A DNA stretch of 23,088 nt, from IMG/VR virus record IMGVR_UViG_2563366797_000001. One strand, written 5' to 3'. Origin of the DNA: a virus. Taxonomy: Duplodnaviria > Heunggongvirae > Uroviricota > Caudoviricetes. The notes under the pieces are model-generated. The model did not search any database. It was given only the letters and a program-made list of their open reading frames with translations, and was not told where the DNA came from. Within the stretch, counting starts at the first letter, position 1. The number at the start of each line of letters is the position of its first letter. Below are positions 1-23,088 of this stretch, piece after piece. The translations under genes and the position numbers were made by a program.

Positions 1-211
1 TTGAGAAGCGGTGTAAGTGAACTGCAGTTGCCATGTTTTACGGCAGTGAGAGCAGAGATAGCGCTGATGTCCGGCAGTGCTTTTGCCGTTACGCACCACC
101 CCGTCAGTAGCTGAACAGGAGGGACAGCTGATAGAAACAGAAGCCACTGGAGCACCTCAAAAACACCATCATACACTAAATCAGTAAGTTGGCAGCATCA
201 CCTATCACGGC

Positions 212-421
212 ATGCGAATTGAGCTTAAAGAACCAAATGGTAAAGCCCCGACGAAAGAGCAGATCGCCTGGATGCGCAGGCTTAGAGAGGAAGGTTACTA
301 CGTCGTTCTTGCGTATGGTGCAGAACAAGCGATAACCGCCATCCTGGAATACATAAGCCTTAAAAAGGGTGAGGCTATTGAGCATGTATTGAACGGCGAC
401 AAGTGGTTGTATGCTGCTTAA
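212..421 (+). CDS. VRR-NUC-like nuclease, C-terminal fragment (possible remnant)
   Basis: 69-aa ORF with ...YHGMRIELK...EQIAWMRRLREEGYYVV..., resembling the (D/E)xK C-terminal half of VRR-NUC domains. The same frame has a TAA at 185-187 and no upstream frame carries the expected N-terminal half, so it is probably truncated. Confidence 0.3.
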   Translation: MRIELKEPNGKAPTKEQIAWMRRLREEGYYVVLAYGAEQAITAILEYISLKKGEAIEHVLNGDKWLYAA

Positions 422-426
422 AATAA

Positions 427-443
427 TAAATTAATTAGTGCAT
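427..443 (-). promoter_or_regulatory. Degenerate C1 operator-like site (GCACTAAT core)
   Basis: Minus-strand reading ATGCACTAATTAATTTA; close to the Op99a-type variant at 18095-18111 but with about 3 mismatches to the ATTGCTCTAATAAATTT consensus. Confidence 0.3.
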
Positions 444-487
444 ATGTGCTCTTTGATATAGCGCACATTAACATCGGGAGAATAATC

Positions 488-643
488 GTGTCATTCAAGG
501 CTAATTATGAATCGCTGGCATCGATCATGCCGCGTAATGAACAGGAAGCAGATGCTGTAGTGGACCCGGTAATCGCTGAAATGAATGCTCGCCTGGAGGC
601 TGAATTTGCAGCTGAGAATGAACATACCACCCAGGGCGACTAG
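488..643 (+). CDS. Small hypothetical protein (GTG start)
   Basis: GTG at 488 preceded by GGGAG; about 51 aa in the frame of ORF 446..643. No recognisable motif. Confidence 0.2.
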   Translation: MSFKANYESLASIMPRNEQEADAVVDPVIAEMNARLEAEFAAENEHTTQGD

Positions 644-1247
644 GACTGTTTTTTGTGTCGGTAGCGGTCCGTCACTCACTCGTGAGGACTGTGCTGCTAT
701 AGAAAAAACTGGCTGTTCAATCATCGCGGTTAACAATTCCTGGCAGATGTTCGATGACATTTATGCCTTATACGCCGGTGATTTGTCATGGTGGAAGCAA
801 TACGGATCCACCATACCGGGAGGGAGATTCCGCAAAGTGACAGCCAACCTGGCGGCGGCGAAATCATTTTCGTTGGAGTACAGGCGATATTGTGGACCGG
901 CGGAAGGGGTAAATAGCGGCGCGCAGGCTATCAGTCTGGCTGCTGAATCAGGGGCTGAAGTAGTGGTATTAGTCGGCTATGACTGTTCTCTGCAAAACGG
1001 CCTTCATTGGCATGGCGCGCACCCTCAAGCCCTACGGAATCCAACGCAGGTGTCTATTTCAAAATGGCAACAGCAGTTCCTGGATACCCGCAAAAAACAC
1101 GCAGATTTACATATTTTGAATGCAAGTAGGAGCAGTGCAATTCAATGTTTCCCAAGAATAAATTTAGAGGCAGTGATCGCGTTATTATCGTCGGCAGTGG
1201 CCCAAGCGCCGCAAACTTTGTTGCGCCGCGCGGAGTGCCGATTATAG
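618..1247 (+). CDS. Sialyltransferase/Maf-like (GT42/DUF115-like) putative glycosyltransferase, paralog 1
   Basis: VFCVGSGPSL...IIAVNNS...NSGAQAISLAAESGAEVVVLVGYDCS...HWHG, matching the recalled Cst-II/Maf pattern (GNGPSL loop, second strand, SG...A...LG...L.G.D, catalytic His region). Start could be 585 or 618. Confidence 0.5.
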   Translation: MNIPPRATRTVFCVGSGPSLTREDCAAIEKTGCSIIAVNNSWQMFDDIYALYAGDLSWWKQYGSTIPGGRFRKVTANLAAAKSFSLEYRRYCGPAEGVNSGAQAISLAAESGAEVVVLVGYDCSLQNGLHWHGAHPQALRNPTQVSISKWQQQFLDTRKKHADLHILNASRSSAIQCFPRINLEAVIALLSSAVAQAPQTLLRRAECRL

Positions 1248-1771
1248 CGGTCAATGGGGCCATCGACTGGCTTAACCGCGCTTCTTATTTTTTCACCCTT
1301 GATCCATCGCCAGACAATATGCGGCGCGTTGGTCGTGGCCGCCGTCGCCGTGGTGTTTGTTATTGCATGGCACTACCCGATGTTAAAGAACGTGAAGTCA
1401 GAGATGGCGTTCTGTGCTTCCGTCGTGTGGCTGAGCGCGGCACGGAGCCAAAAAATACGAATTCTCCCGAGTGGTGGGCGTGGCGCTGGTCCGCACATTT
1501 CGGCCTTTGCGAAGATGAGAATGAAATTGCCAGCGGCAATAGTGCATATGGTGCTCTGAACCTGGCTTTCCATATCGGATTCAAACATGTCGCCCTGGTG
1601 GGCGTTGACGCTACACAAGAACCACGCGTTCACTCCGGCGGCACGCCAAAAAATCTAAGTCACCTGCCTTTGTTATTCCAGTCTGCGCGTGAACAGATTG
1701 ACGTTGTTTCATGCGGGAAAATGGGAGGTATTCCGCAGATGACTCTTAAAGAATGGCTGAAGAATACATGA
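1145..1771 (+). CDS. Sialyltransferase/Maf-like (GT42/DUF115-like) putative glycosyltransferase, paralog 2
   Basis: [13 protein letters not shown]...IIAVNGA...[28 protein letters not shown]...VHSGGTPKN; same motif order as paralog 1. AGGAG lies upstream of the ATG; overlaps the paralog 1 tail by about 100 nt. Confidence 0.5.
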
Positions 1772-2445
1772 TGGCACCCACAATTTATCACCGTATCGAC
1801 GGTACCAAATACAGGAATGTCTGGGTTGTTGGTGATCTGCATGGTTGCTACACCAGACTGATGTCCGAACTCCATCGTGTGGATTTTGACCCGGCGCAGG
1901 ATTTACTGATATCGGTCGGCGACCTTATCGATCGCGGTACTGAAAATGTCGAATGTCTGGAACTATTGCAGATGCCCTGGTTCAGGGCAGTGATGGGGAA
2001 CCATGAGCGGCTGATGATTGATGCGTTAAGTCCAGATGGCAACGTGAATAACTGGCTAATGAATGGCGGTCAATGGTTCTTCATGCTGGACGCTGATCAG
2101 GAAATATTAGCCAGGGCGCTGGTGGAGTTGGTAAGACGACTGCCCTATATCATTGAGTTGAACACCGGGCAAGAAACTATCGTTATAGCCCATGCCGACT
2201 ATCCGGATAATGAATATCAATTCGGTAAGGAGGTGCCGCTTTTCAACGTTGTCTGGGCGCGCGAGCGTATCAGTGATTCGATGGATGATATTGGTGGCGA
2301 AATTTCTGGCGCAGATCGTTTTATCTTTGGTCACACTCCGGTGAAAAGCCCGAAGACATTCTGGAATCAGCATTATATCGACACAGGTGCCGTATTTTGC
2401 GGAAACCTGACATTGATGAAAGTGAAAGGTGATGGTGCAGCATGA
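1768..2445 (+). CDS. Ser/Thr protein phosphatase, lambda PPase / PrpA-PrpB family (metallophosphoesterase)
   Basis: Near full-length match to recalled lambda phosphatase: [44 protein letters not shown] at 1768 overlaps the upstream stop (ATGA); 1753 is an alternative start. Confidence 0.85.
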
Positions 2446-3143
2446 AGATTGCTTTAGTTCTTCGCTCTGGTGGTGACTATAACGCTTCCGATGTGCAGTG
2501 GCTGGTTAATCAACTGCCAAAAGGCTATGAAATTATTTGCCTGACAGACCTGAAGCGTTTACATGTACCTGGCGTCAAAGTTGTCCCATTGATCAACCAG
2601 TGGCAAAAGTGCCGTGGCTGGTGGGCGAAAATCGAGTTGTTCCGACCGGATATAACCGATGATCTGTTCTATCTGGATTTGGACACGGTTATTGCCGGTG
2701 ATATACGCCCAATCCTAGAGAATCCACCAACCAGCTTCACCATGCTTAGGGATTTTTACCATCCACAATATCGTGGCAGCGGTGCCCTGTGGATACCAAA
2801 TAGTGTAAAAGCGCATATCTGGAGTGCATTCTGGCAAGATCCGGAAGGTTGGATTGCTCGTTGTGTTACTACTGAATGCTGGGGTGAGCAGGGGTTTTTG
2901 CGGAAGGTTATGGGTGATGATACACCAGCATTTCAGGATCTGTATCCGGGATGGTTTGTAAGTTACAAGGCCGATGTTGTGGAACCTGGTTCGAAATATG
3001 CGAGCGCGCGTTACTCCAGGGGGAATGGGGCATTACCAAAAGACTGCCGAATAATCTTTTTCCACGGCAAACCGCGACCTCGCGAAGTGTCAGAGGATTG
3101 GCTTCCCCTTATCAGCTCATTTTTTGAGCGAGAATCAGAATAA
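2442..3143 (+). CDS. GT-A fold (GT8-like) nucleotide-sugar glycosyltransferase
   Basis: N-terminal strand [12 protein letters not shown], DxD-type motif [14 protein letters not shown]-terminal FFHGKPRP resembling the GT8 H.G..KPW motif. ATGA start-stop overlap with the phosphatase gene. Confidence 0.5.
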
Positions 3144-3144
3144 T

Positions 3145-3161
3145 ATTGCTCTAATAATTCC
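3145..3161 (+). promoter_or_regulatory. C1 operator-like site
   Basis: ATTGCTCTAATAATTCC, two bases after the glycosyltransferase stop codon. Confidence 0.55.
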
Positions 3162-3169
3162 ATATTTTT

Positions 3170-3199
3170 AAAACGTGATGTACACTCATCACGTTTTTT
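3170..3199 (+). terminator. Intrinsic terminator hairpin (bidirectional-looking) between two inverted operator sites
   Basis: AAAACGTGATG-TACACT-CATCACGTTTT followed by T-run; preceded by T/A run on the other side. Confidence 0.55.
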
Positions 3200-3210
3200 A
3201 TTAGAGCAAT
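3194..3210 (-). promoter_or_regulatory. C1 operator-like site (inverted relative to 3145-3161)
   Basis: Minus-strand reading ATTGCTCTAATAAAAAA. Confidence 0.55.
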
Positions 3211-3224
3211 CTATAAGGTGCACT

Positions 3225-3443
3225 ATGTGGCCATTCCGACGGAAATATCACTACTGGCTGATCGCCTTTGTTACGCCGACCGGCGGTATCAGGCATGTCA
3301 TCACCAGGTATCGCAACAAGAGACTCACCTTAGCCAGAATTTTACAGGCTGCCATAGGTGAGGGACTGGATACAAATTGCGTAGTCCTTCCACCTTCATA
3401 CTTAGGAAAAATGACCGAAGCACAAGCTAATACGGAACTTTGA
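3225..3443 (+). CDS. Hypothetical protein (72 aa)
   Basis: ATG with AAGGTG about 7 nt upstream, directly after the operator site. No recognisable motif. Confidence 0.3.
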   Translation: MWPFRRKYHYWLIAFVTPTGGIRHVITRYRNKRLTLARILQAAIGEGLDTNCVVLPPSYLGKMTEAQANTEL

Positions 3444-3602
3444 AATGAGCACTTCAGCACAAAACCAATCAATCGAAAATGTATCTAGAGGAAACTGCGG
3501 CAAGAAGACTTCTCGATGTTTGCTATGCACGTAGCGATGCATGGGAAAAAGAGAACGGCGGCACTATTTACGTTCGCTGATAGTTACAGTGTCACTTTTA
3601 AT

Positions 3603-3633
3603 GCTGGTGGAGTGCTCCCACCAGCATTTTTTT
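3603..3633 (+). terminator. Rho-independent terminator
   Basis: GCTGGTGG-AGTGCTC-CCACCAGC followed by ATTTTTTT. Confidence 0.55.
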
Positions 3634-3652
3634 CGTCCAATGAGGAGGGCAT

Positions 3653-4159
3653 TTGAGTATTTTCAATAAACACGCACACCAGGAACGTCCGTACATCGTC
3701 ATAGTAGATATTGATGGGACGATATCAGAGGCAACGGAAGACAGGCTGCATTTACTTCCACCACCTGGCAAAGGTGCATTAACAGAGCACTGGAACGAGT
3801 TTAACCTTGCCTGTGACACTGATGCTCCCATCACTCCAGTTATTGATATGGTGCGCCAGTTGTCCGGCATTTACACCCTCTGGTTTGTAACCGGGCGCTG
3901 TGAGATAGCCAGGGATAAAACACGAGCCTGGTTGCGTAAGCACGTAACAAATGGGGCTGAGCCTTTGCTATCTATGCGTCCTGCCACCGATGACAGAAAT
4001 GACGGTCCAGCAAAGATTGATCTCCTGAAGAAAATTGGTCTAAGTAAAATTGCGTTCGCGCTGGAAGATAAGATTGAAGTGGCGCGTGTTTTCAGGAGTC
4101 ACGGCGTACTTACGTTAATGGTCAGGGAGTATGAAAACGCGCTTCTCCATCAACAATAA
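3653..4159 (+). CDS. HAD-superfamily phosphatase-like protein
   Basis: TTG start with strong GAGGAGGG Shine-Dalgarno. HAD motif I VIVDIDGTI (DxDGT), motif II LWFVTGR, acidic motif FALEDK. Confidence 0.5.
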   Translation: MSIFNKHAHQERPYIVIVDIDGTISEATEDRLHLLPPPGKGALTEHWNEFNLACDTDAPITPVIDMVRQLSGIYTLWFVTGRCEIARDKTRAWLRKHVTNGAEPLLSMRPATDDRNDGPAKIDLLKKIGLSKIAFALEDKIEVARVFRSHGVLTLMVREYENALLHQQ

Positions 4160-4175
4160 TTGCTCTAATAAATCT
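4159..4175 (+). promoter_or_regulatory. C1 operator site with promoter-like TTGATT immediately downstream
   Basis: ATTGCTCTAATAAATCT followed by CTTGATTTTT; the same operator-TTGATTTTT arrangement recurs at 18642. Confidence 0.6.
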
Positions 4176-4257
4176 TGATTTTTAAAACAGAGAAAGTGAA
4201 AATAAAAACATGCCGCAAGGCGCGGCATGTATCCAATCAATCACAGGAGCTGAAAAT

Positions 4258-4344
4258 ATGAACACGGCATTCAAAATCATTATGGCCGCGATCTATTTCT
4301 GGCTGTTCTCTATCACTTTTGGCAGCATTGTCGCGCATGGGTAA
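4258..4344 (+). CDS. Small hydrophobic peptide (28 aa), possible membrane peptide or toxin-like
   Basis: MNTAFKIIMAAIYFWLFSITFGSIVAHG; AGGAG 8 nt upstream; downstream of the 4159 operator and a hairpin (4210-4231). Too short for the ORF track. Confidence 0.3.
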   Translation: MNTAFKIIMAAIYFWLFSITFGSIVAHG

Positions 4345-4423
4345 GGGGAGTATATTAGCCATTTGGAACCCCACGGTCTCTTGCGGGTTTAATTAAGAAC
4401 CCGCAAGAAAAATACGAATTGGG

Positions 4424-7400
4424 CTATATTTTTCCGCCTACGCCTTTAAACTTCTCAATAAACGAGACGATTTTCTGGAAAACTGCCTGTTTTTTCGTTT
4501 TATATTGCGGATTCAACGGACTAAGTTTTGGTAATGTTTCGTTTAATTCTGTGCCATTTTCGGTGGCGTATTCGCGTTTTAAAGACGTGCGAATATAGCG
4601 TTTTGCTGCATCTTCATTGAGATTTTCTTCTTTTATCAATGCTTCTGCTTCACGTTGCTGTTCGCGTTGAGCAAACGTAAAGAATGCCTCAATGATACTG
4701 GCTTTGTCTGGTAAATCATCCAGGTTCGTTTGCTGAATAAAATCGACCACCAGGCCCTCTTTCGCCCGGTTCCCCAGGCTTGAACGAATTAAGCGTTTGA
4801 CCTCTTCGATCATTTCGCCCTTGCCTTTATTTTGTCTATTGTGTTCGAAAATCAGTCCAAGGATATAATCCAGGTTTATTTCCTGAGACTTCAGCAAATC
4901 GACCTCAAAAACTACGTCATCCCAGTCAGTGGTTGATTTCTCTTTTTTCTCAGCTTCTTTCTCACGGCGCTGCCAGTCGCGAATATCGTTATAGGCAGAA
5001 CGATAATCCTGAATCTTGCGATCAGCAGGGAGACGAATTGTTTGCAATTCAGCGAACTTTTCATTATCCACATAATGTTCTGCTTTGAATTTTTCTACCG
5101 CAACAGGATCGCTAAGATCGATTTGTTGCAGGGCTTTTAGCGTGGCAAATTCATCATAGTTTTGCAGGATGTTCTCGGCACGCAGGTATTCGCCAAACAG
5201 TTTAACGAAGTCTTTCTTCTCTTTTTCACTTTCAATACTGGTAGGGTCAGGGAACCGTTGTTCCAGTTCTGAAACTACTGTCATGAAGCCGCGTTTAGCT
5301 TCACCAGTGGCAGCATCAGTAAAGCCTTCCATATACTCTGCATAACTCTTTTCTAAAACCACATTTTTGGTATTTTTGTCACCAAACAGCGTTATGGCAT
5401 CAATGGTTGAGCGTTCCAGATCCCGGAACGTGACAATATTACCGAAGGTTTTAGTCGCGTCATAAATGCGGTTGGTGCGGGAGAATGCCTGCATCAGGCC
5501 GTGAAAACGCAAGTTTTTATCGACGAATAGCGTGTTTAATGTTGGAGCATCGAAGCCGGTTAAAAACATCCCCACGACAATTAGCAGATCGATATCCTGA
5601 TTTTTAACCCGCTGGGCTAAATCACGATAGTAGTTCTGAAAACCGTTACTGTCGGTGCTAAAGTTAGTTTTAAAATGGCTGTTATATTCACGAATTGCAG
5701 CGTCCAGAAACTCTTTAGCACTGCTGTCCATTGCGCTGGTATCAAAAGTTTCATCGGAAATTTCACCAATGGCATTTTGTTCTTCATTGGCGGCAAAGGA
5801 GAAGATTGTCGCAATACGCAGCGGTTTATAGGTAGCCGATTTATTAGCGGCTTCTTCTTGTAACCGTTTAAACGTCGCATAATAGGCTTTCGCGGCATCC
5901 ACGCTGCTCACTGCCAACATAGCATTAAAACCTTTTGAGCCAGGGAAGGTACGGTGGGTTTTCTGGCGGAAATTATTCAGAATATATTGCGTGATTTCCT
6001 GAATACGCATGGGATGAAGAAACGCCTGCTGATTTTCAGCCGCACTCAGTTTTTTCTCGTCAGTTTCTGTCTCTAAAGACTTAAACTGTGGCCGCACATC
6101 GTTGTAGTCCACCTTGAATTTGAGCACTTTTTCGTCACGAATCGCATCGGTAATTACATACGAATGCAATTCACGACCAAATACGCTGGCGGTTGTTTCT
6201 GAGCCTAAGGCGTTTTCCGGGAAAATAGGGGTGCCGGTAAAACCAAACTGATAATAGCGTTTGAATTTCTTCTTCAGGTTTTTCTGCGCTTCTCCAAACT
6301 GGCTGCGGTGGCATTCATCAAATATAAACACCACTTGCTGATTATATACAGGCAGATCGCTTTCTGCTTTCATCAGGTTATTGAGTTTCTGAATAGTAGT
6401 GACGATAATTTTGTTATCGTCCTTATCCAGATTTCGTTTAAGACCTGCGGTATTTTCCGAGCCGTTGACGCTGTCTGGCGAAAAACGCTGATATTCCTTC
6501 ATGGTCTGGTAATCGAGGTCTTTCCTGTCGACCACAAAGAAGACTTTATCAATAAAGTCCAGCTCTGTTGCCAGACGCGCGGCTTTAAAGCTGGTGAGGG
6601 TTTTACCAGAACCGGTAGTGTGCCAGATATACCCACCGCTTTCCGGTTTTGACCAGTTCTTCGCTGTAAAGGAACTCTTAATTTTCCACAGAATGCGCTC
6701 GGTGGCGGCAATCTGGTACGGTCGCATTACCAGTAGTGTCTGACTGCTGTCAAAAACGCTGTAGTTCACCAGAACATTAAGCAGAGTATGTTTCTGGAAA
6801 AAGGTAGCGGTAAAGTCTTTGAGGTCTTTAATCAGTGTATTGTCTGATTTAGCCCAGTTCATGGTGAAGTCAAAACTGTTTTTATCGCGCTTTGTGGTGT
6901 TGGCAAAATAACGGGTATCAGTGCCGTTGGAAATGACGAACAGCTGCAGATACTTAAACAGGGAATTTTCGCTGTTAAAACTCTCTTTACTGTAACGATG
7001 TATCTGGTTGAAAGCCTCACGAATCGCCACCCCGCGTTTTTTTAGTTCGATTTGCACCAGCGGTAAACCATTAACCAGGATCGTGACGTCATAACGGTTA
7101 GCATGAGAACCCGTCTGTTCAAACTGCTGGATAATCTGCACCTTATTGCGCATGAGATTCTTTTTATCTATCAAATAGATGTTCTCAAGACGCTCGTCAT
7201 CAAAAATAAAGTCGCAAATATAGTCGATATGGATTTTACGGGTCTTATCCAGAATGCCATCGCTCGGGTTATCCAGATACTGCTCCGTGAAACGCCGCCA
7301 CTCGCTGTCATTAAACACCACACCATTGAGGTTCTGAAGCTGTTCCCGAACATTGGCTAGCATCGCCGACTGTGATTTTACGGATATAAATTCATAGCCC

Positions 7401-7540
7401 TGATTCCGCAGGTCCTGAATCAGTTCACGTTCCAGGTCCGATTCGCTCTGGTAGCTGTCGCCTGTTTGCTCAGCTTTGATGTACTTATCAAGGACGATAA
7501 AGTTATTGGATTCAGCAATGGTGTGTGTTTGATGAGTCAT
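4424..7540 (-). CDS. hsdR: Type I restriction enzyme R subunit (HsdR)
   Basis: 1038 aa; Walker [18 protein letters not shown]-box-like [11 protein letters not shown], helicase motifs; last gene of the M-S-R operon. Confidence 0.95.
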
Positions 7541-7661
7541 AGCGCATCCTTTGTGCCGTCTGGCAAGGGCCGGAAGGGAGTTAAGGGCGACTTCCGGCGT
7601 GTAGAAAATAGTCTATATACTGACCGGATGTTAAGGTGGTCCGGTCTGTAAAAATGCTCAA

Positions 7662-8288
7662 TTAATTACTGGCTGTTTCAGGTTTTGGGAAACTGAACAG
7701 TAAATCACGATAGTACTCGTATTGTTTCTGGCGCAACTCGATTTCACGCGGGAGACCTTCGGTGATGGAGTTGGTCAGTGTGTCGAATTTGTCCAGAATT
7801 CGCACGATTTCAGACTGGATGGCAAGGGATTTTTCCGGATTATCCGGGCAGGGGATTGGGATTTTTTTTTGAGAATAATTACTAATCCATTGGCGTTTAT
7901 GGTCTCCCTCTGCGAATTCACTTGGTAATGTATTGAGCCAATAGTAAACATATTTCAGTAAGGTTTTATTATCATCACATGATGTAACCATTTTCATGGC
8001 CGATGATTTTGCCTTAAAGTCAAAATCCACCCATTTATTAGCGGTGGTGAAATCATCAAAAATTATTACAGGTGCCTTTGATGCCTGATAAATACCATGA
8101 GTCTCATTTGTGTATCCAAGAATAAATGTTTTTCCGGCAGTAAGAACCGGTATGGTATATGTGTCGTGATAATCTTTTGCTTTTACCAAATACTTTGTTG
8201 GCTGTTCATATTTGGTTATTTCCCCCAATGGCAACCACTCAACTTCAACCCCATCCAGCAATTTTTCCAGATAACTCATCTCGCTCAT
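7662..8288 (-). CDS. hsdS: Type I specificity subunit (HsdS), short single-TRD form
   Basis: 208 aa; start overlaps the hsdM stop by 4 nt (coupling); position between hsdM and hsdR; length is consistent with one target-recognition domain plus a conserved region. Confidence 0.8.
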
Positions 8289-9847
8289 TTCTGCACCTCG
8301 CAGCCTTCAATTTCAGCCACAATCGCATCAATATCTTTGCGCAACTGGTCGATTTTGCTGACCGTGGTTTTCAGCTCAGCATTCAGCTCACCGATATCGA
8401 TAATTTCGCGAGTATCTTTCGCTTCAACATAACTGCTCACCGACAGGTTATAGTCATTCGCGACAACAGTCTCAAACGCAACAGATTTCGCCAGATGGGC
8501 AACATCTTCCTTGCCGGCAAATACCTGCATAATCTGTTCGATATGGGCATCGGTCAGGATATTGTTGTTAGTCTCTTTTTTGAACAATTCGCTGGCATCA
8601 ATAAACTGAACTTTGGTATCCGTTTTATGTTTAGACAGCACCAGAATATTGACGGCAATGGTGGTGCCAAAGAACAGGTTCGGTGCCAGTGAAATCACGG
8701 TTTCGACATAGTTATTGTCGACCAGATATTGACGGATTTTCTGCTCTGCGCCGCCACGGTAAAAAATACCCGGGAAGCAGACAATCGCAGCACGACCTTT
8801 GGCCGAAAGATAGTTCAGCGCATGTAGTACAAACGCAAAGTCAGCTTTGGATTTGGGGGCCAGGACGCCAGCCGGGGCAAAACGTTCATCGTTAATCAGC
8901 GTCGGGTCATCGCTGCCAATCCATTTCACCGAATACGGCGGGTTAGAAACGATGGCATCAAACGGTTTTTCATCTCTGAAGTGTGGCTCAGTCAGTGTAT
9001 TACCCAGCTTGATATCAAACTTGTCGTAGTTGATGTTGTGCAAAAACATGTTCATACGTGCCAGGTTATAGGTTGTATGGTTGATTTCCTGACCAAAAAA
9101 GCCTTCTTCGATGATATGGTTATCAAACTGCTTTTTAGCCTGCAACAACAGTGAGCCGGAACCCGCTGCCGGGTCGTAGATTTTGTTAACGTTGGTCTGC
9201 CCGTGCATAGCCAGTTGTGCAATCAGCTTGGAGACGTGCTGCGGTGTAAAGAACTCACCGCCTGACTTACCGGCATTTGCCGCATAGTTAGAAATCAGGA
9301 ACTCATAGGCATCACCGAACAGGTCAATCTGATGTTCGTTGAAGTCACCAAGTTTTAACCCTTCAACCCCTTTCAGAACCGCAGCCAGGCGGGCATTTTT
9401 ATCTTTAACGGTGTTACCCAGGCGGTTACTGGTGGTATCGAAATCAGCAAACAAACCTTTGATGTCTGCTTCTGAAGGGTAGCCGTAAGCAGAACTTTCG
9501 ATAGCAACGAAGATGCTGTTTAAATCTGCGTTCAGTCTGTCATTGGTATTTGCTTTCGCAGCTACGTTGCAGAAAAGCTGACTTGGGTAGATGAAGTAGC
9601 CTTTGGTTTTGATGGCATCGTCTTTAATGTCATCAGTAATTACGCTGTCATCCAGTTTCGCATAACAGATGCTGTCATCACCGGCTTCAATATAGCTGGA
9701 AAAATTTTCGCTGATAAAACGGTAGAAAAGCGCGCCCAGAACGTATTGCTTAAAATCCCATCCATCGACCGAACCTCTGACATCGTTAGCAATTTGCCAG
9801 ATTTGACGATGAAGCTCTGCACGTTGTTGAATACTTGTCATTTTCAT
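8285..9847 (-). CDS. hsdM: Type I N6-adenine DNA methyltransferase (HsdM)
   Basis: 520 aa; NPPY motif ([11 protein letters not shown]), AdoMet-binding region ([10 protein letters not shown]), typical HsdM N-terminus. Confidence 0.95.
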
Positions 9848-9986
9848 CCACTTATTTCAGGCTTATGTAATTGGCGGTGATTCTACAGCAACTTGGATGC
9901 TTTAGCAGTTCGGACATTAGGCTACGAATGACCTGCCTAGAGGTTTGTTAAGCCGCAAAGTGCTGGTGCTTTATGTCTGTGAAGTT

Positions 9987-10017
9987 TATAATTGTGTACA
10001 CATAACGAGTACACGAG
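9987..10017 (+). promoter_or_regulatory. phd-doc promoter/operator region
   Basis: TATAAT at 9987-9992 followed by perfect palindrome TGTGTACACA (9993-10002) and GAGTACACGAG directly upstream of the phd ATG. Confidence 0.55.
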
Positions 10018-10023
10018 GTATTT

Positions 10024-10245
10024 ATGCAATCCATTAACTTCCGTACCGCGCGGGGCAACCTTTCTGAAGTGCTCAACAATGTTGAGGCCGGGGAAGAGGT
10101 TGAAATCACCCGCAGAGGCCGTGAGCCAGCAGTAATTGTCAGCAAGGCTACTTTTGAAGCCTACAAAAAAGCGGCGCTGGATGCTGAATTTGCATCCCTG
10201 TTTGACACCCTGGACTCCACCAACAAGGAACTGGTTAACCGATAA
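10024..10245 (+). CDS. phd: Phd antitoxin
   Basis: 73 aa, [39 protein letters not shown]..., matches recalled P1 Phd; stop overlaps the doc start. Confidence 0.95.
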
Positions 10246-10625
10246 TGAGGCATATATCACCGGAAGAACTTATTGCGCTTCATGATGCGAATATAAACCG
10301 CTACGGCGGCCTGCCGGGAATGTCTGATCCGGGTAGGGCAGAGGCCATTATCGGGAGAGTTCAGGCCAGAGTTGCCTACGAAGAGATCACCGACCTTTTC
10401 GAAGTCTCCGCCACCTACCTGGTGGCTACGGCGAGAGGGCATATATTCAATGATGCCAATAAGCGTACCGCGCTAAACAGTGCGCTGCTATTTCTACGCC
10501 GTAACGGGGTGCAGGTATTTGATTCACCTGAACTGGCAGACCTTACTGTAGGCGCTGCGACTGGCGAGATATCTGTATCTTCTGTCGCCGACACGTTACG
10601 TAGATTGTATGGTTCTGCGGAGTAG
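10245..10625 (+). CDS. doc: Doc toxin (Fic-fold kinase)
   Basis: 126 aa, [17 protein letters not shown]...[23 protein letters not shown], matches recalled P1 Doc. Confidence 0.95.
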
Positions 10626-10629
10626 ATTA

Positions 10630-10809
10630 ATGGCACGTAAATACAACAAATTGTCCCGTGAAGCGTTAAAGATGCTTCTTGATGGCGTGAGTCGCCGCGA
10701 GGTAAAGCAATACCTGGCTGGTAAGCAAATTGGTGCCAGGACCGCTATTGCTGTGTTATGCCGTCAGGAAATGGTTGTGCTTAAACAGAGAATGCCGGGC
10801 AGCATATAA
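10630..10809 (+). CDS. Small post-doc protein (PdcA-position), hypothetical
   Basis: ATG 5 nt after the doc stop with GGAG upstream; 59 aa MARKYNKLSREALKMLLDGVSRREVKQYLAG. Confidence 0.4.
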   Translation: MARKYNKLSREALKMLLDGVSRREVKQYLAGKQIGARTAIAVLCRQEMVVLKQRMPGSI

Positions 10810-10836
10810 AGCCCAATCAGTGATTAAAGGTGTGAT

Positions 10837-11880
10837 GTGAAAGCCGTAATTACTCCCTTTGTACAGAAAGAACTTGGCCTCGCCACGTTCAAAGTGGATC
10901 AGGAGGTCAGAAAGCTGGTGGAGGCTGGCCGTAAATTTATTATGGAGCCGGTGCCGCGTGAGTTAATCGAGCACATGGACGACGGCCTCGTTGCTTCCGA
11001 GCAAACTATAGCAACAAATGAGGCGTTGCAGCCGTTTTTTAACAGCGATGAACTGTTTCGCCGTATTGGTGGAATTGACGCGCTGGTGGCGTGGTTGCGC
11101 AGGAAAGAGGGGCAATGCCAGGCCGCAGATCGTAGCTGGTGTGACAACCATATTGTCCACGCTGAACGAGACAATAGCGCGGTGTTGTTGTGCTGGCATC
11201 ACGATAACCATTACCGGATGCGTGGTTTTAATGAGCTGAAAGAAACGCTGCACAATAATCGCGTTAACTGGATACTGGATGTCGCCCGTCAGGAAATGGG
11301 CCTTTCAGATAGCCATGATTTAAGTATTCAGGAGCTGTGCTGGTGGGCTTTCATGCGTAACATGATGCACCTGATGCCGGAAGAAGTCTGCCGCATATCA
11401 ATAAATAAGATGAAGGCTGCTCCGCAGGATAGCGGACCTCTGAAAGAGGCGGATATTCGCCCGTATGACGATCGCGCTACAGCATATGTTCAGATGATGG
11501 AAGAACGCGCCGCGCCGATGCGTGCAAAAGTATGCCCTGTGGATGTTGACTCCGACCCAGGTATGGCGCATTTCAAAATACCAAAACTTCAATCGCTAAA
11601 ATTGCCCGAGTACATGGACTTTGTGGCTTCCCGTCCATGCTGTGGCTGTGGAGCTGCGGGAGCTGGCGCTCACATTACGCCTTATATCGTTCGTCATAGT
11701 CGATTATGCGCGCATGACATTTACGCAATTCCTCTGTGCCAGTCATGCCAGCGTGATATTGAGCGTGACCGCGATAATTGGGAGAAGACGCACGGTAGGC
11801 TGGCGATGCATCAACGATTGTTCTTTGATTACGCGCTTGGAGTCGGCGCTATCACAAGTTACTCGTCGAGCGTTAGATAA
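10837..11880 (+). CDS. Hypothetical Cys-rich protein (PdcB-position)
   Basis: 347 aa, GTG start with AAGGTG upstream; C-terminal cysteine cluster (CCGCGAAG...CAHD...CQSCQRD) suggests metal binding. Family not recognised. Confidence 0.5.
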
Positions 11881-11881
11881 A

Positions 11882-11898
11882 ATTGCTCTAATGTATTG
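11882..11898 (+). promoter_or_regulatory. C1 operator site upstream of the lpa-position gene
   Basis: ATTGCTCTAATGTATTG, directly after the stop of the preceding gene. Confidence 0.6.
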
Positions 11899-11968
11899 CT
11901 ATTTCTTTAATCGATGGTATTATATTCCACGTTGATTAGTTGACATGGGCTAATCAGTAGGTGACAGG

Positions 11969-12283
11969 ATGTTACTTAACTGGCAGGGACGCCACTTCAT
12001 GGAAATAAATCACTCACGAATAACATCGTACGAGATTGCGAATTACATGATCCGCACTAAATCTCTTCTATCAGCGAAAGAACTCGCAGCAATTCTTGAA
12101 AAGGAATACCCGCATCTGGATGTCGATAAGCGCGATGTTTATCTGCGCTTAAAAGCTATCGCTGTGTCTAAGTATTCGTCTGTTTTGATTGATGACAGTA
12201 CGAACGAAAGCGTGAAAATAACTGGTCAGTGCTGGAAGCAGCTGAATTCATCGAGGCGCATGGCGGGAAAGTGCCGCCCCTGA
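11969..12283 (+). CDS. Possible late-promoter-activator (Lpa-position) protein
   Basis: 104-aa ORF downstream of a C1 operator; assignment by position only. Confidence 0.3.
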
Positions 12284-12600
12284 TGCTGGAGCAAATCAAA
12301 GCCGATCTGCGTGCTCCTAAGACCAATACCGATGATGAGGAAAGGCAAACAGCCGTCGGTGGCCCTTCTCTTGAAGATCTGGACAAAGTTGCGCGAGAAC
12401 GGGCCGCCAACCGCCGCGCCGATGCCGCATTGTGGATTGAGCAGCGTAGGGAAGAAATCGCCGATATCGTTGATACAGGCGGTTATGGAGATGTTGATAC
12501 TGAAGGTGTATCAAACGACCCATGGCTGGAACAAGACCTGGACGAAGACGAGGAGGAAGACGAAGAAGTTACCCGCAAGCTATACGGGGATGATGATTAA
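12229..12600 (+). CDS. pacA: PacA-like terminase small-subunit C-terminal remnant
   Basis: 123 aa from GTG, acidic C-terminus ([11 protein letters not shown]); stop overlaps the pacB ATG (TAATG). Frame closed upstream at 12193. Far shorter than the recalled ~45-kDa P1 PacA. Confidence 0.4.
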
Positions 12601-12989
12601 TGGCCAGAAGTTGCGTAACGGATCCACGTTGGCGCGAGCTGGTGGCGCTATATCGTTATGACTGGATTGCGGCCGCTGATGTTTTGTTCGGCAAAACACC
12701 TACCTGGCAGCAGGATCTGATTATTGAGTCTGTGCAGGAACAGGGTAGCAAGACATCTGTTTCGTCTGGTCACGGTACCGGGAAATCAGACATGACTTCT
12801 ATCATGATCATGTTGTTCATAATCATGTATCCCGGTGCCCGCGCCATTATCGTTGCGAACAAAATTCAGCAGGTAATGACCGGTATATTCAAGTACATCA
12901 AGATAAACTGGGCTACTGCCACCAGCCGTTTTCCATGGCTTGCTGATTATTTTGTTCTGACAGAAACCGCTTTCTATGAGGTTACTGGT
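12600..12989 (+). pseudogene. pacB: pacB (terminase large subunit), N-terminal part, interrupted by IS2
   Basis: Walker [10 protein letters not shown]; reading frame runs into the IS2 end at 12990 and resumes in frame at 14326. Confidence 0.8.
12985..12989. repeat. IS2 target-site duplication, left copy (CTGGT)
   Basis: CTGGT immediately outside the IS2 terminus; identical copy at 14321-14325. Confidence 0.85.
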
Positions 12990-13000
12990 TGGATTTGCCC

Positions 13001-13906
13001 CTATATTTCCAGACACCTGTTATCACTTAACCCATTACTGGCTTGCTGCCGTAGATATTCCCGTGGCGAGCGATAACCCAGTGCACTATGCGGATGCCAT
13101 TCGTTATAATGCTCGAACGCCTCTGCAAGGTTCTTTGCTGCCGTTAACCCGTCTGGTTTGGGCATGACACTGATGTAGTCACGCTTTATCGTTTTCACGA
13201 AGCTCTCTGCTATGCCGTTACTCTCCGGACTCCGCACCGCCGTGCTCTTCGGTTCAAGCCCCAACATCCGGGCAAACTGCCGTGTTTCATTAGCCCGGTA
13301 GCATGAACCATTATCCGTCAGCCACTCTACTGGAGACGCCGGAAGCTCGTTGCCGAAGCGGCGTTCCACCGCTCCCAGCATGACGTCCTGTACTGTTTCA
13401 CTGTTGAAGCCGCCCGTAGTGACCGCCCAGTGCAGTGCCTCACGGTCACAGCAGTCCAGCGCGAACGTGACTCGCAGTTTTTCTCCGTTATCACAGCGGA
13501 ACTCGAACCCGTCAGAGCACCATCGCTGATTACTTTCTTTCACAGCCACTCTGCCTGTATGTGCCCGTTTCGATGGCGGTACAGCAGGTTTTCGCTCAAG
13601 CAACAGCGCATTCTGGCGCATGATCCGGTAAACACGTTTGGCATTGATCGCAGGCATACCATCAAGTTCTGCCTGTCTGCGAAGCAGCGCCCATACCCGA
13701 CGATAACCATACGTGGGCAGCTCTCCGATAACATGGTGTATACGGAGAAGCACATCCGTATCATCAGTGTGACGACTGCGGCGGCCATCCATCCAGTCAT
13801 CGGTTCGTCTGAGAATGACGTGCAACTGCGCACGCGACACCCGGAGACAACGGCTGACTAAGCTTACTCCCCATCCCCGGGCAATAAGGGCGCGTGCGCT
13901 ATCCAC
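13001..13906 (-). CDS. insD: IS2 transposase OrfB (InsD)
   Basis: 301 aa, DDE integrase-type sequence (...WCSDGFEF...LTDNGSCY...). Confidence 0.9.
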
Positions 13907-14229
13907 TTTTTTGCCCGTCCATATTCAACGGCTTCTTTGAGGAGTTCATTTTCCATCGTTTTCTTGCCGAGCAGGCGCTGGAGTTCTTTAATCTGCTTCA
14001 TGGCGGCAGCAAGTTCAGAGGCAGGAACAACCTGTTCTCCGGCGGCGACAGCAGTAAGACTTCCTTCCTGGTATTGCTTACGCCAGAGAAATAACTGGCT
14101 GGCTGCTACACCATGTTGCCGGGCAACGAGGGAGACCGTCATCCCCGGTTCAAAACTCTGCTGAACAATTGCGATCTTTTCCTGTGTGGTACGCCGTCTG
14201 CGTTTCTCCGGTCCTAAGACATCAATCAT
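13864..14229 (-). CDS. insC: IS2 OrfA (InsC)
   Basis: [41 protein letters not shown]...; helix-turn-helix N-terminus; start taken at MIDVL (121 aa). Confidence 0.9.
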
Positions 14230-14320
14230 CTGCTCTCCAATGACTAGTCTAAAAACTAGTATTAAGACTATCACTTAAATAAGTGATACTGGTTGTCTGG
14301 AGATTCAGGGGGCCAGTCTA

Positions 14321-14325
14321 CTGGT
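14321..14325. repeat. IS2 target-site duplication, right copy (CTGGT)
   Basis: Identical to 12985-12989. Confidence 0.85.
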
Positions 14326-15420
14326 AAAGGTGTATGGACTGTAGTACCGAAGGGCTTTCGTCTGGGAAGTGAAGAAGTTCTCGCCGGTGAACACGCAGAT
14401 CATCTTCTGTATATTATCGATGAAGCCTCCGGTGTCAGTGATAGAGCTTTCGGTATCATCACCGGTGCTCTTACCGGACAGGATAACCGCATCTTATTAC
14501 TGTCACAGCCTACACGCCCAAGCGGCTATTTCTACGATACTCACCATAAACTGGCCAAGCGTCCTGGTAACCCAGATGGCGTTTATACGGCGATCACGCT
14601 TAACAGTGAGGAATCACCGCTGGTAACGTCAGAATTTATCAAAATGAAGCTGGCGGAGTACGGCGGGCGTGATAACCCTATGTACATGATTAAGGTACGC
14701 GGCCTATTCCCTAAATTACAGGACGGCTTCCTTCTTGGACGTGATGAGGTTGAACGTGCGACGCGGCGGAAAGTCAAGATTGCCAAAGGATGGGGCTGGC
14801 TTGCATGTGTGGACGTTGCTGGTGGTACAGGACGGGATAAGTCCTTTATCAATATCATGATGGTGTCCGGCCAGCGAAATAAACGCCGTGTAATCAACTA
14901 TCGAATGCTGGAATACACAGACGTTACAGAAACGCAGCTTGCCGCCAAAATTTTCGCAGAATGTAATCCTGAGCGATTCCCCAATATCACCATAGCGATA
15001 GACGGCGATGGCCTGGGTAAAGCAACGGCGGATCTGATGTACGAGTATTATGGTATTACCGTACAGCGTATACGCTGGGGTAAAAAGATGCATAGCCGTG
15101 AAGATAAGAGCCTGTACTTTGATAAACGTGCTTATGCCAACGTTCAAGCCGCAGAGGCCGTAAAATCTGGTCGTATGAGACTGGATAAGGGTAATGAAAC
15201 TATTGAGGAAGCGTCGAAAATCCCTGTAGGGATTAACTCCGCAGGTCAATGGAAGGTGATGAGTAAGGAGGATATGAAGAAAAAACTCAACCTGCACTCA
15301 CCAGACCATTGGGATACATATTGTTTCGCTATGCTGGCGGATTATGTTCCCCAGGACGAAGTGCTTAGCGTCGAAGACGAAGCGCAGGTTGATGAAGCTC
15401 TGGCATGGCTTAATGAATAA
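14326..15420 (+). pseudogene. pacB: pacB (terminase large subunit), C-terminal part
   Basis: 365 codons in frame with the N-terminal fragment once IS2 and one duplication copy are removed; reconstructed length about 495 aa. Confidence 0.8.
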
Positions 15421-15423
15421 ACA

Positions 15424-15440
15424 CTTGCTCTAATAAATTG
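15424..15440 (+). promoter_or_regulatory. C1 operator-like site heading the antirepressor module
   Basis: CTTGCTCTAATAAATTG, followed by TTGACT and a possible -10. Confidence 0.55.
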
Positions 15441-15572
15441 TGTTTTTTGACTGCCGATGTTACATTGAACCTGACCTCTTGCGCCTTGAGGCATTTTCGG
15501 TTTATGCTTATCAGGCACCTCATTAAAACGGGTGCCGGGATTGAGACCCCGGATAATGTCAAAGGCGACACA

Positions 15573-15594
15573 GACGCCGAAAGCGTCTTTTTTT
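15573..15594 (+). terminator. Intrinsic terminator-like hairpin inside the antirepressor leader
   Basis: GACGC-CGAAA-GCGTC followed by T7; flanked by complementary GACACA/TGTGTC. Confidence 0.5.
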
Positions 15595-15779
15595 GTGTCA
15601 TGCCATCGCACAGCCATACGTAGCGTTTAGCTCCGAAATCAATGGTAGTGCTGGCTGGGCTGCCGAAAGGCAGGCCGGTTCCCTTTGACGCCGGTAGTCT
15701 CAACCCAGTCAGTGCTACCGCCATTGAGATTGAGACCTCACGCGGTAGCTCCTTAACTTAGTCAAAGGAGGCTGCCATT

Positions 15780-16001
15780 ATGGCTACTGTCCCTACCCCA
15801 ATTCATCCTGAATTTATCTGGCGCTTTTACTCCTGCCAAAAACGTCACTATCACTTCGTTATTGCACCGACAGAAGATGAGGCCCATTCTCAGCTTCCTG
15901 ACGCCCCATGTATTTTCTCTGCCCGTTTTTCCACTGATTCACGCAATTCTCTCAGTTACTGGTGCCTCCCTGTTAACGCTTCTGCTCAGGAGGGACTATG
16001 A
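15780..16001 (+). CDS. Small protein translationally coupled to the antirepressor gene (Icd-like position)
   Basis: 73 aa; strong AAGGAGG Shine-Dalgarno; stop overlaps the downstream ATG (ATGA). Confidence 0.4.
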   Translation: MATVPTPIHPEFIWRFYSCQKRHYHFVIAPTEDEAHSQLPDAPCIFSARFSTDSRNSLSYWCLPVNASAQEGL

Positions 16002-17116
16002 GAACGTCATTAGTTACCCGTGAAGAGATGATCGAGGCAATTGAACAGCACACTGCCTGTATCAGTACTAGGGATATACCGGGCGTTATTGCCAACTACT
16101 TCATGATCACCAAACAACTTTACCGGAGAAAGGACAAGAACGCAGTTCACCGCATCCTGCTGTCTGATATCCGCGAATACCTGCTCGAACAGGGGCATCT
16201 GAATTACGCAACCGCCGCAGCCGAATCACGCAAGGAGGCACACAGAATGAAAGCAACTAACGTTAAATCAGAAAAAATTCATGCACCTTCAGTTCAGGAA
16301 TCGGAGCTGGTGGTTGTTCAGAATCAGTCTGATGAAATTCCCGTTCTGGAATGGCAGGGAGTGCGTGTAGTGACAACCGAGACTCTTGCTAGAGGGTATG
16401 GGACAGAAACAATCCGTATTCGCCAAAATCATCATGAGAACAAAGTACGCTTTGTTGAAGGGAAGCACTTTTTCAAAGTTGAAGGAGAATCATTGCGCGA
16501 GTTGAAGCACAGAGTAGCTTTAAACTACTCTGTAAAAATTGCTCGCAATGTTCGCTCACTCACCCTCTGGACAGAACGCGGCGCAGCCCGCCACGCTAAA
16601 ATGCTCGAAACCGATCAGGCATGGGCATTCTTTGAAAAACTGGAAGACAGCTACTTCCGACAAAAAGAACAGCAACCGATCGCAATCCCCCAGACGCTTC
16701 CTGAAGCCCTACGCCTGGCTGCCGAACTGGCTGAACAAAAGCAACTTCTGGAACAGAAAGCCCACCAGCTAAATCAGCAGCTGGTGGCCGCCGCTCCTAA
16801 AGTCGATTTTGCCGACCGGGTATCAGTAGCTAAAGGGATCCTGATTGGGAATTTTGCAAAGGTTGTTGGACTTAAGCAAAACGCGCTGTTTGTCTGGTTA
16901 CGGGAGAACGGCATCCTGATAGCGTCCGGTGGACGTAAAAATGTGCCGTTCCAGCAGTACATCAACGCGGGGTATTTCACGGTGAAAGAAGTGGTGCTGG
17001 ATGATGAAGATGGCTACCAGATACGGTTGACGCCTCAATTAACGGGTAAAGGCCAGCAGTGGTTGACGCGTAAACTGCTCGATGCTGGCTTGTTAAAACC
17101 GGTGGCGGCTGAATAA
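15998..17116 (+). CDS. Antirepressor-like protein (N-terminal ORF6N domain, C-terminal KilAC/Ant domain)
   Basis: 372 aa; N-terminal ...WQGVRVVTTETLARGYGTETIRIRQNHHENKVRFVEGKHFF... (ORF6N pattern), C-terminal ...FVWLRENGILI...YINAGYF... (Ant C-terminal pattern); convergent with c1. Confidence 0.7.
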   Translation: MRTSLVTREEMIEAIEQHTACISTRDIPGVIANYFMITKQLYRRKDKNAVHRILLSDIREYLLEQGHLNYATAAAESRKEAHRMKATNVKSEKIHAPSVQESELVVVQNQSDEIPVLEWQGVRVVTTETLARGYGTETIRIRQNHHENKVRFVEGKHFFKVEGESLRELKHRVALNYSVKIARNVRSLTLWTERGAARHAKMLETDQAWAFFEKLEDSYFRQKEQQPIAIPQTLPEALRLAAELAEQKQLLEQKAHQLNQQLVAAAPKVDFADRVSVAKGILIGNFAKVVGLKQNALFVWLRENGILIASGGRKNVPFQQYINAGYFTVKEVVLDDEDGYQIRLTPQLTGKGQQWLTRKLLDAGLLKPVAAE

Positions 17117-17123
17117 TGGAAGA

Positions 17124-17145
17124 ATGCCCGGTTGATGCCGGGCAT
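17124..17145. terminator. Hairpin between the convergent antirepressor and c1 genes
   Basis: ATGCCCGG-TTGATG-CCGGGCAT; no strong T-tract on either side. Confidence 0.35.
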
Positions 17146-17148
17146 AAT

Positions 17149-18000
17149 TTATTGCGCGCTTTCGGGGTTGTCGTTTACTGGCTGCCCCTTCTTGGTTTTA
17201 CGGCTGCGCGTAACTGATGCGGCTGACTTAACCTTTTTCTCTTCGCGAGTGATGGCAATTTGTTTTTTTACATTTTCAATATCTGCCAGGCGATATATTT
17301 TTGCTTGCGGCCAGCGGTCGCAGATGATCGGTTCTATGGAGTCATAAAGGCTAAATTTTGCTTTTTCGAATTCACCGTTGATGATAATTCCATCACGGAG
17401 AGTTTCATCGCAGATAAACACGCCACACAGTGGCACATGGTAACTAACTGATTTACCATCATTGTAGTTAGGGCTACTGGAAATGTAGTGGACGCGCAGC
17501 ATTGTTTCGCTAAAGCCGTGTACGCGCATACGGAATTTTTCATCCTCCGGGTACTGCTTCATTAGCTCTTTTGTTGCTTCCAGGTTCTCTATGTATTTCG
17601 CACTGTGCTCATTGATCCCCGCGCTTTTTTGGATGCGAATGTCCTTATCAATCAGATGAATAATGCGGCCAGCGGTCATGTTGACGCTGTTCACAGCTTC
17701 TGTCTGATAAGTTGTAACCTTACGCACACCGCGAAGGATGTTAGGCACTGGATATAAAATAGTCTTTGGGATATTGAGGTCTGGGTACTGTTCCAGTTCC
17801 CGCGCCATTAAAGTCCATTTATCAATTTCAGCCTGAATGCTGTCAGTTTCTTTGAACGGTAGAACGACAACCGGGCGTACAGGACGACCGTCGCTGGCTG
17901 TATCAACGTGTTGGGCGCGTGCAACAGCTTTTTTTAGAAAGAGATCCCTGAAGCTGACGAACTCCTGGTACAGTTGTTCGCCGTAGACATAATTTATCAT
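17149..18000 (-). CDS. c1: C1 repressor of lysis (primary immunity repressor)
   Basis: 283 aa, MINYVYGEQLYQEFVSFRDLFLKKAVARAQHV..., matches recalled P1 C1; GGAGGAGG Shine-Dalgarno. Confidence 0.95.
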   Translation of the reverse strand: MINYVYGEQLYQEFVSFRDLFLKKAVARAQHVDTASDGRPVRPVVVLPFKETDSIQAEIDKWTLMARELEQYPDLNIPKTILYPVPNILRGVRKVTTYQTEAVNSVNMTAGRIIHLIDKDIRIQKSAGINEHSAKYIENLEATKELMKQYPEDEKFRMRVHGFSETMLRVHYISSSPNYNDGKSVSYHVPLCGVFICDETLRDGIIINGEFEKAKFSLYDSIEPIICDRWPQAKIYRLADIENVKKQIAITREEKKVKSAASVTRSRKTKKGQPVNDNPESAQ

Positions 18001-18094
18001 TGATCCTCCTCCAGAATTGACATGGTCAATAACGCCCGGCTGAGAAAACCGGTCATTACTGACCTATATTATAGAGGGATCAAACAAAAATAAT

Positions 18095-18111
18095 AGATTT
18101 ATTAGTGCATT
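18095..18111 (-). promoter_or_regulatory. C1 autoregulatory operator (Op99a-type)
   Basis: Minus-strand AATGCACTAATAAATCT between coi and c1. Confidence 0.6.
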
Positions 18112-18320
18112 TATTGTGAGTCTAACTGGTTAGTTGCCATGAGATATTCGATTGTGTCAGTGAGGTCATCCAGGTCGTCTTGGGTGATGCGGTACTCCTG
18201 ATTGGATATCTTTGAGTAGTGTTCAGCAATGGCGCGGGCAGCGTCGGTTTCGGCAGGGTCTACAGATAAAGCGTTAGAGCAATGTCTAACGTCGTCGATG
18301 GTTGGTTGAATGAAAGCCAT
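18111..18320 (-). CDS. coi: Coi, C1 inactivator
   Basis: 69-aa acidic protein immediately upstream of c1 on the same strand, as in P1 immC. Confidence 0.85.
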   Translation of the reverse strand: MAFIQPTIDDVRHCSNALSVDPAETDAARAIAEHYSKISNQEYRITQDDLDDLTDTIEYLMATNQLDSQ

Positions 18321-18558
18321 AATTATGTCTCACTGTATTGACAACACAGAGCCTGAAGCTCTGACCTACTGTTTCACCCATGATCCATGCTGGGGTAATC
18401 TAACAACATTGCGCTGTGTGTAAGATGAGCAATGCATAGCTGTAATGCCGTTGTATAAGGTTTCCCTGTTTGCTCATTTCCTTCTGAGCCGCTCTACAAC
18501 GCTGAAGACACATTAAATAGTGAATCCAAAGTCGTATTACGAAACGGCGGCAAAACTA

Positions 18559-18575
18559 TAATTTATTAGAGCAAT
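18559..18575 (-). promoter_or_regulatory. C1 operator site (immC upstream region)
   Basis: Minus-strand ATTGCTCTAATAAATTA. Confidence 0.6.
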
Positions 18576-18641
18576 TGTCAAACAACTATGAAAAACAATC
18601 CAGTTTTTAGCTGGTGGAGTGGGATTTTTCTCTCAAAATTT

Positions 18642-18658
18642 ATTGCTCTAATAATTCT
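18642..18658 (+). promoter_or_regulatory. C1 operator site with adjacent TTGATT promoter element
   Basis: ATTGCTCTAATAATTCT followed by TGATTTTTGTG. Confidence 0.6.
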
Positions 18659-18701
18659 TGATTTTTGTGCGCAGCTGGACGTAAACTCCTCTTCTGACCT
18701 G

Positions 18702-18735
18702 ATAACTTCGTATAGCATACATTATACGAAGTTAT
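18702..18735. other. loxP: loxP site-specific recombination site
   Basis: Exact ATAACTTCGTATA-GCATACAT-TATACGAAGTTAT (13-bp inverted repeats around an 8-bp spacer). Confidence 0.98.
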
Positions 18736-18754
18736 CTTAAGGGTTATTGAACAT

Positions 18755-18827
18755 GATCAATTCACCTGTAAATCCATACAGTTCAATACCTTATCAGGTC
18801 AAATAGTGATCACTTGATCATTTGATC
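18755..18827. promoter_or_regulatory. Cluster of four GATC (Dam) sites upstream of cre
   Basis: GATC at 18755, 18808, 18816 and 18824, three of them as TGATCA-type repeats within 20 bp. Confidence 0.55.
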
Positions 18828-19153
18828 AAGGTTGCGCTACGTAAAATCTGCGAAATGTTGGCAGTGTTAGTACTCCAGATTTCGCGTAGCGCACTTAGCA
18901 CCACCAATCAATCAGAGGTGAAAAATGGGATATTCAGCTGCTAAAGTGTCCACTCATCTTGAGCTTGAGAAAAACCGTGGTTACTGGCGGGCAAAAGGGT
19001 TTGATCGTGATAGTTGCCAACTGTCATTATCGCGCGGTGAAGAGAAAATAGAACGCACGCGCGGTCGCTGGCGTTTCTATGACGAGAACCATAAACAGGT
19101 AAAGGCAGAGCCGATCCTGTACACTTTACTTAAAACCATTATCTGAGTGTTAA

Positions 19154-20185
19154 ATGTCCAATTTACTGACCGTACACCAAAATTTGCCTGCATTACCGGT
19201 CGATGCAACGAGTGATGAGGTTCGCAAGAACCTGATGGACATGTTCAGGGATCGCCAGGCGTTTTCTGAGCATACCTGGAAAATGCTTCTGTCCGTTTGC
19301 CGGTCGTGGGCGGCATGGTGCAAGTTGAATAACCGGAAATGGTTTCCCGCAGAACCTGAAGATGTTCGCGATTATCTTCTATATCTTCAGGCGCGCGGTC
19401 TGGCAGTAAAAACTATCCAGCAACATTTGGGCCAGCTAAACATGCTTCATCGTCGGTCCGGGCTGCCGCGACCAAGTGATAGCAATGCTGTTTCACTGGT
19501 TATGCGGCGGATCCGAAAAGAAAACGTTGATGCCGGTGAACGTGCAAAACAGGCACTAGCGTTCGAACGCACTGATTTCGACCAGGTTCGTTCACTCATG
19601 GAAAATAGCGATCGCTGCCAGGATATACGTAATCTGGCATTTCTGGGGATTGCTTATAACACCCTGTTACGTATAGCCGAAATTGCCAGGATCAGGGTTA
19701 AAGATATCTCACGTACTGACGGTGGGAGAATGTTAATCCATATTGGCAGAACGAAAACGCTGGTTAGCACCGCAGGTGTAGAGAAGGCACTTAGCCTGGG
19801 GGTAACTAAACTGGTCGAGCGATGGATTTCTGTCTCTGGTGTGGCTGATGATCCGAATAACTACCTGTTTTGCCGGGTCAGAAAAAATGGTGTTGCCTCG
19901 CCATCACCCACCAGCCAGCTATCAACTCGCGCCCTAGAAGGGATTTTTGAAGCAACTCACCGATTGATTTACGGGGCTAAGGATGACTCTGGACAGAGGT
20001 ACCTGGCCTGGTCTGGACACAGTGCCCGTGTCGGAGCCGCGCGAGATATGGCCCGTGCCGGAGTTTCAATACCGGAGATCATGCAAGCTGGTGGCTGGAC
20101 CAACGTAAATATTGTCATGAACTATATCCGTAACCTGGATAGTGAAACAGGGGCAATGGTGCGCCTGCTGGAAGATGGCAATTAG
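19154..20185 (+). CDS. cre: Cre tyrosine recombinase
   Basis: 343 aa, MSNLLTVHQNLPALPVDATSDEVRKNLMDMFRDRQAFSEHTWKMLLSVCRSW..., matches recalled P1 Cre; sits about 420 bp from loxP. Confidence 0.97.
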   Translation: MSNLLTVHQNLPALPVDATSDEVRKNLMDMFRDRQAFSEHTWKMLLSVCRSWAAWCKLNNRKWFPAEPEDVRDYLLYLQARGLAVKTIQQHLGQLNMLHRRSGLPRPSDSNAVSLVMRRIRKENVDAGERAKQALAFERTDFDQVRSLMENSDRCQDIRNLAFLGIAYNTLLRIAEIARIRVKDISRTDGGRMLIHIGRTKTLVSTAGVEKALSLGVTKLVERWISVSGVADDPNNYLFCRVRKNGVASPSPTSQLSTRALEGIFEATHRLIYGAKDDSGQRYLAWSGHSARVGAARDMARAGVSIPEIMQAGGWTNVNIVMNYIRNLDSETGAMVRLLEDGN

Positions 20186-20202
20186 CCATTAACGCGTAAA
20201 TG

Positions 20203-20219
20203 ATTGCTCTAATTCTTTG
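20203..20219 (+). promoter_or_regulatory. C1 operator-like site downstream of cre
   Basis: ATTGCTCTAATTCTTTG. Confidence 0.5.
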
Positions 20220-20235
20220 ATATTTATGGTGGCAT

Positions 20236-20547
20236 ATGAGAAAGGATTTCAACATCGACGGAAAATATGTAGTGCTGTCTGTAAGCACTAATATTCTGTC
20301 GCCATCTGTCATTGTCACCGTAAAGTTGAGCGATAGGATGCCTGATATCGACTCGATATCTGTTGCGTTCCCCGTTAAAAGCATGCGGAGTGCTGAACAT
20401 TTTGTGATGAATGCAACGGAGGAGGAAGCGCGGCGCGGGCTTACTAGAGTGATGGGGGAATTTGGCGAACTCCTGGGTAAGGTAAACAATGCCCTTTCAA
20501 TCAGTTCAGCAAGGTCCAAAGCGTTAACAGCTTCCATGATGAAATAA
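20236..20547 (+). CDS. Hypothetical protein (103 aa) downstream of an operator
   Basis: ATG with GGTGG upstream; stop immediately precedes an A-tract and hairpin. Confidence 0.4.
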   Translation: MRKDFNIDGKYVVLSVSTNILSPSVIVTVKLSDRMPDIDSISVAFPVKSMRSAEHFVMNATEEEARRGLTRVMGEFGELLGKVNNALSISSARSKALTASMMK

Positions 20548-20572
20548 AAAAAAGCCTGGCAAGGAGCCAGGC
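20546..20572 (-). terminator. Rho-independent terminator oriented for minus-strand transcripts
   Basis: On the minus strand GCCTGGC-TCCTT-GCCAGGC followed by T8; plus-strand side lacks a T-tract. Confidence 0.5.
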
Positions 20573-20679
20573 TGCACAAAAGAGCGGGTTTGTATTCCGC
20601 ATCCAATCAATCAAGAAGGAGTATAGCACACAGGTACTGAAGTGAAAAAATGTGATTCGCGAGAAACAAAATATCTACC

Positions 20680-20709
20680 ATTGCTCTAATTGATTGCTAT
20701 AATTTAGCC
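20680..20709 (+). promoter_or_regulatory. Tandem overlapping C1 operators (Op2-type) with embedded TATAAT; ref promoter
   Basis: ATTGCTCTAATTGATTG overlapping ATTGCTATAATTTAGCC; perfect TATAAT at 20698-20703. Confidence 0.65.
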
Positions 20710-20763
20710 GCAGTTTTTGTCAACTACGAAGACGTTGCCATTACTTCACTCCTTGACATCATT

Positions 20764-20789
20764 GGCGGCCATTAGGCCGCCTTTTTTTT
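20764..20789 (+). terminator. Terminator-like hairpin in the ref leader
   Basis: GGCGGCC-ATTA-GGCCGCC followed by T8, ending 5 nt before the ref ATG. Confidence 0.5.
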
Positions 20790-20794
20790 GCCAT

Positions 20795-21355
20795 ATGAAA
20801 ACAATCGAACAAAAACTTGAACAGCGCCGCGAGTGGCAGAAGGCAGCCAGAGAACGAGCGATCGCTCGGCAACGGGAAAAGTTGGCTGACCCCGCCTGGC
20901 GAGAATCGCAATATCAGAAAATGCGGGATTCTATCGACCGCCGTATCGCTAAACAGAAAGAGCGCCCACCAGCCAGCAAAACGCGGAAAAGTGCGGTAAA
21001 AATAAAATCTCGTGGCTTGAAGGGGCGAACACCGACGGCGGAGGAACGGACCATCGCCAATGCTCTTGGCACTCTCCCCTGCATTGCCTGCTACATGCAT
21101 GGAGTAATATCTGAAGAGGTGTCTCTGCACCATATCTCCGGTCGTACCGCGCCGGGTTGTCACAAAAAGCAATTGCCCCTTTGCAGATGGCACCACCAGC
21201 ATGCAGCACCGGCTGAAGTAAGAGAAAAATACCCCTGGCTGGTCCCTGTTCATGCCGATGGCGTGGTAGGAGGCAAGAAAGAATTCACCTTGTTGAACAA
21301 GTCAGAGATGGAGTTGCTGGCTGACGCCTATGAAATGGCAAACATCATGCACTAA
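20795..21355 (+). CDS. ref: Ref, recombination enhancement function (HNH-type RecA-dependent nuclease)
   Basis: 186 aa from MKTIEQKLEQRREWQKAARERAIARQREK...; C-terminal Cys/His cluster; preceded by Op2-type operators. The ORF track starts earlier at a TTG. Confidence 0.9.
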   Translation: MKTIEQKLEQRREWQKAARERAIARQREKLADPAWRESQYQKMRDSIDRRIAKQKERPPASKTRKSAVKIKSRGLKGRTPTAEERTIANALGTLPCIACYMHGVISEEVSLHHISGRTAPGCHKKQLPLCRWHHQHAAPAEVREKYPWLVPVHADGVVGGKKEFTLLNKSEMELLADAYEMANIMH

Positions 21356-21543
21356 TAAATATATTATTTTTAATCTTAAATGATTGACAACTGACAAGTG
21401 ACTTGAGTCAGAATCATCACACGCCCGGTACGGATGGATCCCTTTTCAAATATTCCATGGACGGCACAGTCTGAGTACCGGGCGCTACCTTCAGTTGTAT
21501 TGCTAAGCCGCCGCTGGTGGCTTTTCTTTTTTGTAGGGGCGCT

Positions 21544-21759
21544 ATGGATAAGAAAATATGCGTTGTTTCAATGAGCGTCGGCAAACCGGCGTCAATGACT
21601 GCTGCATGGATCAACAATGAGCTGATAATGGCTGAGCGGACCAGCTACCCTGAACGCCGCCGCGATATGGAACTCCAGCTGCTGCGCGAATTGCGAGAAA
21701 AAGAGGAAAAGGGTTTTATCGTGCTGGTGGAAGAGGAAAACAGCTTTATTACCGGTTGA
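21544..21759 (+). CDS. Hypothetical protein (71 aa)
   Basis: ATG with AGGGG upstream; downstream of ref. Confidence 0.3.
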   Translation: MDKKICVVSMSVGKPASMTAAWINNELIMAERTSYPERRRDMELQLLRELREKEEKGFIVLVEEENSFITG

Positions 21760-21777
21760 GTTGGCCAGCGTGTAAGG

Positions 21778-22046
21778 TTGCGTGATCCCTTCATGAACGG
21801 CAGACCGGTACTGATTGAAGCAATGCAGATTTACAAGGAATTGGAACGCCAGAAAGCGATCAAGTTACCGCGCAAGGAATCCGGCAAATACATCCTTCAC
21901 CAAAGCATCTTCGATTCCGAACATGACAAAAAAGGCGATGAATTTTTCAACATCAACTGGAGCGAAATAACGACAGAGCACGTTCTGACGTTGTTATGCT
22001 GCTTCGCAACGGAATATAACAACGTTGCAAGCGCCGACTACATTAG
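21778..22046 (+). pseudogene. Hypothetical gene truncated by IS5 insertion
   Basis: Open frame runs into the IS5 terminus at 22047; the last residues of the 98-aa ORF are IS5-encoded. Confidence 0.3.

Positions 22047-23088
<1,042 letters not shown>

Follow-up and report, generated by a model that had tools for sequence, protein, structure and literature searches.

A conserved phage P1 backbone block with a putative glycosylation cassette in a decayed P1-like IncY plasmid

The window, i.e., the whole stretch of DNA that was analyzed (23,088 nucleotides, IMG/VR virus record IMGVR_UViG_2563366797_000001), contains the following features, given by window position and strand.

1-202, unstranded: end of an IS1 element, which truncates pmgM and matches thousands of E. 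coli IS1 copies.
212-421, + strand: pmgM', the C-terminal 69 codons of the P1 VRR-NUC protein PmgM (phrog_2363, 1e-39, positions 124-192 of 192; RefSeq 'VRR-NUC domain-containing protein').
389-415, + strand: PpmgN, predicted sigma-70 promoter (TTGAAC ... TATGCT), position-equivalent to P1 79396-79422 annotated in AF234172.
428-444, - strand: C1 operator Oppp (Op83), TATGCACTAATTAATTT, 1 nt off P1 Oppp, 4 mismatches to consensus, annotated as monovalent and C1-controlled.
488-643, + strand: pmgN, 51 aa, GTG start after a GGGAG Shine-Dalgarno sequence, phrog_2350 (3e-37), length as P1 pmgN.
585-1247, + strand: pmgO, DUF115/MptE-like protein of Maf/sialyltransferase fold, probable true start 618.
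1145-1771, + strand: pmgP, second DUF115/MptE-like protein and distant PmgO paralogue, phrog_2111 (4e-132), cross-match to phrog_4603 (2e-5).
1753-2445, + strand: ppp, lambda-type Ser/Thr protein phosphatase, Pfam Metallophos (1e-15), PDB 1G5B (E=7e-95), with GDLHG, GDLIDRG and GNHE present.
2442-3143, + strand: pmgQ, GT8-like retaining glycosyltransferase (GT-A fold), from an AF2 model (pLDDT 95.5), Foldseek and the family profile.
3145-3161, + strand: C1 operator OpmgRa (Op86a), same as in P1, overlapping the PpmgR -35 region.
3194-3210, - strand: C1 operator OpmgRb (Op86b), same as in P1.
3225-3443, + strand: pmgR, essential P1 head-completion/head-tail joining gene, 72 aa, protein identical to P1 PmgR.
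3445-3580, + strand: pmgS remnant, 1,127 bp lost at 3486/3487, the frameshift leaving a 29-codon stub (3445-3534).
3600-3638, + strand: intrinsic-terminator-like hairpin (11-bp stem and T-run), just 3' of the pmgS stop and ahead of pap.
3653-4159, + strand: pap, PNKP 3'-phosphatase-type HAD phosphatase consisting of the phosphatase domain alone, Pfam HAD_PNKP (3e-11, 44 bits vs 27.6-bit cutoff), phrog_415 (6e-56), DIDGT motif.
4159-4175, + strand: C1 operator OpmgT (Op88), same as in P1, 1 mismatch to consensus.
4349-9947, - strand: type IC hsdR-hsdS-hsdM cargo replacing P1 pmgT to humD (Pfam EcoR124_C, Methylase_S, N6_Mtase).

In BLASTN against reference phage P1 (AF234172, 79210-84482), window positions 203-4348 were collinear at ~98% identity and held the P1 genes of the pmgN-pmgO-pmgP-ppp-pmgQ operon, pmgR, the pmgS remnant and pap. 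Each ORF matched its P1 counterpart in length, and the proteins differed at 0-8 amino acids each. Within pmgS the alignment broke in two, the offset shifting by 1,127 bp, and this deletion junction was seen in only 2 of 680 plasmids. The block was found at 97-98% identity in P1, P7, RCS47, SJ46 and others, and its seven proteins were 93-100% identical over 80 P1-like viral contigs. By these alignments it is almost certainly canonical, conserved P1 backbone, arranged as PpmgN/Op83, pmgN-pmgO-pmgP-ppp-pmgQ; Op86a/b, pmgR-(pmgS deleted)-terminator-pap; Op88. A previous sequence-only reading had not connected this gene combination with canonical P1 and had named its presence in the reference as evidence against itself; the comparison found the same block there. 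The gene set is already known, being a long-annotated, non-essential stretch of P1 and not a new cargo module, and the combination has stood in its annotation from the 2004 genome record onwards.

The ORFs listed in that reading were present where claimed, and its inventory lacked pmgN (488-643), the essential pmgR (3225-3443) and the pmgS stub. It had also described four genes (618-3143) as joined by overlapping start and stop codons. This was so for pmgP/ppp, where the probable ppp start at 1768 (the PGAP choice, which fits the lambda PPase alignment) shares ATGA with the pmgP stop, and for ppp/pmgQ (ATGA at 2442-2445), but pmgO and pmgP share 103 nt that are read in different frames. The pap gene starts with TTG after GAGGAGG, and a strong hairpin with a T-run (3600-3628) precedes it, as had been proposed. 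The C1 operators are real: those at 3145, 3194 and 4159 are identical to P1 and that at 428-444 is 1 nt off Op83, and a C1-consensus scan returned 9 matches with <=3 mismatches vs 0.07 expected. They do not bracket one module, however. Op86a/b lie inside the block, so that C1 controls pmgN to pmgQ as one unit and pmgR-pmgS-(pap) as another, while Op88 belongs to the next unit, after pap. Both units of the block are repressed by C1 and are turned on when the prophage enters lytic growth.

P1 homology ends at 4348 and restarts at 9948, so the cargo boundary lies at 4348/4349, after pap; on the other side, the IS1/pmgM junction is identical in NZ_CP086387. The hsdRMS site is variable region 8 of P1-like plasmids and the pmg block is conserved backbone (PMC9603915). 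The real variable region is the hsdRMS cargo at 4349-9947, and the host element of the block is a decayed P1-like IncY plasmid. The novelty and cargo status of the block are refuted by the identical P1 block and the backbone conservation. It is very improbable that the block is a variable module not described before, with an accessory, defence or counter-defence role, silenced by C1 beside a type I R-M system and glycosylating DNA or virions as anti-restriction. The adjoining hsdRMS cargo, the confirmed operators and the capacity of phage glycosyltransferases to hypermodify DNA (bioRxiv 10.1101/2023.12.21.572611) fit such a module, but a block 97-98% identical in reference P1 and all its relatives, within conserved backbone, does not, and no block protein matched any defence-system model in PADLOC. 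Known DNA glycosylation depends on a 5hmC or 5hmU pathway together with enzymes of the JGT-like or GT-B type, and none of these occurs here (bioRxiv 10.1101/2023.12.21.572611). In published single-gene deletions and CRISPRi, pmgO, pmgP, ppp, pmgQ, pmgS and pap were each dispensable, whereas pmgR deletion leaves heads and tails unjoined (PMC9024508). P1 single knockouts showed unchanged plating and unchanged EcoA, EcoB and EcoK restriction (PMC9024508 Table S3), and the anti-restriction idea is therefore already negative for type I systems.

The folds predicted earlier for the block proteins were borne out. Ppp is a close lambda PPase homologue with intact motifs; this NinI-type phosphatase entered the P1/D6 lineage by insertion between pmgP and pmgQ, and its function is probably an independent one. 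Pap matches the PNKP-type HAD family in Pfam and would act separately as a 3'-phosphatase. PmgO and PmgP, previously called sialyltransferase/Maf-like paralogs, are indeed distant paralogues of the DUF115/Maf/sialyltransferase fold, PmgP matching PmgO with E=0.003 over the GSGPS...IIAVN motif (BLASTP). The PmgP family comprises 248 representative clusters. Both P1 proteins miss the Pfam gathering cutoff (23 and 21 bits vs 34.6); the top fold match of the family is Maf, and the CstII CMP-binding motifs are matched. A faint WaaZ Kdo-III-transferase match of a PmgO-PmgP fusion protein was not reproduced. The GT8-like assignment of PmgQ holds by Foldseek and profile: the top matches of the model are all GT8 enzymes (Gat1, glycogenin, GlyE and LgtC, E ~1e-7 to 1e-8), the family profile finds Gat1 in the PDB (3e-8), the D79-L80-D81 triplet does not vary, and the catalytic site aligns through its GDQG and FHGxPRP motifs.

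PmgO, PmgP and PmgQ recur in unrelated phages without Ppp, contiguously in a Citrobacter lambdoid prophage (41-57% identity) and a Pantoea P1-like plasmid (46-65% identity). In locus L008, PmgO and PmgP are fused (376 aa, above the Pfam MptE-like threshold) with PmgQ adjoining and Ppp absent; L171 has the order O-X-Q-methyltransferase, and L172 an O::methyltransferase fusion followed by Q. Among the 80 non-P1 loci most similar to Citrobacter PmgO, 61 have, after the PmgO-like gene, one for a GT9-like protein (WaaF, E=5e-4) and one for a SAM methyltransferase. PmgP and PmgQ are absent from 77 of these loci, so PmgO, PmgP and PmgQ need not occur together. PmgO-family genes are usually found in late operons together with further genes for glycosyltransferases and methyltransferases. 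Such cassettes lie between the genes for head closure and the neck in L140, L171 and L172, within a Mu-like head module in L004, and elsewhere between the lysis genes and HNH/terminase. Most PmgO cassettes lie at this lysis-terminase junction, a classic site of morons (accessory phage genes). In the Pantoea P1-like element, a genuine kdsB (CMP-Kdo synthetase; TIGR00466, 254 bits vs 155-bit cutoff) lies 2.4 kb downstream; kdsB occurs in only 6 of 50,697 phage records, and its association with the cassette is limited to one lineage. All named hosts are Gram-negative.

Based on fold and neighbourhood, PmgO, PmgP and PmgQ probably form a small glycosylation cassette, and the reading we favour, by a modest margin over even chances, is a lytic-cycle cassette of this kind accompanied by independent Ppp and Pap. 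It is improbable that these are collinear but unrelated accessory enzymes, with PmgO and PmgP being MptE-like pyrophosphokinases or other non-glycosyltransferases that make or activate a small molecule while Ppp, PmgQ and Pap each act separately on targets in the host. Pfam names the family MptE-like, Ppp was clearly inserted independently (in lambda and D6 its gene stands by itself), and PmgQ and PmgO each stand alone in many genomes. Against this, PmgO-family genes are repeatedly tied to GT8-like, GT9-like and Nucleotid_trans-like genes by neighbourhood and fusion, Maf and CstII provide the fold and motif matches, kdsB is linked in the Pantoea element, and the P1 genes are translationally coupled.

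In the glycosylation cassette, the three proteins would be soluble cytoplasmic enzymes; no TM segments were found in the block proteins. PmgO and PmgP would be paired DUF115/Maf-type transferases, and their fusion in one phage makes a heterodimer probable. The sugar that they transfer would most likely be an ulosonic acid supplied by a CMP-activated donor, of which CMP-Kdo is the one available in E. coli. Maf enzymes use CMP-Kdo to transfer Kdo in E. coli (bioRxiv 10.1101/2020.06.03.131540), and a CMP-Kdo-type donor is tentatively proposed. PmgQ would be a GT8-type retaining alpha-hexosyltransferase using a UDP-sugar and Mn2+. By analogy with actinobacteriophages, the acceptor may be a virion or other phage-made protein glycosylated late in infection, an assignment held with some reserve, and LPS core is the second choice. 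The P1 cassette lies directly upstream of the head-completion gene pmgR. Corndog carries glycosyltransferase and O-methyltransferase genes within its structural operon (PMC4351075), and virion glycosylation in actinophages is given as demonstrated in PMC13313380 (its ref. 34). The published P1 virion LC-MS/MS analysis neither reported nor looked for glycosylation (PMC9024508).

The second choice corresponds to a rather unlikely alternative, remodelling of the host envelope, in which the Kdo-type transferases PmgO and PmgP and the hexosyltransferase PmgQ (GT8, like WaaO, WaaR and WaaJ) act on the LPS core at the inner leaflet while the phage grows lytically. P1 uses LPS core glucose as its receptor, and masking of this receptor would keep progeny from being lost on debris or exclude competing phages. 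The partner families (GT8, GT9-like with the WaaF match, Kdo/kdsB) are those that build LPS core, the named hosts share the Gram-negative envelope, and LgtC, a lipo-oligosaccharide GT8 enzyme, is among the PmgQ fold matches. Orphan chromosomal PmgQ homologues, in Pantoea between lpdA and acnB and in Erwinia by a Wzy_C O-antigen-ligase-like gene beside icd, point to a bacterial rather than a virion acceptor. However, the P1 operon is off in lysogens because it is C1-repressed, and masking would pay most there. Many phages have the cassettes within late structural operons, the closest relatives in structure (Maf, Gat1, glycogenin, GlyE) glycosylate proteins, the frequent methyltransferase partner is unusual in LPS core chemistry, and knockouts had no plating phenotype (PMC9024508 Table S3).

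Compared with P1 (AF234172/NC_005856; HdmB, HdmC and HdmD in P7), the genes pmgN-pmgO-pmgP-ppp-pmgQ, pmgR-pmgS and pap, their order, lengths and overlaps, the promoter and the four C1 operators are the same here, whereas pmgS is frameshifted by the loss of 1,127 bp, IS1 truncates pmgM upstream and type IC hsdRMS stands in place of pmgT to humD downstream. Ppp aligns end to end with the lambda Ser/Thr phosphatase (NinI/ORF221; PDB 1G5B), with all metallophosphoesterase motifs, but the lambda gene is in the nin region and ppp inside a glycosyltransferase operon. Relative to the Maf flagellin nonulosonic-acid glycosyltransferases (DUF115/Maf_flag10; PDB 5MU5) and GT42 CstI/CstII, PmgO and PmgP (~200 aa) are the central domain alone, lack the flanking acceptor-binding domains of Maf, and are two diverged paralogues under the Pfam threshold; their putative transferase fold is as common to MptE and thiamine pyrophosphokinases as to Maf/CstI/CstII. 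PmgQ shares the GT-A fold, DxD, GDQG and the C-terminal H-x-G...P-W metal/UDP motif with GT8 enzymes (glycogenin, Gat1, GlyE, LgtC, and LPS core WaaO/WaaR/WaaJ), but with TM-scores of only 0.55-0.60, 10-17% sequence identity and no match to Pfam Glyco_transf_8, and its family is distinct and phage-centred (phrog_1962, >100 clusters at 90% identity). The actinobacteriophage cassettes (Corndog gp35-38, O-methyltransferase and glycosyltransferases between portal and protease) differ from the PmgO family in enzyme families and hosts, and glycosylated virion proteins are demonstrated only in the former. The actinobacteriophage cassettes are likewise small, soluble glycosyltransferase sets, with or without a methyltransferase, in late structural operons and, like the P1 genes, are dispensable for plaque formation.

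Nucleotides 203-4348 of the window were collinear with P1 79210-84482 in two pieces at 96-98% identity, and were also 97-98% identical to P7, RCS47, SJ46, JL22 and other P1-like phages (megablast, window 1-6000 against phage genomes). Gene and operator names were taken from the annotated P1 record AF234172, in which the block is laid out as follows:

Promoter PpmgN and C1 operator Oppp (Op83), followed by pmgN, pmgO, pmgP, ppp and pmgQ
Operators OpmgRa and OpmgRb (Op86a/b) with promoter PpmgR, followed by pmgR and pmgS
pap, followed by operator OpmgT (Op88)

All genes of the block except pmgS had the P1 length, with 0-8 amino-acid differences per protein. The pmgS gene was reduced to a frameshifted stub of 29 codons, 1,127 bp being absent at 3486/3487, and the other seven genes were intact. 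Both pmgR and pmgS have been listed among the most conserved genes of P1-like phage-plasmids (PMC9603915), yet pmgS is deleted here. When window 3445-3580 was compared with plasmids, the 3486/3487 junction was matched exactly in only two of 680 matching records (NZ_CP010179 and NZ_CP086387). Op83, Op86a, Op86b and Op88 were found at positions homologous to those in P1, three of them identical to the P1 operators and the fourth differing by 1 nt, and nine sites across the window matched the C1 operator consensus, where 0.07 would be expected. The operator-like sites recognized in the sequence-only reading are therefore genuine, as are the open reading frames it named and its terminator hairpin (3600-3628), the P1 equivalent of which comes after the pmgS stop codon.

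The block comprises two P1 backbone units, each under the control of C1 operators. It is a conserved operon of a textbook phage, has carried its annotation since 2004, and was already known to be dispensable in large part from the deletions described below. The description of the region as an undescribed cargo module was wrong because the block is canonical P1; the gene combination thought to be new is the same operon at 96-98% identity in the P1 reference. The gene descriptions were largely right, with pmgN, the essential pmgR (3225-3443) and the pmgS deletion overlooked. Of the overlapping start and stop codons proposed to link the genes, a shared ATGA was confirmed between ppp and pmgQ, and between pmgP and ppp provided that ppp starts at 1768, while between pmgO and pmgP the overlap amounts to 103 nt. 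Six further C1-operator-like sites were located beyond the block (window 11882, 15424, 18095, 18559, 18642 and 20680); that at 11882 is the counterpart of P1 Olpa (Op94), and those at 18095-18658 are the counterparts of the c1/coi/cre operators.

PmgN, PmgO, PmgP, Ppp, PmgQ, PmgR, PmgS and Pap were present in essentially all 80 P1-like IMG/VR contigs at 90-100% identity (93-100% for the seven other than PmgN), unlike PmgT, the product of the next gene downstream, which was present in just 45 of the 80. When the PmgO alignment served as seed, all contigs recovered from IMG/VR were P1-like and 100% identical, which gives a measure of conservation. In a published comparison of 54 P1-like phage-plasmids, the variable region extended from pmgT to humD, region 8 starting at pmgT (PMC9603915). 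The P1 homology of the window ended at 4348 and restarted at 9948. A cargo region nearby had thus been sensed correctly, its boundary being misplaced, and the block itself is not variable cargo. Window 4349-9947 carried type IC (EcoR124_C-type) hsdR, hsdS and hsdM in the exact place of P1 pmgT to humD. The hsdS product had only 208 aa and one target-recognition domain, and is therefore a half-size specificity subunit. According to the P1 GenBank record AF234172, both flanks resemble those of the EcoDXXI hsd locus.

The source of the window is a decayed P1-like IncY plasmid, to which NZ_CP086387 and NZ_CP010179 were the closest records. An IS1 end (window 1-202) cuts pmgM, which encodes a protein with a VRR-NUC nuclease domain and of which the last 69 codons are left (212-421). 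At window ~12199-12201, P1 90224-91320 was absent, comprising the 3' part of lpa (the gene of the late-promoter activator), the late promoter LPpac, the pac cleavage site and the 5' end of pacA. With this segment missing, neither late-gene activation nor DNA packaging should be possible for the element. What is left of pacA'/pacB was only ~84% identical to P1, compared with 96-98% elsewhere, and pacB was interrupted by an IS3-family element (orfA with HTH_Tnp_1, orfB with rve; window 12989-14382). Between pacB and c1, a non-P1 insert (15421-17149) encoded a 372-aa ORF6N and ANT/KilAC antirepressor (15998-17116).

Genetic data on the same genes in P1 were drawn from the literature. Phages with in-frame single deletions of pmgN, pmgO, pmgP, ppp, pmgQ, pmgS or pap plated normally and showed "normal restriction" on EcoA, EcoB and EcoK strains (PMC9024508, Table S3), which speaks against an anti-restriction (Dar-like) role, as far as type I enzymes are concerned. 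The pmgR gene was essential, heads and tails being unjoined in the deletion mutant (PMC9024508). In genome-wide CRISPRi, pmgO, pmgP, ppp, pmgQ, pmgS and pap were non-essential (PMC10695390). For pmgN (488-643), essentiality by CRISPRi (PMC10695390) conflicts with the viable in-frame deletion (PMC9024508), and a polar or operator-proximal effect of dCas12a may account for the difference. The idea of a defence module was not borne out either: the PADLOC-DB defence models gave no family for any of the seven proteins at E ≤ 0.01. DNA glycosylation was also considered and rejected, as no 5hmC or 5hmU pathway was present and the known DNA glycosyltransferases belong to other families (bioRxiv 10.1101/2023.12.21.572611). 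No paper was found that assigned a function to PmgO, PmgP, PmgQ or Ppp, and a literature search on the functions of Ppp/NinI and of HdmB, HdmC and HdmD, the P7 names for proteins of this block, returned nothing.

No transmembrane segment was detected in any block protein, and the enzymes of the block are predicted to be soluble with their catalytic motifs intact. Ppp matched the lambda phosphatase 1G5B over its full length (E = 7e-95), scored 59 bits on Pfam Metallophos (cutoff 21.5 bits), and retained all catalytic motifs (GDLHG at 27, GDLIDRG at 56, GNHE at 82), so that the earlier call of a lambda-type PPP-family Ser/Thr phosphatase is upheld as a prediction from sequence. The HAD phosphatase call likewise stands: Pap scored 44.1 bits on HAD_PNKP PF25109 (cutoff 27.6 bits) and carries the nucleophile motif DxDxT as DIDGT (residues 19-23). 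With 168 aa, Pap covered the phosphatase part of the profiles only, and no P-loop kinase domain of the kind found in T4 Pnk-type bifunctional kinase/phosphatases was matched; it is predicted to be a PNKP-type HAD phosphatase consisting of the phosphatase domain. PrrC and T4 Pnk offer an analogy for a tie between pap and the adjoining type IC restriction-modification genes, but this idea was set aside, as pap is found at the same place in P1, which has no hsd locus there. Both Ppp and Pap are probably accessory enzymes that act independently.

The call of a GT8-like glycosyltransferase for PmgQ was well supported by predicted structure, family profile and motif alignment. The AlphaFold model of PmgQ (pLDDT 95.5) was searched with Foldseek, and the best 50 matches were all GT8 enzymes (Gat1, glycogenin, GlyE, LgtC, XXYLT1; E from 3e-8 to 2e-6, TM-scores 0.5-0.6). 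The family profile matched Gat1 (3e-8) and glycogenin (~1e-5), with the DxD, GDQG and H-x-G...P-W motifs aligned. In an alignment of 56 sequences, W60-W61-x-K63 and D79-L80-D81 were invariant, and G148, D149, Q150, H208, G209, P211 and P213, which align with the Gat1 and glycogenin motifs, were at least 90% conserved. PmgQ matched no Pfam family at E ≤ 0.01, and hence not Glyco_transf_8 at its gathering score; it is therefore termed GT8-like and not a curated member. Sequence-only searches of the PDB with the single PmgO and PmgQ proteins were uninformative, and the fold assignments of both rested on family profiles and predicted structures.

For PmgO and PmgP, the earlier designation as sialyltransferase/Maf-like paralogs proved right at the level of the fold, which is common to Maf, MptE and GT42 enzymes. 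Both proteins matched PF01973 (MptE-like/DUF115) below the threshold (23.4 and 20.9 bits, respectively; cutoff 34.6 bits), and a natural fusion of homologues of the two scored 44.6 bits, with matches in both halves. Each cross-matched the PHROG family of the other, and a weak alignment was obtained between them at the N-terminal GSGPS...IIAVN (E = 0.003). Profile matches to the GxGPS and SG..GxD motifs of CstII were weak (E = 0.1-0.6), and the invariant HWHGxH is a candidate catalytic base of the sialyl-/ulosonic-acid transferase class. A faint precomputed Pfam match of the fusion to WaaZ (Kdo-III transferase) was discarded, since hmmscan gave none even at E ≤ 10. The fold also houses pyrophosphokinases. 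A glycosyltransferase role is favoured over this alternative, mainly because PmgO-type genes were repeatedly linked to several glycosyltransferase families in the loci described next.

Homologues of PmgO, PmgP and PmgQ adjoined one another, with no Ppp among them, at three sites: in a lambdoid prophage of the Citrobacter rodentium type, where they lie between lysis genes and terminase (L007), in a divergent P1-like plasmid of Pantoea (L174), and in a phage contig (L008, 6001-7131) in which PmgO and PmgP form the fused polypeptide of 376 aa. A D6-like Salmonella contig had the gene order N-O-P-Ppp-Q-R-S. Since the trio is contiguous without Ppp elsewhere and the D6-like contig has Ppp, Ppp is an insertion specific to its lineage, placed between pmgP and pmgQ without loss of translational coupling. 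In HK97-like prophages, the cassette of Martelella (L171) comprised PmgQ-like, PmgO-like and methyltransferase genes between the capsid/connector and the head-closure/tail-completion genes, and that of Pseudomonas (L172, 4931-6010) comprised a PmgO::SAM methyltransferase fusion followed by a PmgQ-like gene, between the head-closure and gp10-like genes. PmgP-family proteins also occurred fused to methyltransferase domains, and a PmgQ-like gene stood alone in a Mu-like head module (L004). Chromosomal orphans of PmgQ were observed without phage context (L170 6001-7915; L005/L006 6001-6633), in Erwinia adjoining icd followed by a Wzy_C (O-antigen-ligase-like) gene, and in Pantoea floridensis between lpdA and acnB.

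The diversity of PmgO relatives was obtained by re-seeding the IMG/VR scan with the non-P1 branch. Among the 80 best non-P1 viral loci closest to the Citrobacter PmgO, PmgP and PmgQ were missing from 77, and the three proteins are accordingly not an obligatory trio. In 61 of the 80, the PmgO-like gene was followed by phrog_6804 (275 aa), whose profile matched the GT9 heptosyltransferase WaaF (5e-4), and in 54 a class I SAM methyltransferase was additionally encoded downstream. This cassette of PmgO-like, phrog_6804 (GT9/WaaF-like) and SAM methyltransferase genes was spread over about 60 diverse viral contigs (L089-L168; e.g. L140 5974-7917), either at the junction of the lysis genes and HNH/small terminase or in the connector cluster, with insertions in HK97-like phages separating head-closure from neck genes.

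A candidate for the sugar donor came from the P1-like phage-plasmid of Pantoea sp. CCBC3-3-1, which carried kdsB, the gene of CMP-Kdo synthetase (L174 8070-8834 = NZ_CP034366 62597-63361). The gene follows PmgQ on the same strand at a distance of 2.4 kb, where P1 has pap; its product scored 254 bits on the kdsB equivalog model (cutoff 155 bits) and matched PDB KdsB structures at ~1e-66. Among 50,697 phage records, only 6 contained kdsB, and its linkage to the trio was observed in one lineage. In E. coli, Maf enzymes have been shown to use CMP-Kdo as the donor in Kdo transfer (bioRxiv 10.1101/2020.06.03.131540). In the proposed mechanism, PmgO and PmgP would act as a pair, as suggested by their natural fusion, and would transfer an ulosonic acid from its CMP-activated form, Kdo being the most plausible one, while PmgQ would add an α-linked hexose from a UDP-sugar, the three jointly building a short glycan during lytic growth.

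A broader interpretation, rather unlikely as a whole, is that PmgO, PmgP and PmgQ represent a widespread glycosylation cassette of Gram-negative phages that, late in infection, uses LPS-core donors to glycosylate virion proteins (or, alternatively, the LPS core). The PmgO-type DUF115 enzyme would be its constant part, the partners would vary (GT8-like, GT9-like, methyltransferase), and the host donors would be CMP-Kdo, UDP-hexose and ADP-heptose. If this holds, virion glycosylation would be described for the first time in a classical coliphage and protein modification with Kdo would be new; P1 is then ready-made for asking whether Gram-negative phages put Kdo and hexose on virions or on host LPS, and a family comprising several hundred clusters of phage genes would become easier to explain. 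P1 knockouts of every block gene already exist.

As for the acceptor, the LPS core or another host glycoconjugate would agree with the enzyme families, which are those of LPS core synthesis, with the chromosomal orphan homologues, and with the LPS core being the P1 receptor; this acceptor is considered unlikely. Under laboratory conditions, the lack of a phenotype in single knockouts would be compatible with both acceptors. A phage-made or virion protein is tentatively put forward as the acceptor, with some doubt, because the cassettes are located in late or structural operons, that of P1 directly upstream of pmgR, and because the nearest solved relatives are protein glycosyltransferases. The same acceptor is suggested by the glycosyltransferase-plus-methyltransferase cassettes of actinophages, which are a close parallel (PMC4351075; PMC13313380 ref. 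34).

Follow-up and report, generated by a model that had tools for sequence, protein, structure and literature searches.

C1 operators in a decayed P1-type plasmid prophage, with predicted additional sites at a second immI cassette and upstream of c8

The C1 repressor of phage P1 binds 22 dispersed operators that share the consensus ATTGCTCTAATAAATTT (PMC8546580). Operators are annotated in the P1 records as Op2a/b, 21, 51, 53, 55, 68, 72a/b, 82, 83, 86a/b, 88, 94, and 99a-e (GenBank AF234172/AF234173). The network that we re-derived here from sequence was mapped in P1 decades ago. By inference from P1, C1 on or next to sigma-70 promoters would keep early lytic operons off, and Coi or Ant would cause loss of C1 activity and release of these operons. 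That lytic genes are turned on by derepression is textbook P1 biology, and a P1-type plasmid normally needs C1 for silencing of kilA and repL. Other described systems that resemble parts of the locus are immI of P1 and P7, the type IC hsd loci EcoDXXI and EcoR124, and the isrK-orf45-anrP module of Salmonella Gifsy-1, in which an isrK-family leader sRNA with a terminator precedes a small ORF translationally coupled to an antirepressor gene (PMC4825925).

We analyzed a 23,088-nucleotide stretch of viral DNA (the window). Its megablast matches were P1, P7, RCS47, SJ46, and IncY plasmids, and its backbone is 95-99% identical to that of P1. Genes are ordered from pmgM' to ppp, pap, an hsd cassette, phd/doc, pdcAB, lpa', and 'pacA, followed by pacB::IS2, a second immI cassette, c1, coi, lox, cra, cre, c8, ref, and mat'. 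Judged by these features, the window represents part of a decayed P1-type (IncY-like) plasmid prophage; kilA and repL lie outside it. The c1 repressor gene (17149-18000, minus strand) is intact, and its product is identical to P1 C1.100 at 281 of 283 residues. A cognate repressor, ~99% identical to P1 C1, is therefore encoded on the same element as the operators described below. Intact coi encodes a product identical to that of P1 at 67 of 69 residues.

We found far more matches to the operator motif than expected by chance. A consensus search with the asymmetric 17-mer, allowing up to 3 mismatches, gave 9 matches (0.07 expected). Two position weight matrices (PWMs) were used, with P1 operators taken from the P1 GenBank annotation. 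The full PWM was trained on all 20 operators annotated in P1, and the independent PWM on only 8 P1 operators, all outside the region homologous to the window. The independent PWM identified 12 sites at 14 bits or more, compared to 0.20 expected from dinucleotide shuffles and 0.197 from an exact iid calculation. With the 20-operator PWM, which scores the known P1 operators at 5.6-28.1 bits, thirteen sites had scores of 14.6-26.7 bits; at most 0.13 per window are expected by chance at 14.6 bits. By sequence, these 17-mers are C1 operators; the functional roles that we assign to them in this element are all transferred by analogy from P1. Very probably, the motifs are sites for the element's own C1 and comprise twelve P1 operators, a site in the second immI cassette, and a candidate site before c8, with cargo genes excluded and several of the targets broken.

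A preliminary description of this DNA had listed many of the same sites. Eleven of its twelve positions scored 18.8-26.7 bits with the 20-operator PWM, and the other, the second member of a supposed tandem pair, was at background. Positions that it listed correspond to the annotated P1 operators Op83, 86a, 86b, 88, 94, 99a, 99d, 99e, and 2a, and its noncanonical sites at 15424 and 20203 were also above background in the PWM scan (0.0006 and 0.011 expected by chance, respectively). Its first site lies at 428-444 (minus strand) rather than at 427. Absent from the list were Op99c, Op2b, and the weak Op99b.

Twelve sites in the window are collinear with P1 Op83, 86a, 86b, 88, 94, 99a, 99b, 99c, 99d, 99e, 2a, and 2b (eleven good sites and the weak Oc1b) and are identical to their P1 counterparts at 16-17 of 17 bases. 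The counterpart of Oppp (Op83; 428-444, minus strand; TATGCACTAATTAATTT; 16/17 identical to P1; 19.5/20.6 bits) is upstream of pmgN-pmgO-pmgP-ppp-pmgQ. Several others are identical to P1 at all 17 bases: OpmgRa (Op86a; 3145-3161, plus strand), which overlaps PpmgR and has flanks identical at 97 of 97 positions; OpmgRb (Op86b; 3194-3210, minus); OpmgT (Op88; 4159-4175, plus; 26.7 bits); and Olpa (Op94; 11882-11898, plus). The bivalent c1 operator (18084-18111) consists of a weak half, Oc1b (Op99b; 18084-18100, plus; 16/17 identical), and Oc1a (Op99a; 18095-18111, minus; 17/17). The remaining sites, each 17/17 identical to P1, are Oc1c within coi (Op99c; 18267-18283, minus; 14.6 bits), Oc1d overlapping P1coi (Op99d; 18559-18575, minus), Oc1e adjoining P4cre (Op99e; 18642-18658, plus), Oref overlapping P2ref (Op2a; 20680-20696, plus), and Omat (Op2b; 21346-21362, plus). 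Sigma-70 promoters at the twelve operators were placed by identity with the annotated promoters of P1.

This network is like that of P1 in having the same 17-mer, a 99% identical repressor, twelve collinear sites, and the same neighboring promoters and genes. It differs from that of P1 in that several controlled genes are broken, Op88 faces an inverted hsd cassette rather than pmgT-humD, and the sites at 15424 and 20203 are without an annotated counterpart. The region from 20680 to 20709 had been described as a tandem pair of operators. We rejected 20693-20709 (plus strand; ATTGCTATAATTTAGCC) as an operator. It is a partial repeat, ATTGCTATAAT, with a background-level score of 8.6 bits, for which ~2.3-2.6 matches are expected by chance per window. 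Because the position of this second member is annotated in P1 as the -10 hexamer of promoter P2ref, we count one operator here and not two.

The sequence places the cargo genes outside the C1 regulon. Clear cargo in the window is limited to the IS elements and a type IC hsdR-hsdS-hsdM cassette (4424-9847, minus strand), which replaces P1 pmgT-humD. Pfam matches identify hsdR (4424-7540), a half-size hsdS (7662-8288), and hsdM (8285-9847), all on the minus strand. The location of the cassette, between the Op88 region and phd, is like that of the type IC loci: the P1 record notes 96-98% identity between these two stretches and the DNA flanking hsd in EcoDXXI and R124. Unlike HsdS of EcoDXXI and EcoR124, the 208-aa HsdS of the window has a single target-recognition domain.

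The preliminary description had proposed that C1 control extends to cargo and accessory genes, so that cargo would be switched on at induction. Some features fit this proposal. Operators precede the phosphatase genes ppp and pap, a hydrophobic ORF of 28 aa, and the ant module, and the Op88 promoter is now directed into the hsd cassette. However, the hsd genes are encoded on the other strand, converging on the Op88 promoter, and near the hsd promoters the PWMs detected nothing above background (the best match, at 7653-7669, scored 8.2/10.8 bits; 1.7 sites are expected by chance at 10 bits or more). The other genes named in the proposal are P1 backbone behind operators already annotated in P1. 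The 28-aa ORF (MNTAFKIIMAAIYFWLFSITFGSIVAHG; 4258-4344, plus strand; AGGAG ribosome-binding site), which had been taken for an accessory gene, is the first reading frame behind Op88. It is conserved in P1 and RCS47 with 27 of 28 residues identical (1 aa change), and the junction with the hsd cassette is immediately past its stop codon. What had been called a glycosyltransferase/phosphatase block is P1 pmgN-pmgO-pmgP-ppp-pmgQ plus pmgR-pap, genes that follow the already described operators Op83 and Op86a/b. A search of this block for glycosyltransferase domains gave none over threshold, and PmgO and PmgP had only sub-threshold MptE-like matches. Based on these results, we consider C1 control of cargo very unlikely; by sequence, neither the imported restriction cassette nor the IS elements belong to the C1 regulon. 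Cargo control was the single new claim of the preliminary description, and it fails.

In contrast, the claim of an operator ahead of the antirepressor module is supported by the sequence. The thirteenth site (15424-15440, plus strand; CTTGCTCTAATAAATTG; 22.8/19.0 bits) matches the consensus at 15 of 17 positions (0.0006 expected by chance) and aligns with P1 Op51, making it the predicted equivalent of Oc4/Op51. It begins 4 nt past the pacB stop codon, at a locus where P1 has no sequence. Judged by alignment to P1, this is the C1 operator of a complete second immI cassette with a leader, C4 antisense RNA, icd, and ant, whose insertion point is exactly between the stop codons of pacB and c1. The operator would act as the gate of this cassette. 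The canonical immI position is between sim and kilA-repL; because the cassette is located between pacB and c1, we regard it as a displaced additional copy. In RCS47, the second cassette occurs together with the canonical immI, and each has its own operator.

The cassette appears to reuse the Op51-c4-icd-ant logic of P1 with different antisense recognition sequences. A P51a-like promoter (TTGTGT-17-TACATT; 15438-15466, plus strand), inferred by alignment to the annotated P2c4/P51a of P1, has a -35 that overlaps the final 3 nt of the operator. A P51b-like promoter (TTGCGC-18-TATGCT; 15479-15508, plus), presumably constitutive and likewise placed by alignment to P1, is just upstream of the leader RNA. 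Both promoters are weak by consensus, and a consensus promoter scan reported neither. The isrK-family leader (15515-15593, plus; Rfam RF01394, 60.2 bits) contains the C4 target sites a1 (TTGAGAC; 15541-15547) and b1 (GTCAAAGG; 15558-15565), which would serve as decoys, and a predicted intrinsic terminator with a T run (15572-15588). The P1 leader also matches RF01394, in addition to RF03163. Next is the C4 antisense RNA gene (15638-15725, plus), with a full-length match to Rfam RF01695 (75.4 bits, E 2.4e-13; gathering score 45). Automatic annotation lays an "ash family protein" CDS over this RNA gene.

C4 loop a' (15697-15703) is complementary to a1 and to a second site, a2 (15730-15736), and loop b' (15682-15689) to b1 and b2 (15761-15768), all on the plus strand. 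Site b2 overlaps the Shine-Dalgarno sequence of icd (15780-16001, plus), which encodes a 73-aa protein 80% identical to P1 Icd (phrog_1426). The icd gene overlaps ant by 4 nt (ATGA) and would be translationally coupled to it. Ant (15998-17116, plus; 372 aa; Pfam ANT plus ORF6N; phrog_63) is 56% identical to P1 Ant1. Its N- and C-terminal parts are Ant1-like and its center is an ORF6N domain. Met84 aligns with the start of P1 Ant2, indicating that the internal start is conserved.

The cassette shares several features with immI of P1 and P7: the order and spacing of parts, an operator over the -35 of the predicted first promoter, a C4 RNA assigned to the same Rfam family, a b2 site positioned at the icd ribosome-binding site, and the ATGA overlap of icd and ant. 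The operator is 117 nt from a1, compared to 115 nt for Op51 in P1. The geometry of a1, b1, a', b', a2, and b2 is as in P1, and the sequences differ (a is TTGACAG and b is GTTAGTG in P1). The cassette differs from P1 and P7 immI in its position between pacB and c1, not sim and kilA, and in being additional to the canonical immI in RCS47. Its leader and the central ORF6N domain of Ant resemble ant modules of Stx and lambdoid phages. The leader with its terminator and the small ORF coupled to an antirepressor are also as in Gifsy-1; unlike Gifsy-1, the window has a C4 RNA gene that separates the leader from the small ORF, which is icd, and its promoter region carries a predicted P1 C1 operator.

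Related copies indicate that the operator is conserved while its surroundings vary. The operator is kept as [TC]TTGCTCTAAT[AG]AATTG in 64 of 65 related copies, in all 65 of which the cassette is downstream of pacB, and both of its flanks vary by substitutions and indels. No other block between pacB and the promoter is as conserved. The leader was found in 213 PLSDB plasmids. Alleles show three-way covariation of the C4 loops with the a and b sites, and we counted at least three a-types and three b-types. There is a case, though a tentative one, that the loop of the RNA and its two target sites diversify by concerted changes and the C1 operator stays fixed.

The fourteenth site (20203-20219, plus strand; ATTGCTCTAATTCTTTG; 18.8/15.9 bits), a candidate operator, is in the gap that separates the cre stop codon from the start of c8, just ahead of c8. 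The site is unannotated in P1 and P7, which both carry a C-to-A variant, ATTGCTATAATTATTTG; the change of C7 to A gives TGCTATAAT. We found the core ATTGCTCTAAT in 32 of 40 related intergenic sequences, some of them from lineages whose 5' flank has diverged. The putative operator would be intact in most natural relatives and mutated in P1 and P7. The PWM cannot distinguish a binding from a nonbinding form, because the P1/P7 variant and the window form score nearly alike (18.3 and 18.8 bits, respectively). We found no promoter past the site; if C1 represses there, it would need to do so as a roadblock.

Our results might also indicate that neither additional site is an operator. The 15424 site could be a passenger of the cassette end, and the 20203 site a promoter-type element related to a -10, whose likeness to an operator reflects a shared TGCT(C/A)TAAT motif. 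The conserved core before c8 could be retained as such a promoter element instead. Consistent with this, the P1/P7 form is a perfect extended -10, the same motif is used by P2ref, the 3' half of the 20203 site (TCTTTG) is off consensus, and the PWM does not separate the two forms. However, with C at position 7 the -10 is lost (TCTAAT), and even so this is the majority form, and it spans lineages with unrelated 5' flanks. For 15424, the close match to the consensus, the Op51-like spacing to a1, and the conservation in 65 copies argue against a passenger. We therefore think it unlikely that these sites are not operators, and continue to treat them as predicted C1 sites.

Several operators guard broken targets. 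The lpa gene behind Op94 (11969-12283, plus strand) is cut short at codon 78 of 150 and consists of 78 Lpa codons (one substitution relative to P1) and a frameshifted tail. A 1.1-kb deletion fuses lpa to the 3' end of pacA, with loss of LPpac and the pac site. IS2 splits pacB, and pmgS is a 29-codon remnant. The mat gene, downstream of Op2b, is also split, and IS5 sequence follows it, starting at about 22043. With this damage, derepression could not yield phage. The expectation that lytic derepression would switch on these functions is partly moot in this element, in which the lpa, pmgS, and mat targets are damaged, and part of the regulon is vestigial.

The decay raises the question of whether all of the motifs are inherited relics with no current regulatory role, the "regulon" being a fossil of that of P1. 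In addition to the broken targets, the high backbone identity would retain operators even without selection; at 95-99% identity to P1, retention of the twelve known operators in one element is a weak sign of current selection. However, c1, coi, icd, ant, C4, cre, c8, and ref are all intact, the operator of the second immI cassette is conserved in relatives between variable flanks, and the need of a P1-type plasmid for C1 is established P1 biology. We regard an entirely vestigial network as unlikely and favor sites for the element's own C1, some of which face broken genes. An intact-looking regulon may nonetheless sit on an element no longer able to make phage.

By sequence, the operators in the window are mostly already known, and the additions are only the site of the second antirepressor cassette at 15424 and that before c8 at 20203. 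The literature mentions an "ant insertion" between pacB and c1 in passing, as two short ORFs and ant. Our analysis indicates that it is a full immI-type switch with its own predicted C1 operator and C4 RNA, present in hundreds of Escherichia and Salmonella plasmids. It is possible, at somewhat less than even chances, that many natural P1-type phage-plasmids have a second C1-gated antirepressor cassette beside c1 and that most have an intact c8 operator. Conversion of the c8 operator to an extended -10 in laboratory P1 and P7 is a conjecture that we hold with similar reserve. If both sites bind C1, then the textbook C1 regulon, derived from laboratory P1, is incomplete, and the lysis-lysogeny switch in wild P1-like elements would have a double antirepressor lock, which could set cross-immunity groups among co-resident phage-plasmids. 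P1-like phage-plasmids spread resistance genes, and the cassette could influence both their inducibility and their cross-immunity.

The stretch belongs to the P1 family. Megablast comparison with phage and plasmid collections revealed collinear blocks that are 95-98% identical to P1, P7, RCS47 and SJ46, and an IncY plasmid of E. coli H15 matched at 99% identity over 96% of the window length. We derived the gene order from the P1 and RCS47 annotations together with ORF calls and domain calls. The left part contains pmgM' (partial), pmgN-pmgO-pmgP-ppp-pmgQ, pmgR, a remnant of pmgS, pap, and then a 28-aa ORF. After this ORF comes a type IC hsdR-hsdS-hsdM cassette (4424-9847, minus strand). The middle part contains phd-doc, pdcA-pdcB, a truncated lpa fused to the 3' end of pacA, and pacB, which is split by an IS3-family (IS2-like) element. 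The right part contains an icd-ant module, c1, coi, the lox region, cra, cre, c8, ref, a split mat and a partial IS5.

We found that sites resembling operators of the repressor C1 occur in the window far beyond chance, and that the operator motif had been recognized largely correctly in the preliminary description. We built position weight matrices (PWMs) from 20 C1 operators in P1 GenBank records, correcting the strand of Omat from the sequence. One PWM was trained on the full set of 20 and the other on just 8, those outside the window-homologous region, so that the latter is independent of the sites tested. The independent PWM detected 12 sites scoring 14 bits or more, compared with 0.20 expected from 300 dinucleotide-preserving shuffles and 0.197 expected from an exact calculation. 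Similarly, a plain consensus search allowing up to 3 mismatches yielded 9 matches versus 0.07 expected. Eleven of the twelve operator positions initially proposed were confirmed by PWM; the first of the proposed sites, placed at 427, actually occupies 428-444. The second half of a proposed tandem pair (20693-20709) failed. It scored 8.6 bits, a background value at which two to three matches are expected by chance, and ATTGCTATAAT within it is at the position annotated in P1 as the -10 of promoter P2ref. Absent from the initial list were Oc1c/Op99c (18267-18283, minus strand), Omat/Op2b (21346-21362, plus strand) and the weak Oc1b half-site (18084-18100). Further PWM matches at 417, 4034, 5837 and 7653 (6.6-10.8 bits) were inside the shuffle background, have no P1 annotation, and were rejected.

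Position-by-position comparison with P1 showed that 12 of the window sites are P1 operators. The proposed reading of the motifs as C1 operators is right. Oppp/Op83 and Oc1b are each identical to P1 at 16 of 17 positions. OpmgRa/Op86a, OpmgRb/Op86b, OpmgT/Op88, Olpa/Op94, Oc1a, Oc1c, Oc1d, Oc1e, Oref/Op2a and Omat/Op2b are each identical at 17/17. In the flanks of these twelve operators, 78-97 of 97 bases match P1, and thus the annotated P1 promoters are largely preserved alongside. The c1 gene is intact; its product is identical to P1 C1.100 at 281/283 residues, and coi is identical to that of P1 at 67/69. In the literature, P1 C1 is described as recognizing 22 dispersed operator sites that have this very asymmetric consensus (PMC8546580). 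Because the 12 sites are collinear with P1 operators, C1 and coi are nearly identical to those of P1, and the consensus in the literature is the same, this part of the finding is a correct rediscovery.

A site at 15424-15440 has no operator annotation in P1, which lacks sequence at this locus: there, no more than about 25 bp separate the pacB stop from the convergent c1 stop. In the window, a 1.7-kb cassette occupies this gap. We found that the cassette is a full immI-type unit. Rfam searches identified an isrK-family leader RNA at 15515-15593 (60 bits) and a C4 antisense RNA at 15638-15725 (75 bits), and the leader of P1's own immI matches the same families. The cassette Icd is 80% identical to that of P1. 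The cassette Ant is 56% identical to its P1 counterpart; its ends are P1-like, its centre is of the ORF6N type, and the Ant2 start (Met84) is conserved. The C4 RNA loop a' (15697) is complementary to target sites a1 (15541) and a2 (15730), and loop b' (15682) is complementary to b1 (15558) and to b2 (15761), which overlaps the icd Shine-Dalgarno sequence. The layout of the C4 sites is the same in P1 immI, whereas the recognition sequences differ (TTGACAG and GTTAGTG in P1; TTGAGAC and GTCAAAGG in the window cassette). In the closest plasmid, RefSeq/PGAP places a 39-aa 'ash family protein' CDS over the C4 RNA gene (NZ_CP010179.1 100859-100978; window ~15642-15761); this is probably an RNA gene mis-called as protein-coding.

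The location of the 15424-15440 site supports the proposal that an operator precedes the antirepressor module. The site aligns with P1 Op51 ahead of C4-icd-ant, and its distance to a1 is 117 nt, versus 115 nt in P1. It overlaps the -35 of TTGTGT-17-TACATT, the counterpart of P1 P51a. TTGCGC-18-TATGCT, the counterpart of P51b, ends 7 nt upstream of the start of the Rfam leader match. These putative promoters are weak by consensus, and a scan for consensus promoter patterns around 15424 found no supporting promoter; we therefore infer them from the alignment to P1. The comparative support for 15424-15440 is good, and the site is likely to be a genuine operator equivalent to Op51. In DNA sequence, the leader, the C4 region and the central ORF6N part of ant (15516-16666) share ~71% identity with the ant regions found in many Stx-converting lambdoid phages. 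P1-specific parts are the Ant termini and the operator-promoter segment (15400-15515), so the cassette looks like a P1/lambdoid mosaic.

The second site lacking P1 operator annotation, 20203-20219 (ATTGCTCTAATTCTTTG), scored 18.8 bits, with 0.011 such matches expected per window. It lies 17 nt past the cre stop and 16 nt ahead of the c8 start. At this position P1 and P7 carry ATTGCTATAATTATTTG, without operator annotation. A comparison of 40 related cre-c8 intergenic sequences found the ATTGCTCTAAT core intact in 32, the P1/P7 form in 7 and a different change in 1. Lineages with an unrelated 5' flank (CCGTCAATGCATAGGAA or CCGTCAATGTACAATAA in place of CCATTAACGCGTAAATG) also keep the core. The P1/P7 form is a perfect extended -10 (TGCTATAAT), a motif shared with the -10 of P2ref. 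The PWM failed as proof that the P1/P7 variant is dead: it does not separate the two forms, giving that variant 18.3 bits against 18.8, because the training set includes Oc1b, which has A at position 7. A consensus promoter scan around 20203 found no supporting promoter, and none downstream. We regard the site as a plausible candidate, the chance that it is an operator being slightly below even.

A single C-to-A substitution separates the operator core TGCTCTAAT from the extended -10 (window 20203-20213 and 20693-20703; P1 1485-1495 and 1975-1985). The promoter form is found at the cre-c8 site in P1 and P7, and next to Oref in P2ref. These sequence comparisons suggest that operators and -10 elements interconvert in the P1 family. 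A GC-rich hairpin followed by T8 (20764-20789, plus strand), identical in P1, lies directly before the ref start and 3' of both ref promoters, and looks like an intrinsic terminator or attenuator of the ref leader.

The proposal that cargo genes belong to the C1 regulon was not borne out. The hsd cassette takes the place of P1 pmgT-humD, and its two junctions coincide with stretches flagged in the P1 record for 96-98% identity to the flanks of the EcoDXXI/R124 hsd loci. The hsd genes are on the minus strand, convergent with the Op88 promoter, and we found nothing above background on reading and PWM-scanning the hsdS-hsdR (7541-7661) and hsdM-upstream (9848-10023) regions for operators. The small hydrophobic ORF (28 aa; 4258-4344, plus strand), which is strongly hydrophobic, has a good AGGAG ribosome-binding site and lies directly behind Op88, is conserved in P1 (AF234173 ~84073-84159), where it is unannotated, and in RCS47. 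The hsd cassette junction is a few bases past its stop codon. The 'phosphatase' genes are P1 ppp (Metallophos) and pap (HAD/PNKP-type). For a 'glycosyltransferase' in the pmg block, we obtained only sub-threshold MptE-like matches. Leaving aside the second immI cassette, itself a regulatory unit, this analysis places no accessory gene of the window under C1 control. HsdS (7662-8288, minus strand) is only 208 aa long with a single target-recognition domain, and is not listed as a CDS in the gene table of the closest plasmid. It resembles the truncated HsdS proteins of EcoR124I(delta50) and EcoDXXI(deltaC), which work as homodimers on palindromic targets (PMC3874165).

Four disabling lesions affect the element. 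A 1.1-kb lpa'-'pacA deletion (junction 12199-12201) leaves 78 of 150 lpa codons and also takes the late promoter LPpac, two thirds of pacA and the pac site. IS2 (13000-14290) interrupts pacB; this is not an assembly artefact, since pacB is also split by an IS3-family element in the closest plasmid, NZ_CP010179.1. An internal deletion reduces pmgS (3445-3534) to a 29-codon remnant, and mat is split (21517-23088), with IS5 sequence from about 22043. With these operator targets broken, the regulon is partly vestigial here. On derepression, ppp, pap, the small ORF, icd-ant, ref and perhaps c8 could still be expressed, but neither late-gene activation nor DNA packaging would be possible. That c1, coi, C4, icd and ant are intact suggests that the regulon may still be in use.

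The second immI cassette is not confined to the window. RCS47 contains the pacB-c1 cassette in addition to a canonical immI that has an operator of its own and recognition sequences of the P7 type. Scanning viral contigs with a downstream anchor identified 60 loci, giving 65 copies together with the window and phage records. All 65 directly follow pacB, and the operator is [TC]TTGCTCTAAT[AG]AATTG in 64 of them. Substitutions and indels are seen in the few bases that separate the operator from the pacB stop, and beyond the T-run. The a alleles among the copies are TTGAGAC, TTGGAAC and TTGGCCT, and the b alleles are GTCAAAGG, GCAAAAGG and GTCTAAGG. The C4 loop, leader site and icd-proximal site covary across alleles (window 15541-15768; copies L008-L067, L002, L006 and L007). 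Such concerted loop and target changes are strong covariation evidence for a working cassette. One copy, in which a1 differs in type from a'/a2, looks recombinant. In PLSDB, 213 plasmids contain 80% or more of the leader.

In the literature accessible to full-text search, only two brief mentions were found: one line on 'two short hypothetical orfs' and ant between pacB and c1 (PMC6906374), and, for a D6-like plasmid, a second c4-icd region (PMC6799933). The added value of our analysis is modest: the pacB-c1 insertion is recognized as a second immI switch, gated by an operator and diversified in its antisense specificity.

Follow-up and report, generated by a model that had tools for sequence, protein, structure and literature searches.

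The window analysed here, the whole stretch of 23,088 nucleotides, is a P1-like phage-plasmid. P1 itself is among the best-studied temperate phages and is the source of Cre/lox. A scan of the whole window for the ten-base word CCAATCAATC returns exactly four matches, all on the plus strand (3465–3474, 4233–4242, 18904–18913, and 20603–20612), and no exact match on the minus strand. This recount agrees with a sequence-only reading of the same DNA, which had noticed four exact copies. Of the positions given there, 3465 was exact and the other three were off by 3, 2, and 9 nt. The word is a short tandem repeat, (CAAT)2 with C on each side. The features at the first three copies are as follows.

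3465..3474, plus strand: predicted target site inside pmgS, codons 7–10 (+21 to +30), with no Shine-Dalgarno sequence
4228..4242, plus strand: predicted target site ahead of a 28-aa ORF, in its leader, with the 10-mer at 4233–4242 (-25 to -16 from the ATG at 4258)
4258..4344, plus strand: unannotated 28-aa ORF, MNTAFKIIMAAIYFWLFSITFGSIVAHG; predicted single-helix membrane peptide and presumed regulated gene
18904..18913, plus strand: predicted target site upstream of cra, in its 5' leader; it spans -21 to -12 relative to the start codon (ATG, 18925) and lies 1 nt ahead of a GAGG Shine-Dalgarno sequence
18925..19146, plus strand: cra, 73 aa (P1 annotation; PHROG 804, function unknown), directly downstream of the 18904 site

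In the window, pmgS is a deletion remnant (ORF 3445–3534). The copy at 4233, in the context CCAATCAATCacAGGAGctgaaaatATG, lies downstream of the C1 operator Op88 and the PpmgT promoters of the P1 annotation. The small ORF that follows has no Pfam or PHROG match and is absent from the NC_005856 annotation. The copy at 18904, in the context CCAATCAATCaGAGGTGaaaaATG, is downstream of promoters P3cre and P4cre, again according to the P1 annotation, and cra precedes cre. Around the copy at 20603 (context CCAATCAATCaagAAGGAGtatagc) there is an AAGGAG, no start codon at a usable distance, and no ORF. It is literally true, as had been claimed, that three copies (4233, 18904, and 20603) stand directly upstream of a Shine-Dalgarno sequence. 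The picture of every copy placed ahead of a ribosome-binding site and start fails, since one copy is embedded in pmgS codons and another lacks a start codon. Note that the flanks are alike in pairs: the first and third copies have GCACTT..AGCAC in common, and the second and fourth have GCAT..CCAATCAATCA in common.

The expected count of the word in the window is 0.16, in line with the earlier statement that a 10-mer should occur far less than once in 23 kb, and at least four copies were reached in 0 of 100 dinucleotide shuffles. No extra sites appear in the window at one mismatch, where 2.24 are expected. However, the word was picked post hoc, after its copies had been noticed, and Markov simulations of 23-kb sequences yielded some 10-mer with at least four non-overlapping copies in 18.5% of cases at order 1 and up to 46.5% at order 3. 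Hence, the count of four alone is not decisive. Apart from this word, only C1-operator and Chi cores reach four or more copies among the 10-mers of the real window. The count in reference P1 (94.8 kb), which the sequence-only reading had proposed, gives five copies: the same four and a fifth, which is within dbn on the minus strand. Approximately 0.2 would be expected for a word of this length in a genome of this size.

Cross-lineage conservation of the word

We compared P1 with two divergent lineages, represented by Salmonella plasmid NZ_CP146848.1 and Cronobacter phage JK004, in which the PmgS protein is approximately 69% identical. At homologous places the word is conserved 10/10 in both, while only 5–25 of 30 flanking nucleotides are identical. 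Within pmgS, the same 10 nt are found in P1, the Salmonella plasmid, and JK004, also at synonymous positions; the neighbouring codons differ, synonymous positions included. The 18904 site is kept in the homologous leader of both relatives, amid flanks identical at 5–9 of 30 positions. The small ORF is kept as well (28 aa in P1, 46 aa in the Salmonella plasmid, and 53 aa in JK004) and its hydrophobic N-terminus is conserved. The analysis brings out a conserved gene, for a small and predicted membrane peptide, that is missing from the P1 annotation.

Sense-strand copies at or near gene starts number three in P1, the minus-strand dbn copy being the exception. There are four exact sense-strand sites in the Salmonella plasmid, plus one with a G-U-compatible change, and five in JK004. 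The extra copies in these two relatives stand at further gene starts, in diverged flanks, and one copy in JK004 abuts an ATG without a Shine-Dalgarno sequence. Citrobacter CP047774.1, a more distant P1-like plasmid (PmgS approximately 21% identical), has no exact copy of the word. Separately, NZ_LT883139.1 is identical to the window around cre only and is elsewhere not collinear.

Judged by sequence, the cross-lineage comparison settles the non-randomness of the word, which the sequence-only reading had concluded from the count. Chance recurrence of a functionless, low-complexity word could draw on the 18–46% of simulated sequences in which some 10-mer reaches four copies. It would also suit a tandem repeat that, at the 4233 site, has one CAAT unit missing in 3 of 77 relatives. 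Chance does not account for the same word at the same four places in lineages this far apart, with diverged flanks, for the sense-strand, gene-start position of the copies, or for five copies in P1. It is already contradicted by the comparative data and is barely credible.

Three copies of the word are probably regulator-binding sites close to ribosome-binding sites. The sequence-only reading had proposed a shared translation-initiation or regulator-binding module. The regulatory part of that proposal stands up, in that the copies are non-random, linked to gene starts, and probably regulator sites; the four copies are not, though, equivalent initiation modules. Pairing with rRNA, as a translational enhancer, was considered and rejected: E. 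coli 16S, 23S, and 5S rRNA have no notable complementarity to the word, the best match (16S 1015–1024) being 9/10 with a longest run of 6.

A predicted minus-strand RNA unit at the fourth copy

The region around 20603 reads best on the minus strand, where promoter and terminator scans, together with folding, predict the following features.

20546..20612, minus strand: predicted sRNA of approximately 67 nt, GAUUGAUUGGAUGCGGAAUACAAACCCGCUCUUUUGUGCAGCCUGGCUCCUUGCCAGGCUUUUUUUU (promoter and terminator scan, folding; both ends predicted)
20603..20612, minus strand: 5' seed of the predicted sRNA, GAUUGAUUGG, which is the fourth copy of the word on the opposite strand (complementarity, invariance)
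20620..20648, minus strand: predicted sRNA promoter, with a -35-like TTTTCA (20648–20643), a 17-nt spacer, and an extended -10 TGTGCTATACT (20630–20620)
20581..20604, minus strand: predicted hairpin 1 of the sRNA (folding)
20545..20573, minus strand: predicted Rho-independent terminator of the sRNA, with a stem-loop (20573–20553) and T run

The promoter-like site (TTTTCA, 17 nt, TATACT, and TG before the -10) ends at 20620. A 7-nt spacer separates the extended -10 from the predicted start at about 20612, and the RNA would then begin GATTGATTGG. The AAGGAG that had been taken as a Shine-Dalgarno sequence falls in this promoter-to-start spacer of the predicted minus-strand gene. At the other end, the terminator scan finds a minus-strand stem (20573–20553) followed by seven or eight T, which doubles, in the opposite orientation, as the c8 terminator. 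Promoter and terminator frame a 67-nt unit whose first bases are the complement of the 10-mer; in P1 coordinates the unit is 1828–1894, with its predicted start at G1894. The predicted fold has a free 5' end, hairpin 1, a linker, and the terminator (z = -3.4), and nucleotides 1–7/8 are unpaired in every predicted fold. The seed matches the remaining three copies of the word in the window with full complementarity. Note that the predicted sRNA is 58 nt downstream of c8 and approximately 420 nt downstream of cre.

Some properties of the unit count against an sRNA. The -35 element, TTTTCA, is weak, and the predicted fold draws the last two or three bases of the seed into pairs at the base of hairpin 1. 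In addition, c8 needs a terminator regardless of any sRNA. Owing to G-U pairs, 7 of 10 variants have a predicted RNA strand with a fold 1.8–6.5 kcal/mol more stable than that of its complement, but in the P1 lineage both strands fold equally well. The predicted RNA matches no Rfam family and is missing from the P1 reference annotation (535 features, nothing at this spot). At a relaxed threshold, the best Rfam match is SorX (minus strand, 20547–20621), at 22.6 bits against a gathering score of 46.6. Of 11 weak matches on the stretch, 8 are sRNA families on the minus strand, and these weak matches point to a generic sRNA architecture.

The sequence-only reading took the copy at 20603 for a decayed one. 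This does not hold: the seed, and the adjacent -10 block GGAGTATAGCACA, are invariant across 78 close relatives (53 distinct sequences), in which the spacer and upstream DNA vary. Among 12 distinct sRNA variants, the ten-base seed is the same in 11, and bases 1–9 are the same in all. The lineages of P1, the Salmonella plasmid, and JK004 all retain TGTG(C/A)TATACT, and in each it stands 7 nt from the seed. NZ_CP146848.1, JK004, and two further variants (L177 and L181) keep TGTGATATACT, the exact 7-nt spacer, GATTGATTGG, and the two-hairpin fold (z = -3.0 to -3.6). In all, five variants other than that of the window, from three lineages, have the same RNA architecture. Hairpin 1 is formed from a different sequence in each lineage: GCGG/CCGC in P1, GUAG/CUAC in JK004, and UGCA..GGA/UCC..UGCA in the Salmonella-plasmid type. 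Within the P1 group, hairpin 1 variants alter the loop or give G-U pairs. The terminator has one compensatory pair (U-A to C-G, four sequences) and several G-U-compatible changes.

Among 5,426 complete E. coli genomes, 615 carry the locus, nearly always on P1-like phage-plasmids, which often have resistance genes; in none of them is it annotated as RNA. Scans for further lineages returned two Escherichia matches and two chance matches in genome contigs and, in metagenomes, 13 variants, all of P1 or JK004 type except one unrelated sequence. Neither scan yielded a new lineage.

The promoter at 20620–20648 might be real and yet drive a local antisense transcript, directed at c8, cre read-through or, in relatives, a downstream gene. 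In that case, coincidence or old duplications would account for the other three copies. In the Salmonella plasmid and JK004, the predicted RNA runs over the 5' leader of the gene next to it, where it could act as a cis-antisense RNA, and the flank stretches common to the first and third, and to the second and fourth, copies hint at old duplications. This does not explain why the other three copies are kept exactly amid near-random flanks, including at synonymous pmgS positions, or why additional copies stand at other gene starts in both relatives. Furthermore, the terminator, 40 nt downstream, would limit the transcript to approximately 67 nt, ending before c8. We consider a purely local role distinctly unlikely.

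A candidate trans-acting RNA and rival regulators

We favour the reading that the word marks a new trans-acting sRNA, encoded by the phage and governing a small regulon, and give it a probability of roughly three in four. The regulator of the three sites is most likely an RNA encoded by the fourth copy, rather than a protein or the ribosome. Its sequence features, their conservation, and the complementarity are observed directly. In silico, the unit combines a predicted independent promoter, a predicted terminator closing an RNA in the 50–300-nt range, a conserved and predicted single-stranded seed, and several unlinked candidate mRNA sites, as trans-acting sRNAs do.

In the proposed mechanism, the fourth copy (20603–20612) would be the start of a small minus-strand gene. 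The extended -10 would set transcription initiation at about 20612, and the product would carry GAUUGAUUGG first, then a short hairpin, a U-rich linker, and the terminator shared with c8. The single-stranded 5' end would be the seed, with CCAAUCAAUC as its pairing partner in phage mRNAs, namely in the leaders of cra (-21 to -12) and the 28-aa membrane peptide (-25 to -16), and in pmgS (+21 to +30). Such pairing, beside or on the ribosome-binding site, would most likely reduce translation or mRNA stability of C1-operator-controlled early genes, as an RNA-based second control layer beside the C1 repressor. RNA production, the end positions, repression rather than activation, the timing of expression, and any need for Hfq are inferences in this model.

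In this window, pairing at 4228–4242 extends 5 nt upstream beyond the 10-mer, to give 15 bp including two G-U pairs, and this is the best trans site in the duplex scan (-22.4 kcal/mol). In relatives, the seed matches the leaders of further genes, ref among them. Conversely, two of the three targets in the P1 lineage pair over only 10 bp, and the pmgS site, at +21 to +30, is outside the range where pairing usually blocks initiation; both points count against an sRNA. When 18 nt of the RNA were scanned against the whole window, the cra site came only twelfth, in a ranking that is dominated by GC-rich false positives and is not discriminating. We also looked for another phage-encoded anti-motif. 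In G-U-tolerant scans of P1 and the Salmonella plasmid, there was no conserved GRUUGRUUGG besides the reverse strands of the sites; one extra match in P1, at 73519 inside dbn, is not conserved.

Nucleotide 11 of the predicted sRNA and position -1 of its targets are C and G at all five JK004 sites, and U and A at all five Salmonella-plasmid sites; in P1, only one of the three sites pairs at this position. Note that an 11-bp protein site gives the same pattern. Such co-variation is equally expected for a lineage-specific protein site, because the fourth copy would itself be a site. The word might be a 10–11-bp (or nt) site for a phage-encoded protein, either a DNA-binding regulator or an RNA-binding translational repressor at gene starts. 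On this view, the 20603 copy would be just a further site, which might, for instance, control the promoter next to it. The same orientation of every copy at gene starts is consistent with this, as is the base at -1 common to all copies within a lineage, and the P1 C1 repressor likewise uses asymmetric sites (annotation). A protein site, however, leaves unexplained the conserved extended -10 of the opposite strand, at a distance of exactly 7 nt from the word, and the lineage-specific hairpin sequences with the terminator that follows. A perfectly invariant 10-mer, without degenerate variants, is also unusual for protein sites, and no candidate protein is known. We regard this alternative as unlikely. 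A comparison by eye with IHF, DnaA, LexA, C1 operator, ParB, and RepA sites found none that fits the word.

Alternatively, the sites could be targets of the host sRNA OmrA, in which nucleotides 10–18, AUUGAUUGG, are complementary to CCAAUCAAU. Phage early genes would then be plugged into the host EnvZ/OmpR envelope response. In the MG1655 sequence, AUUGAUUGG is in the single-stranded 5' part of OmrA, and OmrA pairs better than OmrB at every tested site. However, only 9 of the 10 invariant bases pair with OmrA, so the invariant last C is left unexplained, whereas the phage RNA pairs with all 10. The duplex energies are unremarkable, and the promoter and terminator around the fourth copy have no explanation. 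On its own, this is very unlikely; OmrA targeting could hold alongside the phage sRNA, not instead of it.

If true, a conserved sRNA with its own regulon would be a new regulator in P1 lysis-lysogeny circuitry. It would add an RNA layer of gene control in a classic model phage, with the cra-cre operon leader as a predicted target. It would also offer a clean, testable system, in which a seed of 10 nt faces three to five identical targets and natural variants of both exist. A fuller version, which we think doubtful as a whole, is that an undescribed sRNA beside cre/lox restrains C1-controlled early genes (the cra-cre leader, the membrane peptide, pmgS and, in relatives, ref), with OmrA cross-talk and perhaps a role as c8 determinant. 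Since the seed copies 9 nt of the OmrA seed, OmrA could address phage sites, or the phage RNA could address OmrA targets of the host. We take c8 to be a poorly defined 'establishment of lysogeny' locus, with a present ORF that is only putative. Because the c8 ORF is a putative assignment, and lies directly beside the sRNA, the latter may be the real determinant of the locus. A literature search with both strands of the word returned unrelated primers only, and the papers covered gave no account of this RNA or relevant work on P1 sRNAs or transcriptomes; an earlier description in a subscription journal is possible.

Like the enterobacterial trans-acting sRNAs RybB and OmrA/OmrB, the P1 RNA is predicted to have its own promoter and a seed from the first transcribed base. 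Shared too are a short hairpin, a U-rich linker, a Rho-independent terminator with a long U tail, and several mRNAs with the seed complement at or near the ribosome-binding site. With OmrA, it has the 9 nt of AUUGAUUGG in common. The P1 RNA differs in being phage-plasmid-encoded, with the phage's own genes as predicted targets, and has no homology to OmrA/B beyond the 9-mer. Consistent with this, the OmrA-B covariance model (RF00079) gives no match at 20480–20700, even at E = 10. Prophage-encoded trans-acting sRNAs, such as DicF (Qin) and IsrK (Gifsy-1), are likewise short, terminator-ended temperate-phage RNAs that address several mRNAs by limited base pairing, as predicted here. Those RNAs act largely on host mRNAs or one phage operon, whereas here at least three to five phage mRNAs have an identical 10-nt site.

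The tisB/istR-1 and ralR/ralA pairs are similar in that a short hydrophobic peptide gene is one target, with leader pairing of up to 15 bp in the window. The resemblance is to an RNA antitoxin blocking a membrane toxin, toxicity of the peptide being hypothetical. Unlike in type I toxin-antitoxin systems, the genes for the RNA and the peptide are not neighbours here: they are 16 kb apart in the window (20612 versus 4258) and approximately 12 kb apart in P1, and the RNA has other predicted targets too. The C4 RNA of P1 (immI, RF01695) is also a P1 small RNA blocking phage-gene translation near the ribosome-binding site, as proposed here, and the new RNA would similarly be an added immunity layer on top of the C1 repressor. 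However, C4 is processed from its target's own transcript and uses two loop sequences. The proposed RNA would be transcribed from a promoter of its own and pair through a linear 5' seed, with targets 1.7–17 kb away in the window. The C4 targets, the a2 and b2 sites TTGACAG and GTTAGTGA, are unrelated to the word. The C4 model gives no match at 20480–20700, even at E = 10; the only C4 match in the window is at 15638–15725.

Copies of the word and their retention across lineages

The window is a P1-like phage-plasmid, in pieces 95-98% identical to P1, SJ46 and RCS47 (Megablast). The sequence-only reading reported four copies of the 10-mer CCAATCAATC, here called the word, and took it for a shared translation-initiation or regulator-binding module. 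There are exactly four copies, all on the plus strand; the positions first given were wrong by at most 9 nt. We assigned their contexts from the P1 annotation and the window sequence.

Copies of the word, named by start, and the small ORF that follows one of them
3465, plus strand: codons 7-10 of pmgS
4233, plus strand: leader of a 28-aa hydrophobic ORF; C1 operator Op88 lies 74 nt upstream
18904, plus strand: within the cra leader, 11 nt ahead of the ATG; loxP and promoter P3cre lie upstream
20603, plus strand: between c8 and ref, directly past the c8 terminator
4258-4344 (P1 84393-84479): the 28-aa hydrophobic ORF, without annotation in the P1 reference

In the window, pmgS is a 29-codon remnant (3445-3534) with the 10-mer still inside; compared with P1, 1,125 bp are deleted internally (P1 82495-83619). 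The 28-aa ORF precedes pmgT in P1 and has no Pfam or PHROG match. Its counterparts in Salmonella plasmid NZ_CP146848.1 and Cronobacter phage JK004 have 46 and 53 aa, and an N-terminal helix is common to all. Inspection of the sequence after copy 20603 found no start codon.

The word is expected 0.16 times in the window, against four seen. No shuffle gave four, and the window holds no one-mismatch variants. Note that the word was selected post hoc, and that 18-46% of simulated 23-kb Markov sequences hold some 10-mer at four or more copies. Hence, copy number is weak evidence by itself. Four or more copies in the window are otherwise reached only by C1-operator and Chi cores, both functional sites: the operator core ATTGCTCTAA has nine copies, on both strands, and GCTGGTGG-containing Chi words have four each. 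A count in reference P1 (NC_005856), proposed in the sequence-only reading, returned the same four copies and one on the minus strand. This fifth copy (73519-73528; 23519-23528 of the P1 stretch L001) lies antisense in dbn, past the gene 5 terminator. It is not present in the Salmonella plasmid or JK004, and is probably without function.

PmgS proteins of the Salmonella plasmid and of JK004 are ~69% identical to that of P1. In both genomes the word is present at each of the four homologous places, the small-ORF copy in the Salmonella plasmid being TCAATCAATC. Further copies lie 0-17 nt 5' of other start codons in both, one in JK004 directly adjoining the ref ATG. All are on the sense strand (five exact copies in the Salmonella plasmid, six in JK004). 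Across lineages, the word is identical at 10 of 10 positions, versus 5-25 of 30 for ungapped 30-nt flanks. Within pmgS, all three lineages share the same ten bases (..C CAA TCA ATC); nearby codons differ, synonymous positions included. As judged from these alignments, such retention shows that the word is under selection, with constraint at the nucleotide level. Chance recurrence is ruled out by exact retention at homologous sites amid diverged flanks. The word is absent from a more distant P1-like Citrobacter plasmid, so the system seems not to extend beyond the P1/P7 and Salmonella-plasmid/JK004 groups.

A predicted minus-strand RNA at the fourth copy

Three lines of evidence point to copy 20603 being part of a minus-strand gene, a predicted sRNA of ~67 nt.

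Elements of the predicted unit
20546-20612, minus strand: predicted sRNA, with a 5' seed that is the reverse complement of the word
20573-20553, minus strand: terminator followed by a T run (scan)

Neither the word at 20603 nor the GGAGTATAGCACA that comes after it varies in any of 53 distinct sequences from 78 close relatives. The 5-6 nt separating them, and the DNA beyond, are variable. Taken on the minus strand, this invariant block gives TGTGCTATACT, an extended -10 promoter, then a 7-nt spacer and GATTGATTGG. A scan independently reported this same promoter-like site (TTTTCA, 17 nt, TATACT, with TG); the -35 element is weak. Folding of the 67-nt unit (z = -3.4) leaves its 5' end free, followed by a small hairpin, a U-rich linker and the terminator; in this predicted structure the final seed bases pair into the base of hairpin 1.

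Four other sequences, those of the Salmonella plasmid, JK004 and sRNA variants L177 and L181, retain TGTGATATACT, the 7-nt spacer and GATTGATTGG, and share the two-hairpin fold (z -3.0 to -3.6). The sequence of hairpin 1 differs lineage by lineage. In the terminator there is a compensatory pair, U-A to C-G, plus G-U-compatible changes. In seven of ten variants, folding favours the RNA strand over its complement. The P1 annotation (535 features) does not list the predicted sRNA, nor does RefSeq in 615 E. coli genomes carrying the locus, and it belongs to no family in Rfam 15. At sub-gathering scores, the best Rfam match is SorX (22.6 bits), which extends across the predicted unit on its own, minus strand; 8 of 11 weak matches are likewise to minus-strand sRNA families. 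The searchable literature, which did not extend to the P1 genome paper, holds no relevant prior description.

A 6-8-bp inverted repeat surrounds the sRNA -10 element in NZ_CP146848.1 (L167 with L168; ~60518-60545), JK004 (~44864-44890), L177 and L181. Its arms vary compensatorily between variants (GCGAATGA/TCATTCGC, CGGATG/CATCCG, GCGAAC/GTTCGC). The repeat may be the 5'-leader hairpin of an opposite-strand gene, with which the sRNA would then overlap in cis.

Proposed pairing with the other three copies

We propose that the 67-nt unit is a trans-acting sRNA, its 5' seed GAUUGAUUGG exactly complementing the other three copies. We rate the RNA, as a phage-encoded base-pairing sRNA, and its pairing sites as real with a probability of roughly three in four. 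Pairing would cover -21 to -12 in cra, -25 to -16 at the small ORF (with up to 15 bp possible in the window) and +21 to +30 in pmgS, the last beyond the usual initiation window. At two P1 targets, 10 bp is the whole pairing length.

By P1 annotation, all three sites are in transcripts of C1-operator-controlled promoters. The sRNA promoter is free of overlapping C1 operators; Oref, the nearest, lies ~70 nt upstream of it. From this we infer that the RNA would be made in the lysogen and damp leaky expression of its targets, through blocked initiation or promoted decay; the direction and timing of regulation, and any Hfq dependence, are part of what we infer.

Base 11 of the sRNA is C in JK004, with G at -1 in five of five targets, and U in the Salmonella plasmid, with A at -1 in five of five. 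In P1 it is A, and pairs at the small-ORF site only. This co-variation is supportive, fitting RNA-RNA pairing, but would equally be expected of an 11-bp protein site. Reading the word as a protein-binding site leaves the promoter, hairpin and terminator at the fourth copy unexplained.

Host OmrA may be an additional player at these sites. Its seed region, nt 10-18, is AUUGAUUGG (MG1655 omrA, 503-590 of stretch L169), sharing these 9 nt with the predicted phage seed, and could pair with 9 of 10 word bases. The phage RNA pairs with all ten, and OmrA leaves the fourth copy unexplained. The likeness of the two seeds could be cross-talk or coincidence. OmrB differs from OmrA by one base within AUUGAUUGG.

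Other partners were considered and set aside. Comparison with rRNA gave no support for pairing by the word, and the targets of immI C4 RNA are unrelated sequences. A type I toxin-antitoxin pair with the small peptide is tempting, but 16 kb separate the peptide ORF from the RNA gene, which has other targets.

For the phage sRNA, natural seed and target variants offer material to test the pairing model. Among IMG/VR loci L083-L162, one CAAT unit is lost at the small-ORF site (CCAATC only, n=3), the pmgS site reads GCAATCAATC in three relatives, and seed base 10 is changed from G to T in two sRNA variants.

Neighbouring features

Features beside c1 in the window
15515-15593, plus strand: isrK-like RNA (Rfam, 60 bits, gathering level)
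15638-15725, plus strand: C4 antisense RNA (Rfam, 75 bits, gathering level)
15780-16001, plus strand: icd-like ORF, next after the C4 RNA
15998-17116, plus strand: 372-aa ORF after the icd-like ORF, probably ant, a gene named in the RCS47 match

This immI-type module directly adjoins c1 (17149-18000, minus strand); in P1, ~45 kb separate immI from c1. Between cre and c8, at 20203-20219, is a consensus C1-operator core, ATTGCTCTAATTCTTTG. P1 has ATTGCTATAATTATTTG at this place, with no operator annotated there. Large minus-strand ORFs (1038, 208 and 520 aa) lie in 4424-9847, between the small ORF and ORFs at 10024-10625 that we take to be phd/doc. In P1, pmgT through humD occupy that place, and the P1 annotation records matches between the flanks there and sequence next to the hsd loci (type I restriction-modification) of EcoDXXI and R124.

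Follow-up and report, generated by a model that had tools for sequence, protein, structure and literature searches.

A putative 28-residue membrane micro-protein or leader cistron behind the C1-controlled operator Op88 of P1-like phage-plasmids

Few phages have been studied as thoroughly as P1, and P1-like phage-plasmids often carry genes for resistance and defence. In one stretch of such DNA, 23,088 nucleotides long (IMG/VR record IMGVR_UViG_2563366797_000001, hereafter the window), a first-pass annotation made from the sequence alone pointed to a 28-codon open reading frame (ORF) for a hydrophobic peptide behind a possible C1 operator. Does this micro-ORF encode a membrane peptide, perhaps a type I toxin as its layout had suggested, does it serve as a translated leader whatever its product, or is the frame open by chance? 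The question reaches beyond the window, as an unannotated early gene present in about 10% of complete Escherichia coli genomes would be worth mapping onto P1.

The P1 locus and its control elements

Comparison with phage P1 shows the window to be a P1-like phage-plasmid, mosaic and degenerate, and divides it as follows.

1-203: IS1 fragment
203-3487: match to P1 79210-82494, from pmgM to the start of pmgS
3486-4348: match to P1 83620-84482
4349-9947: foreign block, with no P1 match in this comparison
9948-12201: match to P1 87970-90223, comprising phd, doc, pdcA, pdcB and the first part of lpa
17149-18000: c1, the window's own copy

Relative to P1, pmgS is short of about 1.1 kb, and the portion of lpa is followed by diverged pac fragments and then by an extra immunity-type module; lox, cra, cre, c8 and ref lie downstream of c1. 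The locus of interest is the same DNA as Op88/OpmgT of P1, the leader of the pmgT-pmgU-pmgV operon (NC_005856). Its operator, two predicted promoters (P1pmgT and P2pmgT), leader and ORF share 96-98% identity with P1 84263-84482. The elements discussed below are these.

4159-4175, plus strand: C1 repressor operator ATTGCTCTAATAAATCT, agreeing at 16 of 17 positions with the C1 consensus ATTGCTCTAATAAATTT
4175-4203, plus strand: sigma-70 promoter P1pmgT (-35 TTGATT at 4175-4180, 17-nt spacer, -10 GAAAAT at 4198-4203), as annotated in the P1 record, where it is only "predicted"
4198-4230, minus strand: intrinsic terminator, stem ACATGCCGCGCCTTGCGGCATGT (4230-4208) followed by TTTTTATTTT, from a terminator scan of the window and P1
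4210-4257, plus strand: in-frame upstream extension that yields a 44-aa form, probably not coding
4233-4242, plus strand: C/A-rich motif CCAATCAATC, read from the sequence
4245-4249, plus strand: Shine-Dalgarno sequence AGGAG, 8 nt 5' of the ATG
4258-4344, plus strand: 28-codon ORF for MNTAFKIIMAAIYFWLFSITFGSIVAHG with TAA stop at 4342-4344, read from the sequence and equivalent to P1 84392-84478

A C1 operator and a promoter-like TTGATT had been proposed ahead of the ORF, and sequence comparison bears out both. The operator is base-for-base identical to P1 OpmgT, formerly Op88 (protein_bind feature, NC_005856 84293-84309), which the P1 record labels a C1-controlled operator, and the window itself encodes c1. 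This type of operator is a 17-bp asymmetric site, and at 4159-4175 it overlaps the -35 hexamer TTGATT. With a score of 9.1, P1pmgT is the top sigma-70-like position-weight-matrix match in 4120-4260, and its predicted transcription start, at about 4210, falls at the foot of the first hairpin. From the P1 annotation, we infer that the P1pmgT promoter is repressed by C1.

The hairpin noted behind the operator is present (hairpin 1, arms 4208-4216 and 4222-4230, 9 bp, -16.3 kcal/mol, z of about -4.4 on both strands), but it is a canonical minus-strand terminator rather than an element of the plus-strand leader. In the window and in P1 alike, a GC-rich stem with a U tract is found on the minus strand only. 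On the plus strand the stem is followed by ATCCAATC, which contains no U tract and rules out attenuation or termination of the sense transcript. Variants in the hairpin are few (at 4209, 4216 and 4229) and, examined for compensatory changes, favour neither strand. Given the predicted start at about 4210, the stem would stand at the very 5' end of the sense RNA, where the usual effect of such stems would be to stabilise the message.

The motif, AGGAG and 28-codon ORF that had been described after the hairpin are all there. The C/A-rich motif CCAATCAATC is found four times without mismatch in the window, each time on the plus strand, where about 0.04 copies would be expected. It is mostly unpaired in predicted folds (unpaired probability 0.6-0.77), whereas the Shine-Dalgarno sequence is only moderately accessible (0.2-0.5). 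We compared the locus across 82 related loci drawn from IMG/VR, GenBank and species genomes; the motif is unchanged in 81 of them, the sole exception being a 4-nt slippage deletion, and AGGAG and the ATG at 4258 show zero variants.

The reading frame, its start codon and its conservation

We ranked the peptide among all 148 ATG-initiated ORFs of 22-40 codons in the six frames of the whole window. It is third by GRAVY (1.29) and first by its top 19-residue Kyte-Doolittle window (2.08, against a usual cut-off of 1.6), and the micro-ORF is one of only two in this set with a Shine-Dalgarno sequence. The near-complete hydrophobicity that had been claimed, with transmembrane prediction as the proposed check, is thus borne out at the level of sequence: the peptide is essentially one transmembrane helix, and we predict a single-pass membrane peptide.

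The expectation that standard annotation would miss this frame proved correct for P1 and P7, whose records lack the micro-ORF and annotate no gene between pap and pmgT, but not for every relative. A 44-aa form is annotated in SJ46 ("membrane protein", YP_009293555.1), in phi456 and in some PGAP records (WP_024191728.1), and the 28-aa form is annotated in one GenBank genome. The SJ46 and PGAP models have the frame and the C-terminal 28 residues in common with the micro-ORF but differ in their start, an ATG at 4210 that sits within the hairpin stem and lacks a Shine-Dalgarno sequence. In 13 of the 82 loci the 44-aa form is broken, by a C4216T stop in 11 and by a frameshift in two, and the 28-aa ORF is intact in these loci. 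The stops and frameshifts in the extension, together with the placement of ATG 4210 in a stem without a ribosome-binding site, indicate that the 44-aa model is very probably wrong and that 4258 is very probably the start codon, if the frame is used at all. For annotation, the gene model should accordingly be 28 aa and not 44 aa, and hairpin 1 should be read as an opposite-strand terminator. In the literature searched, we found no transcript, ribosome-profiling or proteomic evidence for the micro-ORF, and the ORF itself goes unmentioned there.

The 28-codon ORF is intact in 81 of the 82 related loci. Its peptide has about 594 full-length matches compared with 600 for pap, placing it in nearly every P1-like plasmid that carries pap, and the full locus is found in 564 of 5426 complete E. 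coli genomes (about 10%), with a partial locus in 885. Conservation in related phage-plasmids, which had been suggested as a check, is therefore seen, but all of these relatives lie within the P1 group at 83% identity or more, a span too shallow for the check to be decisive. A search of 5.8 billion proteins gave only matches of at least 83% identity and none outside the P1 group, tblastn against plasmids and phages returned the P1 group only, and a degenerate back-translated pattern matched only two Escherichia contigs among 185,579 species genomes. No Pfam, NCBIfam, PHROG or PADLOC profile matched at E ≤ 1 except a PHROG of unknown function (E = 0.09). A Citrobacter plasmid represents a distant P1 relative (Pap 33% identical); synteny is lost there, making the positional comparison uninformative.

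Nucleotide diversity at codon positions 1, 2 and 3 of the micro-ORF is 0.0155, 0.0060 and 0.0296, respectively. The piN/piS ratio is 0.20 in frame, compared with 1.57 and 2.08 in the other sense frames, 0.23 in one antisense frame and 0.11 for pap. The synonymous excess comes from only 15 variants, and a permutation test that preserves the type and frequency of each mutation gives p = 0.13 by weight and p = 0.57 by count. A comparison of diversity with pap was dropped as evidence, as the high diversity of pap goes back to a pair of old allele classes that are limited to 3694-3952.

Several departures from the consensus peptide are in circulation. They include the non-conservative variants G22D, L16Q, S18F, G28R and A11E and C-terminal extensions of 8-37 residues (peptide variants P0008 and P0010-P0014, with P0011 in 21 contigs). 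Of 83 loci, 2 have foreign sequence in place of the ORF past codon 19, and IS1 has inserted at the stop codon in P0008 and at codon 3 in IncF plasmids.

Operon position and the cargo junction

In the 56 loci of the P1, P7 and SJ46 type, TAAGGGGGATGCATGAAAGG comes after the ORF, and the ATG of pmgT or upf86.8 is 9 nt away. The stop codon of the micro-ORF forms part of the pmgT/upf86.8 ribosome-binding site TAAGGGGGAtgcATG in canonical P1 and P7. This overlap places the micro-ORF, unannotated there, at the head of the Op88 early operon as its first cistron, a position that is not visible from the window because the downstream genes are replaced there. In other cargo types, an extended micro-ORF overlaps the next gene. 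The interval from pmgT to humD corresponds to "variable region 8" of P1-like plasmids (PMC9603915), and its genes are non-essential in a CRISPRi screen (PMC10695390). The micro-ORF forms the exact left edge of this region, the entry site for cargo such as type IC restriction; all cargo sets at variable region 8 would be expressed behind the peptide, provided that it is made.

The features at the right-hand side of the locus are listed here.

4343-4348, no strand assigned: boundary of the conserved P1 block; P1 homology stops at 4348, and other cargo variants join right after GGGTA (4343|4344)
4349-4423, minus strand: 3' flank of the type IC hsd cassette, the same flank that adjoins hsdR in IncF plasmids
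4379-4389 and 4398-4408, minus strand, within that flank: arms of hairpin 2 (11 bp), from an inverted-repeat search
4424-7540, minus strand: hsdR, convergent, EcoR124-type, type IC (Pfam EcoR124_C, HSDR_N, T1R_D3-like)

Compared with the P1 operon, the window carries an hsd cassette instead of pmgT to humD, and the known genes of the operon are thereby lost. The foreign block is a type IC hsdMSR restriction-modification cassette on the minus strand, consisting of hsdR, a half-size hsdS and hsdM. Replacement of the cargo by an hsd cassette in the opposite orientation is found in 27 of 83 loci, the window included, and the ORF is intact in all 27. No plus-strand gene is left after the micro-ORF in this type, making it the sole cistron on the Op88 transcript in the window.

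The P1 GenBank record describes the EcoDXXI and R124/3 hsd loci as bordered by exactly the P1 sequences seen here. The window shares this junction with the type IC hsd loci flanked by P1 DNA, in that the micro-ORF adjoins hsdR at the latter's 3' end and phd/doc is found at the opposite side, and the record names no ORF in its statement on the flanking homology. In IncF plasmids, the last 25 codons of the micro-ORF persist beside hsdR as an IS1-truncated remnant. The usual citation for type IC hsd loci flanked by P1 DNA is Tyndall et al. 1997, Mol Microbiol 23:729, which is listed in PMC12707154; as cited, it too covers the flanking homology without naming an ORF.

A second hairpin had been placed at 4370-4397 as the end of the micro-ORF locus. 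Such a hairpin exists, but its actual position is 4379-4408, and it belongs to the hsd cassette rather than to the P1 locus. Its movement with hsdR into IncF plasmids rules it out as part of the micro-ORF locus. The terminator scan found no U tract at 4379-4408 on either strand, and hairpin 2 is not a terminator.

Rearranged variants, contigs with unrelated sequence behind the ORF, locate the junction precisely. In six of them (L082, L095, L098, L099, L100 and L101), the conserved block stops at one bond, after GCxCATGGGTA. Four of the six are deletions relative to other cargo types, with right ends inside pmgT or other cargo genes, and each of these right ends is preceded by TA in the parent; L099, which has no TA microhomology, fixes the break position at 4343|4344. 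Six of seven ORF-touching rearrangements, at least six of them independent, leave all 28 codons in place and cut within the stop codon, in a sample found through protein clusters with altered C-termini and thus biased toward events that touch the ORF. Further breakpoints were found deeper in the cargo. The breaks at 4343|4344 suggest either that truncated peptides are selected against, which would imply a function, or that the bond is a mechanistic hot spot.

Candidate roles of the micro-ORF

Taken together, the comparisons indicate that the micro-ORF is probably a small membrane micro-protein or a leader cistron. With moderate confidence, we favour the view that ORF 4258-4344 is translated into a 28-residue single-pass membrane micro-protein, made early after C1 derepression, and that it doubles as the translational entry to interchangeable cargo. 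In a lysogen, C1 bound at 4159-4175 would block the overlapping TTGATT/GAAAAT promoter; the operator is the one found in P1, and its repression is expected from the P1 annotation. Upon induction or infection, a transcript starting at about 4210 would present a protective 5' stem-loop, an unpaired C/A-rich stretch and a consensus AGGAG. A peptide of this composition would be expected to span the inner membrane as one transmembrane helix, with Lys6 cytoplasmic and a tail of 3-4 residues outside, and may be active there. Because the stop codon falls in the ribosome-binding site of the next gene in P1 and P7 (TAAGGGGGAtgcATG), the micro-ORF would also hand ribosomes to the following cargo. In the window, the Op88 transcript would carry the micro-ORF alone, and its complement would be the predicted hsdR 3'UTR ending at 4230-4198.

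The observations in line with this account are the identity of the locus, the invariance of AGGAG and ATG, the open frame, the presence alongside pap, the hydrophobicity rank, the piN/piS of 0.20, the operon position and the pattern of rearrangements. Those at odds with it are the lack of deep relatives, the selection p values of 0.13 and 0.57, the radical variants, the tolerated extensions and insertions and the limited accessibility of the Shine-Dalgarno sequence.

Small inner-membrane proteins of E. coli such as KdpF (29 aa), CydX (37 aa) and AcrZ (49 aa) offer a precedent. They resemble the micro-ORF product in size and in having one transmembrane helix, their genes are likewise short cistrons that border an operon, and annotation routinely misses them. 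The micro-ORF peptide shows no homology to these proteins, and its context suggests no partner complex, since the downstream genes are interchangeable. Judged by sequence, the micro-ORF would be an orphan of a familiar class, the annotation-missed small membrane proteins, in a famous genome.

Two further explanations assign no role to the peptide itself. A translated leader whose peptide sequence is irrelevant could supply the first cargo gene with ribosomes through translational coupling, or fend off Rho from the leader, with the hydrophobicity as a by-product of T-rich second codon positions. The stop codon within the pmgT ribosome-binding site, the abutting or overlapping next gene in other cargo types, the tolerance of radical substitutions and C-terminal extensions and the non-significant test for selection on the peptide sequence would all fit such a leader. 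We nevertheless consider it unlikely: the 27 of 83 loci of hsd type keep the ORF intact with no plus-strand gene to couple (although recent insertion may explain this), no other of the 148 short ORFs has a composition as extreme as this full-length transmembrane helix, and piN/piS in frame is 0.20. It is similarly improbable, in our judgement, that 4208-4344 is non-coding and the ORF fortuitous, the segment being kept for nucleic-acid reasons and through the recent common ancestry of P1-like elements. As non-coding DNA, it could act as a terminator protecting pap and pmgS against transcripts that emerge from the variable cargo region, as an mRNA leader or as a recombination boundary. An open 84-nt frame is unsurprising among copies that are all 95-100% identical, distant homologues were not found, the permutation p values (0.13 and 0.57) are unremarkable, the hairpin looks like a functional opposite-strand terminator, and rearrangements recur at the end of the ORF. 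However, the spacing of AGGAG, the transmembrane helix and the stop codon in the next ribosome-binding site would be an unlikely coincidence, stops and frameshifts gather in the neighbouring in-frame extension and not in the 28 codons, and the rearrangements spare all 28 codons.

The first-pass annotation had likened the layout to type I toxin or small membrane-peptide loci; the sequence supports the membrane-peptide half of this likeness but not the toxin half. In such a toxin-antitoxin pair, the peptide would be a depolarising membrane toxin and a minus-strand RNA ending at 4230-4198, here the hsdR 3'UTR, its antitoxin. The locus has in common with Ibs/Sib, ShoB/OhsC, Ldr/Rdl, TisB/IstR and Hok/Sok a peptide of <50 aa with a single transmembrane helix, its size and hydrophobicity being as in Ibs-, ShoB-, Ldr- or TisB-like toxins. 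It also has an opposite-strand terminator, placed just 5' of the ribosome-binding site so that an antisense transcript would span the Shine-Dalgarno sequence, the AUG and the ORF. It is unlike those toxins in matching no toxin sequence family, in having no identifiable antisense promoter and in having a repressor-controlled sense promoter. Consensus and position-weight-matrix scans for the proposed antisense promoter found no minus-strand site above random either in the ORF or within the 200-350 nt beyond it; this applies to the window and to P1, the top score being 5.7 in each against a mean of 7.5 for shuffled sequence. In the window hsdR would be the only credible source of minus-strand RNA. 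The first minus-strand terminator 3' of hsdR in the terminator scan is the one at 4230-4198, and the hsdR 3'UTR is predicted to be fully complementary to the micro-ORF, the ribosome-binding site and the C/A-rich motif.

Rfam returned no family at threshold. Its sub-threshold minus-strand hits, to GcvB (20 bits, E = 0.023) and isrK (12 bits, E = 5.5), are attributable to a G/U-rich stretch beside the terminator, and these covariance-model matches to Hfq-binding sRNAs, although they point in the direction of an antitoxin RNA, are by themselves no evidence for one. The predicted fold of the micro-ORF mRNA is ordinary rather than unusually stable (z = -1.1), no toxin family is matched in Pfam, NCBIfam, PHROG or PADLOC, and IS1 truncation and insertions within the ORF are common and evidently harmless. 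The sense promoter would be silenced by C1 in the lysogen, at odds with post-segregational killing; addiction toxins are not usually under a repressor-silenced promoter, and P1 is already equipped with phd/doc for this purpose. We therefore regard a type I toxin as very unlikely and an accessory early function of the peptide as more likely than addiction.

Finally, and in our view highly improbably, the block from the terminator to the micro-ORF might constitute a two-strand regulatory node and, separately, the bond after GGGTA in the stop codon might be a site-specific point for breaking and joining cargo in P1-like plasmids. The minus-strand RNA would carry the G/U-rich GAUUGAUUGG beside a hairpin terminator with its U tail, as in sRNAs of the Hfq type. 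In the window it would derive from the hsdR message, at its 3' end, and in P1 from some still unrecognised promoter, and it could pair in cis with the start of the micro-ORF and in trans with three other exact copies of CCAAUCAAUC. One of these copies is at the cra ribosome-binding site, another is within codons 7-10 of pmgS, and the third precedes an orphan AAGGAG in the interval from c8 to ref.

Cargo junction and predicted transcription boundaries at the micro-ORF

We found that the downstream cargo region has been rearranged independently at least six times (loci L082, L095, and L098–L101), with every left end at one identical bond, 4343|4344, after GGGTA and within the stop codon of the micro-ORF, the 28-codon frame at 4258–4344 on the + strand. 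TA also precedes the right end in four of the five rearrangements with a traceable parent. The pattern looks like either site-specific breakage or joining at this bond or the outcome of strong selection for retaining all 28 codons.

Because no + strand terminator was detected 3' of the micro-ORF in 4344–4700, the transcript predicted to arise at Op88, the P1 C1 operator ahead of the micro-ORF, should run into hsdR as antisense upon C1 derepression. We speculate that such a transcript could reduce restriction-enzyme expression in lytic growth. Farther upstream, the interval separating the pmgS remnant from the start of pap contains a terminator-like hairpin on the + strand (3600–3628; 11 bp, with a T run), which suggests that transcription of pap is not a simple continuation of that of pmgR and pmgS.

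Within the restriction cassette that contains hsdR, hsdS (7662–8288, minus strand) encodes a specificity subunit of only 208 aa, roughly half as long as usual and with one target-recognition domain. It recalls the truncated hsdS reported for EcoDXXI, and the subunit, if active as a dimer, would have a symmetric recognition site.

The repeated motif CCAATCAATC

Exact copies of CCAATCAATC occur four times in the window, all on the + strand, compared to about 0.04 expected.

Exact copies of CCAATCAATC in the window
3465–3474, + strand, within pmgS (codons 7–10)
4233–4242, + strand, 15 nt upstream of the micro-ORF ATG
18904–18913, + strand, 11 nt upstream of the cra ATG, with AGGTG in between
20603–20612, + strand, in the c8–ref interval, ahead of an orphan AAGGAG

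Three of the four copies are located at translation starts (cra, the micro-ORF, and pmgS). P1 contains the same four copies plus one extra, on the minus strand in dbn, and the motif is kept at both the micro-ORF and pmgS in approximately 80 related loci. As candidate roles, the motif may enhance translation as a C/A-rich element or be targeted by an sRNA.

A hairpin preceded by an A run (aaaaaaaaGCCTGGCaaggaGCCAGGC) is present at approximately 20545–20572, 3' of c8 and about 30 nt upstream of the copy at 20603. In the minus-strand orientation, this hairpin would be a putative terminator. The c8-side region shares the layout of the micro-ORF, in which an inverted terminator is followed by the motif and then by a Shine-Dalgarno sequence.

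Immunity-I-like module and apparent defects of the element

An extra immunity-I-like module occupies 15424–17116, between the pacB remnant and c1.

Components of the immunity-I-like module
15424–15440, C1 operator
15515–15593, isrK-family Hfq-binding RNA (60 bits)
15638–15725, C4 antisense RNA (75 bits)
15998–17116, antirepressor of 372 aa with ORF6N and ANT domains

Its placement adjoining c1 is unusual, as the c4/ant module of P1 lies approximately 45 kb away from c1.

As a phage, the element appears to be defective: approximately 1.1 kb of pmgS is lost (P1 82495–83619; affected window region 3445–3653), lpa ends after about 78 codons, and pacA is mostly absent, with the leftover pac sequence only 84% identical to P1 (window region 11969–15420 for both lpa and pac). 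An IS1 fragment at 1–203, which shares 99.5% identity with the P1 copy of IS1, adjoins P1 sequence within pmgM, and this junction is a further rearrangement in the element.

Follow-up and report, generated by a model that had tools for sequence, protein, structure and literature searches.

The P1-like replicon analysed here (the window, a stretch of 23,088 bp) was found to carry a Type IC restriction-modification cassette at a position where reference P1 has other genes, and the specificity gene of this cassette is about half the size expected. Taken together, the data make it probable that an intact Type IC cassette occupies a variable slot of the P1 backbone and that its collapsed hsdS gene directs the synthesis of a homodimeric enzyme with a palindromic target. 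Gene identities, the structure of the deletion, the insertion junctions and the recurrence of the allele in the population were observed directly. Both the half-size arrangement and the insertion site are already known, and the finding is real but ordinary.

The cassette and its place in the P1 backbone

The features of the region are as follows.
3653-4175, plus strand: pap with the C1 operator Op88/OpmgT (4159-4175); Pfam HAD_PNKP, P1 annotation mapped by alignment
4349-9947: hsd cassette, not in reference P1, in place of P1 nt 84483-87969 (pmgT to humD)
4424-7540, minus strand: hsdR, restriction/translocase subunit, 1038 aa; Pfam HSDR_N, SWI2_SNF2, ResIII, T1R_D3-like and EcoR124_C
7541-7661, minus strand: hsdS-hsdR spacer, 121 bp, with two hairpins and a weak promoter-like match
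7662-8288, minus strand: hsdS, half-size specificity subunit, 208 aa, one Methylase_S domain
8285-9847, minus strand: hsdM, N6-adenine methyltransferase subunit, 520 aa; Pfam N6_Mtase and HsdM_N
9848-9947, minus strand: cassette-specific region, presumed hsdMS promoter region, upstream of hsdM and divergent from Pphd; boundary set by blastn
10024-10245, plus strand: phd, Pfam PhdYeFM_antitox; P1 backbone, right flank
10245-10625, plus strand: doc, Pfam Fic; P1 backbone addiction module, adjoining the hsdM side

Open reading frame calling placed hsdM, hsdS and hsdR contiguously on the minus strand, within the coordinates given by an earlier sequence-only reading of this DNA, and the complete Type I operon proposed there was borne out by the open reading frames, their Pfam domains and the 4-nt overlap (ATGA) between hsdM and hsdS. 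HsdM (N6_Mtase, E-value 9.8e-121) shares 515 of its 520 residues (99.0%) with the EcoR124II M subunit (PDB 7bst_D), and a motif search found its catalytic motifs intact, with DPAAGSG at 225 (AdoMet) and NPPY at 302; the RefSeq start gives a protein of 518 aa, from 9841. HsdR aligns with EcoR124 HsdR (2w00_A) from 1-1038 to 1-1038 (2295 bits), and GSGKT at 310 (Walker A), DECH at 408 (DEAD box) and ELK at 165 (D..ELK) are intact. The gene order, deduced from the open reading frames and Pfam, is that required of family IC, and on sequence grounds the operon is an intact EcoR124-family (Type IC) cassette. Its placement in family IC (EcoR124 / EcoDXXI / EcoprrI) is made through HsdM and HsdR by sequence relatedness to the prototypes, the Type I families themselves being defined by complementation and hybridisation. 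HsdS appears as an architectural variant, as the 208-aa protein has one recognition domain and no TAEL region, in place of the two domains and central TAEL region by which the family is recognised.

The junctions of the cassette were located by blastn. On the left, window positions 3486-4348 correspond to P1 83620-84482, ending just before pmgT, and on the right, positions 9948-12198 match P1 from 87970 onward, just after humD. The left flank retains the operator Op88/OpmgT (ATTGCTCTAATAAATCT), and its PpmgT promoters now point at the 3'-end of hsdR, while the phd-doc module in the right flank is 98% identical to that of P1. The Type III res/mod genes of reference P1 adjoin cre/mat, away from the slot between pap and phd-doc. 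The sequence-only reading had stated that canonical P1 carries its Type III system elsewhere and has no Type I system beside phd-doc, and this was correct: pmgT-humD, not the same operon, stands at this position in P1. Its further suggestion of a lineage-specific defence insertion held in that the cassette is absent from reference P1; the insertion is not new, the GenBank record of P1 marking the same junctions as matching the EcoDXXI / R124/3 hsd flanks (Tyndall et al. 1997). Judged by these junctions, the pap / phd-doc interval is a known variable slot of P1-like phage-plasmids that the cassette occupies. The Type IC hsd loci with P1 flanks described earlier (Tyndall, Lehnherr, Sandmeier, Kulik & Bickle 1997; Lobocka et al. 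annotation) have identical P1 junctions; they lie on a conjugative plasmid or the chromosome, whereas the window represents a P1-like replicon, and otherwise there is no material difference. At the same locus of phage phi456, an IS5-family element interrupts hsdS; the extra genes seen there between hsdM and hsdS were considered as a novel insert and rejected, as they are this element.

A one-domain HsdS and its likely origin

In the 208-aa HsdS, Pfam detected a single Methylase_S domain (2.6e-9). Residues 1-168 are 100% identical to the N-terminal 'GAA' recognition domain of EcoR124 (7bst_A residues 1-168), and residues ~160-208 correspond, nearly identically, to the C-terminal conserved helix (D2; 7bst_A 355-404), the central TAEL region and the second domain being absent. 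Comparison with 7bst_A and with a 411-aa relative showed that a complete recognition domain, the coiled-coil helix and the N-terminal conserved segment are all present. The protein, which had been described from the sequence as about half the length of a two-domain subunit, is a genuine one-domain subunit with both termini intact. Half-size natural relatives occur elsewhere, including a marine alphaproteobacterial locus with hsdM, an hsdS of ~200 aa and hsdR in a row, and 205-aa HsdS homologues named from Acinetobacter and Prevotella.

The 411-aa relative is encoded by plasmid p1585m1_C, whose HsdM and HsdR are identical to those of the window (same WP ids, zero amino acid differences). Its HsdS contains the GAA domain twice, in the order domain, central TAEL helix, domain, C-terminal helix, and the two domain copies share a 419-bp block of perfect identity. 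The hsdS gene of the window differs from it by one clean 609-bp in-frame deletion and is otherwise identical; its variants are of the copy-1 type 5' of nt 45 and of the copy-2 type 3' of nt 463, the pattern expected from one crossover. A parent allele of 411 aa with the EcoR124 'GAA' domain in duplicate would thus have undergone one homologous crossover within the 419-bp shared block, with loss of 609 bp, and the product, still in frame, would consist of the N-terminus, the GAA domain and the C-terminal helix. As its source is a gene with two copies of one domain, the half-size hsdS would be secondary rather than ancestral, and parsimony favours collapse over build-up as the direction of change. 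Truncation by a nonsense mutation, which the sequence-only reading had named as grounds for abandoning its interpretation, or by a frameshift was ruled out by the single in-frame deletion relative to the 411-aa gene, which is recombinational.

The exact 208-aa HsdS was found in 114 assembly blocks of public assemblies, and in all ten of the places listed its gene is flanked by hsdM (518 aa) and hsdR (1038 aa). A Type IC hsdS-region query finds matches in about one quarter of complete E. coli genomes, many of them in the chromosome, and the half-size form was present in 5 of the 1,334 matching complete genomes, in each case on a complete plasmid. The same 208-aa allele occurs in three genomic contexts and in cassettes with hsdM and hsdR 1-4% diverged. 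Codon differences between two half-size lineages comprise 13 that are synonymous and 2 that are not, and the alleles vary at hsdS nt 45, carrying either the copy-1 or the copy-2 variant. One of the five plasmids, the complete circular plasmid A of E. coli H15, is 100% identical to the cassette over 5,599 bp. The whole window was considered as a copy of this plasmid and the identification was rejected, the 100% identity being limited to the cassette; window positions 1-18288 are 100% identical to draft scaffold KB732932.1 of GCA_000351865.1.

This apparent draft origin bears on whether the short gene was produced by assembly, the true gene having 411 aa and two identical domains that short reads collapsed. 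A perfect repeat of 419 bp, as in p1585m1_C, exceeds many short reads, so tandem-repeat collapse could occur in such a scaffold, and the exact 411-aa protein was absent from a large protein collection in which the 208-aa form stands on 60 contigs. We nevertheless regard an assembly origin as highly improbable. The check for a sequencing-derived truncation that had been proposed with the sequence-only reading came out in favour of a real gene, with the identical cassette in the complete H15 plasmid A and the half-size form in four further complete plasmids. The alternative variants at nt 45 are those expected from distinct real crossover points, and S genes of half size occur naturally at other loci, such as the marine one. 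From these comparisons, the short hsdS does not appear to be a local artefact.

Predicted target and activity

Two 208-aa HsdS subunits would associate by an antiparallel coiled coil of their C-terminal helices, the dimer with two HsdM would form a methyltransferase directed at an interrupted palindrome (GAAN7TTC being the most likely), and this enzyme would recruit HsdR for the cutting of unmodified DNA. The prediction follows from the engineered half-S subunits of the EcoR124 family, which dimerise and are active. EcoR124I(delta50) and EcoR124I-NT have the same GAA domain in a subunit of ~210 aa, dimerise, methylate and restrict, and recognise GAAN7TTC (Taylor 2010, 2012: PMC2877798, PMC3320862); the account in the Loenen 2014 review likewise gives EcoR124I(delta50) as an engineered half-subunit active at GAAN7TTC (Abadjieva 1993). 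These proteins are engineered from parent residues 1-215 and use the central helix D1, whereas the HsdS of the window is natural and uses D2. That D2 can pair with itself is indicated by EcoDXXI-deltaN, in which the C-terminal domain and the D2 helix are enough for a homodimeric, palindrome-specific enzyme recognising GAAYN5RTTC (MacWilliams & Bickle 1996, as related in the Loenen 2014 review), although its domain (GAAY) differs from that of the window (GAA). By analogy with both, the combination of N-terminal domain and D2 helix would be active. These published experiments on Type IC half-subunits lend support to the homodimeric S subunit and symmetric target that the sequence-only reading had predicted.

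NgoAV also has a naturally truncated Type IC HsdS, and in the 2014 review it was the only natural Type I system with a palindromic target then known. Its truncation came about through fragmentation of the gene, with dead C-terminal open reading frames remaining, whereas the clean crossover in the window left no debris. EcoR124I and EcoR124II resemble the window in gene order, in HsdM (515/520), in a full-length HsdR and in P1-derived flanks, but their HsdS has 404 aa with the TAEL region and a second domain (RTCG). As the HsdS of the window lacks both, a palindrome rather than GAAN6RTCG is to be expected. GAAN7TTC is thus the likely target by analogy, dimerisation, activity and spacer length being inferred, and since the helix is no simple guide to spacer length (Bower et al. 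2018), N7 could be N6 or N8. The window, at 23 kb, is uninformative on this point, GAAN7TTC (9 sites against 7.6 expected) and GAAN8TTC (6 against 7.5) being neither depleted nor enriched. Neither GAAN7TTC nor GAAN8TTC was found as a reported methylome motif in a literature search.

The collapsed gene could instead be an inactive remnant in a plasmid that neither restricts nor modifies, with the operon heading to decay. The hsdS gene is after all a secondary deletion product, half-size alleles are rare, phi456 has lost hsdS continuity to an insertion at the same locus, and the carrier element is itself decaying: it has acquired an IS3-family insertion, and its lpa and terminase genes are truncated. 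Yet the deletion preserves the reading frame exactly and retains everything that the engineered active half-subunits need, hsdM and hsdR have their full length in each of the ten contexts inspected, the differences between half-size lineages are mostly synonymous (13 against 2), and the allele has reached diverged cassettes and three genomic contexts, so that we consider loss of function unlikely. It is very unlikely, in our estimate, that the half-subunit heterodimerises with a second half- or full-size Type IC S subunit from the host to give an asymmetric target with no palindrome. When co-expressed, the N-terminal and C-terminal halves of EcoDXXI HsdS do restore the wild-type asymmetric specificity (Loenen 2014 review), and many E. 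coli chromosomes have loci matching the hsdS-region query; but a second Methylase_S-like open reading frame was not found in the window, H15 plasmid A has only one matching place, a co-resident full-length S subunit has both helices already paired internally, and homodimers would still form.

The homodimeric reading provides a clean natural E. coli example of a one-domain Type IC specificity subunit whose parental allele is available; such subunits are so far known mainly from engineered mutants and NgoAV. The allele being present in more than 100 public assemblies, the predicted GAAN7TTC motif could account for orphan m6A palindromes in methylomes of E. coli, and the predicted methylation would affect the ease of DNA transfer into strains with these P1-like plasmids. 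The cassette also illustrates that P1-like elements exchange defence genes at their pap / phd-doc slot. The importance is modest and no new mechanism is revealed. More speculatively, domain duplication and collapse in phage-plasmid Type IC hsdS genes might be a recurrent natural route that changes or simplifies specificity, from GAAN8TTC for the 411-aa GAA-GAA form (three TAEL repeats) to GAAN7TTC for the collapsed one. The collapsed allele would move from one diverged cassette to another through homologous exchange across the conserved hsdM/hsdR flanks, and a free half-subunit might pair with other half-subunits to yield extra specificities.

The hsdS-hsdR spacer

Inverted repeats had been noted in a gap of ~120 bp before hsdR, with the suggestion that a second promoter may lie there. 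Two were found in the 121-bp spacer, at 7618-7628/7640-7650 and 7569-7576/7591-7598, and its RNA fold has z = -3.96. The promoter suggestion found no support beyond a match of 9/12 to the consensus (TTAACA-N18-TATTTT, 7634..7605), and an hsdR promoter in the spacer is unproven. Over a 5.9-kb scan such matches were no commoner than in shuffled sequence, and this one is not conserved in the Klebsiella, Erwinia and Serratia spacers, the region being deleted in a Klebsiella phage. An Rfam scan of the cassette gave a sole match, to GcvB, sub-threshold and outside the spacer. Work by Kulik and Bickle in 1996 is said to have assigned EcoR124 hsdR a promoter of its own. In most non-enteric relatives hsdR is coupled directly to the upstream gene. 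Both hairpins are conserved in position, with differing stem sequences, in loci of Klebsiella, Enterobacter, Erwinia and Serratia, as seen when each sequence was folded separately in register with a conserved motif.

The hsd operon and its S subunit

The sequence-only reading described a complete Type I restriction-modification operon with a half-size HsdS, and all of its features were recovered in place by ORF calls, Pfam and an inverted-repeat search:

8285-9847, minus strand: hsdM, 520 aa; Pfam N6_Mtase and HsdM_N
7662-8288, minus strand: hsdS, 208 aa; one Pfam Methylase_S domain
7541-7661: hsdS-hsdR spacer, 121 bp, with two inverted repeats
4424-7540, minus strand: hsdR, 1038 aa; Pfam HSDR_N, SWI2_SNF2/ResIII, T1R_D3-like and EcoR124_C
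10024-10625, plus strand: phd and doc

The hsdM and hsdS genes share a 4-nt overlap (ATGA). Five of the 520 HsdM residues depart from the EcoR124II M chain (PDB 7bst), EcoR124 HsdR (2w00) aligned over residues 1-1038 with residues 1-1038 of the window HsdR (2295 bits), and a motif search found the nuclease, ATPase and methyltransferase motifs with none missing. Over residues 1-168, the N-terminal GAA-reading recognition domain, HsdS matches the same residues of EcoR124 HsdS with 100% identity, and its 43-residue tail matched the C-terminal conserved helix of the latter (residues 355-404), whereas neither the TAEL-repeat central conserved region nor a second domain (RTCG) is present. Judged by sequence, the system is EcoR124 except for the S subunit. 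The earlier interpretation was backed overall, though the operon itself is ordinary and the concept of a half-size Type IC S subunit is already established; what is added here is the identity of the duplicated parental allele, the mode of its collapse, the wide spread and apparent maintenance of the product, and its likely target.

Origin and predicted target of the half-size hsdS

The HsdR and HsdM of plasmid p1585m1_C (NZ_CP086387.1) share RefSeq protein ids with those of the window, with zero amino-acid differences. Its HsdS is 411 aa long and consists of a GAA domain, a central helix with three TAEL repeats, a second GAA domain and the C-terminal helix. The two domain copies contain a perfectly identical 419-bp block (nt 45-463 of each copy). 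Apart from a missing 609 bp, the 5.6-kb window cassette differs from p1585m1_C at only 4 positions, and variants in its hsdS are of the copy-1 type 5' of the block and of the copy-2 type 3' of it, a pattern accounted for exactly by a single crossover between direct repeats. One homologous exchange in a parent of the 411-aa type would therefore generate the window gene. As the product is in frame and retains the normal N- and C-terminus, truncation by a nonsense or frameshift mutation was ruled out. The comparison of alleles shows a clean deletion, a collapse mediated by the repeat. The GAA domain is found at the N-terminal position in EcoR124 HsdS and at the C-terminal position in the 429-aa homologue P0133, and HsdS proteins with this domain in both positions have two or three TAEL repeats; the building blocks of the collapsed gene circulate in the population.

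EcoR124I(delta50), which has the GAA domain of the window protein and the central helix, was reported to dimerise, methylate and restrict at GAAN7TTC, as was the engineered EcoR124I-NT (S residues 1-215) of the same composition. In both, the GAA domain is on the central helix, whereas in the window HsdS it is on the C-terminal helix. EcoDXXI-deltaN comprises a C-terminal domain and C-terminal helix and recognizes GAAYN5RTTC (7 bp between the methylated adenines, counted from published sequences), indicating that this helix is able to self-pair. NgoAV, a Type IC system, is reported to have a naturally truncated S subunit and a palindromic target. From these half-subunits and the fusion of GAA domain and C-terminal helix, the window HsdS is predicted to pair into an (HsdS)2(HsdM)2 methyltransferase specific for GAAN7TTC, the likely target, and recruitment of HsdR would then permit restriction. 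A spacer of N6 or N8 is also possible, since Bower et al. 2018 described a staphylococcal half-subunit with an unexpected spacer and helix length is not a simple determinant of it. By TAEL count, a 411-aa parent with three repeats should recognize GAAN8TTC and a two-repeat version GAAN7TTC, so that, according to the parent, the collapse may have shifted the spacer by one base or left specificity unchanged.

Insertion site and distribution of the cassette

The cassette (window 4349-9947) stands in place of P1 nt 84483-87969, which include pmgT, pmgU, pmgV, upfM-O, hot, lxr and humD. In the P1 GenBank record, both flanks are annotated as 96-98% identical to the DNA that borders the EcoDXXI and R124/3 hsd loci downstream and upstream, a match published by Tyndall et al. 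1997 (Mol Microbiol 23:729). Knowledge of the insertion site dates from that paper, and the lineage-specific defence insertion proposed earlier holds relative to P1 but not as a novelty. The accompanying statement that P1 carries a Type III system elsewhere was correct, as the EcoPI res/mod genes are near cre and mat. Among 24 matching phage records, the whole operon was beside phd-doc in only three P1-like or related phages (phi456, vB_EcoM-673R5 and a Klebsiella phage), hsdM and hsdS were matched in phage SJ1, and most others matched at the phd-doc flank only, with humD annotated alongside. In phi456 (L001 6033-7400), hsdS is split by an IS5-family element 99.6% identical to that at the window end, its transposase wrongly annotated as 'putative baseplate hub protein'.

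Directly after pap, the window keeps operator Op88/OpmgT of the P1 C1 repressor together with the PpmgT promoters (4159-4203). These promoters are convergent with hsdR and face its 3' end, so that derepression of the prophage could drive antisense transcription toward hsdR; a strong terminator-like hairpin (4208-4230) lies between. A small hydrophobic 28-aa ORF, MNTAFKIIMAAIYFWLFSITFGSIVAHG (4259-4345, plus strand), is in the P1-derived leader immediately ahead of the cassette junction and overlaps phi456 'Orf75' (L001 1511-1645, window 4210-4344).

Draft scaffold KB732932.1 (GCA_000351865.1) is 100% identical to window 1-18288, and the complete, circular plasmid A of E. coli H15 carries the cassette with 100% identity over 5,599 bp. 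Five complete E. coli plasmids had a half-size GAA hsdS (of 1,334 complete genomes matching an hsdS-region query). The exact 208-aa protein was on 60 contigs in one collection and in 114 assembly blocks indexed in another, with hsdM (518 aa) and hsdR (1038 aa) on either side in all 10 places inspected. Three gene contexts were seen:

Window: doc-phd / hsdM-hsdS-hsdR / pap
Plasmid locus L094: hot and humD kept between phd and hsdM
Locus L093: metG-mrp-humD-hot-hsdMSR-IS66, P1 hot and humD remnants accompanying the cassette

In L093 and L094 (8343-13865), hsdS and the spacer are 0-1 nt from the window, while hsdM and hsdR differ by 44-58 and 31-46 nt; the allele was thus either exchanged between diverged cassettes or regenerated more than once. 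The mosaic points to hsdS allelic exchange between diverged Type IC cassettes. At hsdS nt 45, the window has the copy-1 base, and L094 and L007, of a second half-size lineage (protein P0122, on 31 contigs), have the copy-2 base, placing their crossover point differently; this single nucleotide is a hint of more than one collapse. Between the two lineages there are 13 synonymous and 2 non-synonymous codon differences. The half-size allele, which is widespread, is apparently maintained.

The window element is probably a defective, plasmid-locked P1 derivative, because lpa (late-gene activator) and a terminase gene are truncated (~11999-14229) with an IS3-family insertion (transposase 13001-14229), whereas lpa, pacA and pacB are intact in related plasmids such as L094. 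An ISKpn26-like IS5-family element at the window end (22047-23088), 94% identical to the IS5 of P1 and inverted, interrupts mat at the position that corresponds to P1 nt 3331, just before the position of the Type III res/mod genes in P1. In the related H15 plasmid A, a Tn3-family transposase truncates ref, and IS26, other IS elements and a locus for heat resistance follow.

The hsdS-hsdR spacer and more distant relatives

The spacer had been proposed to contain inverted repeats and perhaps a second promoter. RNA folding gave a hairpin at each repeat (7569-7598 and 7618-7650, minus strand) and a better fold for the spacer than for shuffled controls (z = -3.96). The same two positions are occupied by hairpins in Klebsiella, Enterobacter, Erwinia and Serratia Type IC loci, with different stem sequences; some stems are altered on both sides and, on the sense strand of hsdR, still pair by G-U wobble. 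Stems that differ yet pair suggest elements acting in the RNA: for hsdMS, they might serve as a 3' stabiliser or an attenuator, and for hsdR as a structured 5'-UTR. Neither hairpin matched Rfam.

The EcoR124 hsdR has its own promoter. In the window spacer the only promoter-like match was TTAACA-N18-TATTTT (7634..7605, 9/12), and the scan yielded no excess of such matches over shuffled sequence. The match is not conserved in other genera, the region is deleted in the Klebsiella phage, and hsdR overlaps or abuts the upstream gene in most non-enteric relatives. The repeats fold and are conserved in position, and the second promoter is unproven.

HsdR relatives from 76 to 91% identical over the first 300 residues extend from Acinetobacter to Planctomycetes (genome_contigs loci L016-L091, viewed ~1,200 nt upstream of hsdR). 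In most of the loci, hsdS and hsdR are separated by an extra gene, which often overlaps hsdR by 4-8 nt; the products include PrrC-like AAA_13 proteins, Fic/DOC-HTH proteins and RhuM, none of them present in the window. A marine Thalassospiraceae MAG (L073 784-1395) has a half-size hsdS of ~200 aa with a TAEL-like repeat, in the order hsdM, hsdS, hsdR with a 105-nt spacer, and this family thus has natural half-size S subunits outside E. coli plasmids too.

Follow-up and report, generated by a model that had tools for sequence, protein, structure and literature searches.

Why does the DNA upstream of pacB in this phage-derived sequence hold only a short PacA-like reading frame, and why does it lack a P1-type pac site? 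An earlier note, made from the letters alone, had offered two answers for positions 10837-12600 of the window (the whole stretch of DNA analysed, 23,088 nt): either a deletion had removed pac and the 5' part of pacA, or this lineage uses a different small-terminase architecture. We approached the locus by alignment with P1 and its relatives; the P1 feature positions given below are those of the GenBank annotation of P1, carried onto the window via the collinear alignment.

The ORF listing and megablast identified the window as a segment of a P1-type plasmid prophage, with a nucleotide identity of 98-98.5% to SJ46 and RCS47 and of 93% to P1 and P7. Its genes run in the order hsdRSM, phd, doc, pdcA, pdcB, a 5' piece of lpa, a 3' piece of pacA, pacB interrupted by IS2, ant, c1, coi, loxP and cre. 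The Punavirus backbone is recognisable from the synteny of phd-doc-pdcA-pdcB-lpa-pacA-pacB and, further on, of c1-coi-loxP-cre, from the high nucleotide identity and from an exact match to loxP (18702-18735); judged by its sequence, the source element is a Punavirus, namely an RCS47/SJ46-like plasmid prophage. The hsdR gene, a short hsdS and hsdM lie upstream of phd on the minus strand, phd occupies 10024-10245 and doc 10245-10625, ash/icd/ant are located between pacB and c1 (17149-18000), coi lies between c1 and loxP, and cre is found at 19154-20185. The pdcB gene (10837-11880, plus strand) is intact: a full-length ORF encoding a DUF968/HNH-like protein of 347 aa (Pfam DUF968, E=5e-50), collinear with P1 pdcB (P1 locus 2738-3781). 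The earlier note had treated the whole of 10837-12600 as a rearranged packaging region; this description fits the remainder of the interval and not its first 1,044 bases (10837-11880), which are pdcB and lie outside the packaging module.

A 1,100-bp deletion between lpa and pacA

Alignment of window 10600-12989 with P1 and RCS47 gave two collinear blocks with a 1,100-bp gap between them. When the window was compared by BLAST with each of these two loci, window 10600-12201 matched reference locus 2501-4102 and window 12199-12989 matched locus 5200-5990; exactly 1,100 bp present in P1, RCS47 and SJ46 (reference locus 4103-5202) are missing from the window, and the flanks of the gap are 97-99.6% identical to RCS47. 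The same picture was obtained with the 16 phage records covering the whole query, in which the 2,390 bases of window 10600-12989 corresponded to about 3,490 bases and always aligned in two pieces. The two BLAST blocks overlap by 3 bp at 12199-12201, and base-by-base reading found TAC at both reference breakpoints. These results show one deletion event of 1,100 bp, with a TAC at either end, that left codon 78 of lpa fused out of frame to codon 265 of pacA. From the 3-bp microhomology at the junction we infer an origin by illegitimate recombination, which may have taken the form of replication slippage or of microhomology-mediated end joining. The removal of pac and of the 5' part of pacA, which had been put forward as one of two readings, is seen directly in the alignment as 1,100 absent reference bases.

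The deleted interval carried the 3' half of lpa (codons 79-150), the Lpa-dependent late promoter LPpac, and the start of pacA with the codons for PacA residues 1-264, as well as the complete pac site, i.e. seven TGATCA/G hexamers, the IHF site and the cleavage sites, with an eighth hexamer just beyond. In the P1 annotation, LPpac (4354-4372) and the pacA start (4408) fall within 4354-4410, and the IHF site and four cleavage positions lie at 4663-4692, all inside the missing interval.

On the left of the junction, the C1 operator Olpa (11882-11898, plus strand) and the sigma-70 promoter Plpa (11896-11923, plus strand) are retained upstream of the lpa remnant and are nearly identical in sequence to P1 (positions transferred from the P1 annotation, where Olpa and Plpa together correspond to P1 locus 3783-3824). 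The late promoter-activating protein Lpa (gene 10) is the activator of all P1 late promoters. Only codons 1-78 of 150 are left here (11969-12201, plus strand), with 77/78 residues identical to P1/RCS47 Lpa. This remnant fits the Pfam family PF25716 (BPP1_LPA) at positions 1-64 of 131 only, short of a complete domain, covers positions 1-79 of 148 of the PHROG Lpa-like activator, and is called a pseudogene 'missing C-terminus' by PGAP in sister plasmids. Reading on across the junction, it forms a chimeric ORF of 104 aa (11969-12283, plus strand; ATG 11969, TGA 12281-12283) composed of Lpa 1-78 and 26 out-of-frame pacA codons, which has a PHROG of its own (phrog_26110, 'unknown function', 104 positions) and matches it end to end.

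On the right, the pacA 3' remnant (12202-12600, plus strand) comprises PacA residues 265-397 and the stop codon, with 133/133 residues identical to RCS47 PacA; the N-terminal region of the full-length protein (about 397 aa) is gone. As the earlier note had stated, the PacA-like frame is at most 134 codons long (open over 12196-12600 and ending in TAA 12598-12600; 133/134 residues equal RCS47 PacA 265-397), is closed upstream by a stop at 12193 (TGA 12193-12195), and does not share the reading frame of the 104-aa ORF before it, the phase of 12202 differing from that of 11969-12283. The picture given there of P1 PacA as a protein of roughly 45 kDa, with pac in the 5' part of its gene, likewise agrees with the P1 annotation, in which PacA has 397 aa and cleavage is placed at pacA nt 276-285. 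The promoter, RBS and native start of the remnant are all absent, and gene callers begin it either at ATG 12283 (105 aa) or at GTG 12229 (123 aa). Its homology to PacA is evident from a PHROG terminase match at positions 277-402 of 417 (E=5e-68), and the 105-aa version has a PHROG family as well (phrog_23417, 105 positions); in sister plasmids PGAP annotates the remnant as 'terminase; incomplete; missing N-terminus' and flags it as a pseudogene. Full-length PacA itself gives only sub-threshold HTH hits in Pfam (a weak HTH at residues 7-44), and statements on PacA domains are correspondingly weak. In a survey of 77 P1-like elements, pacA was among the genes that were always of P1 length (PMC9603915).

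Consistently with the reported lack of a pac hexamer cluster, 10837-12600 contains no TGATCA or TGATCG (the nearest is at 12805), and its six GATC sites are scattered. By our own arithmetic about 1.3 hexamers are expected by chance per 1.76 kb, and the zero count alone is not significant. It gains significance from the alignment, because the homologous P1/RCS47 stretch has eight hexamers within 182 bp (locus 4601, 4608, 4620 and 4635; 4731, 4743 and 4754; plus 4782), all in the deleted DNA. The published description of pac is of a 161-bp stretch within pacA that carries seven repeats of the Dam-site hexamer TGATCA/G, and synonymous destruction of seven hexamers led to lower P1 genome packaging (PMC10028697). 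An arrangement of this kind (about 161 bp, with four plus three hexamers flanking the IHF and cleavage sites) is missing here, the reference cluster at 4601-4782 having been wholly deleted with both its HEX4 and HEX3 sets.

A search for a pac-like hexamer cluster across the whole window found only the Dam cluster of the cre/loxP region, where the hexamer count reaches its maximum of 5 per 250 bp. This is the cluster that had already been pointed out as the only dense one: four TGATCA at 18754-18823, immediately to the right of loxP. They are the cre-regulatory Dam sites, of which P1 annotates three, at +37, +98 and +106 from the lox centre; the fourth was gained in the window by one base change. 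As a candidate for a relocated pac this cluster was rejected, being homologous to P1's own cre-regulatory Dam sites. No second copy of the deleted 1,100 bp was found in the complete sister plasmid NZ_CP061751.1 or in any fetched locus.

IS2 in pacB

The start of pacB overlaps the pacA stop, as in P1, and the gene is split after codon 130. Its 5' fragment (codons 1-130; 12600-12989, plus strand) is followed by an insertion of 1,331 bp on the minus strand (12990-14320), whose ends and target duplication were read directly. The insertion has imperfect terminal inverted repeats, orfA (13864-14274, minus strand) and orfB (13001-13906, minus strand) with a frameshift, and a 5-bp target duplication, CTGGT, at 12985-12989 and 14321-14325, which together identify it as IS2 of the IS3 family; PGAP names it 'IS3-like element IS2 family transposase'. 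Excision in silico of IS2 and one duplication copy joined the 5' part to the 3' fragment (codons 131-494 plus stop; 14326-15420, plus strand) and restored a 494-aa pacB ORF, in which 489/495 aligned positions, stop included, are identical to RCS47 PacB. In the window as it stands, the contiguous 494-aa frame is lost, and read-through from the pacB 5' fragment into IS2 yields an ORF of 158 aa (12600-13076, plus strand). A Pfam search assigned no family to PacB or to PacB fragments. These data show an IS2 insertion in pacB, separate from the 1,100-bp deletion.

The truncation of lpa, the loss of LPpac and the splitting of pacB by IS2 were all absent from the earlier account of this locus, whose deletion reading was incomplete rather than wrong.

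Distribution of the lesion and alternative explanations

A 121-bp junction probe was contiguous in only 2/610 matching PLSDB plasmids and in only 3/596 matching complete E. coli genomes. The carriers are H15 plasmid A (NZ_CP010179.1, host not recorded), NZ_CP061751.1 (O15:H12, sheep carcass, USA) and NZ_JBRAVH010000003.1 (human urine, New Zealand), and among the complete E. coli genomes the pacB/IS2 junction occurs in these same three only. The identical deletion junction, together with at least one IS2/pacB junction, was present in 10/10 further public contigs. One of these (L014) matches window 10000-17200 at 100% identity, two (L010 and L019) have suffered secondary deletions that span part of the pacA remnant and part of IS2, and in another (L013) the IS2 end contains a further IS. 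To order the two lesions, records bearing just one of them were sought among the complete E. coli genomes and the 10 extra contigs, and none was found.

At the protein level, the exact 104-aa chimeric protein was found on some 410 public contigs, Salmonella being represented among them, with only 18 variant sequences in its cluster, and its ORF in 796 blocks of the gene-position index; the 105-aa PacA remnant (ATG 12283) was found on 263 contigs and the 158-aa read-through from pacB into IS2 on 155. The intact lpa-pacA stretch is whole in 569/686 PLSDB plasmids matching the RCS47 sequence, relatives with 98-99.7% identical flanks keep the full pacA, and in E. marmotae NZ_CP099352.1 the flanks are 99.7% identical and the full 3,490 bp are present. 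The junction is a genuine lineage-specific lesion, and the lineage that carries it is widespread and still eroding.

Could the remnant nevertheless be a functional small terminase of about 105-134 aa, with a packaging site elsewhere in this lineage? In favour of this, the window has a terminase-like ORF of 105-123 aa whose translational juxtaposition to pacB is that seen in P1, and database entries name it 'terminase A protein' (the other deletion product is deposited as 'late promoter activating protein'). We give this possibility very little credence, and with it the different architecture allowed for in the earlier note has to be abandoned: the ORF reproduces precisely the C-terminal 133 residues of an ordinary 397-aa PacA, neither its native start nor its promoter has survived, PGAP flags it as a pseudogene, the downstream pacB is itself broken by IS2, the hexamer maximum of the window is the conserved cre-regulatory Dam cluster, and relatives with near-identical flanks carry the full gene, as do the 569 PLSDB plasmids mentioned above. 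That the gap is an assembly or sequencing artefact, e.g. a collapse between repeats, can practically be dismissed. Short-repeat-flanked deletions can arise in assemblies and nothing specific speaks for one here; the microhomology is just 3 bp, the identical junction recurs in three complete plasmids of the long-read era that differ in host and country, and in all ten of the further independent contigs, and the exact fusion protein is spread over 410 contigs.

Two further ideas concern the meaning of the deletion rather than its reality. Lpa(1-78) with its 26 extra residues, sitting behind the C1-controlled Plpa, might have been retained as a dominant-negative or decoy protein that prevents the element, or a superinfecting P1-like phage, from transcribing its late genes, thereby stabilising the plasmid and protecting the host. 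The near-identity of Olpa/Plpa to P1, the conservation of the first 78 lpa codons, the invariance of the 104-aa protein on the 410 contigs with its few variants, and the success of the lineage would all fit. We regard this as quite improbable, since invariance is what a recent clonal lineage would display without selection, expression and interaction are conjectural with clonal invariance as the only support, contigs L010 and L019 have lost adjacent DNA and reveal no pattern of preserving a unit, and loss of lpa function alone already accounts for stabilisation. It is doubtful, too, that the deletion is the scar of the element's own pacase, left when pac was cut in an abortive induction, both sides were resected by about 0.5 kb and the ends rejoined at TAC. 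This speculation has one basis, the geometry of a single event: the annotated cleavage sites at 4683-4692 lie near the middle of the missing interval (4103-5202), 580 bp of which is on their left and 510 bp on their right. Recurrent pac-centred deletions were sought in sampled PLSDB partial matches, a sparse sample, which had varied truncation endpoints inside lpa and no symmetric pattern. If such a route were true and general, pac-type phage-plasmids would own a built-in, self-inflicted conversion to pure plasmids.

Predicted loss of packaging and comparison with known systems

Very probably, then, the window derives from a P1-type plasmid prophage whose packaging module is dead, as a result of the 1,100-bp deletion and IS2, and which persists only as a plasmid. 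The late activator, both terminase genes and pac are all disrupted or absent, and the element is predicted from this to be incapable of lytic growth. By analogy with P1 genetics, the late promoters would not be activated without Lpa, and without PacA, PacB and pac there would be no pac cleavage, no packaging series and no headful packaging; the element would be expected to make neither virions nor transducing particles. With neither late transcription nor a packaging start, it would persist only as a plasmid, probably maintained by its replication and partition genes, phd-doc addiction and cre-lox and inherited vertically as an IncY-type plasmid, and conjugative mobilisation may also move it (H15 plasmid A is MOBH). 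Loss of lpa would remove the lethal late programme and plausibly favours carriage. In principle, Lpa and PacAB could be provided in trans by a helper phage in the same cell; since pac is missing in cis, this would allow only low-level generalized packaging. The remnants carry no accumulated secondary damage in the window, which suggests that the events are evolutionarily recent.

The wider decay of the replicon was judged from H15 plasmid A, whose sequence matches window 4400-15450 at 100% identity and which is typed as IncY, mobilizable and MOBH. The sister plasmids have frameshifts in ant and ref, an IS1 that splits mat, and ISKpn26 between coi and loxP. The remainder of NZ_CP061751.1 consists mostly of IS elements and cargo (tetrathionate reductase ttr, arsenic resistance ars, lactate utilisation) among P1 remnants, with RepB and ParAB retained. 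The sister plasmids thus combine P1 homologues and maintenance genes with a missing phage core, in the manner of the P1-derived defective plasmids of Pfeifer & Rocha 2024.

The value of these observations is mainly practical, as a lineage marker and an annotation caveat, and they open no new biological question. The deletion junction together with the pacB::IS2 junction marks a widespread, non-packaging P1-derived plasmid lineage of E. coli and occasionally Salmonella, and this marker could separate true from defective phage-plasmids in surveillance that scores P1-like elements as possible transducing carriers of resistance. Because the deletion products are named as genes in databases and have their own PHROGs (phrog_26110, phrog_23417), marker-gene screens such as pacA PCR or HMM matches could take such plasmids for intact phages.

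Compared with the lpa-pacA-pacB region of P1, P7, RCS47 and SJ46, the window has the same gene order, a nucleotide identity of 93-98.5% across doc-pdcA-pdcB-lpa and pacA-pacB, and surviving protein segments that are identical or nearly so. It differs in lacking the 1,100 bp that run from lpa codon 79 to PacA residue 264 and include LPpac and all of pac, and in having IS2 in pacB. The functions struck are the same as in engineered and classical P1 mutants of pac, pacA (gene 9) and gene 10 (lpa): gene 10 mutants, attributed to Lehnherr in 1991, reportedly lack late gene expression, and pacA/pacB mutants, attributed to Skorupski in 1992 and 1994 in work on PacA, PacB, IHF and HU, are said to fail at pac cleavage. 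Those mutations are laboratory alleles of otherwise intact phages, whereas here a natural compound lesion is found in an eroding plasmid. The insertion in pacB, with its 1,331 bp and 5-bp duplication, resembles other cases of IS2 insertional inactivation and has nothing unusual about it, and the secondary deletions that start at IS2 in contigs L010 and L019 resemble known IS-adjacent deletions.

At the level of the whole element, two carriers of the exact junction are listed among the P1-related plasmids of Pfeifer & Rocha 2024 (PMC10879196) with few or no head/packaging genes: Supplementary Dataset 7 of that study gives 30 conserved P1 genes and 0 head/packaging genes for NZ_CP010179, and 30 and 2 for NZ_CP061751, against 97 and 7 for P1 itself. 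The mobilizable type of H15 plasmid A fits the observation made there that such plasmids gain mobilisation functions. The dataset works at the level of gene repertoire; relative to it, the junction mapping, the shortened lpa and the position of IS2 described here add detail and no new category. The feature is a case of ordinary phage-plasmid decay, already catalogued at the element level and already flagged as pseudogenes by PGAP.

A second lesion in the packaging module and related observations

Beyond the coordinates considered in the earlier note, pacB is interrupted by a 1,331-bp copy of IS2 (window 12990-14320), which splits the gene after codon 130 and is flanked by a CTGGT target duplication (12985-12989 and 14321-14325). 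This insertion is a second, independent lesion of the packaging module, and it invariably co-occurs with the 1,100-bp deletion that affects lpa, pacA and pac. Two of the further public contigs carrying the same deletion junction have undergone an extra deletion: L010 (at ~6480) has lost the equivalent of window 12449-13693 and L019 (at ~6369) that of 12337-13689. The lost material comprises the remaining pacA remnant, the 5' fragment of pacB and the orfB side of IS2, consistent with IS2-adjacent deletion.

The two short frames at the junction were matched end to end by PHROG families annotated as 'unknown function', namely phrog_26110 for the 104-aa Lpa'-fusion (window 11969-12280) and phrog_23417 for the 105-aa PacA remnant (12283-12597). 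Pseudogene fragments appear to have been turned into database families.

Separately, we observed one junction carrier, L016 (GCA_000408025.1, KE136820.1), on a scaffold of 2.37 Mb; this placement could mean that the defective element has integrated into a chromosome, or it could be an artefact of scaffolding.

hsdS variation and neighbouring accessory genes

The window carries hsdS in a half-size form of 208 aa (7662-8288, minus strand). In the fetched loci of its sister plasmids (L004 and L005, locus positions 7414-8649), HsdS has 411 aa and is made of two halves that are 99% identical, with a 489-bp direct repeat. Because of this duplicated architecture, the 208-aa hsdS shared by the window and H15 plasmid A looks like the result of recombination between the repeats that removed 609 bp, one of the two target-recognition halves. 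Half-size HsdS proteins are known to function as dimers on symmetric targets. Among carriers of the identical deletion (L010-L019, genes at locus positions 1085-2320), hsdS encoded 411, 403, 400 or 208 aa, or was truncated by an IS. The type I restriction specificity subunit seems to be diversifying inside an otherwise clonal defective lineage.

Several accessory genes stand in a row to the left of hsdR (window 585-4159): one is sialyltransferase-like (585-1247), the next encodes a NinI-like Ser/Thr phosphatase (1753-2445), the third a glycosyltransferase (2442-3143), and the last is polynucleotide-kinase-like (3653-4159). An IS1 element match occupies positions 1-202.

Recombination, IS movement and Dam sites in the backbone

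The ant gene is an intact ORF of 372 aa in the window (15998-17116), and PGAP calls it frameshifted in two sister plasmids. Across 15450-17140, identity to the sister plasmids was only 94.8%, with 14 gap positions, and this segment is a recombination patch within a backbone otherwise 99-100% identical.

The right end of the window (22044-23088) holds ISKpn26, from position 22044 on. All three sister plasmids have a copy elsewhere, in the interval from coi to loxP, at a site equivalent to window 18435-18439; these differing locations therefore indicate that IS movement is still under way within the lineage.

Beside loxP, the cre regulatory region (window 18754-18823) contains four TGATCA Dam sites versus three in P1, the extra one having arisen through a single change from GTGACCA to GTGATCA.

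Follow-up and report, generated by a model that had tools for sequence, protein, structure and literature searches.

In phage P1 (NC_005856) and in the inducible phage RCS47 (FO818745), the late activator and packaging genes lie in the order pdcB-lpa-pacA-pacB. Lpa switches on every late promoter of P1. Plasmids related to P1 phage-plasmids have been interpreted as defective phage-plasmids that arose by gene loss, and two that are entered as such, NZ_CP010179 and NZ_CP061751, hold zero head-and-packaging and two tail genes, and two head-and-packaging and four tail genes, respectively (Pfeifer and Rocha, 2024; PMC10879196, Supplementary Dataset 7). Plasmid pJIE250-3 is a P1 derivative without lytic functions, and in P1-like plasmids (pTZ20_1P) P1 modules have been rearranged and deleted via insertion sequences (Venturini et al., 2019; PMC6906374). 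Here we describe a window of 23,088 nucleotides, the whole stretch of DNA that was analysed, from a Caudoviricetes record (IMGVR_UViG_2563366797_000001). It shares the pdcB-lpa-pacA-pacB order with P1 and RCS47, and it falls in the class of P1-derived defective plasmids described by Pfeifer and Rocha (2024), with many P1 homologues and maintenance genes present and essential phage functions lost. The window very probably represents a plasmid that derives from P1, has pacAB alleles of the RCS47/SJ46 type and is no longer a phage, and in which two lesions would bar packaging.

The pacB gene occupies 12600-15420 on the plus strand, with its ATG at 12600, and is interrupted, unlike its counterparts in P1 and RCS47, by IS2. 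The original prediction had called a complete element of 1331 bp with recognisable termini, and this is what the alignment shows: the element spans 12990-14320, encodes its transposase on the minus strand, and matches IS2A of E. coli K-12 MG1655 (NC_000913.3, 381260-382590) without gaps over its full length at 97.67% identity. The transposase-proximal end begins with TAGACTGGCC at 14320 and the distal end finishes with GGCAAATCCA at 12990. The end that opens with TAGACTGG is the same as that of K-12 IS2A over 31 nt, and the end that closes with AAATCCA has one mismatch to it in the final 45 nt; aligned to each other, with gaps, the two termini form imperfect inverted repeats. The element is bordered by a perfect 5-bp target-site duplication, CTGGT, with its left copy at 12985-12989 and its right copy at 14321-14325, again as first reported. 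A 5-bp match between two fixed positions would arise by chance once in 1024 cases.

Within the element, orfA (insC, 121 aa) lies at 13864-14229 and orfB (insD, 301 aa, with a DDE/rve domain) at 13001-13906, both on the minus strand, and the A6G motif AAAAAAG of the -1 frameshift is found at 13906-13912. The orfA product matches the NCBIfam family 'IS2 repressor TnpA' with 276 bits (cut-off 229) and Pfam HTH_Tnp_1; the orfB product matches 'IS2 transposase TnpB' with 713 bits (cut-off 597) and Pfam rve. InsC is identical to K-12 InsC1. The element is like K-12 IS2A, a member of the IS3 family, in length, terminal repeats, orfA/orfB layout, frameshift site, InsC and the size of its target duplication (ATTAC in K-12), and unlike it at 31 nt and eight InsD residues. 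Copies that are identical or 99.9% identical to it reside in other E. coli genomes, and it is an ordinary allelic variant. Since its reading frames and ends are intact, transposition activity is plausible.

The insertion splits pacB after codon 130, where the original prediction had placed it. The 5’ part (12600-12989, 390 nt, plus strand) encodes codons 1-130, including a Walker A motif, GHGTGKS, at residues 57-63. The 3’ part (14326-15420, plus strand) encodes the C-terminal half, codons 131-494 and the stop, with a Walker B-like motif, LLYIIDEA, at residues 157-164, and is 98-99% identical to RCS47 pacB at the nucleotide level. Removing IS2 and one CTGGT copy in silico brings the two parts into frame and yields 1485 nt, or 494 codons plus a stop with zero internal stops, in keeping with the frame of about 495 codons that had been foreseen. 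The rejoined protein aligns without gaps to RCS47 PacB (488/494 identical, 98.8%) and also to P1 PacB (435/494, 88%), the alignment that had been proposed as a check. Across the excision junction it reads YEVTGKGVW, as in RCS47 PacB, and EVTGKGVW is also the P1 sequence. It matches PHROG 2, 'terminase large subunit' (E = 4.4e-38); its link to the large terminases comes from PHROGs only, as no Pfam or NCBIfam family was found for it and a PDB sequence search returned nothing meaningful (top match a ribosomal protein, E = 0.93). Because the element separates the Walker A from the Walker B-like motif, we infer that pacB must be non-functional and that no functional PacB can be made from the split gene. 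The surroundings are otherwise familiar: pacA and pacB overlap in TAATG at 12598-12602, as they do in P1 (at 91722), and pacB is followed on its 3’ side by an ant insert and then c1, as in RCS47.

A second lesion lies approximately 790 bp upstream of IS2. Alignment to P1 identifies a 5’ remnant of lpa, the late-promoter activator gene, at 11969-12201 on the plus strand (codons 1-77 of 150). It follows P1 lpa as far as position 4224 of the P1 segment used, then continues in another frame until a stop codon at 12283, and it matches Pfam BPP1_LPA at profile positions 1-64 of 131 only and the Lpa-like PHROG at 1-79 of 148. At 12199-12201, codon 77 of lpa is joined to codon 265 of pacA across a deletion of 1100 bp whose ends share 3 bp of microhomology (TAC): these three positions align to the P1 segment at both 4222-4224 and 5322-5324, and RCS47 gives an equal result. 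What remains of pacA is a 3’ remnant at 12202-12600 on the plus strand (about codons 266-397 and the stop) that has neither a start codon nor a promoter of its own, is 99.6% identical in nucleotide sequence to RCS47 pacA/pacB, and matches PHROG 1711, a terminase, at profile positions 278-402 of 417. Compared with P1 and RCS47, the window has thus lost lpa codons 78-150, the LPpac promoter, codons 1-264 of pacA (two thirds of the gene) and the pac cleavage site with its clusters of GATC-containing hexamers. A search for the deleted segment across the 23-kb window and the complete 116-kb plasmid A of E. coli H15, the closest relative, returned no match; an intact lpa-pacAB copy could sit elsewhere on the replicon or in the host. 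The scan for hexamer clusters recovered both pac clusters of P1, which served as its positive control. A GATC-hexamer cluster at 18754-18823 was weighed as a possible displaced pac but dismissed: it does not resemble the pac segment that was deleted, and its location is upstream of cre.

The two IS2 junctions, the CTGGT duplication and the deletion junction recur without change in three independent complete E. coli plasmids: H15 plasmid A (NZ_CP010179), 2273-PO3 unnamed2 (NZ_CP061751) and p22AR0118B. Among records that carry this pacA segment, both junctions occur in two of about 610 in PLSDB and three of about 600 E. coli genomes. The other P1-like records, approximately 600, have neither junction, and in the two collections we found no P1-like record with either lesion in the absence of the other. 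The exact 40-mer of the left IS2 junction is found in zero GTDB species-representative genomes and zero IMG/VR sequences; its sole match in a scan of JGI/ENA is a human-gut metagenome contig that also has the deletion junction. This contig turns chimeric inside IS2 after position 1229 of the element and supports the left junction and the deletion only. So far the lineage has come from sheep, human urine and human gut, with the three complete plasmids originating from different countries and hosts. The flanking sequences at 9950-12989 and 14321-15420 are identical to those of all three plasmids except for one mismatch in one of them, which argues that the lesions are ancestral to a single lineage. 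A whole-window search of complete E. coli genomes returned no identical record, and the window is distinct from all three plasmids. The closest relative is H15 plasmid A, which aligned to 96% of the window at 99.1%; it is 100% identical from 4400 to 15420, its IS2 copy included.

Recurrent, independent insertion of IS2 at a hot spot in pacB of different plasmids would account for one feature of these data, namely that the IS2 interiors vary among members of the lineage (0, 6 and 38 mismatches) and the flanks essentially do not. We nevertheless regard recurrence as very unlikely. Position, orientation and target duplication are common to all members, as is the deletion junction at a distance of 790 bp, itself unique; near-identity of the flanks extends beyond 1 kb in the 3’ direction and to about 3 kb in the 5’ direction; and in the two collections neither lesion has been found alone in a P1-like record. 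Moreover, the mismatch sets are nested, with 171-435 lying within 171-1181, as would be expected had other resident copies of IS2 left tracts of gene conversion. Independent insertion was therefore rejected as the source of the interior differences, and gene conversion is preferred. The bolder proposal, that the element has been repeatedly overwritten in situ by gene conversion in successive hosts, or else that the PacB fragments act as dominant negatives against incoming P1-like phages, is a long shot. If the gene-conversion part were true, the locus would serve as a natural recorder of the lengths of IS-to-IS conversion tracts and of host history.

The original prediction expected the insertion to abolish headful packaging, and proposed that the element may be maintained only as a plasmid or depend on a helper. 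In principle IS2 could be the only inactivating lesion of a P1-like phage-plasmid that is functional in every other respect, so that headful packaging would return upon precise excision or with a helper providing pacB in trans. In support of such a scenario, rejoining yields an intact pacB whose product is very close to the PacB of an inducible phage, and the window has c1, coi, cre, phd/doc and ant in intact form. It is nonetheless highly improbable. The alignment already refutes its assumption of functional pacA, pac and lpa; pmgS carries a 1127-bp deletion; IS1 cuts the P1 segment at 202/203; and virion genes are missing from the relatives. Because pac, most of pacA and half of lpa are deleted, precise excision of IS2 would not bring back packaging. 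Because pac is missing, the pacase of a helper P1 would have no initiation site on this DNA, and because Lpa is missing, the element's own late genes could not be activated. The earlier view thus stands insofar as pacB must be non-functional, but the insertion is not the sole lesion and, beside a deletion of 1100 bp, is probably not the decisive one. Maintenance as a plasmid only is the most plausible outcome, whereas helper dependence of the satellite type is unsupported, there being neither pac nor Lpa.

The pieces of pacB could instead have been retained for a function of their own, for example to interfere with the pacase of P1-like phages that enter the cell. The 5’ part runs on into IS2 to form a 158-aa open reading frame (12600-13076), and a 375-aa frame (14293-15420) opens with a TTG inside the IS2 end; both are open and identical in four plasmids, and RefSeq annotates both as proteins. 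We find retention for function extremely doubtful, as the identity reflects recent common ancestry (zero flank substitutions) and not selection, and open frames are the default pattern after any recent IS disruption. In addition, there is no obvious ribosome-binding site 5’ of the TTG, and LPpac and Lpa are gone. Finally, although misassembly is common at insertion sequences and the human-gut contig is itself chimeric past IS2 position 1229, there is virtually no chance that the insertion or the deletion is a repeat-induced assembly artefact, given that three complete plasmids, sequenced independently and from different countries and hosts, show exactly the same IS2 junctions, target duplication and deletion junction.

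We favor a history in which both lesions were acquired within one plasmid lineage. A single ancestral transposition of IS2 into pacB would have produced the CTGGT duplication and split the ATPase of pacase B. In the same lineage, illegitimate recombination at the 3-bp microhomology would have removed 1100 bp, placing codon 77 of lpa onto codon 265 of pacA and destroying Lpa, LPpac, PacA and pac itself. Among the records searched, none has one lesion alone that would tell which event came first. Judged from sequence alone, the resulting element would be unable to switch on late genes or to cut pac, and no helper could package it starting at pac. The element would persist vertically through plasmid functions of the P1 type, likely phd/doc and cre, which are in the window, and repA/parAB, which are in the closest relative. 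Conjugative mobilisation (MobH/MobI) is probable in at least one relative.

The rest of the window combines retained P1 genes with further decay. Kept are pmgN-Q, pap, phd/doc, pdcAB, c1, coi, cre and ref; lost, besides lpa, pacA, pac and pacB, is pmgS. The visible 23 kb of the replicon shows the deletion of pmgS and the truncation of the P1 segment by IS1, and the closest relatives are without most head, tail and lysis genes. Truncations of the IS1/IS5-family kind are present in the window, with an ISKpn26-like element from 22044. The window differs from the three relatives in having no ISKpn26 copy between coi and cre, in its right end, and in its ant-c1-coi immunity region (15421-18400), which is RCS47-like with ant intact. 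Since this region differs from that of the relatives, the window element is a mosaic, which outside the window may carry other genes than H15 plasmid A does.

In RefSeq, the two pacB halves and the lpa remnant are labelled 'hypothetical protein' and the pacA remnant 'terminase, incomplete, missing N-terminus'. Our comparison shows that these pieces are a pacB::IS2 insertion and the junction of a Δ(lpa-pacA) fusion. Beyond correct annotation the significance is small: the pacB::IS2 locus is a case of ordinary decay in a plasmid lineage that has already been catalogued. It does offer a base-resolved example of P1-like phage-plasmids turning into ordinary mobilisable cargo plasmids, and its two junction sequences are specific markers of one defective lineage. 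It also shows that taking one visible IS hit as the sole criterion for judging a prophage can overlook a more decisive deletion next to it.

Similar outcomes have been reached elsewhere among P1 relatives. Like pJIE250-3, the window element is a P1-like plasmid kept without lytic capacity. Unlike it, the window carries other lesions, and neither an IS2 in pacB nor an lpa-pacA deletion is described by Venturini et al. (2019). The nearer parallel is with the relatives that share both junctions. H15 plasmid A has kept P1-type repA/parAB, nearly all of its head and tail genes are gone, and it carries MobI/MobH (MobH being the relaxase) together with metabolic and stress cargo, consisting of ttr, ars and a heat-resistance locus. 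The window element is like H15 plasmid A and 2273-PO3 unnamed2 in that phage genes have been lost and cargo and mobilisation genes gained via insertion sequences.

The insertion sequence at 12990-14320 (1331 bp, transposase on the minus strand) is a complete and apparently intact IS2. Direct reading of 12300-15700, together with a script, places it between two copies of the target duplication CTGGT (12985-12989 and 14321-14325). Against our reference, the E. coli K-12 copy annotated as 'insertion sequence:IS2A' (NC_000913.3 381260-382590), it is 97.67% identical, ungapped, across all 1331 positions, and both termini match. Two minus-strand ORFs, a 121-aa TnpA/InsC (13864-14229) and a 301-aa TnpB/InsD (13001-13906), overlap at an AAAAAAG motif (13906-13912). 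They carry HTH_Tnp_1 and an rve integrase core (Pfam) and score 276 and 713 bits against IS2-specific NCBIfam models with curated cut-offs of 229 and 597, respectively. InsC is identical to its K-12 counterpart, whereas InsD differs by 8 substitutions. Full-length IS2 copies are present in 4060 of 5426 complete E. coli genomes.

The element splits pacB, which begins with an ATG at 12600, after 130 codons. Joining 12600-12989 to 14326-15420 in silico yields 1485 nt (494 codons plus a stop, with 0 internal stops), and the product aligns gap-free to PacB of the P1-like phage RCS47 (FO818745; 488/494 identical) and of P1 (NC_005856; 435/494). The excision junction reads ...YEVTGKGVW... as in RCS47 PacB, and EVTGKGVW is also found in P1 PacB. 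The rejoined protein matches the PHROGs family phrog_2, 'terminase large subunit' (E = 4.4e-38), and had zero matches in Pfam, NCBIfam and PDB sequence searches. The original prediction, of a 1331-bp IS2 flanked by CTGGT after codon 130, whose removal restores a frame of about 495 codons, was correct in all its figures. In PacB, residues 57-63 form a Walker A motif (GHGTGKS) and residues 157-164 a Walker B-like motif (LLYIIDEA); IS2 therefore splits the ATPase site in two, and is predicted to inactivate pacB.

A deletion upstream is more consequential than this insertion. BLAST of window positions 10001-16000 against annotated P1 and RCS47 gave three aligned blocks, not two. In coordinates of the compared P1 locus, 10001-12201 corresponds to 2024-4224 (phd, doc, pdcA, pdcB, Plpa and the first 233 nt of lpa), 12199-12988 to 5322-6111 (pacA from codon 265 on and the 5' part of pacB), and 14383-15420 to 6170-7207 (the 3' part of pacB). 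The breakpoints have the trinucleotide TAC in common (12199-12201), so 1100 bp are absent relative to both P1 and RCS47, and lpa codon 77 is joined to pacA codon 265. Per the P1 annotation, the lost segment comprises lpa codons 78-150, the late promoter LPpac, pacA codons 1-264, the IHF site and 4/4 mapped pac cleavage positions. Two GATC-hexamer clusters flanking pac are also gone; the hexamer scan recovers both in P1, our positive control. What is left of lpa matches Lpa profiles over their first half only (positions 1-64 of 131 in Pfam BPP1_LPA) and reads out of frame after the breakpoint to a stop at 12283, while the pacA remnant lies in a different frame and lacks its own start codon. BLASTN found no copy of the deleted segment in the window, nor anywhere in H15 plasmid A (NZ_CP010179; complete, 116 kb).

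All late promoters of P1 need Lpa, annotated there as gene 10, 'Late promoter activating protein', and pac is cut by PacA plus PacB. Given these requirements, the 1100-bp deletion alone would abolish both late gene expression and packaging, and would also take away the cis site needed by a helper's pacase. It had been proposed that IS2 should block headful packaging, leaving an element that may be maintained only as a plasmid or depend on a helper. This interpretation is supported in part: pacB is indeed expected to be killed, but IS2 is one lesion among several and probably does not set the limit. With pac gone, packaging through a helper is unsupported, and the element is most plausibly maintained as a plasmid only.

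We searched for relatives with 101-bp probes over the left IS2 junction and the deletion junction, scoring full-length matches. In PLSDB, where about 610 records hold the pacA segment, both junctions occur in NZ_CP010179 and NZ_CP061751 (2273-PO3 unnamed2); among complete E. coli genomes, about 600 of which hold that segment, they occur in these two and in NZ_JBRAVH010000003 (p22AR0118B, strain 22AR0118). Neither collection contained a record with just one lesion. An exact 40-mer scan added one human-gut metagenome contig with the deletion and left IS2 junction, with 0 matches in GTDB representative genomes and 0 in IMG/VR. In the public records found, the deletion is always accompanied by the insertion, and no such record is identical to the window. 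Across the four plasmids, a single mismatch, in one relative, is the only difference in the flanks (9950-12989 and 14321-15420). Within IS2, H15 plasmid A, 22AR0118 and 2273-PO3 differ from the window at 0, 6 and 38 positions, respectively, in nested sets. Independent insertions could account for such differences, but are disfavoured by the essentially identical flanks and the nesting, a pattern suggesting that other IS2 copies resident in successive hosts have converted the element in place.

H15 plasmid A is 100% identical to the window over 4400-15420, and differs in the adjoining ant-c1-coi immunity segment (15421-18400). The window's segment is RCS47-like (98.8%); those of the three relatives are only 96.95% identical to it, with 14 gaps, and all three have an ISKpn26 copy between coi and cre that the window lacks. 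ant (15998-17116) is intact in the window but carries a frameshift in both H15 plasmid A and p22AR0118B, and in 2273-PO3 only a 135-bp remnant CDS of it is left. The differences within the immunity segment indicate a recombinational mosaic. In the type I R-M locus, hsdS (7662-8288, minus) is half-size in the window and H15, encoding 208 aa with one target-recognition domain, whereas HsdS of relatives has 411 aa in two near-identical halves (178/199 identical) linked by a TAELTAELTAEL repeat, an arrangement typical of type IC systems. Recombination between duplicated halves probably produced the short form, whose specificity may be different.

Decay extends further. The putative head morphogenesis gene pmgS was removed at 3486/3487 by a 1127-bp deletion with 2-bp TA microhomology. 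H15 plasmid A has this deletion and 2273-PO3, 22AR0118 and the metagenome contig do not, so it arose later than the pacB and lpa-pacA lesions. An IS1 end occupies 1-202, and the P1-derived segment begins abruptly at 203; this breakpoint (202/203) lies inside pmgM, where the H15 record also starts. The right end (22044-23088) holds an ISKpn26-like IS5-family element, starting at 22044, beside mat remnants. The type I R-M locus, phd/doc, pdcA/B, ant, c1, coi and cre are intact. Upstream of cre, four TGATC[AG]/[CT]GATCA hexamers cluster at 18754-18823; dissimilar to the pac region, this is probably the Dam-methylation-sensitive cre promoter region known from P1. Three small PHROGs v4 families of 'unknown function', phrog_26110 (104 aa), phrog_23417 (105 aa) and phrog_20197 (158 aa), have profile lengths matching truncated ORFs in 11969-12283, 12229-12600 and 12600-13076. 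PHROGs thus appears to have taken up pseudogene fragments of the lineage as families of phage proteins.

Our findings describe a 23-kb window of the replicon, as read from its sequence. H15 plasmid A, the closest relative, retains P1-type repA/parA/parB and fragments of holin and darA/darB-type genes, and almost all head and tail genes are absent. Within positions 1-88400 of NZ_CP010179 lie a MobI/MobH relaxase module, tetrathionate reductase (ttr), ars, an encapsulin/Dyp peroxidase pair and the clpK heat-resistance locus, and the plasmid also has lactate utilisation genes and many insertion sequences; 2273-PO3 unnamed2 resembles it. H15 plasmid A is a phage-plasmid skeleton, with P1 repA/parAB, that has become a stress and metabolic cargo plasmid. 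The window thus shows a known insertion sequence interrupting a known gene, and its lineage had been catalogued before as defective P1-derived plasmids. NZ_CP010179 and NZ_CP061751 are listed as 'Plasmid', related to P1g1 phage-plasmids, with 0 and 2 head-and-packaging genes and 2 and 4 tail genes, against 7 and 15 in P1 (Pfeifer & Rocha 2024, PMC10879196, Supplementary Dataset 7). Another P1 derivative with lytic functions lost has been described (Venturini et al. 2019, PMC6906374).

Follow-up and report, generated by a model that had tools for sequence, protein, structure and literature searches.

A c4-icd-ant1/ant2 operon between pacB and c1 as a predicted second immunity circuit in a P1-like phage-plasmid

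What is the operon that separates pacB from c1 in this P1-type element, and is it the immI locus itself or something added to it? In P1, only 24 bp lie between the pacB and c1 stop codons, with no gene between them. In the window analysed here, a stretch of viral DNA of 23,088 nucleotides, this spacer is replaced by a full immI-type operon at positions 15421-17148, situated between pacB (stop codon 15418-15420) and c1 (17149-18000, minus strand) and convergent with the latter. We believe this operon to be a positional paralogue of the P1/P7 immI operon, one that would provide a second c4-icd-ant1/ant2 immunity circuit, and from comparison of its sequence with known systems we give this reading a probability of about 85%. 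An earlier note on this DNA, made from the letters alone, had proposed an immI-like module of antisense RNA, small coupled ORF and antirepressor at this place, where canonical P1 was not known to carry a gene. The coordinates and the 24-bp spacing of P1 bear out both the placement and the synteny, and each part of the module was verified by Rfam, NCBIfam, Pfam or comparison with P1.

Components of the operon and its location

All features described below are on the plus strand unless stated otherwise. Directly 3' of the pacB stop codon lies the C1 operator-like site that had been suspected there, CTTGCTCTAATAAATTG (15424-15440), with two mismatches to ATTGCTCTAATAAATTT and thus a 15/17 match to the consensus. 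Nine such sites occur in the window at three mismatches or fewer, against 0.07 expected by chance, and this one is conserved at related loci; the predicted operator is the positional counterpart of Op51 (Oc4) of P1, with the same placement relative to the promoter. The putative promoter that it overlaps (15438..15466; -35 TTGTGT, 17-nt spacer, -10 TACATT) was read by eye and aligned with the annotated P1 promoter P2c4 (formerly P51a), and the operator-overlapped pattern recurs in 62 of the 71 loci of the module's c4 lineage. A second promoter, more weakly predicted, may lie at 15479..15508 (-35 TTGCGC, 18-nt spacer, -10 TATGCT; 8/12 consensus matches) as the counterpart of P1c4 (formerly P51b), and its predicted start, at about 15515, falls on the first position of the Rfam isrK model and so on the 5' end of an IsrK-like RNA. 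Since a consensus promoter scan of the leader returned no plus-strand promoter, the 15438..15466 pattern falling below the threshold of the scanner, both promoters are proposed by alignment with P1. The only nearby match in that scan was on the minus strand (15839-15811) and at chance level (2 found against 1.5 expected).

The leader then has the parts of an IsrK-type or c4-a1b1-type RNA (15515..15595), with two hairpins, the a1 and b1 segments and an intrinsic terminator at its end, directly upstream of c4. The Rfam isrK model matches 15515-15593 with 60.2 bits (gathering score 50), and the c4-a1b1 model matches the same place weakly, short of its gathering score (22.3 against 46.7 bits). Within this RNA, a1 (TTGAGAC, 15541-15547) occupies the loop of the second hairpin and b1 (GTCAAAGG, 15558-15565) the stretch after it, which is weakly paired in a single-sequence fold. 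The terminator, first placed at 15573-15594, consists of a stem-loop at 15572-15588 followed by a T-run to 15595, and the leader as a whole folds better than shuffled sequence (z = -4.9).

Within the same leader, 15644..15722 encodes the c4 antisense RNA, which shares its strand with icd and ant; its mature ends are predicted by alignment to the 77-nt c4 of P1. The suggestion that a structured leader might encode a small regulatory RNA is upheld by a match to the Rfam C4 model over 15638-15725 (75.4 bits; gathering score 45) and by the folding of the c4 segment, for which the minimum free energy is -46.5 kcal/mol (z = -5.6 against shuffled sequence). Compensatory changes were found at 16 of the 27 c4 base pairs among 17 distinct homologues, and the three-helix fold of the c4 family is conserved. 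PGAP places a 39-aa "ash family protein" at 15642-15761; this frame has no NCBIfam match and overlies the c4 RNA, for which reason we regard it as a miscalled RNA gene.

Downstream of c4, a Shine-Dalgarno sequence AAGGAGG (15765-15771) precedes an icd-like gene of 73 codons (15780..16001). Its product is 80% identical to P1 Icd, also of 73 aa, and matches NCBIfam NF033153 (phage_ICD_like, E 3e-12); a Pfam search gave no match for this ORF, and its identity was settled by NCBIfam and direct comparison with P1 Icd. The gene overlaps the following 372-codon ORF (15998..17116) by ATGA, as the earlier note had described, and this overlap suggests that the two are translationally coupled. Both the overlap and the 73-codon length are conserved in nearly all related loci.

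The 372-aa protein is an Ant1 homologue, 56% identical overall to P1 Ant1 (BLASTP E 5e-130). It has an Ant1-specific N-terminal segment, a central ORF6N domain (PF10543, residues 116-202, E 2e-19) and a C-terminal ANT/KilAC domain (PF03374, residues 260-361, E 4.4e-31) that makes it a member of the KilAC proteins; a Pfam profile search thus finds both domains on which it had been called antirepressor-like. Residues 229-372 are close to P1 Ant1 and the central region is replaced. Since this central third is unlike P1 Ant1, binding of the protein to C1 is an assumption on our part, and a search of the sequences of solved structures with Ant gave no match. Nested in frame is an ant2-like ORF of 289 codons (16247..17116), which starts at codon 84 behind a Shine-Dalgarno sequence of its own (AAGGAGG, 16232-16238); P1 ant2 likewise starts at codon 84 of ant1, and a KEAHRM motif is conserved around the start. 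In most related loci, ant retains a length of 370-372 codons. A 1-nt frameshift interrupts the gene in E. coli H15 plasmid A, the closest overall relative, and in phage 673R5, and ant would therefore be dispensable at least sometimes. A GC-rich hairpin (17124..17145, assigned to neither strand) with a 9-bp stem and a weak T-run separates ant from the convergent c1 gene and is likely to act as a bidirectional terminator. The adjoining c1 gene, whose product shares 281 of 283 residues with P1 C1, encodes the presumed target of Ant.

The canonical immI operon lies by the sim genes and kilA-repL, and the module described here lies at pacB-c1. Since the canonical site of the sister plasmid pUTAK-22-3 has an occupant of its own, we consider the module a paralogue at another site rather than the immI locus itself.

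Pairing segments and specificity types

Two segments of c4 would recognise targets on either side of it. The a' segment (GTCTCAA, 15697-15703) is the exact 7-nt complement of a1 upstream and of a2 downstream; the latter spans 15723..15736, where TTGAGAC (15730-15736) follows a partial copy, TTGAGA (15723-15728), and has the same position as the annotated a2 site of P1. The earlier note had seen repeats facing GTCTCAA, and this pair is real, although the segment had been placed 2 nt too far downstream (15699-15705). It had missed the second pair, which is the one that covers the ribosome-binding site: b' (CCTTTGAC, 15682-15689) is the exact 8-nt complement of b1 and of b2, and b2, an identical copy of b1 at 15761-15768, overlaps the Shine-Dalgarno sequence of the icd-like ORF. 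The a-type motif or its complement occurs four times in the window, three of these inside the leader; the b-type motif or its complement occurs three times, always in the leader. All six pairing segments are intact.

How this recognition compares with that of other c4 RNAs was examined in 94 c4 copies from 93 sources. The diversity was supplied by a scan of IMG/VR; a scan of genome contigs with Icd gave six loci only, as that collection holds one genome per species. In 93 of the 94 copies a change in the c4 loops is accompanied by changes at all four target sites, and these 93 were assigned to 13 specificity types. In 12 types, a1, b1, a2 and b2 are exact complements of a' and b' and change in concert, and the thirteenth pairs through G·U wobbles. 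A candidate mismatch between the 673R5-type c4 and its targets, for which an exact-match search had failed at three of four sites, was rejected when alignment showed G·U wobble pairing. The one remaining match is a weak second c4-like sequence in phage D6, without clear targets. A switch of specificity requires concerted change at three separated sites (a1, a' and a2, or b1, b' and b2).

The recognition sequences are TTGAGAC/GTCAAAGG in this module, TTGACAG/GTTAGTG in P1 and TTAGCAG/GATTGTG in a P7-like type. Calculated duplex energies are about -9 and -12.7 kcal/mol for the cognate pairs, against -1.6 to -5.6 kcal/mol with P1-type or P7-like targets, and this gap is as large as the one that separates P1 from the P7-like type. 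The phages P1 and P7 themselves are a known heteroimmune pair. Judged by these sequences, c4 recognition here is orthogonal to that of the canonical immI copy of the sister plasmids, and the module would therefore add a second, independent immunity specificity. A second circuit with its own RNA specificity would alter which superinfecting relatives are tolerated, how the plasmid is induced and how many heteroimmunity groups there are.

In genomes with two or three modules at different sites, the modules always differ in type (9/9 cases), and each two-by-two combination of a and b elements examined within c4 lineages was found. It is thus conceivable, with the odds in our estimate a little short of even, that P1-like phage-plasmids carry two to three orthogonal circuits (at pacB-c1, at sim/kilA-repL and downstream of ref) with at least 13 specificities, whose a and b elements reassort freely within lineages as a combinatorial, RNA-based immunity barcode. 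If so, the barcode would decide which relatives can induce the resident element or be silenced by it. Literature searches on multiple c4 specificities returned no directly usable description.

Proposed mode of action and alternative readings

By analogy with experiments on P1, P7 and Gifsy-1, we propose that the operon would be transcribed from the promoter overlapped by the predicted C1 operator and probably also from the second, constitutive promoter. The c4 RNA would be excised from the leader transcript, by RNase P if the process follows that of P1, and would pair with a2 and b2, which would block translation of icd, and with it that of ant, since ant translation would depend on icd translation, and lead to premature termination of transcription. 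In P1, Ant1/Ant2 is an antirepressor repressed by c4 RNA (PMC8546580), and in Gifsy-1 translation of a small ORF and of the antirepressor coupled to it is activated by the short RNA IsrK (PMC4825925). Here, the equivalent of IsrK would be a short a1/b1 RNA ending at the terminator; by competing for c4, or for the c4 segment of the long transcript, it could make the icd ribosome-binding site accessible. Once c4 control is escaped, as would be expected on entry into a cell without a matching c4, Ant1/Ant2 may inactivate C1 and shift the element towards lytic gene expression.

The relative weight of the two RNAs in this scheme can be questioned. The upstream element scores 60 bits with the isrK model against 22 bits with c4-a1b1 and has a good intrinsic terminator, and experiments in Gifsy-1 showed activation by the short RNA (PMC4825925); the leader could thus be mainly an IsrK-type activator switch, in which c4 would not be a trans repressor that defines immunity. 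However, both mechanisms are compatible with each other, and the concerted diversification of a', b' and four targets into 13 types is what would be expected from selection for trans-acting specificities, an expectation that the differing types of co-resident modules also fit. P4 CI RNA is a known structural relative of c4. It is to this RNA that a processed Gifsy-1 RNA, STnc1160, which lies downstream of IsrK and is complementary to it, has been likened (PMC4825925). We hold it to be unlikely that the leader acts mainly as an activator switch. A little less likely still, in our view, is that the antirepressor acts on something other than its own C1, such as the repressors of other resident prophages, on which the Gifsy antirepressors act in trans, or that it is a KilA-like toxin which, with division arrest by Icd, makes up an exclusion or abortive device. 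An ORF6N domain does take the place of the middle region of P1 Ant1, the KilAC domain is shared by proteins that have different partners, P1 KilA among them, and in D6, Stx phages and phiP27 it is Rha-type regulators that the same isrK and C4 leader drives; furthermore, antirepressor cross-talk between prophages is documented (PMC3121763). Yet the protein has the Ant1-specific N-terminus and is close to P1 Ant1 over residues 229-372, the Ant2 start is shared, the adjoining C1 is 99% identical to P1 C1 and the module begins with a C1-operator-like site.

The state of the host element raises a different doubt. Through a deletion lpa lacks its 3' part and pacA its 5' part, an IS2-family element splits pacB, and since the element is thus defective in packaging, induction of the prophage by this copy of the module would yield no phage. 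These lesions, together with the ant frameshifts of E. coli H15 plasmid A and phage 673R5, could mean that the module is an inactive relic in an element unable to make phage, its RNA and ORFs being intact only because decay has not yet arrived. This we consider the least probable of the readings discussed, given that both ORFs, both Shine-Dalgarno sequences, the ATGA overlap and the six pairing segments are intact, that most related loci keep an ant of full length, and that c4 from a defective element could still act in trans on incoming phages. We retain the reading of the module as a second immunity circuit, with C1 as the presumed target of its Ant.

Distribution and relation to known systems

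A correction to the earlier note is that the arrangement is not unusual. It is found in RCS47, vB_EcoM-673R5, JL22 and hundreds of E. coli plasmids, being present in about 322 of 5426 complete E. coli genomes, which excludes a module unique to the window; pacB is carried by 552 E. coli genomes. Among P1-like plasmids of sequenced E. coli, more than half carry it, already annotated; PGAP names the two proteins Icd-like and KilAC, and a single sentence in Venturini et al. 2019 (PMC6906374) mentions the pacB-c1 arrangement. The operon is therefore an ordinary member of a known family, and databases and literature already contain its insertion. As all of its parts are of known type and the insertion is on record, the value of the present analysis lies in comparison and annotation and not in new concepts. 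Textbook P1 has one immI operon, and since most P1-like plasmids in sequenced E. coli carry a second beside c1, the canonical phage gives an incomplete picture of the immunity wiring in its family. The P1-like plasmids concerned often carry resistance genes.

The module shares with P1/P7 immI the order and spacing of all parts, from predicted operator and promoter through a1/b1, c4, a2/b2 and the 73-codon icd to the ATGA-coupled ant1 and the ant2 start at codon 84. It differs in its place, immI lying between sim and kilA-repL, in a c4 backbone of the D6 lineage and in the ORF6N centre of its Ant, and in sister plasmids it exists on top of the canonical immI. Its leader and icd start are 93.6% identical at the DNA level to those of the plasmid prophage D6, with the same c4 backbone and the same a'. 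In D6, however, b' is CCTTTTGC where the module has CCTTTGAC, with b1 and b2 changed to match, the downstream gene encodes a Rha-family protein (a putative antirepressor) instead of an Ant1 homologue, and the D6 module lies downstream of ref rather than at pacB-c1.

The isrK-orf45-anrP locus of Gifsy-1 in Salmonella (Hershko-Shalev et al. 2016, PMC4825925) resembles the module in having an isrK-model leader that ends at an intrinsic terminator, a long read-through mRNA, a small ORF translationally coupled to an antirepressor, and a processed RNA complementary to IsrK downstream. In contrast, the module has a 73-aa Icd homologue instead of orf45 and a P1 Ant-like antirepressor, and it resides in a plasmid prophage of P1 type, with a C1 operator-like site; Hfq binding by the short RNA and trans-activation of the translation of the read-through mRNA are known from Gifsy-1 alone. 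The analogy of P4 CI RNA, seqA and seqC to the IsrK locus has been described (PMC4825925). In P4, as in the isrK and C4 cassettes of Stx phages, phiP27 and APSE-7, the same RNA families stand upstream of regulator or antirepressor genes, but with 66-75% DNA identity to the module and with other downstream genes and phage types, and in P4 the regulatory outcome is control of transcription termination. The APSE-7 record annotates C4, isrK and the a'/b' regions explicitly.

The block between pacB and c1

Since only 24 bp separate the pacB stop from the c1 stop in P1, window 15421-17148 is a 1.7-kb block absent from this position in P1 and P7, as the earlier note had suspected for canonical P1. 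Based on its feature-by-feature correspondence with annotated P1 immI, we believe that this block is a c4-icd-ant module, a positional paralogue of the well-studied immI circuit with a new RNA specificity.

The module begins with a C1-operator-like site, CTTGCTCTAATAAATTG, at 15424-15440 (at most three mismatches from the consensus), as claimed in the earlier note. It is followed by an isrK RNA (15515-15593; Rfam, 60.2 bits against a gathering score of 50), to which the c4-a1b1 model also gave a weak match, by an intrinsic terminator (15572-15588 and a T-run; previously placed at 15573-15594) and by a C4 antisense RNA (15638-15725; Rfam, 75.4 bits, gathering score 45), the segment being predicted to adopt the three-helix fold of the C4 family (z = -5.6). 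Folding and covariance models agree with the suggestion that the structured leader encodes a small regulatory RNA. The first reading had also recognised one pair of complementary motifs, TTGAGAC (15541-15547 and 15730-15736) facing GTCTCAA (15697-15703 by our coordinates, 15699-15705 in that reading), but missed the other, GTCAAAGG (15558-15565 and 15761-15768; complement, 15682-15689); the three occurrences of the latter all lie in the leader, with none elsewhere in the 23 kb. PGAP places a 39-aa "ash family protein" CDS over the c4 gene (window 15642-15761; the corresponding positions are L003:3222-3341 in E. coli H15 plasmid A and L005:16123-16242). This frame had no NCBIfam match, and the CDS is most likely a protein call made on an RNA gene.

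Downstream, as the earlier note had described, a 73-aa icd-like ORF with a strong Shine-Dalgarno sequence (15780-16001) is coupled by an ATGA overlap to a 372-aa ant1-like ORF (15998-17116), in which Pfam detected the anticipated ORF6N and ANT/KilAC domains. The smaller protein is 80% identical to P1 Icd and matches NCBIfam phage_ICD_like. The larger shares 56% identity with P1 Ant1 (E 5e-130), with a conserved N-terminal 84 residues, a close C-terminal part and a replaced central region, here the ORF6N domain. These similarities argue that the two proteins are true homologues of P1 Icd and Ant1. The module is a mosaic, with patches common to different relatives. Within the ORF6N domain, a divergent stretch at 16401-16600 is a mark of mosaic exchange between variants, and single-base deletions frameshift ant in H15 plasmid A (L003, window-equivalent 16969) and in vB_EcoM-673R5 (L002, 16587).

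The layout is likewise shared with P1 immI: a putative operator overlapping the -35 of the first promoter and a possible second promoter (the module promoters being candidates inferred from alignment); a1, b1, a terminator-like hairpin and then c4; a2 and b2 after c4, b2 lying over the icd ribosome-binding site; an icd of 73 codons with ATGA-coupled ant1; and an ant2 start at codon 84 preceded by a Shine-Dalgarno sequence of its own. Together with the Rfam matches and the Icd and Ant homology, this supports the immI-like logic of antisense RNA, small coupled ORF and antirepressor proposed at the outset. Phage D6 has a leader 93.6% identical to that of the window, the downstream gene being a Rha-type regulator, and Stx phages, phiP27, P4 and APSE-7 also have the isrK and C4 cassette upstream of genes for regulators or antirepressors.

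Specificity of the c4 RNAs

P1 and P7 are heteroimmune. The a and b sequences are TTGACAG and GTTAGTG in the P1 circuit, TTAGCAG and GATTGTG in the P7-like canonical immI of the sister plasmid pUTAK-22-3, and TTGAGAC and GTCAAAGG in the window module; the c4 loops of each circuit complement them exactly. Predicted duplex energies are about -9 and -12.7 kcal/mol for cognate pairs, whereas the window c4 is predicted to reach -1.6 to -5.6 kcal/mol with P1-type or P7-like targets, a gap as large as that between P1 and P7-like.

For the specificity test, loci containing icd were collected from GTDB genomes and IMG/VR, and the 93 sources (L001-L093) were searched with a covariance model built from four c4 sequences. 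A c4 lay just upstream of every icd-like gene in the set, and 93 of the 94 matches sorted into 13 specificity types, giving at least 13 c4 recognition types among these loci. In 12 types all four targets are exactly complementary to the recognition segments a' and b' and change together with them; the remaining type pairs via G·U wobbles. Compensatory changes occur in 16 of the 27 stem pairs, a count that leans towards structure because the alignment was fitted to the covariance model. Every 2x2 combination examined is present in the alignment of these loci (A3), both TTGAGAC or TTGGAAC with GTCAAAGG or GCAAAAGG and TTGACAG or TTAGCAG with GTTAGTG or GATTGTG. A change of specificity requires matching 2-nt changes at three separated sites. 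The one match outside the 13 types is a weak second c4-like match in D6 (L008:3074-3153; 42.7 bits), about 470 nt upstream of the main D6 c4, for which no clear matching targets were found.

Sites, distribution and proposed action

The three module sites (pacB-c1, canonical, and downstream of ref) hold different sets of c4 types, with one exception. At pacB-c1 the c4 is of the D6 lineage, with a' GTCTCAA, GTTCCAA or AGGCCAA and b' CCTTTGAC, CCTTTTGC or CCTTGGAC in five combinations; the other two sites carry P1-lineage c4, with a' CTGTCAA or CTGCTAA and five b' types. Nine genomes or contigs have two or three modules, and copies at different sites are always of different specificity. The plasmid pUTAK-22-3 has a canonical immI plus a pacB-c1 module. 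We regard the broader, combinatorial pattern of c4 specificities among co-resident modules, two or three per element, as the most interesting by-product of this work. The site downstream of ref is occupied in some P1-like contigs (L078, L081, L088, L089, L092 and others), often with an ORF6N-type ant. L081 has two divergent modules with the same a' and different b', and contig IMGVR_UViG_2698536372_000019 has three modules (L021, L087, L092). At one contig end (L021:2119-4965) the module is perfectly duplicated in tandem over 1566 bp, which is either real or an assembly artefact. Two P1-like immI loci (L011, L012; Icd 79-92% identical to the query) come from JAFAFU01 contigs of the "Bacillota bacterium" MAG OH_SBlB_19, almost certainly mis-binned Escherichia plasmid contigs.

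The same pacB-c1 block occurs in phage RCS47, where only "ant" is annotated, in vB_EcoM-673R5, JL22 and E. coli H15 plasmid A, and in pUTAK-22-3 (98.7% identity). At least 80% of the module is present in 322 PLSDB plasmids and in 322 of 5426 complete E. coli genomes. Since the pacB 3' end was found in 552 of the latter, more than half of E. coli P1-like elements appear to carry it, a rough ratio in that some module matches may sit at other sites. The PGAP labels for the two proteins are "host cell division inhibitor Icd-like" and "phage antirepressor KilAC domain-containing". The module is common in databases and already mentioned in the literature, with its function here predicted: in pTZ20_1P two short ORFs and ant were described as an insertion separating pacB from c1, an arrangement shared with RCS47 (Venturini et al., 2019; PMC6906374), and a D6-like plasmid was noted to have a second c4/icd region (PMC6799933). 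Our literature search found no paper in which the pacB-c1 block is interpreted as a second immI having a c4 specificity of its own.

The sequence itself shows that c4 can pair with its targets, that b2 occludes the icd ribosome-binding site, that icd and ant share a coupling overlap and that ant2 is nested. Details of the P1 circuit reportedly go back to Citron & Schuster 1990/1992, Biere et al. 1992, Riedel et al. 1993 and Heinrich et al. 1995. By analogy with P1, c4 processed from the leader transcript would block icd translation, ant would then not be translated and transcription would be free to terminate; Ant1 and Ant2 would bind C1, and one of the two promoters would be under C1 control (P1 circuit summarised in PMC8546580 and in the annotated P1 record). 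The Gifsy-1 work describes a short, terminated a1/b1 RNA that targets the read-through mRNA in trans and so frees the ribosome-binding site of a small ORF (PMC4825925); its counterpart in the module may act likewise. The resident element would probably use its own c4 to silence the second antirepressor, and a relative of another c4 type, on entry, would express Ant and inactivate the shared C1.

The surrounding element

By its ORFs and database searches, the window is a P1-like phage-plasmid. A type I restriction-modification system (4424-9847: EcoR124-type HsdR, a short 208-aa HsdS-like ORF and HsdM) is followed by doc and pdcB, truncated lpa and pacA, and pacB, immediately before the module; c1 (17149-18000, minus strand), coi, cre (19154-20185) and ref come after it. 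The encoded C1 is identical to that of P1 at 281 of 283 residues. Relative to RCS47, 1097 bp that span the 3' end of lpa and the 5' end of pacA are missing (affected region within 11189-14318), fusing 3'-truncated lpa to 5'-truncated pacA at about 12199-12201, and an IS2-family element with inverted repeats at 12998-13029 and 14280-14311 interrupts pacB. With this deletion and insertion the element is defective for packaging; unlike the packaging genes, the c4-icd-ant module is intact. The IS2-family element is also found in H15 plasmid A. The window contains nine sites within three mismatches of the C1 operator consensus (0.07 expected), and the eight outside the module fall within 3145-3210, 4159-4175, 11882-11898, 18095-18111, 18559-18658 and 20680-20696, those at 3145-3161 and 3194-3210 forming a divergent pair.

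Follow-up and report, generated by a model that had tools for sequence, protein, structure and literature searches.

What do two hairpins that resemble intrinsic terminators and point in opposite directions do in the spacer between c8 and ref? The window (the whole stretch of DNA that was analyzed, 23,088 nucleotides) derives from a P1-type phage-plasmid and carries cre, c8 and ref. P1 annotation was transferred to it by alignment (window coordinate = P1 coordinate + 18718), and the 331 bp around the hairpin in front of ref (hairpin A) are 99% identical to P1, with operator, promoters, hairpin and ref start all matching. Ref is a RecA-dependent nuclease that cuts lysogenization 40-fold and makes lysogens sensitive to ciprofloxacin; upon inactivation of C1, ref mRNA increases 73-fold, but to a lower level and at a later time than the mRNAs of ssb, dmt and kilA (PMC4713147). 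The best explanation of the locus as a whole, to which we assign a probability of roughly 0.6, is that the c8-ref spacer holds two back-to-back promoters, each followed by a strong, outward-facing intrinsic terminator.

Coordinates of the features of the c8-ref region in the window.
Feature	Position	Strand	Description
c8 CDS	20236-20547	+	103-aa ORF; annotated in P1, phiW39 and P7; putative lysogeny-establishment protein
Terminator B (predicted)	20546-20573	-	8-bp stem at 20553-20573, loop UCCUU, then U7-8; overlaps c8 stop codon
Predicted leftward RNA (~66 nt)	20546-20613	-	5' (U)GAUUGAUUGGAUGCGGAAUACAAACCCGCUCUUUUGUGC, hairpin B, U-run
Leftward extended -10	20620-20630	-	TGTGcTATACT (TRTGn + TATACT)
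Leftward -35-like hexamer	20643-20648	-	TTTTCA; weak; 17-bp spacer; from scan
P2ref promoter	20675-20703	+	-35 at 20675-20680; extended -10 TGcTATAAT ending at 20703 (-10 box TATAAT, 20698-20703); P1 annotation by alignment
Oref (C1 operator)	20680-20696		Overlaps P2ref; P1 annotation; operator match with 3 mismatches
ref leader	20710-20794	+	Transcribed from P2ref; start site probably near 20710
P1ref (predicted second promoter)	20735-20762	+	-35 TTGCCA; extended -10 TGaCATCAT; P1 annotation and promoter scan
Terminator A (predicted; ref attenuator)	20764-20789	+	GGCGGCC-AUUA-GGCCGCC + U8; -15.0 kcal/mol; comparative covariation
ref CDS	20795-21355	+	186 aa; RecA-dependent HNH nuclease; PF16786

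The sequence-only reading had described a perfect GC-rich hairpin with a T8 run that ends 5 nt before the ref ATG, downstream of a C1-controlled promoter and without a Shine-Dalgarno sequence, and each of these statements was borne out. All seven pairs of the stem (GGCGGCC-ATTA-GGCCGCC in the DNA, 20764-20781) are G-C, and T8 (20782-20789) and GCCAT lead from it to the ref start codon at 20795-20797. The hairpin folds at -15.0 kcal/mol, and its pairs have probabilities of at least 0.99 within the full leader. With a G+C-rich stem, an AUUA loop and U8 directly 3' of it, hairpin A is a predicted intrinsic terminator, and it sits between the -10 box of P2ref and the ref ATG. C1 control of the promoter follows from the mapped P1 annotation of Oref and P2ref. 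No purine-rich Shine-Dalgarno sequence was present within 20 nt upstream of the ATG, either in the window or in 35 natural leader variants. The start codon itself is backed by an N-terminus that is kept in distant lineages (MKTIEQ versus MKLTEEQ).

Strong terminators, counted as mismatch-free stems of 7 bp or more that contain five or more G-C pairs and have seven or more T among the next nine bases, occur at four loci in the 23-kb window, whereas 200 dinucleotide-preserving shuffles gave a mean of 0.01 and a maximum of one. At the level of sequence, hairpin A and its leftward-facing counterpart, hairpin B, are confirmed as genuine features. The P1, P7 and phiW39 records annotate no terminator at this locus, which is uninformative; terminator annotations are absent from either sampled region of the P1 record.

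Stem A is paired in 100% of cells across 25 distinct P1-group sequences. In this group the stem changes only by C-to-T substitutions in its 3' arm, giving G.U pairs readable on the plus-strand RNA, and the loop is variable at three of its four positions. The U-tract is 7-10 long in P1-group leaders with ref, and reads T6 followed by A in ref-less plasmids of the pO111_2 type. Elements of Salmonella, K. aerogenes and K. pneumoniae, in which Ref is 64-66% identical and the upstream genes are different, present an operator, a promoter, the hairpin GACGGTC-T[T/A]CG-G[G/A]CCGTC, T7-8 and then ref; in Pantoea-type elements (Ref 57-61% identical) the hairpin is GCCGCC-TCCG-GGCGGC with T7. The order of operator, promoter, GC hairpin with T-run, and ref is therefore common to three lineages of Ref, whose protein identity goes as low as 57% and two of which lack cre and c8, while the hairpin sequences differ. 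In an alignment anchored on the hairpin, spanning about three independent lineages whose hairpins may not be positionally homologous, 98.6% of cells were paired, three of the seven pairs showed compensatory changes, and none of 500 shuffles matched the covariation score. A leader terminator is absent in several Ref lineages (L192, L195 and L177-L187), and terminator A is thus not essential to ref.

The attenuation half of this picture is already known. The title of the 1988 paper of Windle, Laufer & Hays on P1 ref names 'attenuator-antiterminator control', and an attenuator was thus proposed for hairpin A itself. To that proposal the present analysis adds the covariation across lineages and the ref-less variants, and the comparison lifts it from a single phage to a conserved design, in which three lineages share a fixed order of elements and each has a hairpin sequence of its own. 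These sequence patterns support attenuation of ref after its C1-controlled promoter. The sequence-only reading had offered attenuation or structure-dependent translation as the function of the leader hairpin; attenuation gains from both the old proposal and the covariation, and translation, as discussed below, does not.

The rightward unit, in which P2ref and Oref feed a leader that ends in a terminator attenuating ref, is very probably correct. Under this proposal, C1 represses P2ref, and transcripts starting there would run through a leader of about 80 nt into terminator A, where the majority would end, making the hairpin a fixed attenuator 5 nt before the ref start. Terminator A would in this way hold the toxic RecA-dependent nuclease low, even after derepression. 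Ref would be encoded by read-through transcripts only, to which the weak internal promoter P1ref, with its start inside the hairpin, might contribute, and translation would proceed without a Shine-Dalgarno sequence from an A/U-rich, unstructured start region. The lower and later induction of ref relative to other C1-controlled genes is compatible with a leaky terminator (PMC4713147). Since Ref lowers lysogenization 40-fold and sensitizes lysogens to ciprofloxacin, the leader terminator can be seen as part of a circuit that keeps a host-damaging protein quiet.

Terminator A might instead be chiefly the terminator, or insulator, of the rightward cre-c8 unit, with its position before ref being incidental. 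c8 lacks a plus-strand terminator of its own; in our scan the sole terminator-like site before 20764 was weak and lay within c8. pO111_2 and an E. albertii plasmid carry a convergent icd/antirepressor operon in place of ref, and hairpin A is kept there, abutting the stop codon of that operon. However, lineages without upstream cre and c8 still have a corresponding hairpin that separates the operator-promoter from ref, and relatives with other cargo after P2ref (p12579_1 and pBL12EC2) have no hairpin A. Insulation as the main role is therefore doubtful, but it and attenuation of ref are not mutually exclusive: in P1, terminator A would also stop read-through from cre-c8, because cre-c8 has no terminator of its own.

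We also considered regulated antitermination, in which an alternative leader fold or a lytic phage factor, rather than a fixed leak, lets polymerase pass terminator A. The second term in the 1988 title speaks for it, as does the timing of ref induction, which peaks after other C1-controlled genes (PMC4713147). A candidate antiterminator helix of 7 bp pairs GUUGCCA (20734-20740) with UGGCGGC (20763-20769) of the 5' arm, and the nascent leader does fold the 5' arm of hairpin A onto 20734-20740. At equilibrium, however, the terminator is favored by 8.5 kcal/mol, natural variants only break the alternative helix and show zero compensation, shuffling P1 leaders gives equally good sequestration of the 5' arm in 30% of cases, and the Pantoea leader has no such pairing partner. 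Nor does the leader have peptide-coding potential, as 20710-20794 contains no ATG, no GTG and no Shine-Dalgarno sequence. P1 is not known to encode an antiterminator protein. An antiterminator intrinsic to the RNA is not supported, given the pair-breaking variation and the Pantoea leader, and antitermination in general appears unlikely.

It is likewise improbable that productive ref mRNA comes mainly from P1ref, and that P2ref transcripts nearly all terminate, yielding no more than a short RNA under C1 control. The P1 record lists P1ref as a predicted promoter, our scan found it with a TG extension, its TGA-ATCAT is invariant across the P1 group, and its predicted start site falls within the 5' arm of hairpin A. 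In folding, RNAs starting at 20768-20770 were unable to form terminator A, and a start at 20767 left only a 4-bp stub; moreover, the P2ref-leader-hairpin unit survives without ref in some plasmids. The -10 box (CATCAT) is nevertheless poor, the TGA-ATCAT is not kept in the Salmonella/Klebsiella lineage, and the operator scan placed no C1 operator over P1ref, yet ref is C1-controlled and induced 73-fold (PMC4713147). The possibility that hairpin A acts on translation, limiting or positioning the ribosome on an mRNA that lacks a Shine-Dalgarno sequence in every variant, is suggested by its location at -31 to -14 from the AUG, within the 30S footprint, but is very unlikely, as 13 nt separate the stem from the AUG, which lies outside it, every fold leaves the AUG and the A-rich codons after it unpaired, the distance from the equivalent hairpin to the start codon is 20-21 nt in Salmonella/Klebsiella and 101-103 nt in Pantoea, and the T-run that is always retained is the hallmark of a terminator and not of a translational operator.

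Hairpin B lies at the other end of the spacer. A leftward-oriented terminator had been placed at 20546-20572, with no minus-strand gene for it to terminate, and both points held, the coordinates to within 1 nt. On the plus strand hairpin B reads AGCCTGGC-AAGGA-GCCAGGCT (20553-20573), with six of eight pairs G-C and folding energies of -15.6 kcal/mol on the minus strand and -15.0 kcal/mol on the plus strand. A8 at 20546-20553, which overlaps the c8 TAA (20545-20547), provides a U-run on the minus strand only; on the plus strand no U-tract follows the hairpin, the next bases being GCACAAAAG. With its G+C-rich stem-loop and U-tract, hairpin B is thus a predicted terminator on the minus strand. 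The sole minus-strand ORF across hairpin B (20629-20501, 42 aa) is frameshifted by an A-run that varies in length from 5 to 9, and no conserved ORF was found in the leftward unit. This ORF encodes a hydrophobic peptide and was considered as a small toxin, which we rejected because the A-run polymorphism shifts the frame and the terminator lies inside it.

Across 32 variants, stem B is 100% paired, its loop varies (AAGGA, AAGAG, AAGAT or AAGTA on the plus strand) and the U-run is 5-9 long. The single substitution in the stem gives U.G on the minus-strand RNA and C.A on the plus-strand RNA, and double changes do not occur among the relatives, all of which are close. C8 has no distant homologues for covariation, with none found below 78% identity; for this reason the leftward unit has no relatives beyond about 88% DNA identity, and compensatory changes are therefore not available. 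Of two substitutions in the small inner helix, one favors the plus strand.

Upstream of hairpin B on the minus strand is an extended -10 element, TGTGcTATACT; neither strand of the window contains another full match to TRTGn, and 0.002-0.012 such matches would be expected in the 80-nt zone upstream of the hairpin. It was present in 32 of 32 variants, and none of nine core columns of the -10 and TG was polymorphic, whereas the discriminator has five polymorphic columns out of seven and the spacer 12 out of 14. The -35-like hexamer varies among relatives, as expected for an extended -10 promoter. Hairpin B follows about 40 nt downstream in the matching orientation, and no C1 operator with three or fewer mismatches was found at the promoter. 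With the start site placed 7-8 nt downstream of the -10 box, this arrangement predicts the RNA listed in the table, which has no annotation and no Rfam entry and whose body is nearly invariant among relatives; the fold of the 121-nt leftward region had a z-score of -3.16. The very low variation across 20515-20631 could be due in part to shared recent ancestry or to a recombination block. The points where homology breaks off at the borders of the conserved island (H83 and H100) are IS insertions and uninformative.

Searched on its own, the unit of terminator B and leftward promoter was present in 695 of 5,426 complete E. coli genomes (~13%) at 92.8% identity or more, and complete E. coli genomes yielded no copy below 92.8% identity outside P1-type elements. 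At the sequence level the unit fits the pattern of an sRNA gene, with its own promoter and its own predicted intrinsic terminator, whose hairpin starts about 40 nt from the predicted start site. A short antisense or divergent RNA near Op2 had been suggested earlier. "Divergent" describes the candidate RNA well, as the conserved promoter stands back to back with P2ref, but "antisense" is inaccurate, since the predicted RNA (20613-20546) overlaps only the stop codon of c8 and so falls outside the cis-antisense class. It would complement a 3' extension of c8 if that extension were transcribed. The leftward promoter, free of a C1 operator, would fire away from ref and its transcript would be ended about 66 nt on by terminator B, exactly at the c8 stop codon. 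The resulting small RNA would be non-coding and complementary to cre-c8 transcripts in their 3' untranslated extension. Terminator B would, in addition, protect c8 and cre from other leftward transcription. Given that signals for a promoter and a terminator are present and selectively conserved, we consider the chances evenly poised that the unit makes such an RNA.

Terminator B could alternatively be a backstop for long leftward transcripts arriving from the right, in which case it would define no small RNA. One possible source is a promoter-like TTGTCA-16-AATAAT at 21390-21363 on the minus strand, beside the mat operator, from which an RNA of about 0.8 kb antisense to ref would arise; another is the convergent icd-ant operon of ref-less relatives. 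The first matches 10 of 12 promoter positions, in the scan the minus strand is free of terminators from there to hairpin B, and hairpin A has no U-run in the leftward direction. In pO111_2-type plasmids the leftward operon ends just to the right of hairpin A. But the 21390-21363 match uses the same -35 as Pmat on the plus strand (TTGACA, the reverse complement of which is also -35-like) and may be a by-product, and a backstop leaves unexplained the invariant TGTGcTATACT with its variable flanks, 40 nt from hairpin B. A backstop and no small RNA is therefore a possible but minority reading, and the two roles can coexist. A plus-strand role, as the 3' end or stabilizer of c8 mRNA, would suit a hairpin that starts 6 nt past the c8 stop codon, folds equally well on that strand (-15.0 kcal/mol) and has one inner-helix substitution in its favor, but is very improbable with the homopolymer on the wrong side, no plus-strand U-tract, and a sole stem substitution that produces a C.A mismatch on the plus-strand RNA.

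If the leftward unit is expressed, it would be a second small RNA, besides c4, in one of the best-studied temperate phages, adjoining cre, whose product is used throughout genetics; if it is not, the outcome is an ordinary one, with two good terminators insulating adjacent transcription units. A search for trans targets compared both short RNAs with 92 P1 start regions, using crude duplex energies and shuffled-query controls, and gave no significant result (p-values of ~0.10 and 0.81); the best duplex of the leftward RNA, with ban, lay within the shuffled-query distribution (p ~0.10). We found no relevant literature on a P1 transcript map or on an sRNA of P1 plasmids. The ref leader, together with its operator and promoter, is retained in plasmids that have lost ref. 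The spacer could even be a divergent two-RNA regulatory locus, in which a constitutive leftward sRNA of ~66 nt ending in hairpin B and a C1-controlled, terminated ref leader of ~80 nt ending in hairpin A are each an RNA in its own right, and either or both riboregulate cre, c8, ref or host genes in the lysis-lysogeny decision. We consider this quite unlikely, and two back-to-back promoters with outward-facing terminators remain our reading of the locus.

Both halves of that reading resemble known systems. The c4 antisense RNA, which is mentioned in PMC8201110, is a small regulatory RNA of P1. It is encoded in the immI operon and shares with the predicted leftward RNA that both are small RNAs of the same phage; Rfam gave no match to the C4 family in the c8-ref region. 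Stand-alone enterobacterial sRNA genes such as oxyS and gcvB are divergent from the regulated promoters of oxyR and gcvA, respectively, and the predicted leftward unit is similar: a sigma-70 promoter precedes about 65 nt of non-coding sequence that includes a small internal hairpin, a terminator hairpin with a long U-tail follows, and the unit stands back to back with a regulated promoter. All Rfam matches, at permissive E-values, were terminator-shaped and below the gathering thresholds: suhB/mmgR (RF00519) scored 22.9 against 41 bits, and scores for SorX (RF02784; 22.6 against 46.6), MicX (19.7 against 75) and GcvB (18.3 against 42) were likewise far under those required. For the rightward unit, the trp, his and T-box attenuators offer the same placement of an intrinsic terminator between promoter and start codon, but in the ref leader no leader ORF, conserved alternative fold or Rfam family was found. 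At the level of its title, the work of Windle, Laufer & Hays (1988) on the P1 ref leader concerns the same element as hairpin A, with no structural difference. Lambdoid late operons differ in that a dedicated Q antiterminator is loaded at the promoter; at ref no such factor or site is known or was found, and the promoter itself is repressor-controlled. The lambda PR'-tR' unit with its 6S RNA and the StxS RNA of Stx phage (PMC7547250) nevertheless share with ref a phage promoter, a short leader and a strong terminator, so that a short RNA is the default product and the downstream genes depend on read-through.

The window is a P1-type phage-plasmid, and the 1.3 kb surrounding its c8-ref spacer share 99.5% identity with phage phiW39, 99.4% with Salmonella phage SJ46 and 94.6% with P1. 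By alignment, identity to P1 is 99% over 20500-20830 (331 bp), and the detailed P1 annotation could therefore be transferred to the window (window position = P1 position + 18718). P2ref, the C1-repressed ref promoter, is an extended -10 promoter because TG precedes its -10. Upstream of ref, the H-NS site reported for P1 as CGATAAA (PMC4713147) reads CGAGAAA here (20661-20667); the G at 20663 is a minor allele, carried by ~9% of distinct sequences among relatives.

Features of the cre-c8-ref region, in window positions
Feature	Position	Strand	Basis
Cre	19154-20185	+	ORF
C8	20236-20547	+	ORF
Hairpin B, AGCCTGGC-AAGGA-GCCAGGCT	20553-20573	-	
Extended -10 element TGTGcTATACT (full TRTGn)	20630-20620	-	scan; 40 nt right of hairpin B, pointing leftward
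Weak -35, TTTTCA	20648-20643	-	scan
P2ref	-35 20675-20680; -10 TATAAT 20698-20703	+	mapped P1 annotation
Oref, C1 operator	20680-20696		mapped P1 annotation and pattern search
P1ref, predicted promoter	-35 TTGCCA 20735-20740; -10 CATCAT 20757-20762	+	mapped P1 annotation
Hairpin A, GGCGGCC-ATTA-GGCCGCC	20764-20781	+	
Ref	20795-21355	+	ORF

Hairpin A, just before ref, has seven G-C pairs; T8 (20782-20789) and GCCAT separate it from the ref ATG. On the plus strand, A8 (20546-20553), overlapping the c8 stop codon, comes just before hairpin B at the c8 end, so only a minus-strand transcript of B would carry a U-run; as a plus-strand terminator of c8, hairpin B is excluded, since no U-tract is present there. 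The fold energies are -15.0 kcal/mol (A) and -15.6 kcal/mol (B), and the 23-kb window has terminators of this grade at 4 loci, whereas 200 dinucleotide-preserving shuffles averaged 0.01. Geometry, energies and shuffle control thus confirm both terminators as the sequence-only reading had described them, and its statement that ref has no obvious Shine-Dalgarno sequence holds in the window and in 35 natural leader variants. The only other such loci, 3604-3632 (+) and 4209-4229 (-), have C1 operator-like sites nearby (3145, 3194 and 4159).

Among the 25 distinct leaders of the P1 group every stem cell of hairpin A is paired, and stem substitutions are confined to C to T in the 3' arm: these leave a G.U pair in the plus-strand RNA, where the other strand would carry A.C; the loop (ATTA, ATCA, TAAA) and T-run length (7-10) vary. 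The decisive material is the distant Ref genes. Elements of Salmonella, K. aerogenes and K. pneumoniae, with 64-66% Ref identity and unrelated upstream genes lacking cre or c8, have a promoter overlapped by a C1-type operator, ~50 nt of leader, and the hairpin GACGGTC-T[T/A]CG-G[G/A]CCGTC followed by T7-8, with the start codon 13 nt further. Pantoea-type elements (57-61% Ref identity) have operator and promoter and then GCCGCC-TCCG-GGCGGC with T7, ~100 nt 5' of ref. In a hairpin-anchored alignment, which is fitted to structure and holds only ~3 independent lineages, 98.6% of cells are paired and 3 of 7 pairs show compensatory changes, with a U.G intermediate; its covariation score was reached by 0 of 500 shuffles. 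From the conserved order and the covariation, the operator-promoter-terminator-ref module is a selected design that goes with ref and not just the tail of cre-c8, although other Ref lineages lack a leader terminator. A few bases 5' of the hairpin, at 20745-20754, P1 has the CU-rich, anti-Shine-Dalgarno-like motif ACUCCUU; in the Salmonella/Klebsiella leaders (L188, L189, L191) the motif is ACUCCUCCU, UACUCCCU or CACCUCCCU and directly abuts the hairpin's 5' side.

Some relatives have dispensed with ref. In pO111_2 and an E. albertii plasmid, Oref, P2ref, leader and hairpin A are retained, and the place of ref is taken by a convergent icd/antirepressor operon, with its stop codon directly next to the T-run; judged by this arrangement, the P2ref unit there can only make a short terminated RNA. 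p12579_1 and pBL12EC2 keep Oref/P2ref, have lost hairpin A and carry other cargo. The operon in pO111_2 and the E. albertii plasmid (L002 1781-1810; L005 ~1780-1810), of Icd-like/KilAC-antirepressor type and in appearance a second immI-like module, ends exactly at the hairpin A T-run.

A leader-peptide attenuator is ruled out because the ref leader has no start codon or Shine-Dalgarno sequence. In the nascent RNA the 5' arm of hairpin A can pair with 20734-20740, but the terminator fold beats this pairing by 8.5 kcal/mol; natural variation in the alternative helix is solely pair-breaking, 30% of shuffled leaders match it, and the Pantoea leader has nothing comparable. Regulated antitermination at terminator A is possible, yet given the absence of a leader peptide and the poor support for the alternative helix, terminator A is probably a fixed, leaky attenuator, which would reduce the output of a strong, repressor-controlled promoter. 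It would in P1 also block read-through out of cre-c8, for which a window scan found no plus-strand terminator of its own. P1ref may possibly contribute to ref expression as well, and its RNA would be unable to terminate because its predicted start lies within hairpin A. Structure-dependent translation of ref, as earlier suggested, is unlikely and was not supported: the AUG region is unpaired, and the distance from hairpin to start varies from 13 to ~100 nt across lineages.

The leftward extended -10 element is the sole full TRTGn element on either strand of the window; by chance, 0.002-0.012 such elements would be expected within the 80 nt upstream of hairpin B. It is kept in 32 of 32 variants of the leftward unit; among 79 distinct sequences, polymorphic columns number 0/9 in the core, 5/7 in the discriminator, 12/14 in the spacer and 6/6 in the -35. 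Variability across 20515-20631 is far below that of the c8 coding sequence on its left. The hairpin B stem is invariant and its loop variable; the one substitution in the stem leaves a U.G pair in the minus-strand RNA but C.A on the plus strand. No distant C8 relatives were found, and hairpin B therefore has no compensatory evidence. The predicted product, a non-coding RNA of ~66 nt (~20612 to 20547) divergent from P2ref, would contain a small internal hairpin. No conserved minus-strand ORF was found at hairpin B, and a 42-aa frame spanning it is shifted by natural A-run variation among relatives (5-9), bearing out the claim that there is no minus-strand gene to terminate. The A-run (20546-20553) supplies the c8 stop codon as well as the terminator B U-tail, and differences in its length could alter how efficiently transcription terminates. 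The leftward unit is common, occurring in 695 of 5,426 complete E. coli genomes. Searches gave no C1 operator at the promoter by pattern, no Rfam family and no significant target among P1 start regions; the P1, P7 and phiW39 records do not annotate the RNA, though the P1 record carries no terminators in either sampled region. The proposed short divergent RNA is plausible, with a concrete conserved promoter, while the RNA itself is an unproven prediction. As a rival or additional role, hairpin B may possibly be a backstop for longer leftward transcripts, with the promoter-like site at 21390-21363 (minus strand) as a possible source.

That site (TTGTCA-16-AATAAT, 10/12 matches), aimed leftward into ref, adjoins the mat operator and has its -35 in common with plus-strand Pmat (TTGACA); it could yield an antisense-ref transcript ending at hairpin B. 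A terminator-like hairpin, AAGCCGCC-GCT-GGTGGCTT followed by TTCTTTTTT (21505-21532), sits between the mat promoters Pmat/LPmat (21384-21414 by mapping) and the alternative mat start that record OP279344 uses (21545), and would make the mat region a second promoter-hairpin-gene arrangement beside ref. The mat frame appears split into ORFs 21434-21574, 21517-21759 and 21778-22074, and an IS5 copy, with 99% identity to the IS5 of other records, runs from ~22043 to the window end (23088). Between cre and c8, 17 nt 5' of the c8 ATG, ATTGCTCTAATTCTTTG (20203-20219) shares the ATTGCTCTAATTnnTTG form with Oref and differs from the C1 operator consensus at 4 positions. It occurs in most P1-type relatives, though not in P1 or P7, and may therefore be a C1 operator for c8 in the window's lineage that has escaped annotation.

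Inactivating C1 raises ref mRNA 73-fold, a smaller and later rise than that of ssb, dmt and kilA (PMC4713147); these kinetics fit a leaky attenuator. Attenuation of ref by its leader terminator was read correctly from the sequence but was already known: the attenuator is an old proposal for exactly this sequence, and the title of the 1988 paper of Windle, Laufer and Hays on P1 ref speaks of "attenuator-antiterminator control".
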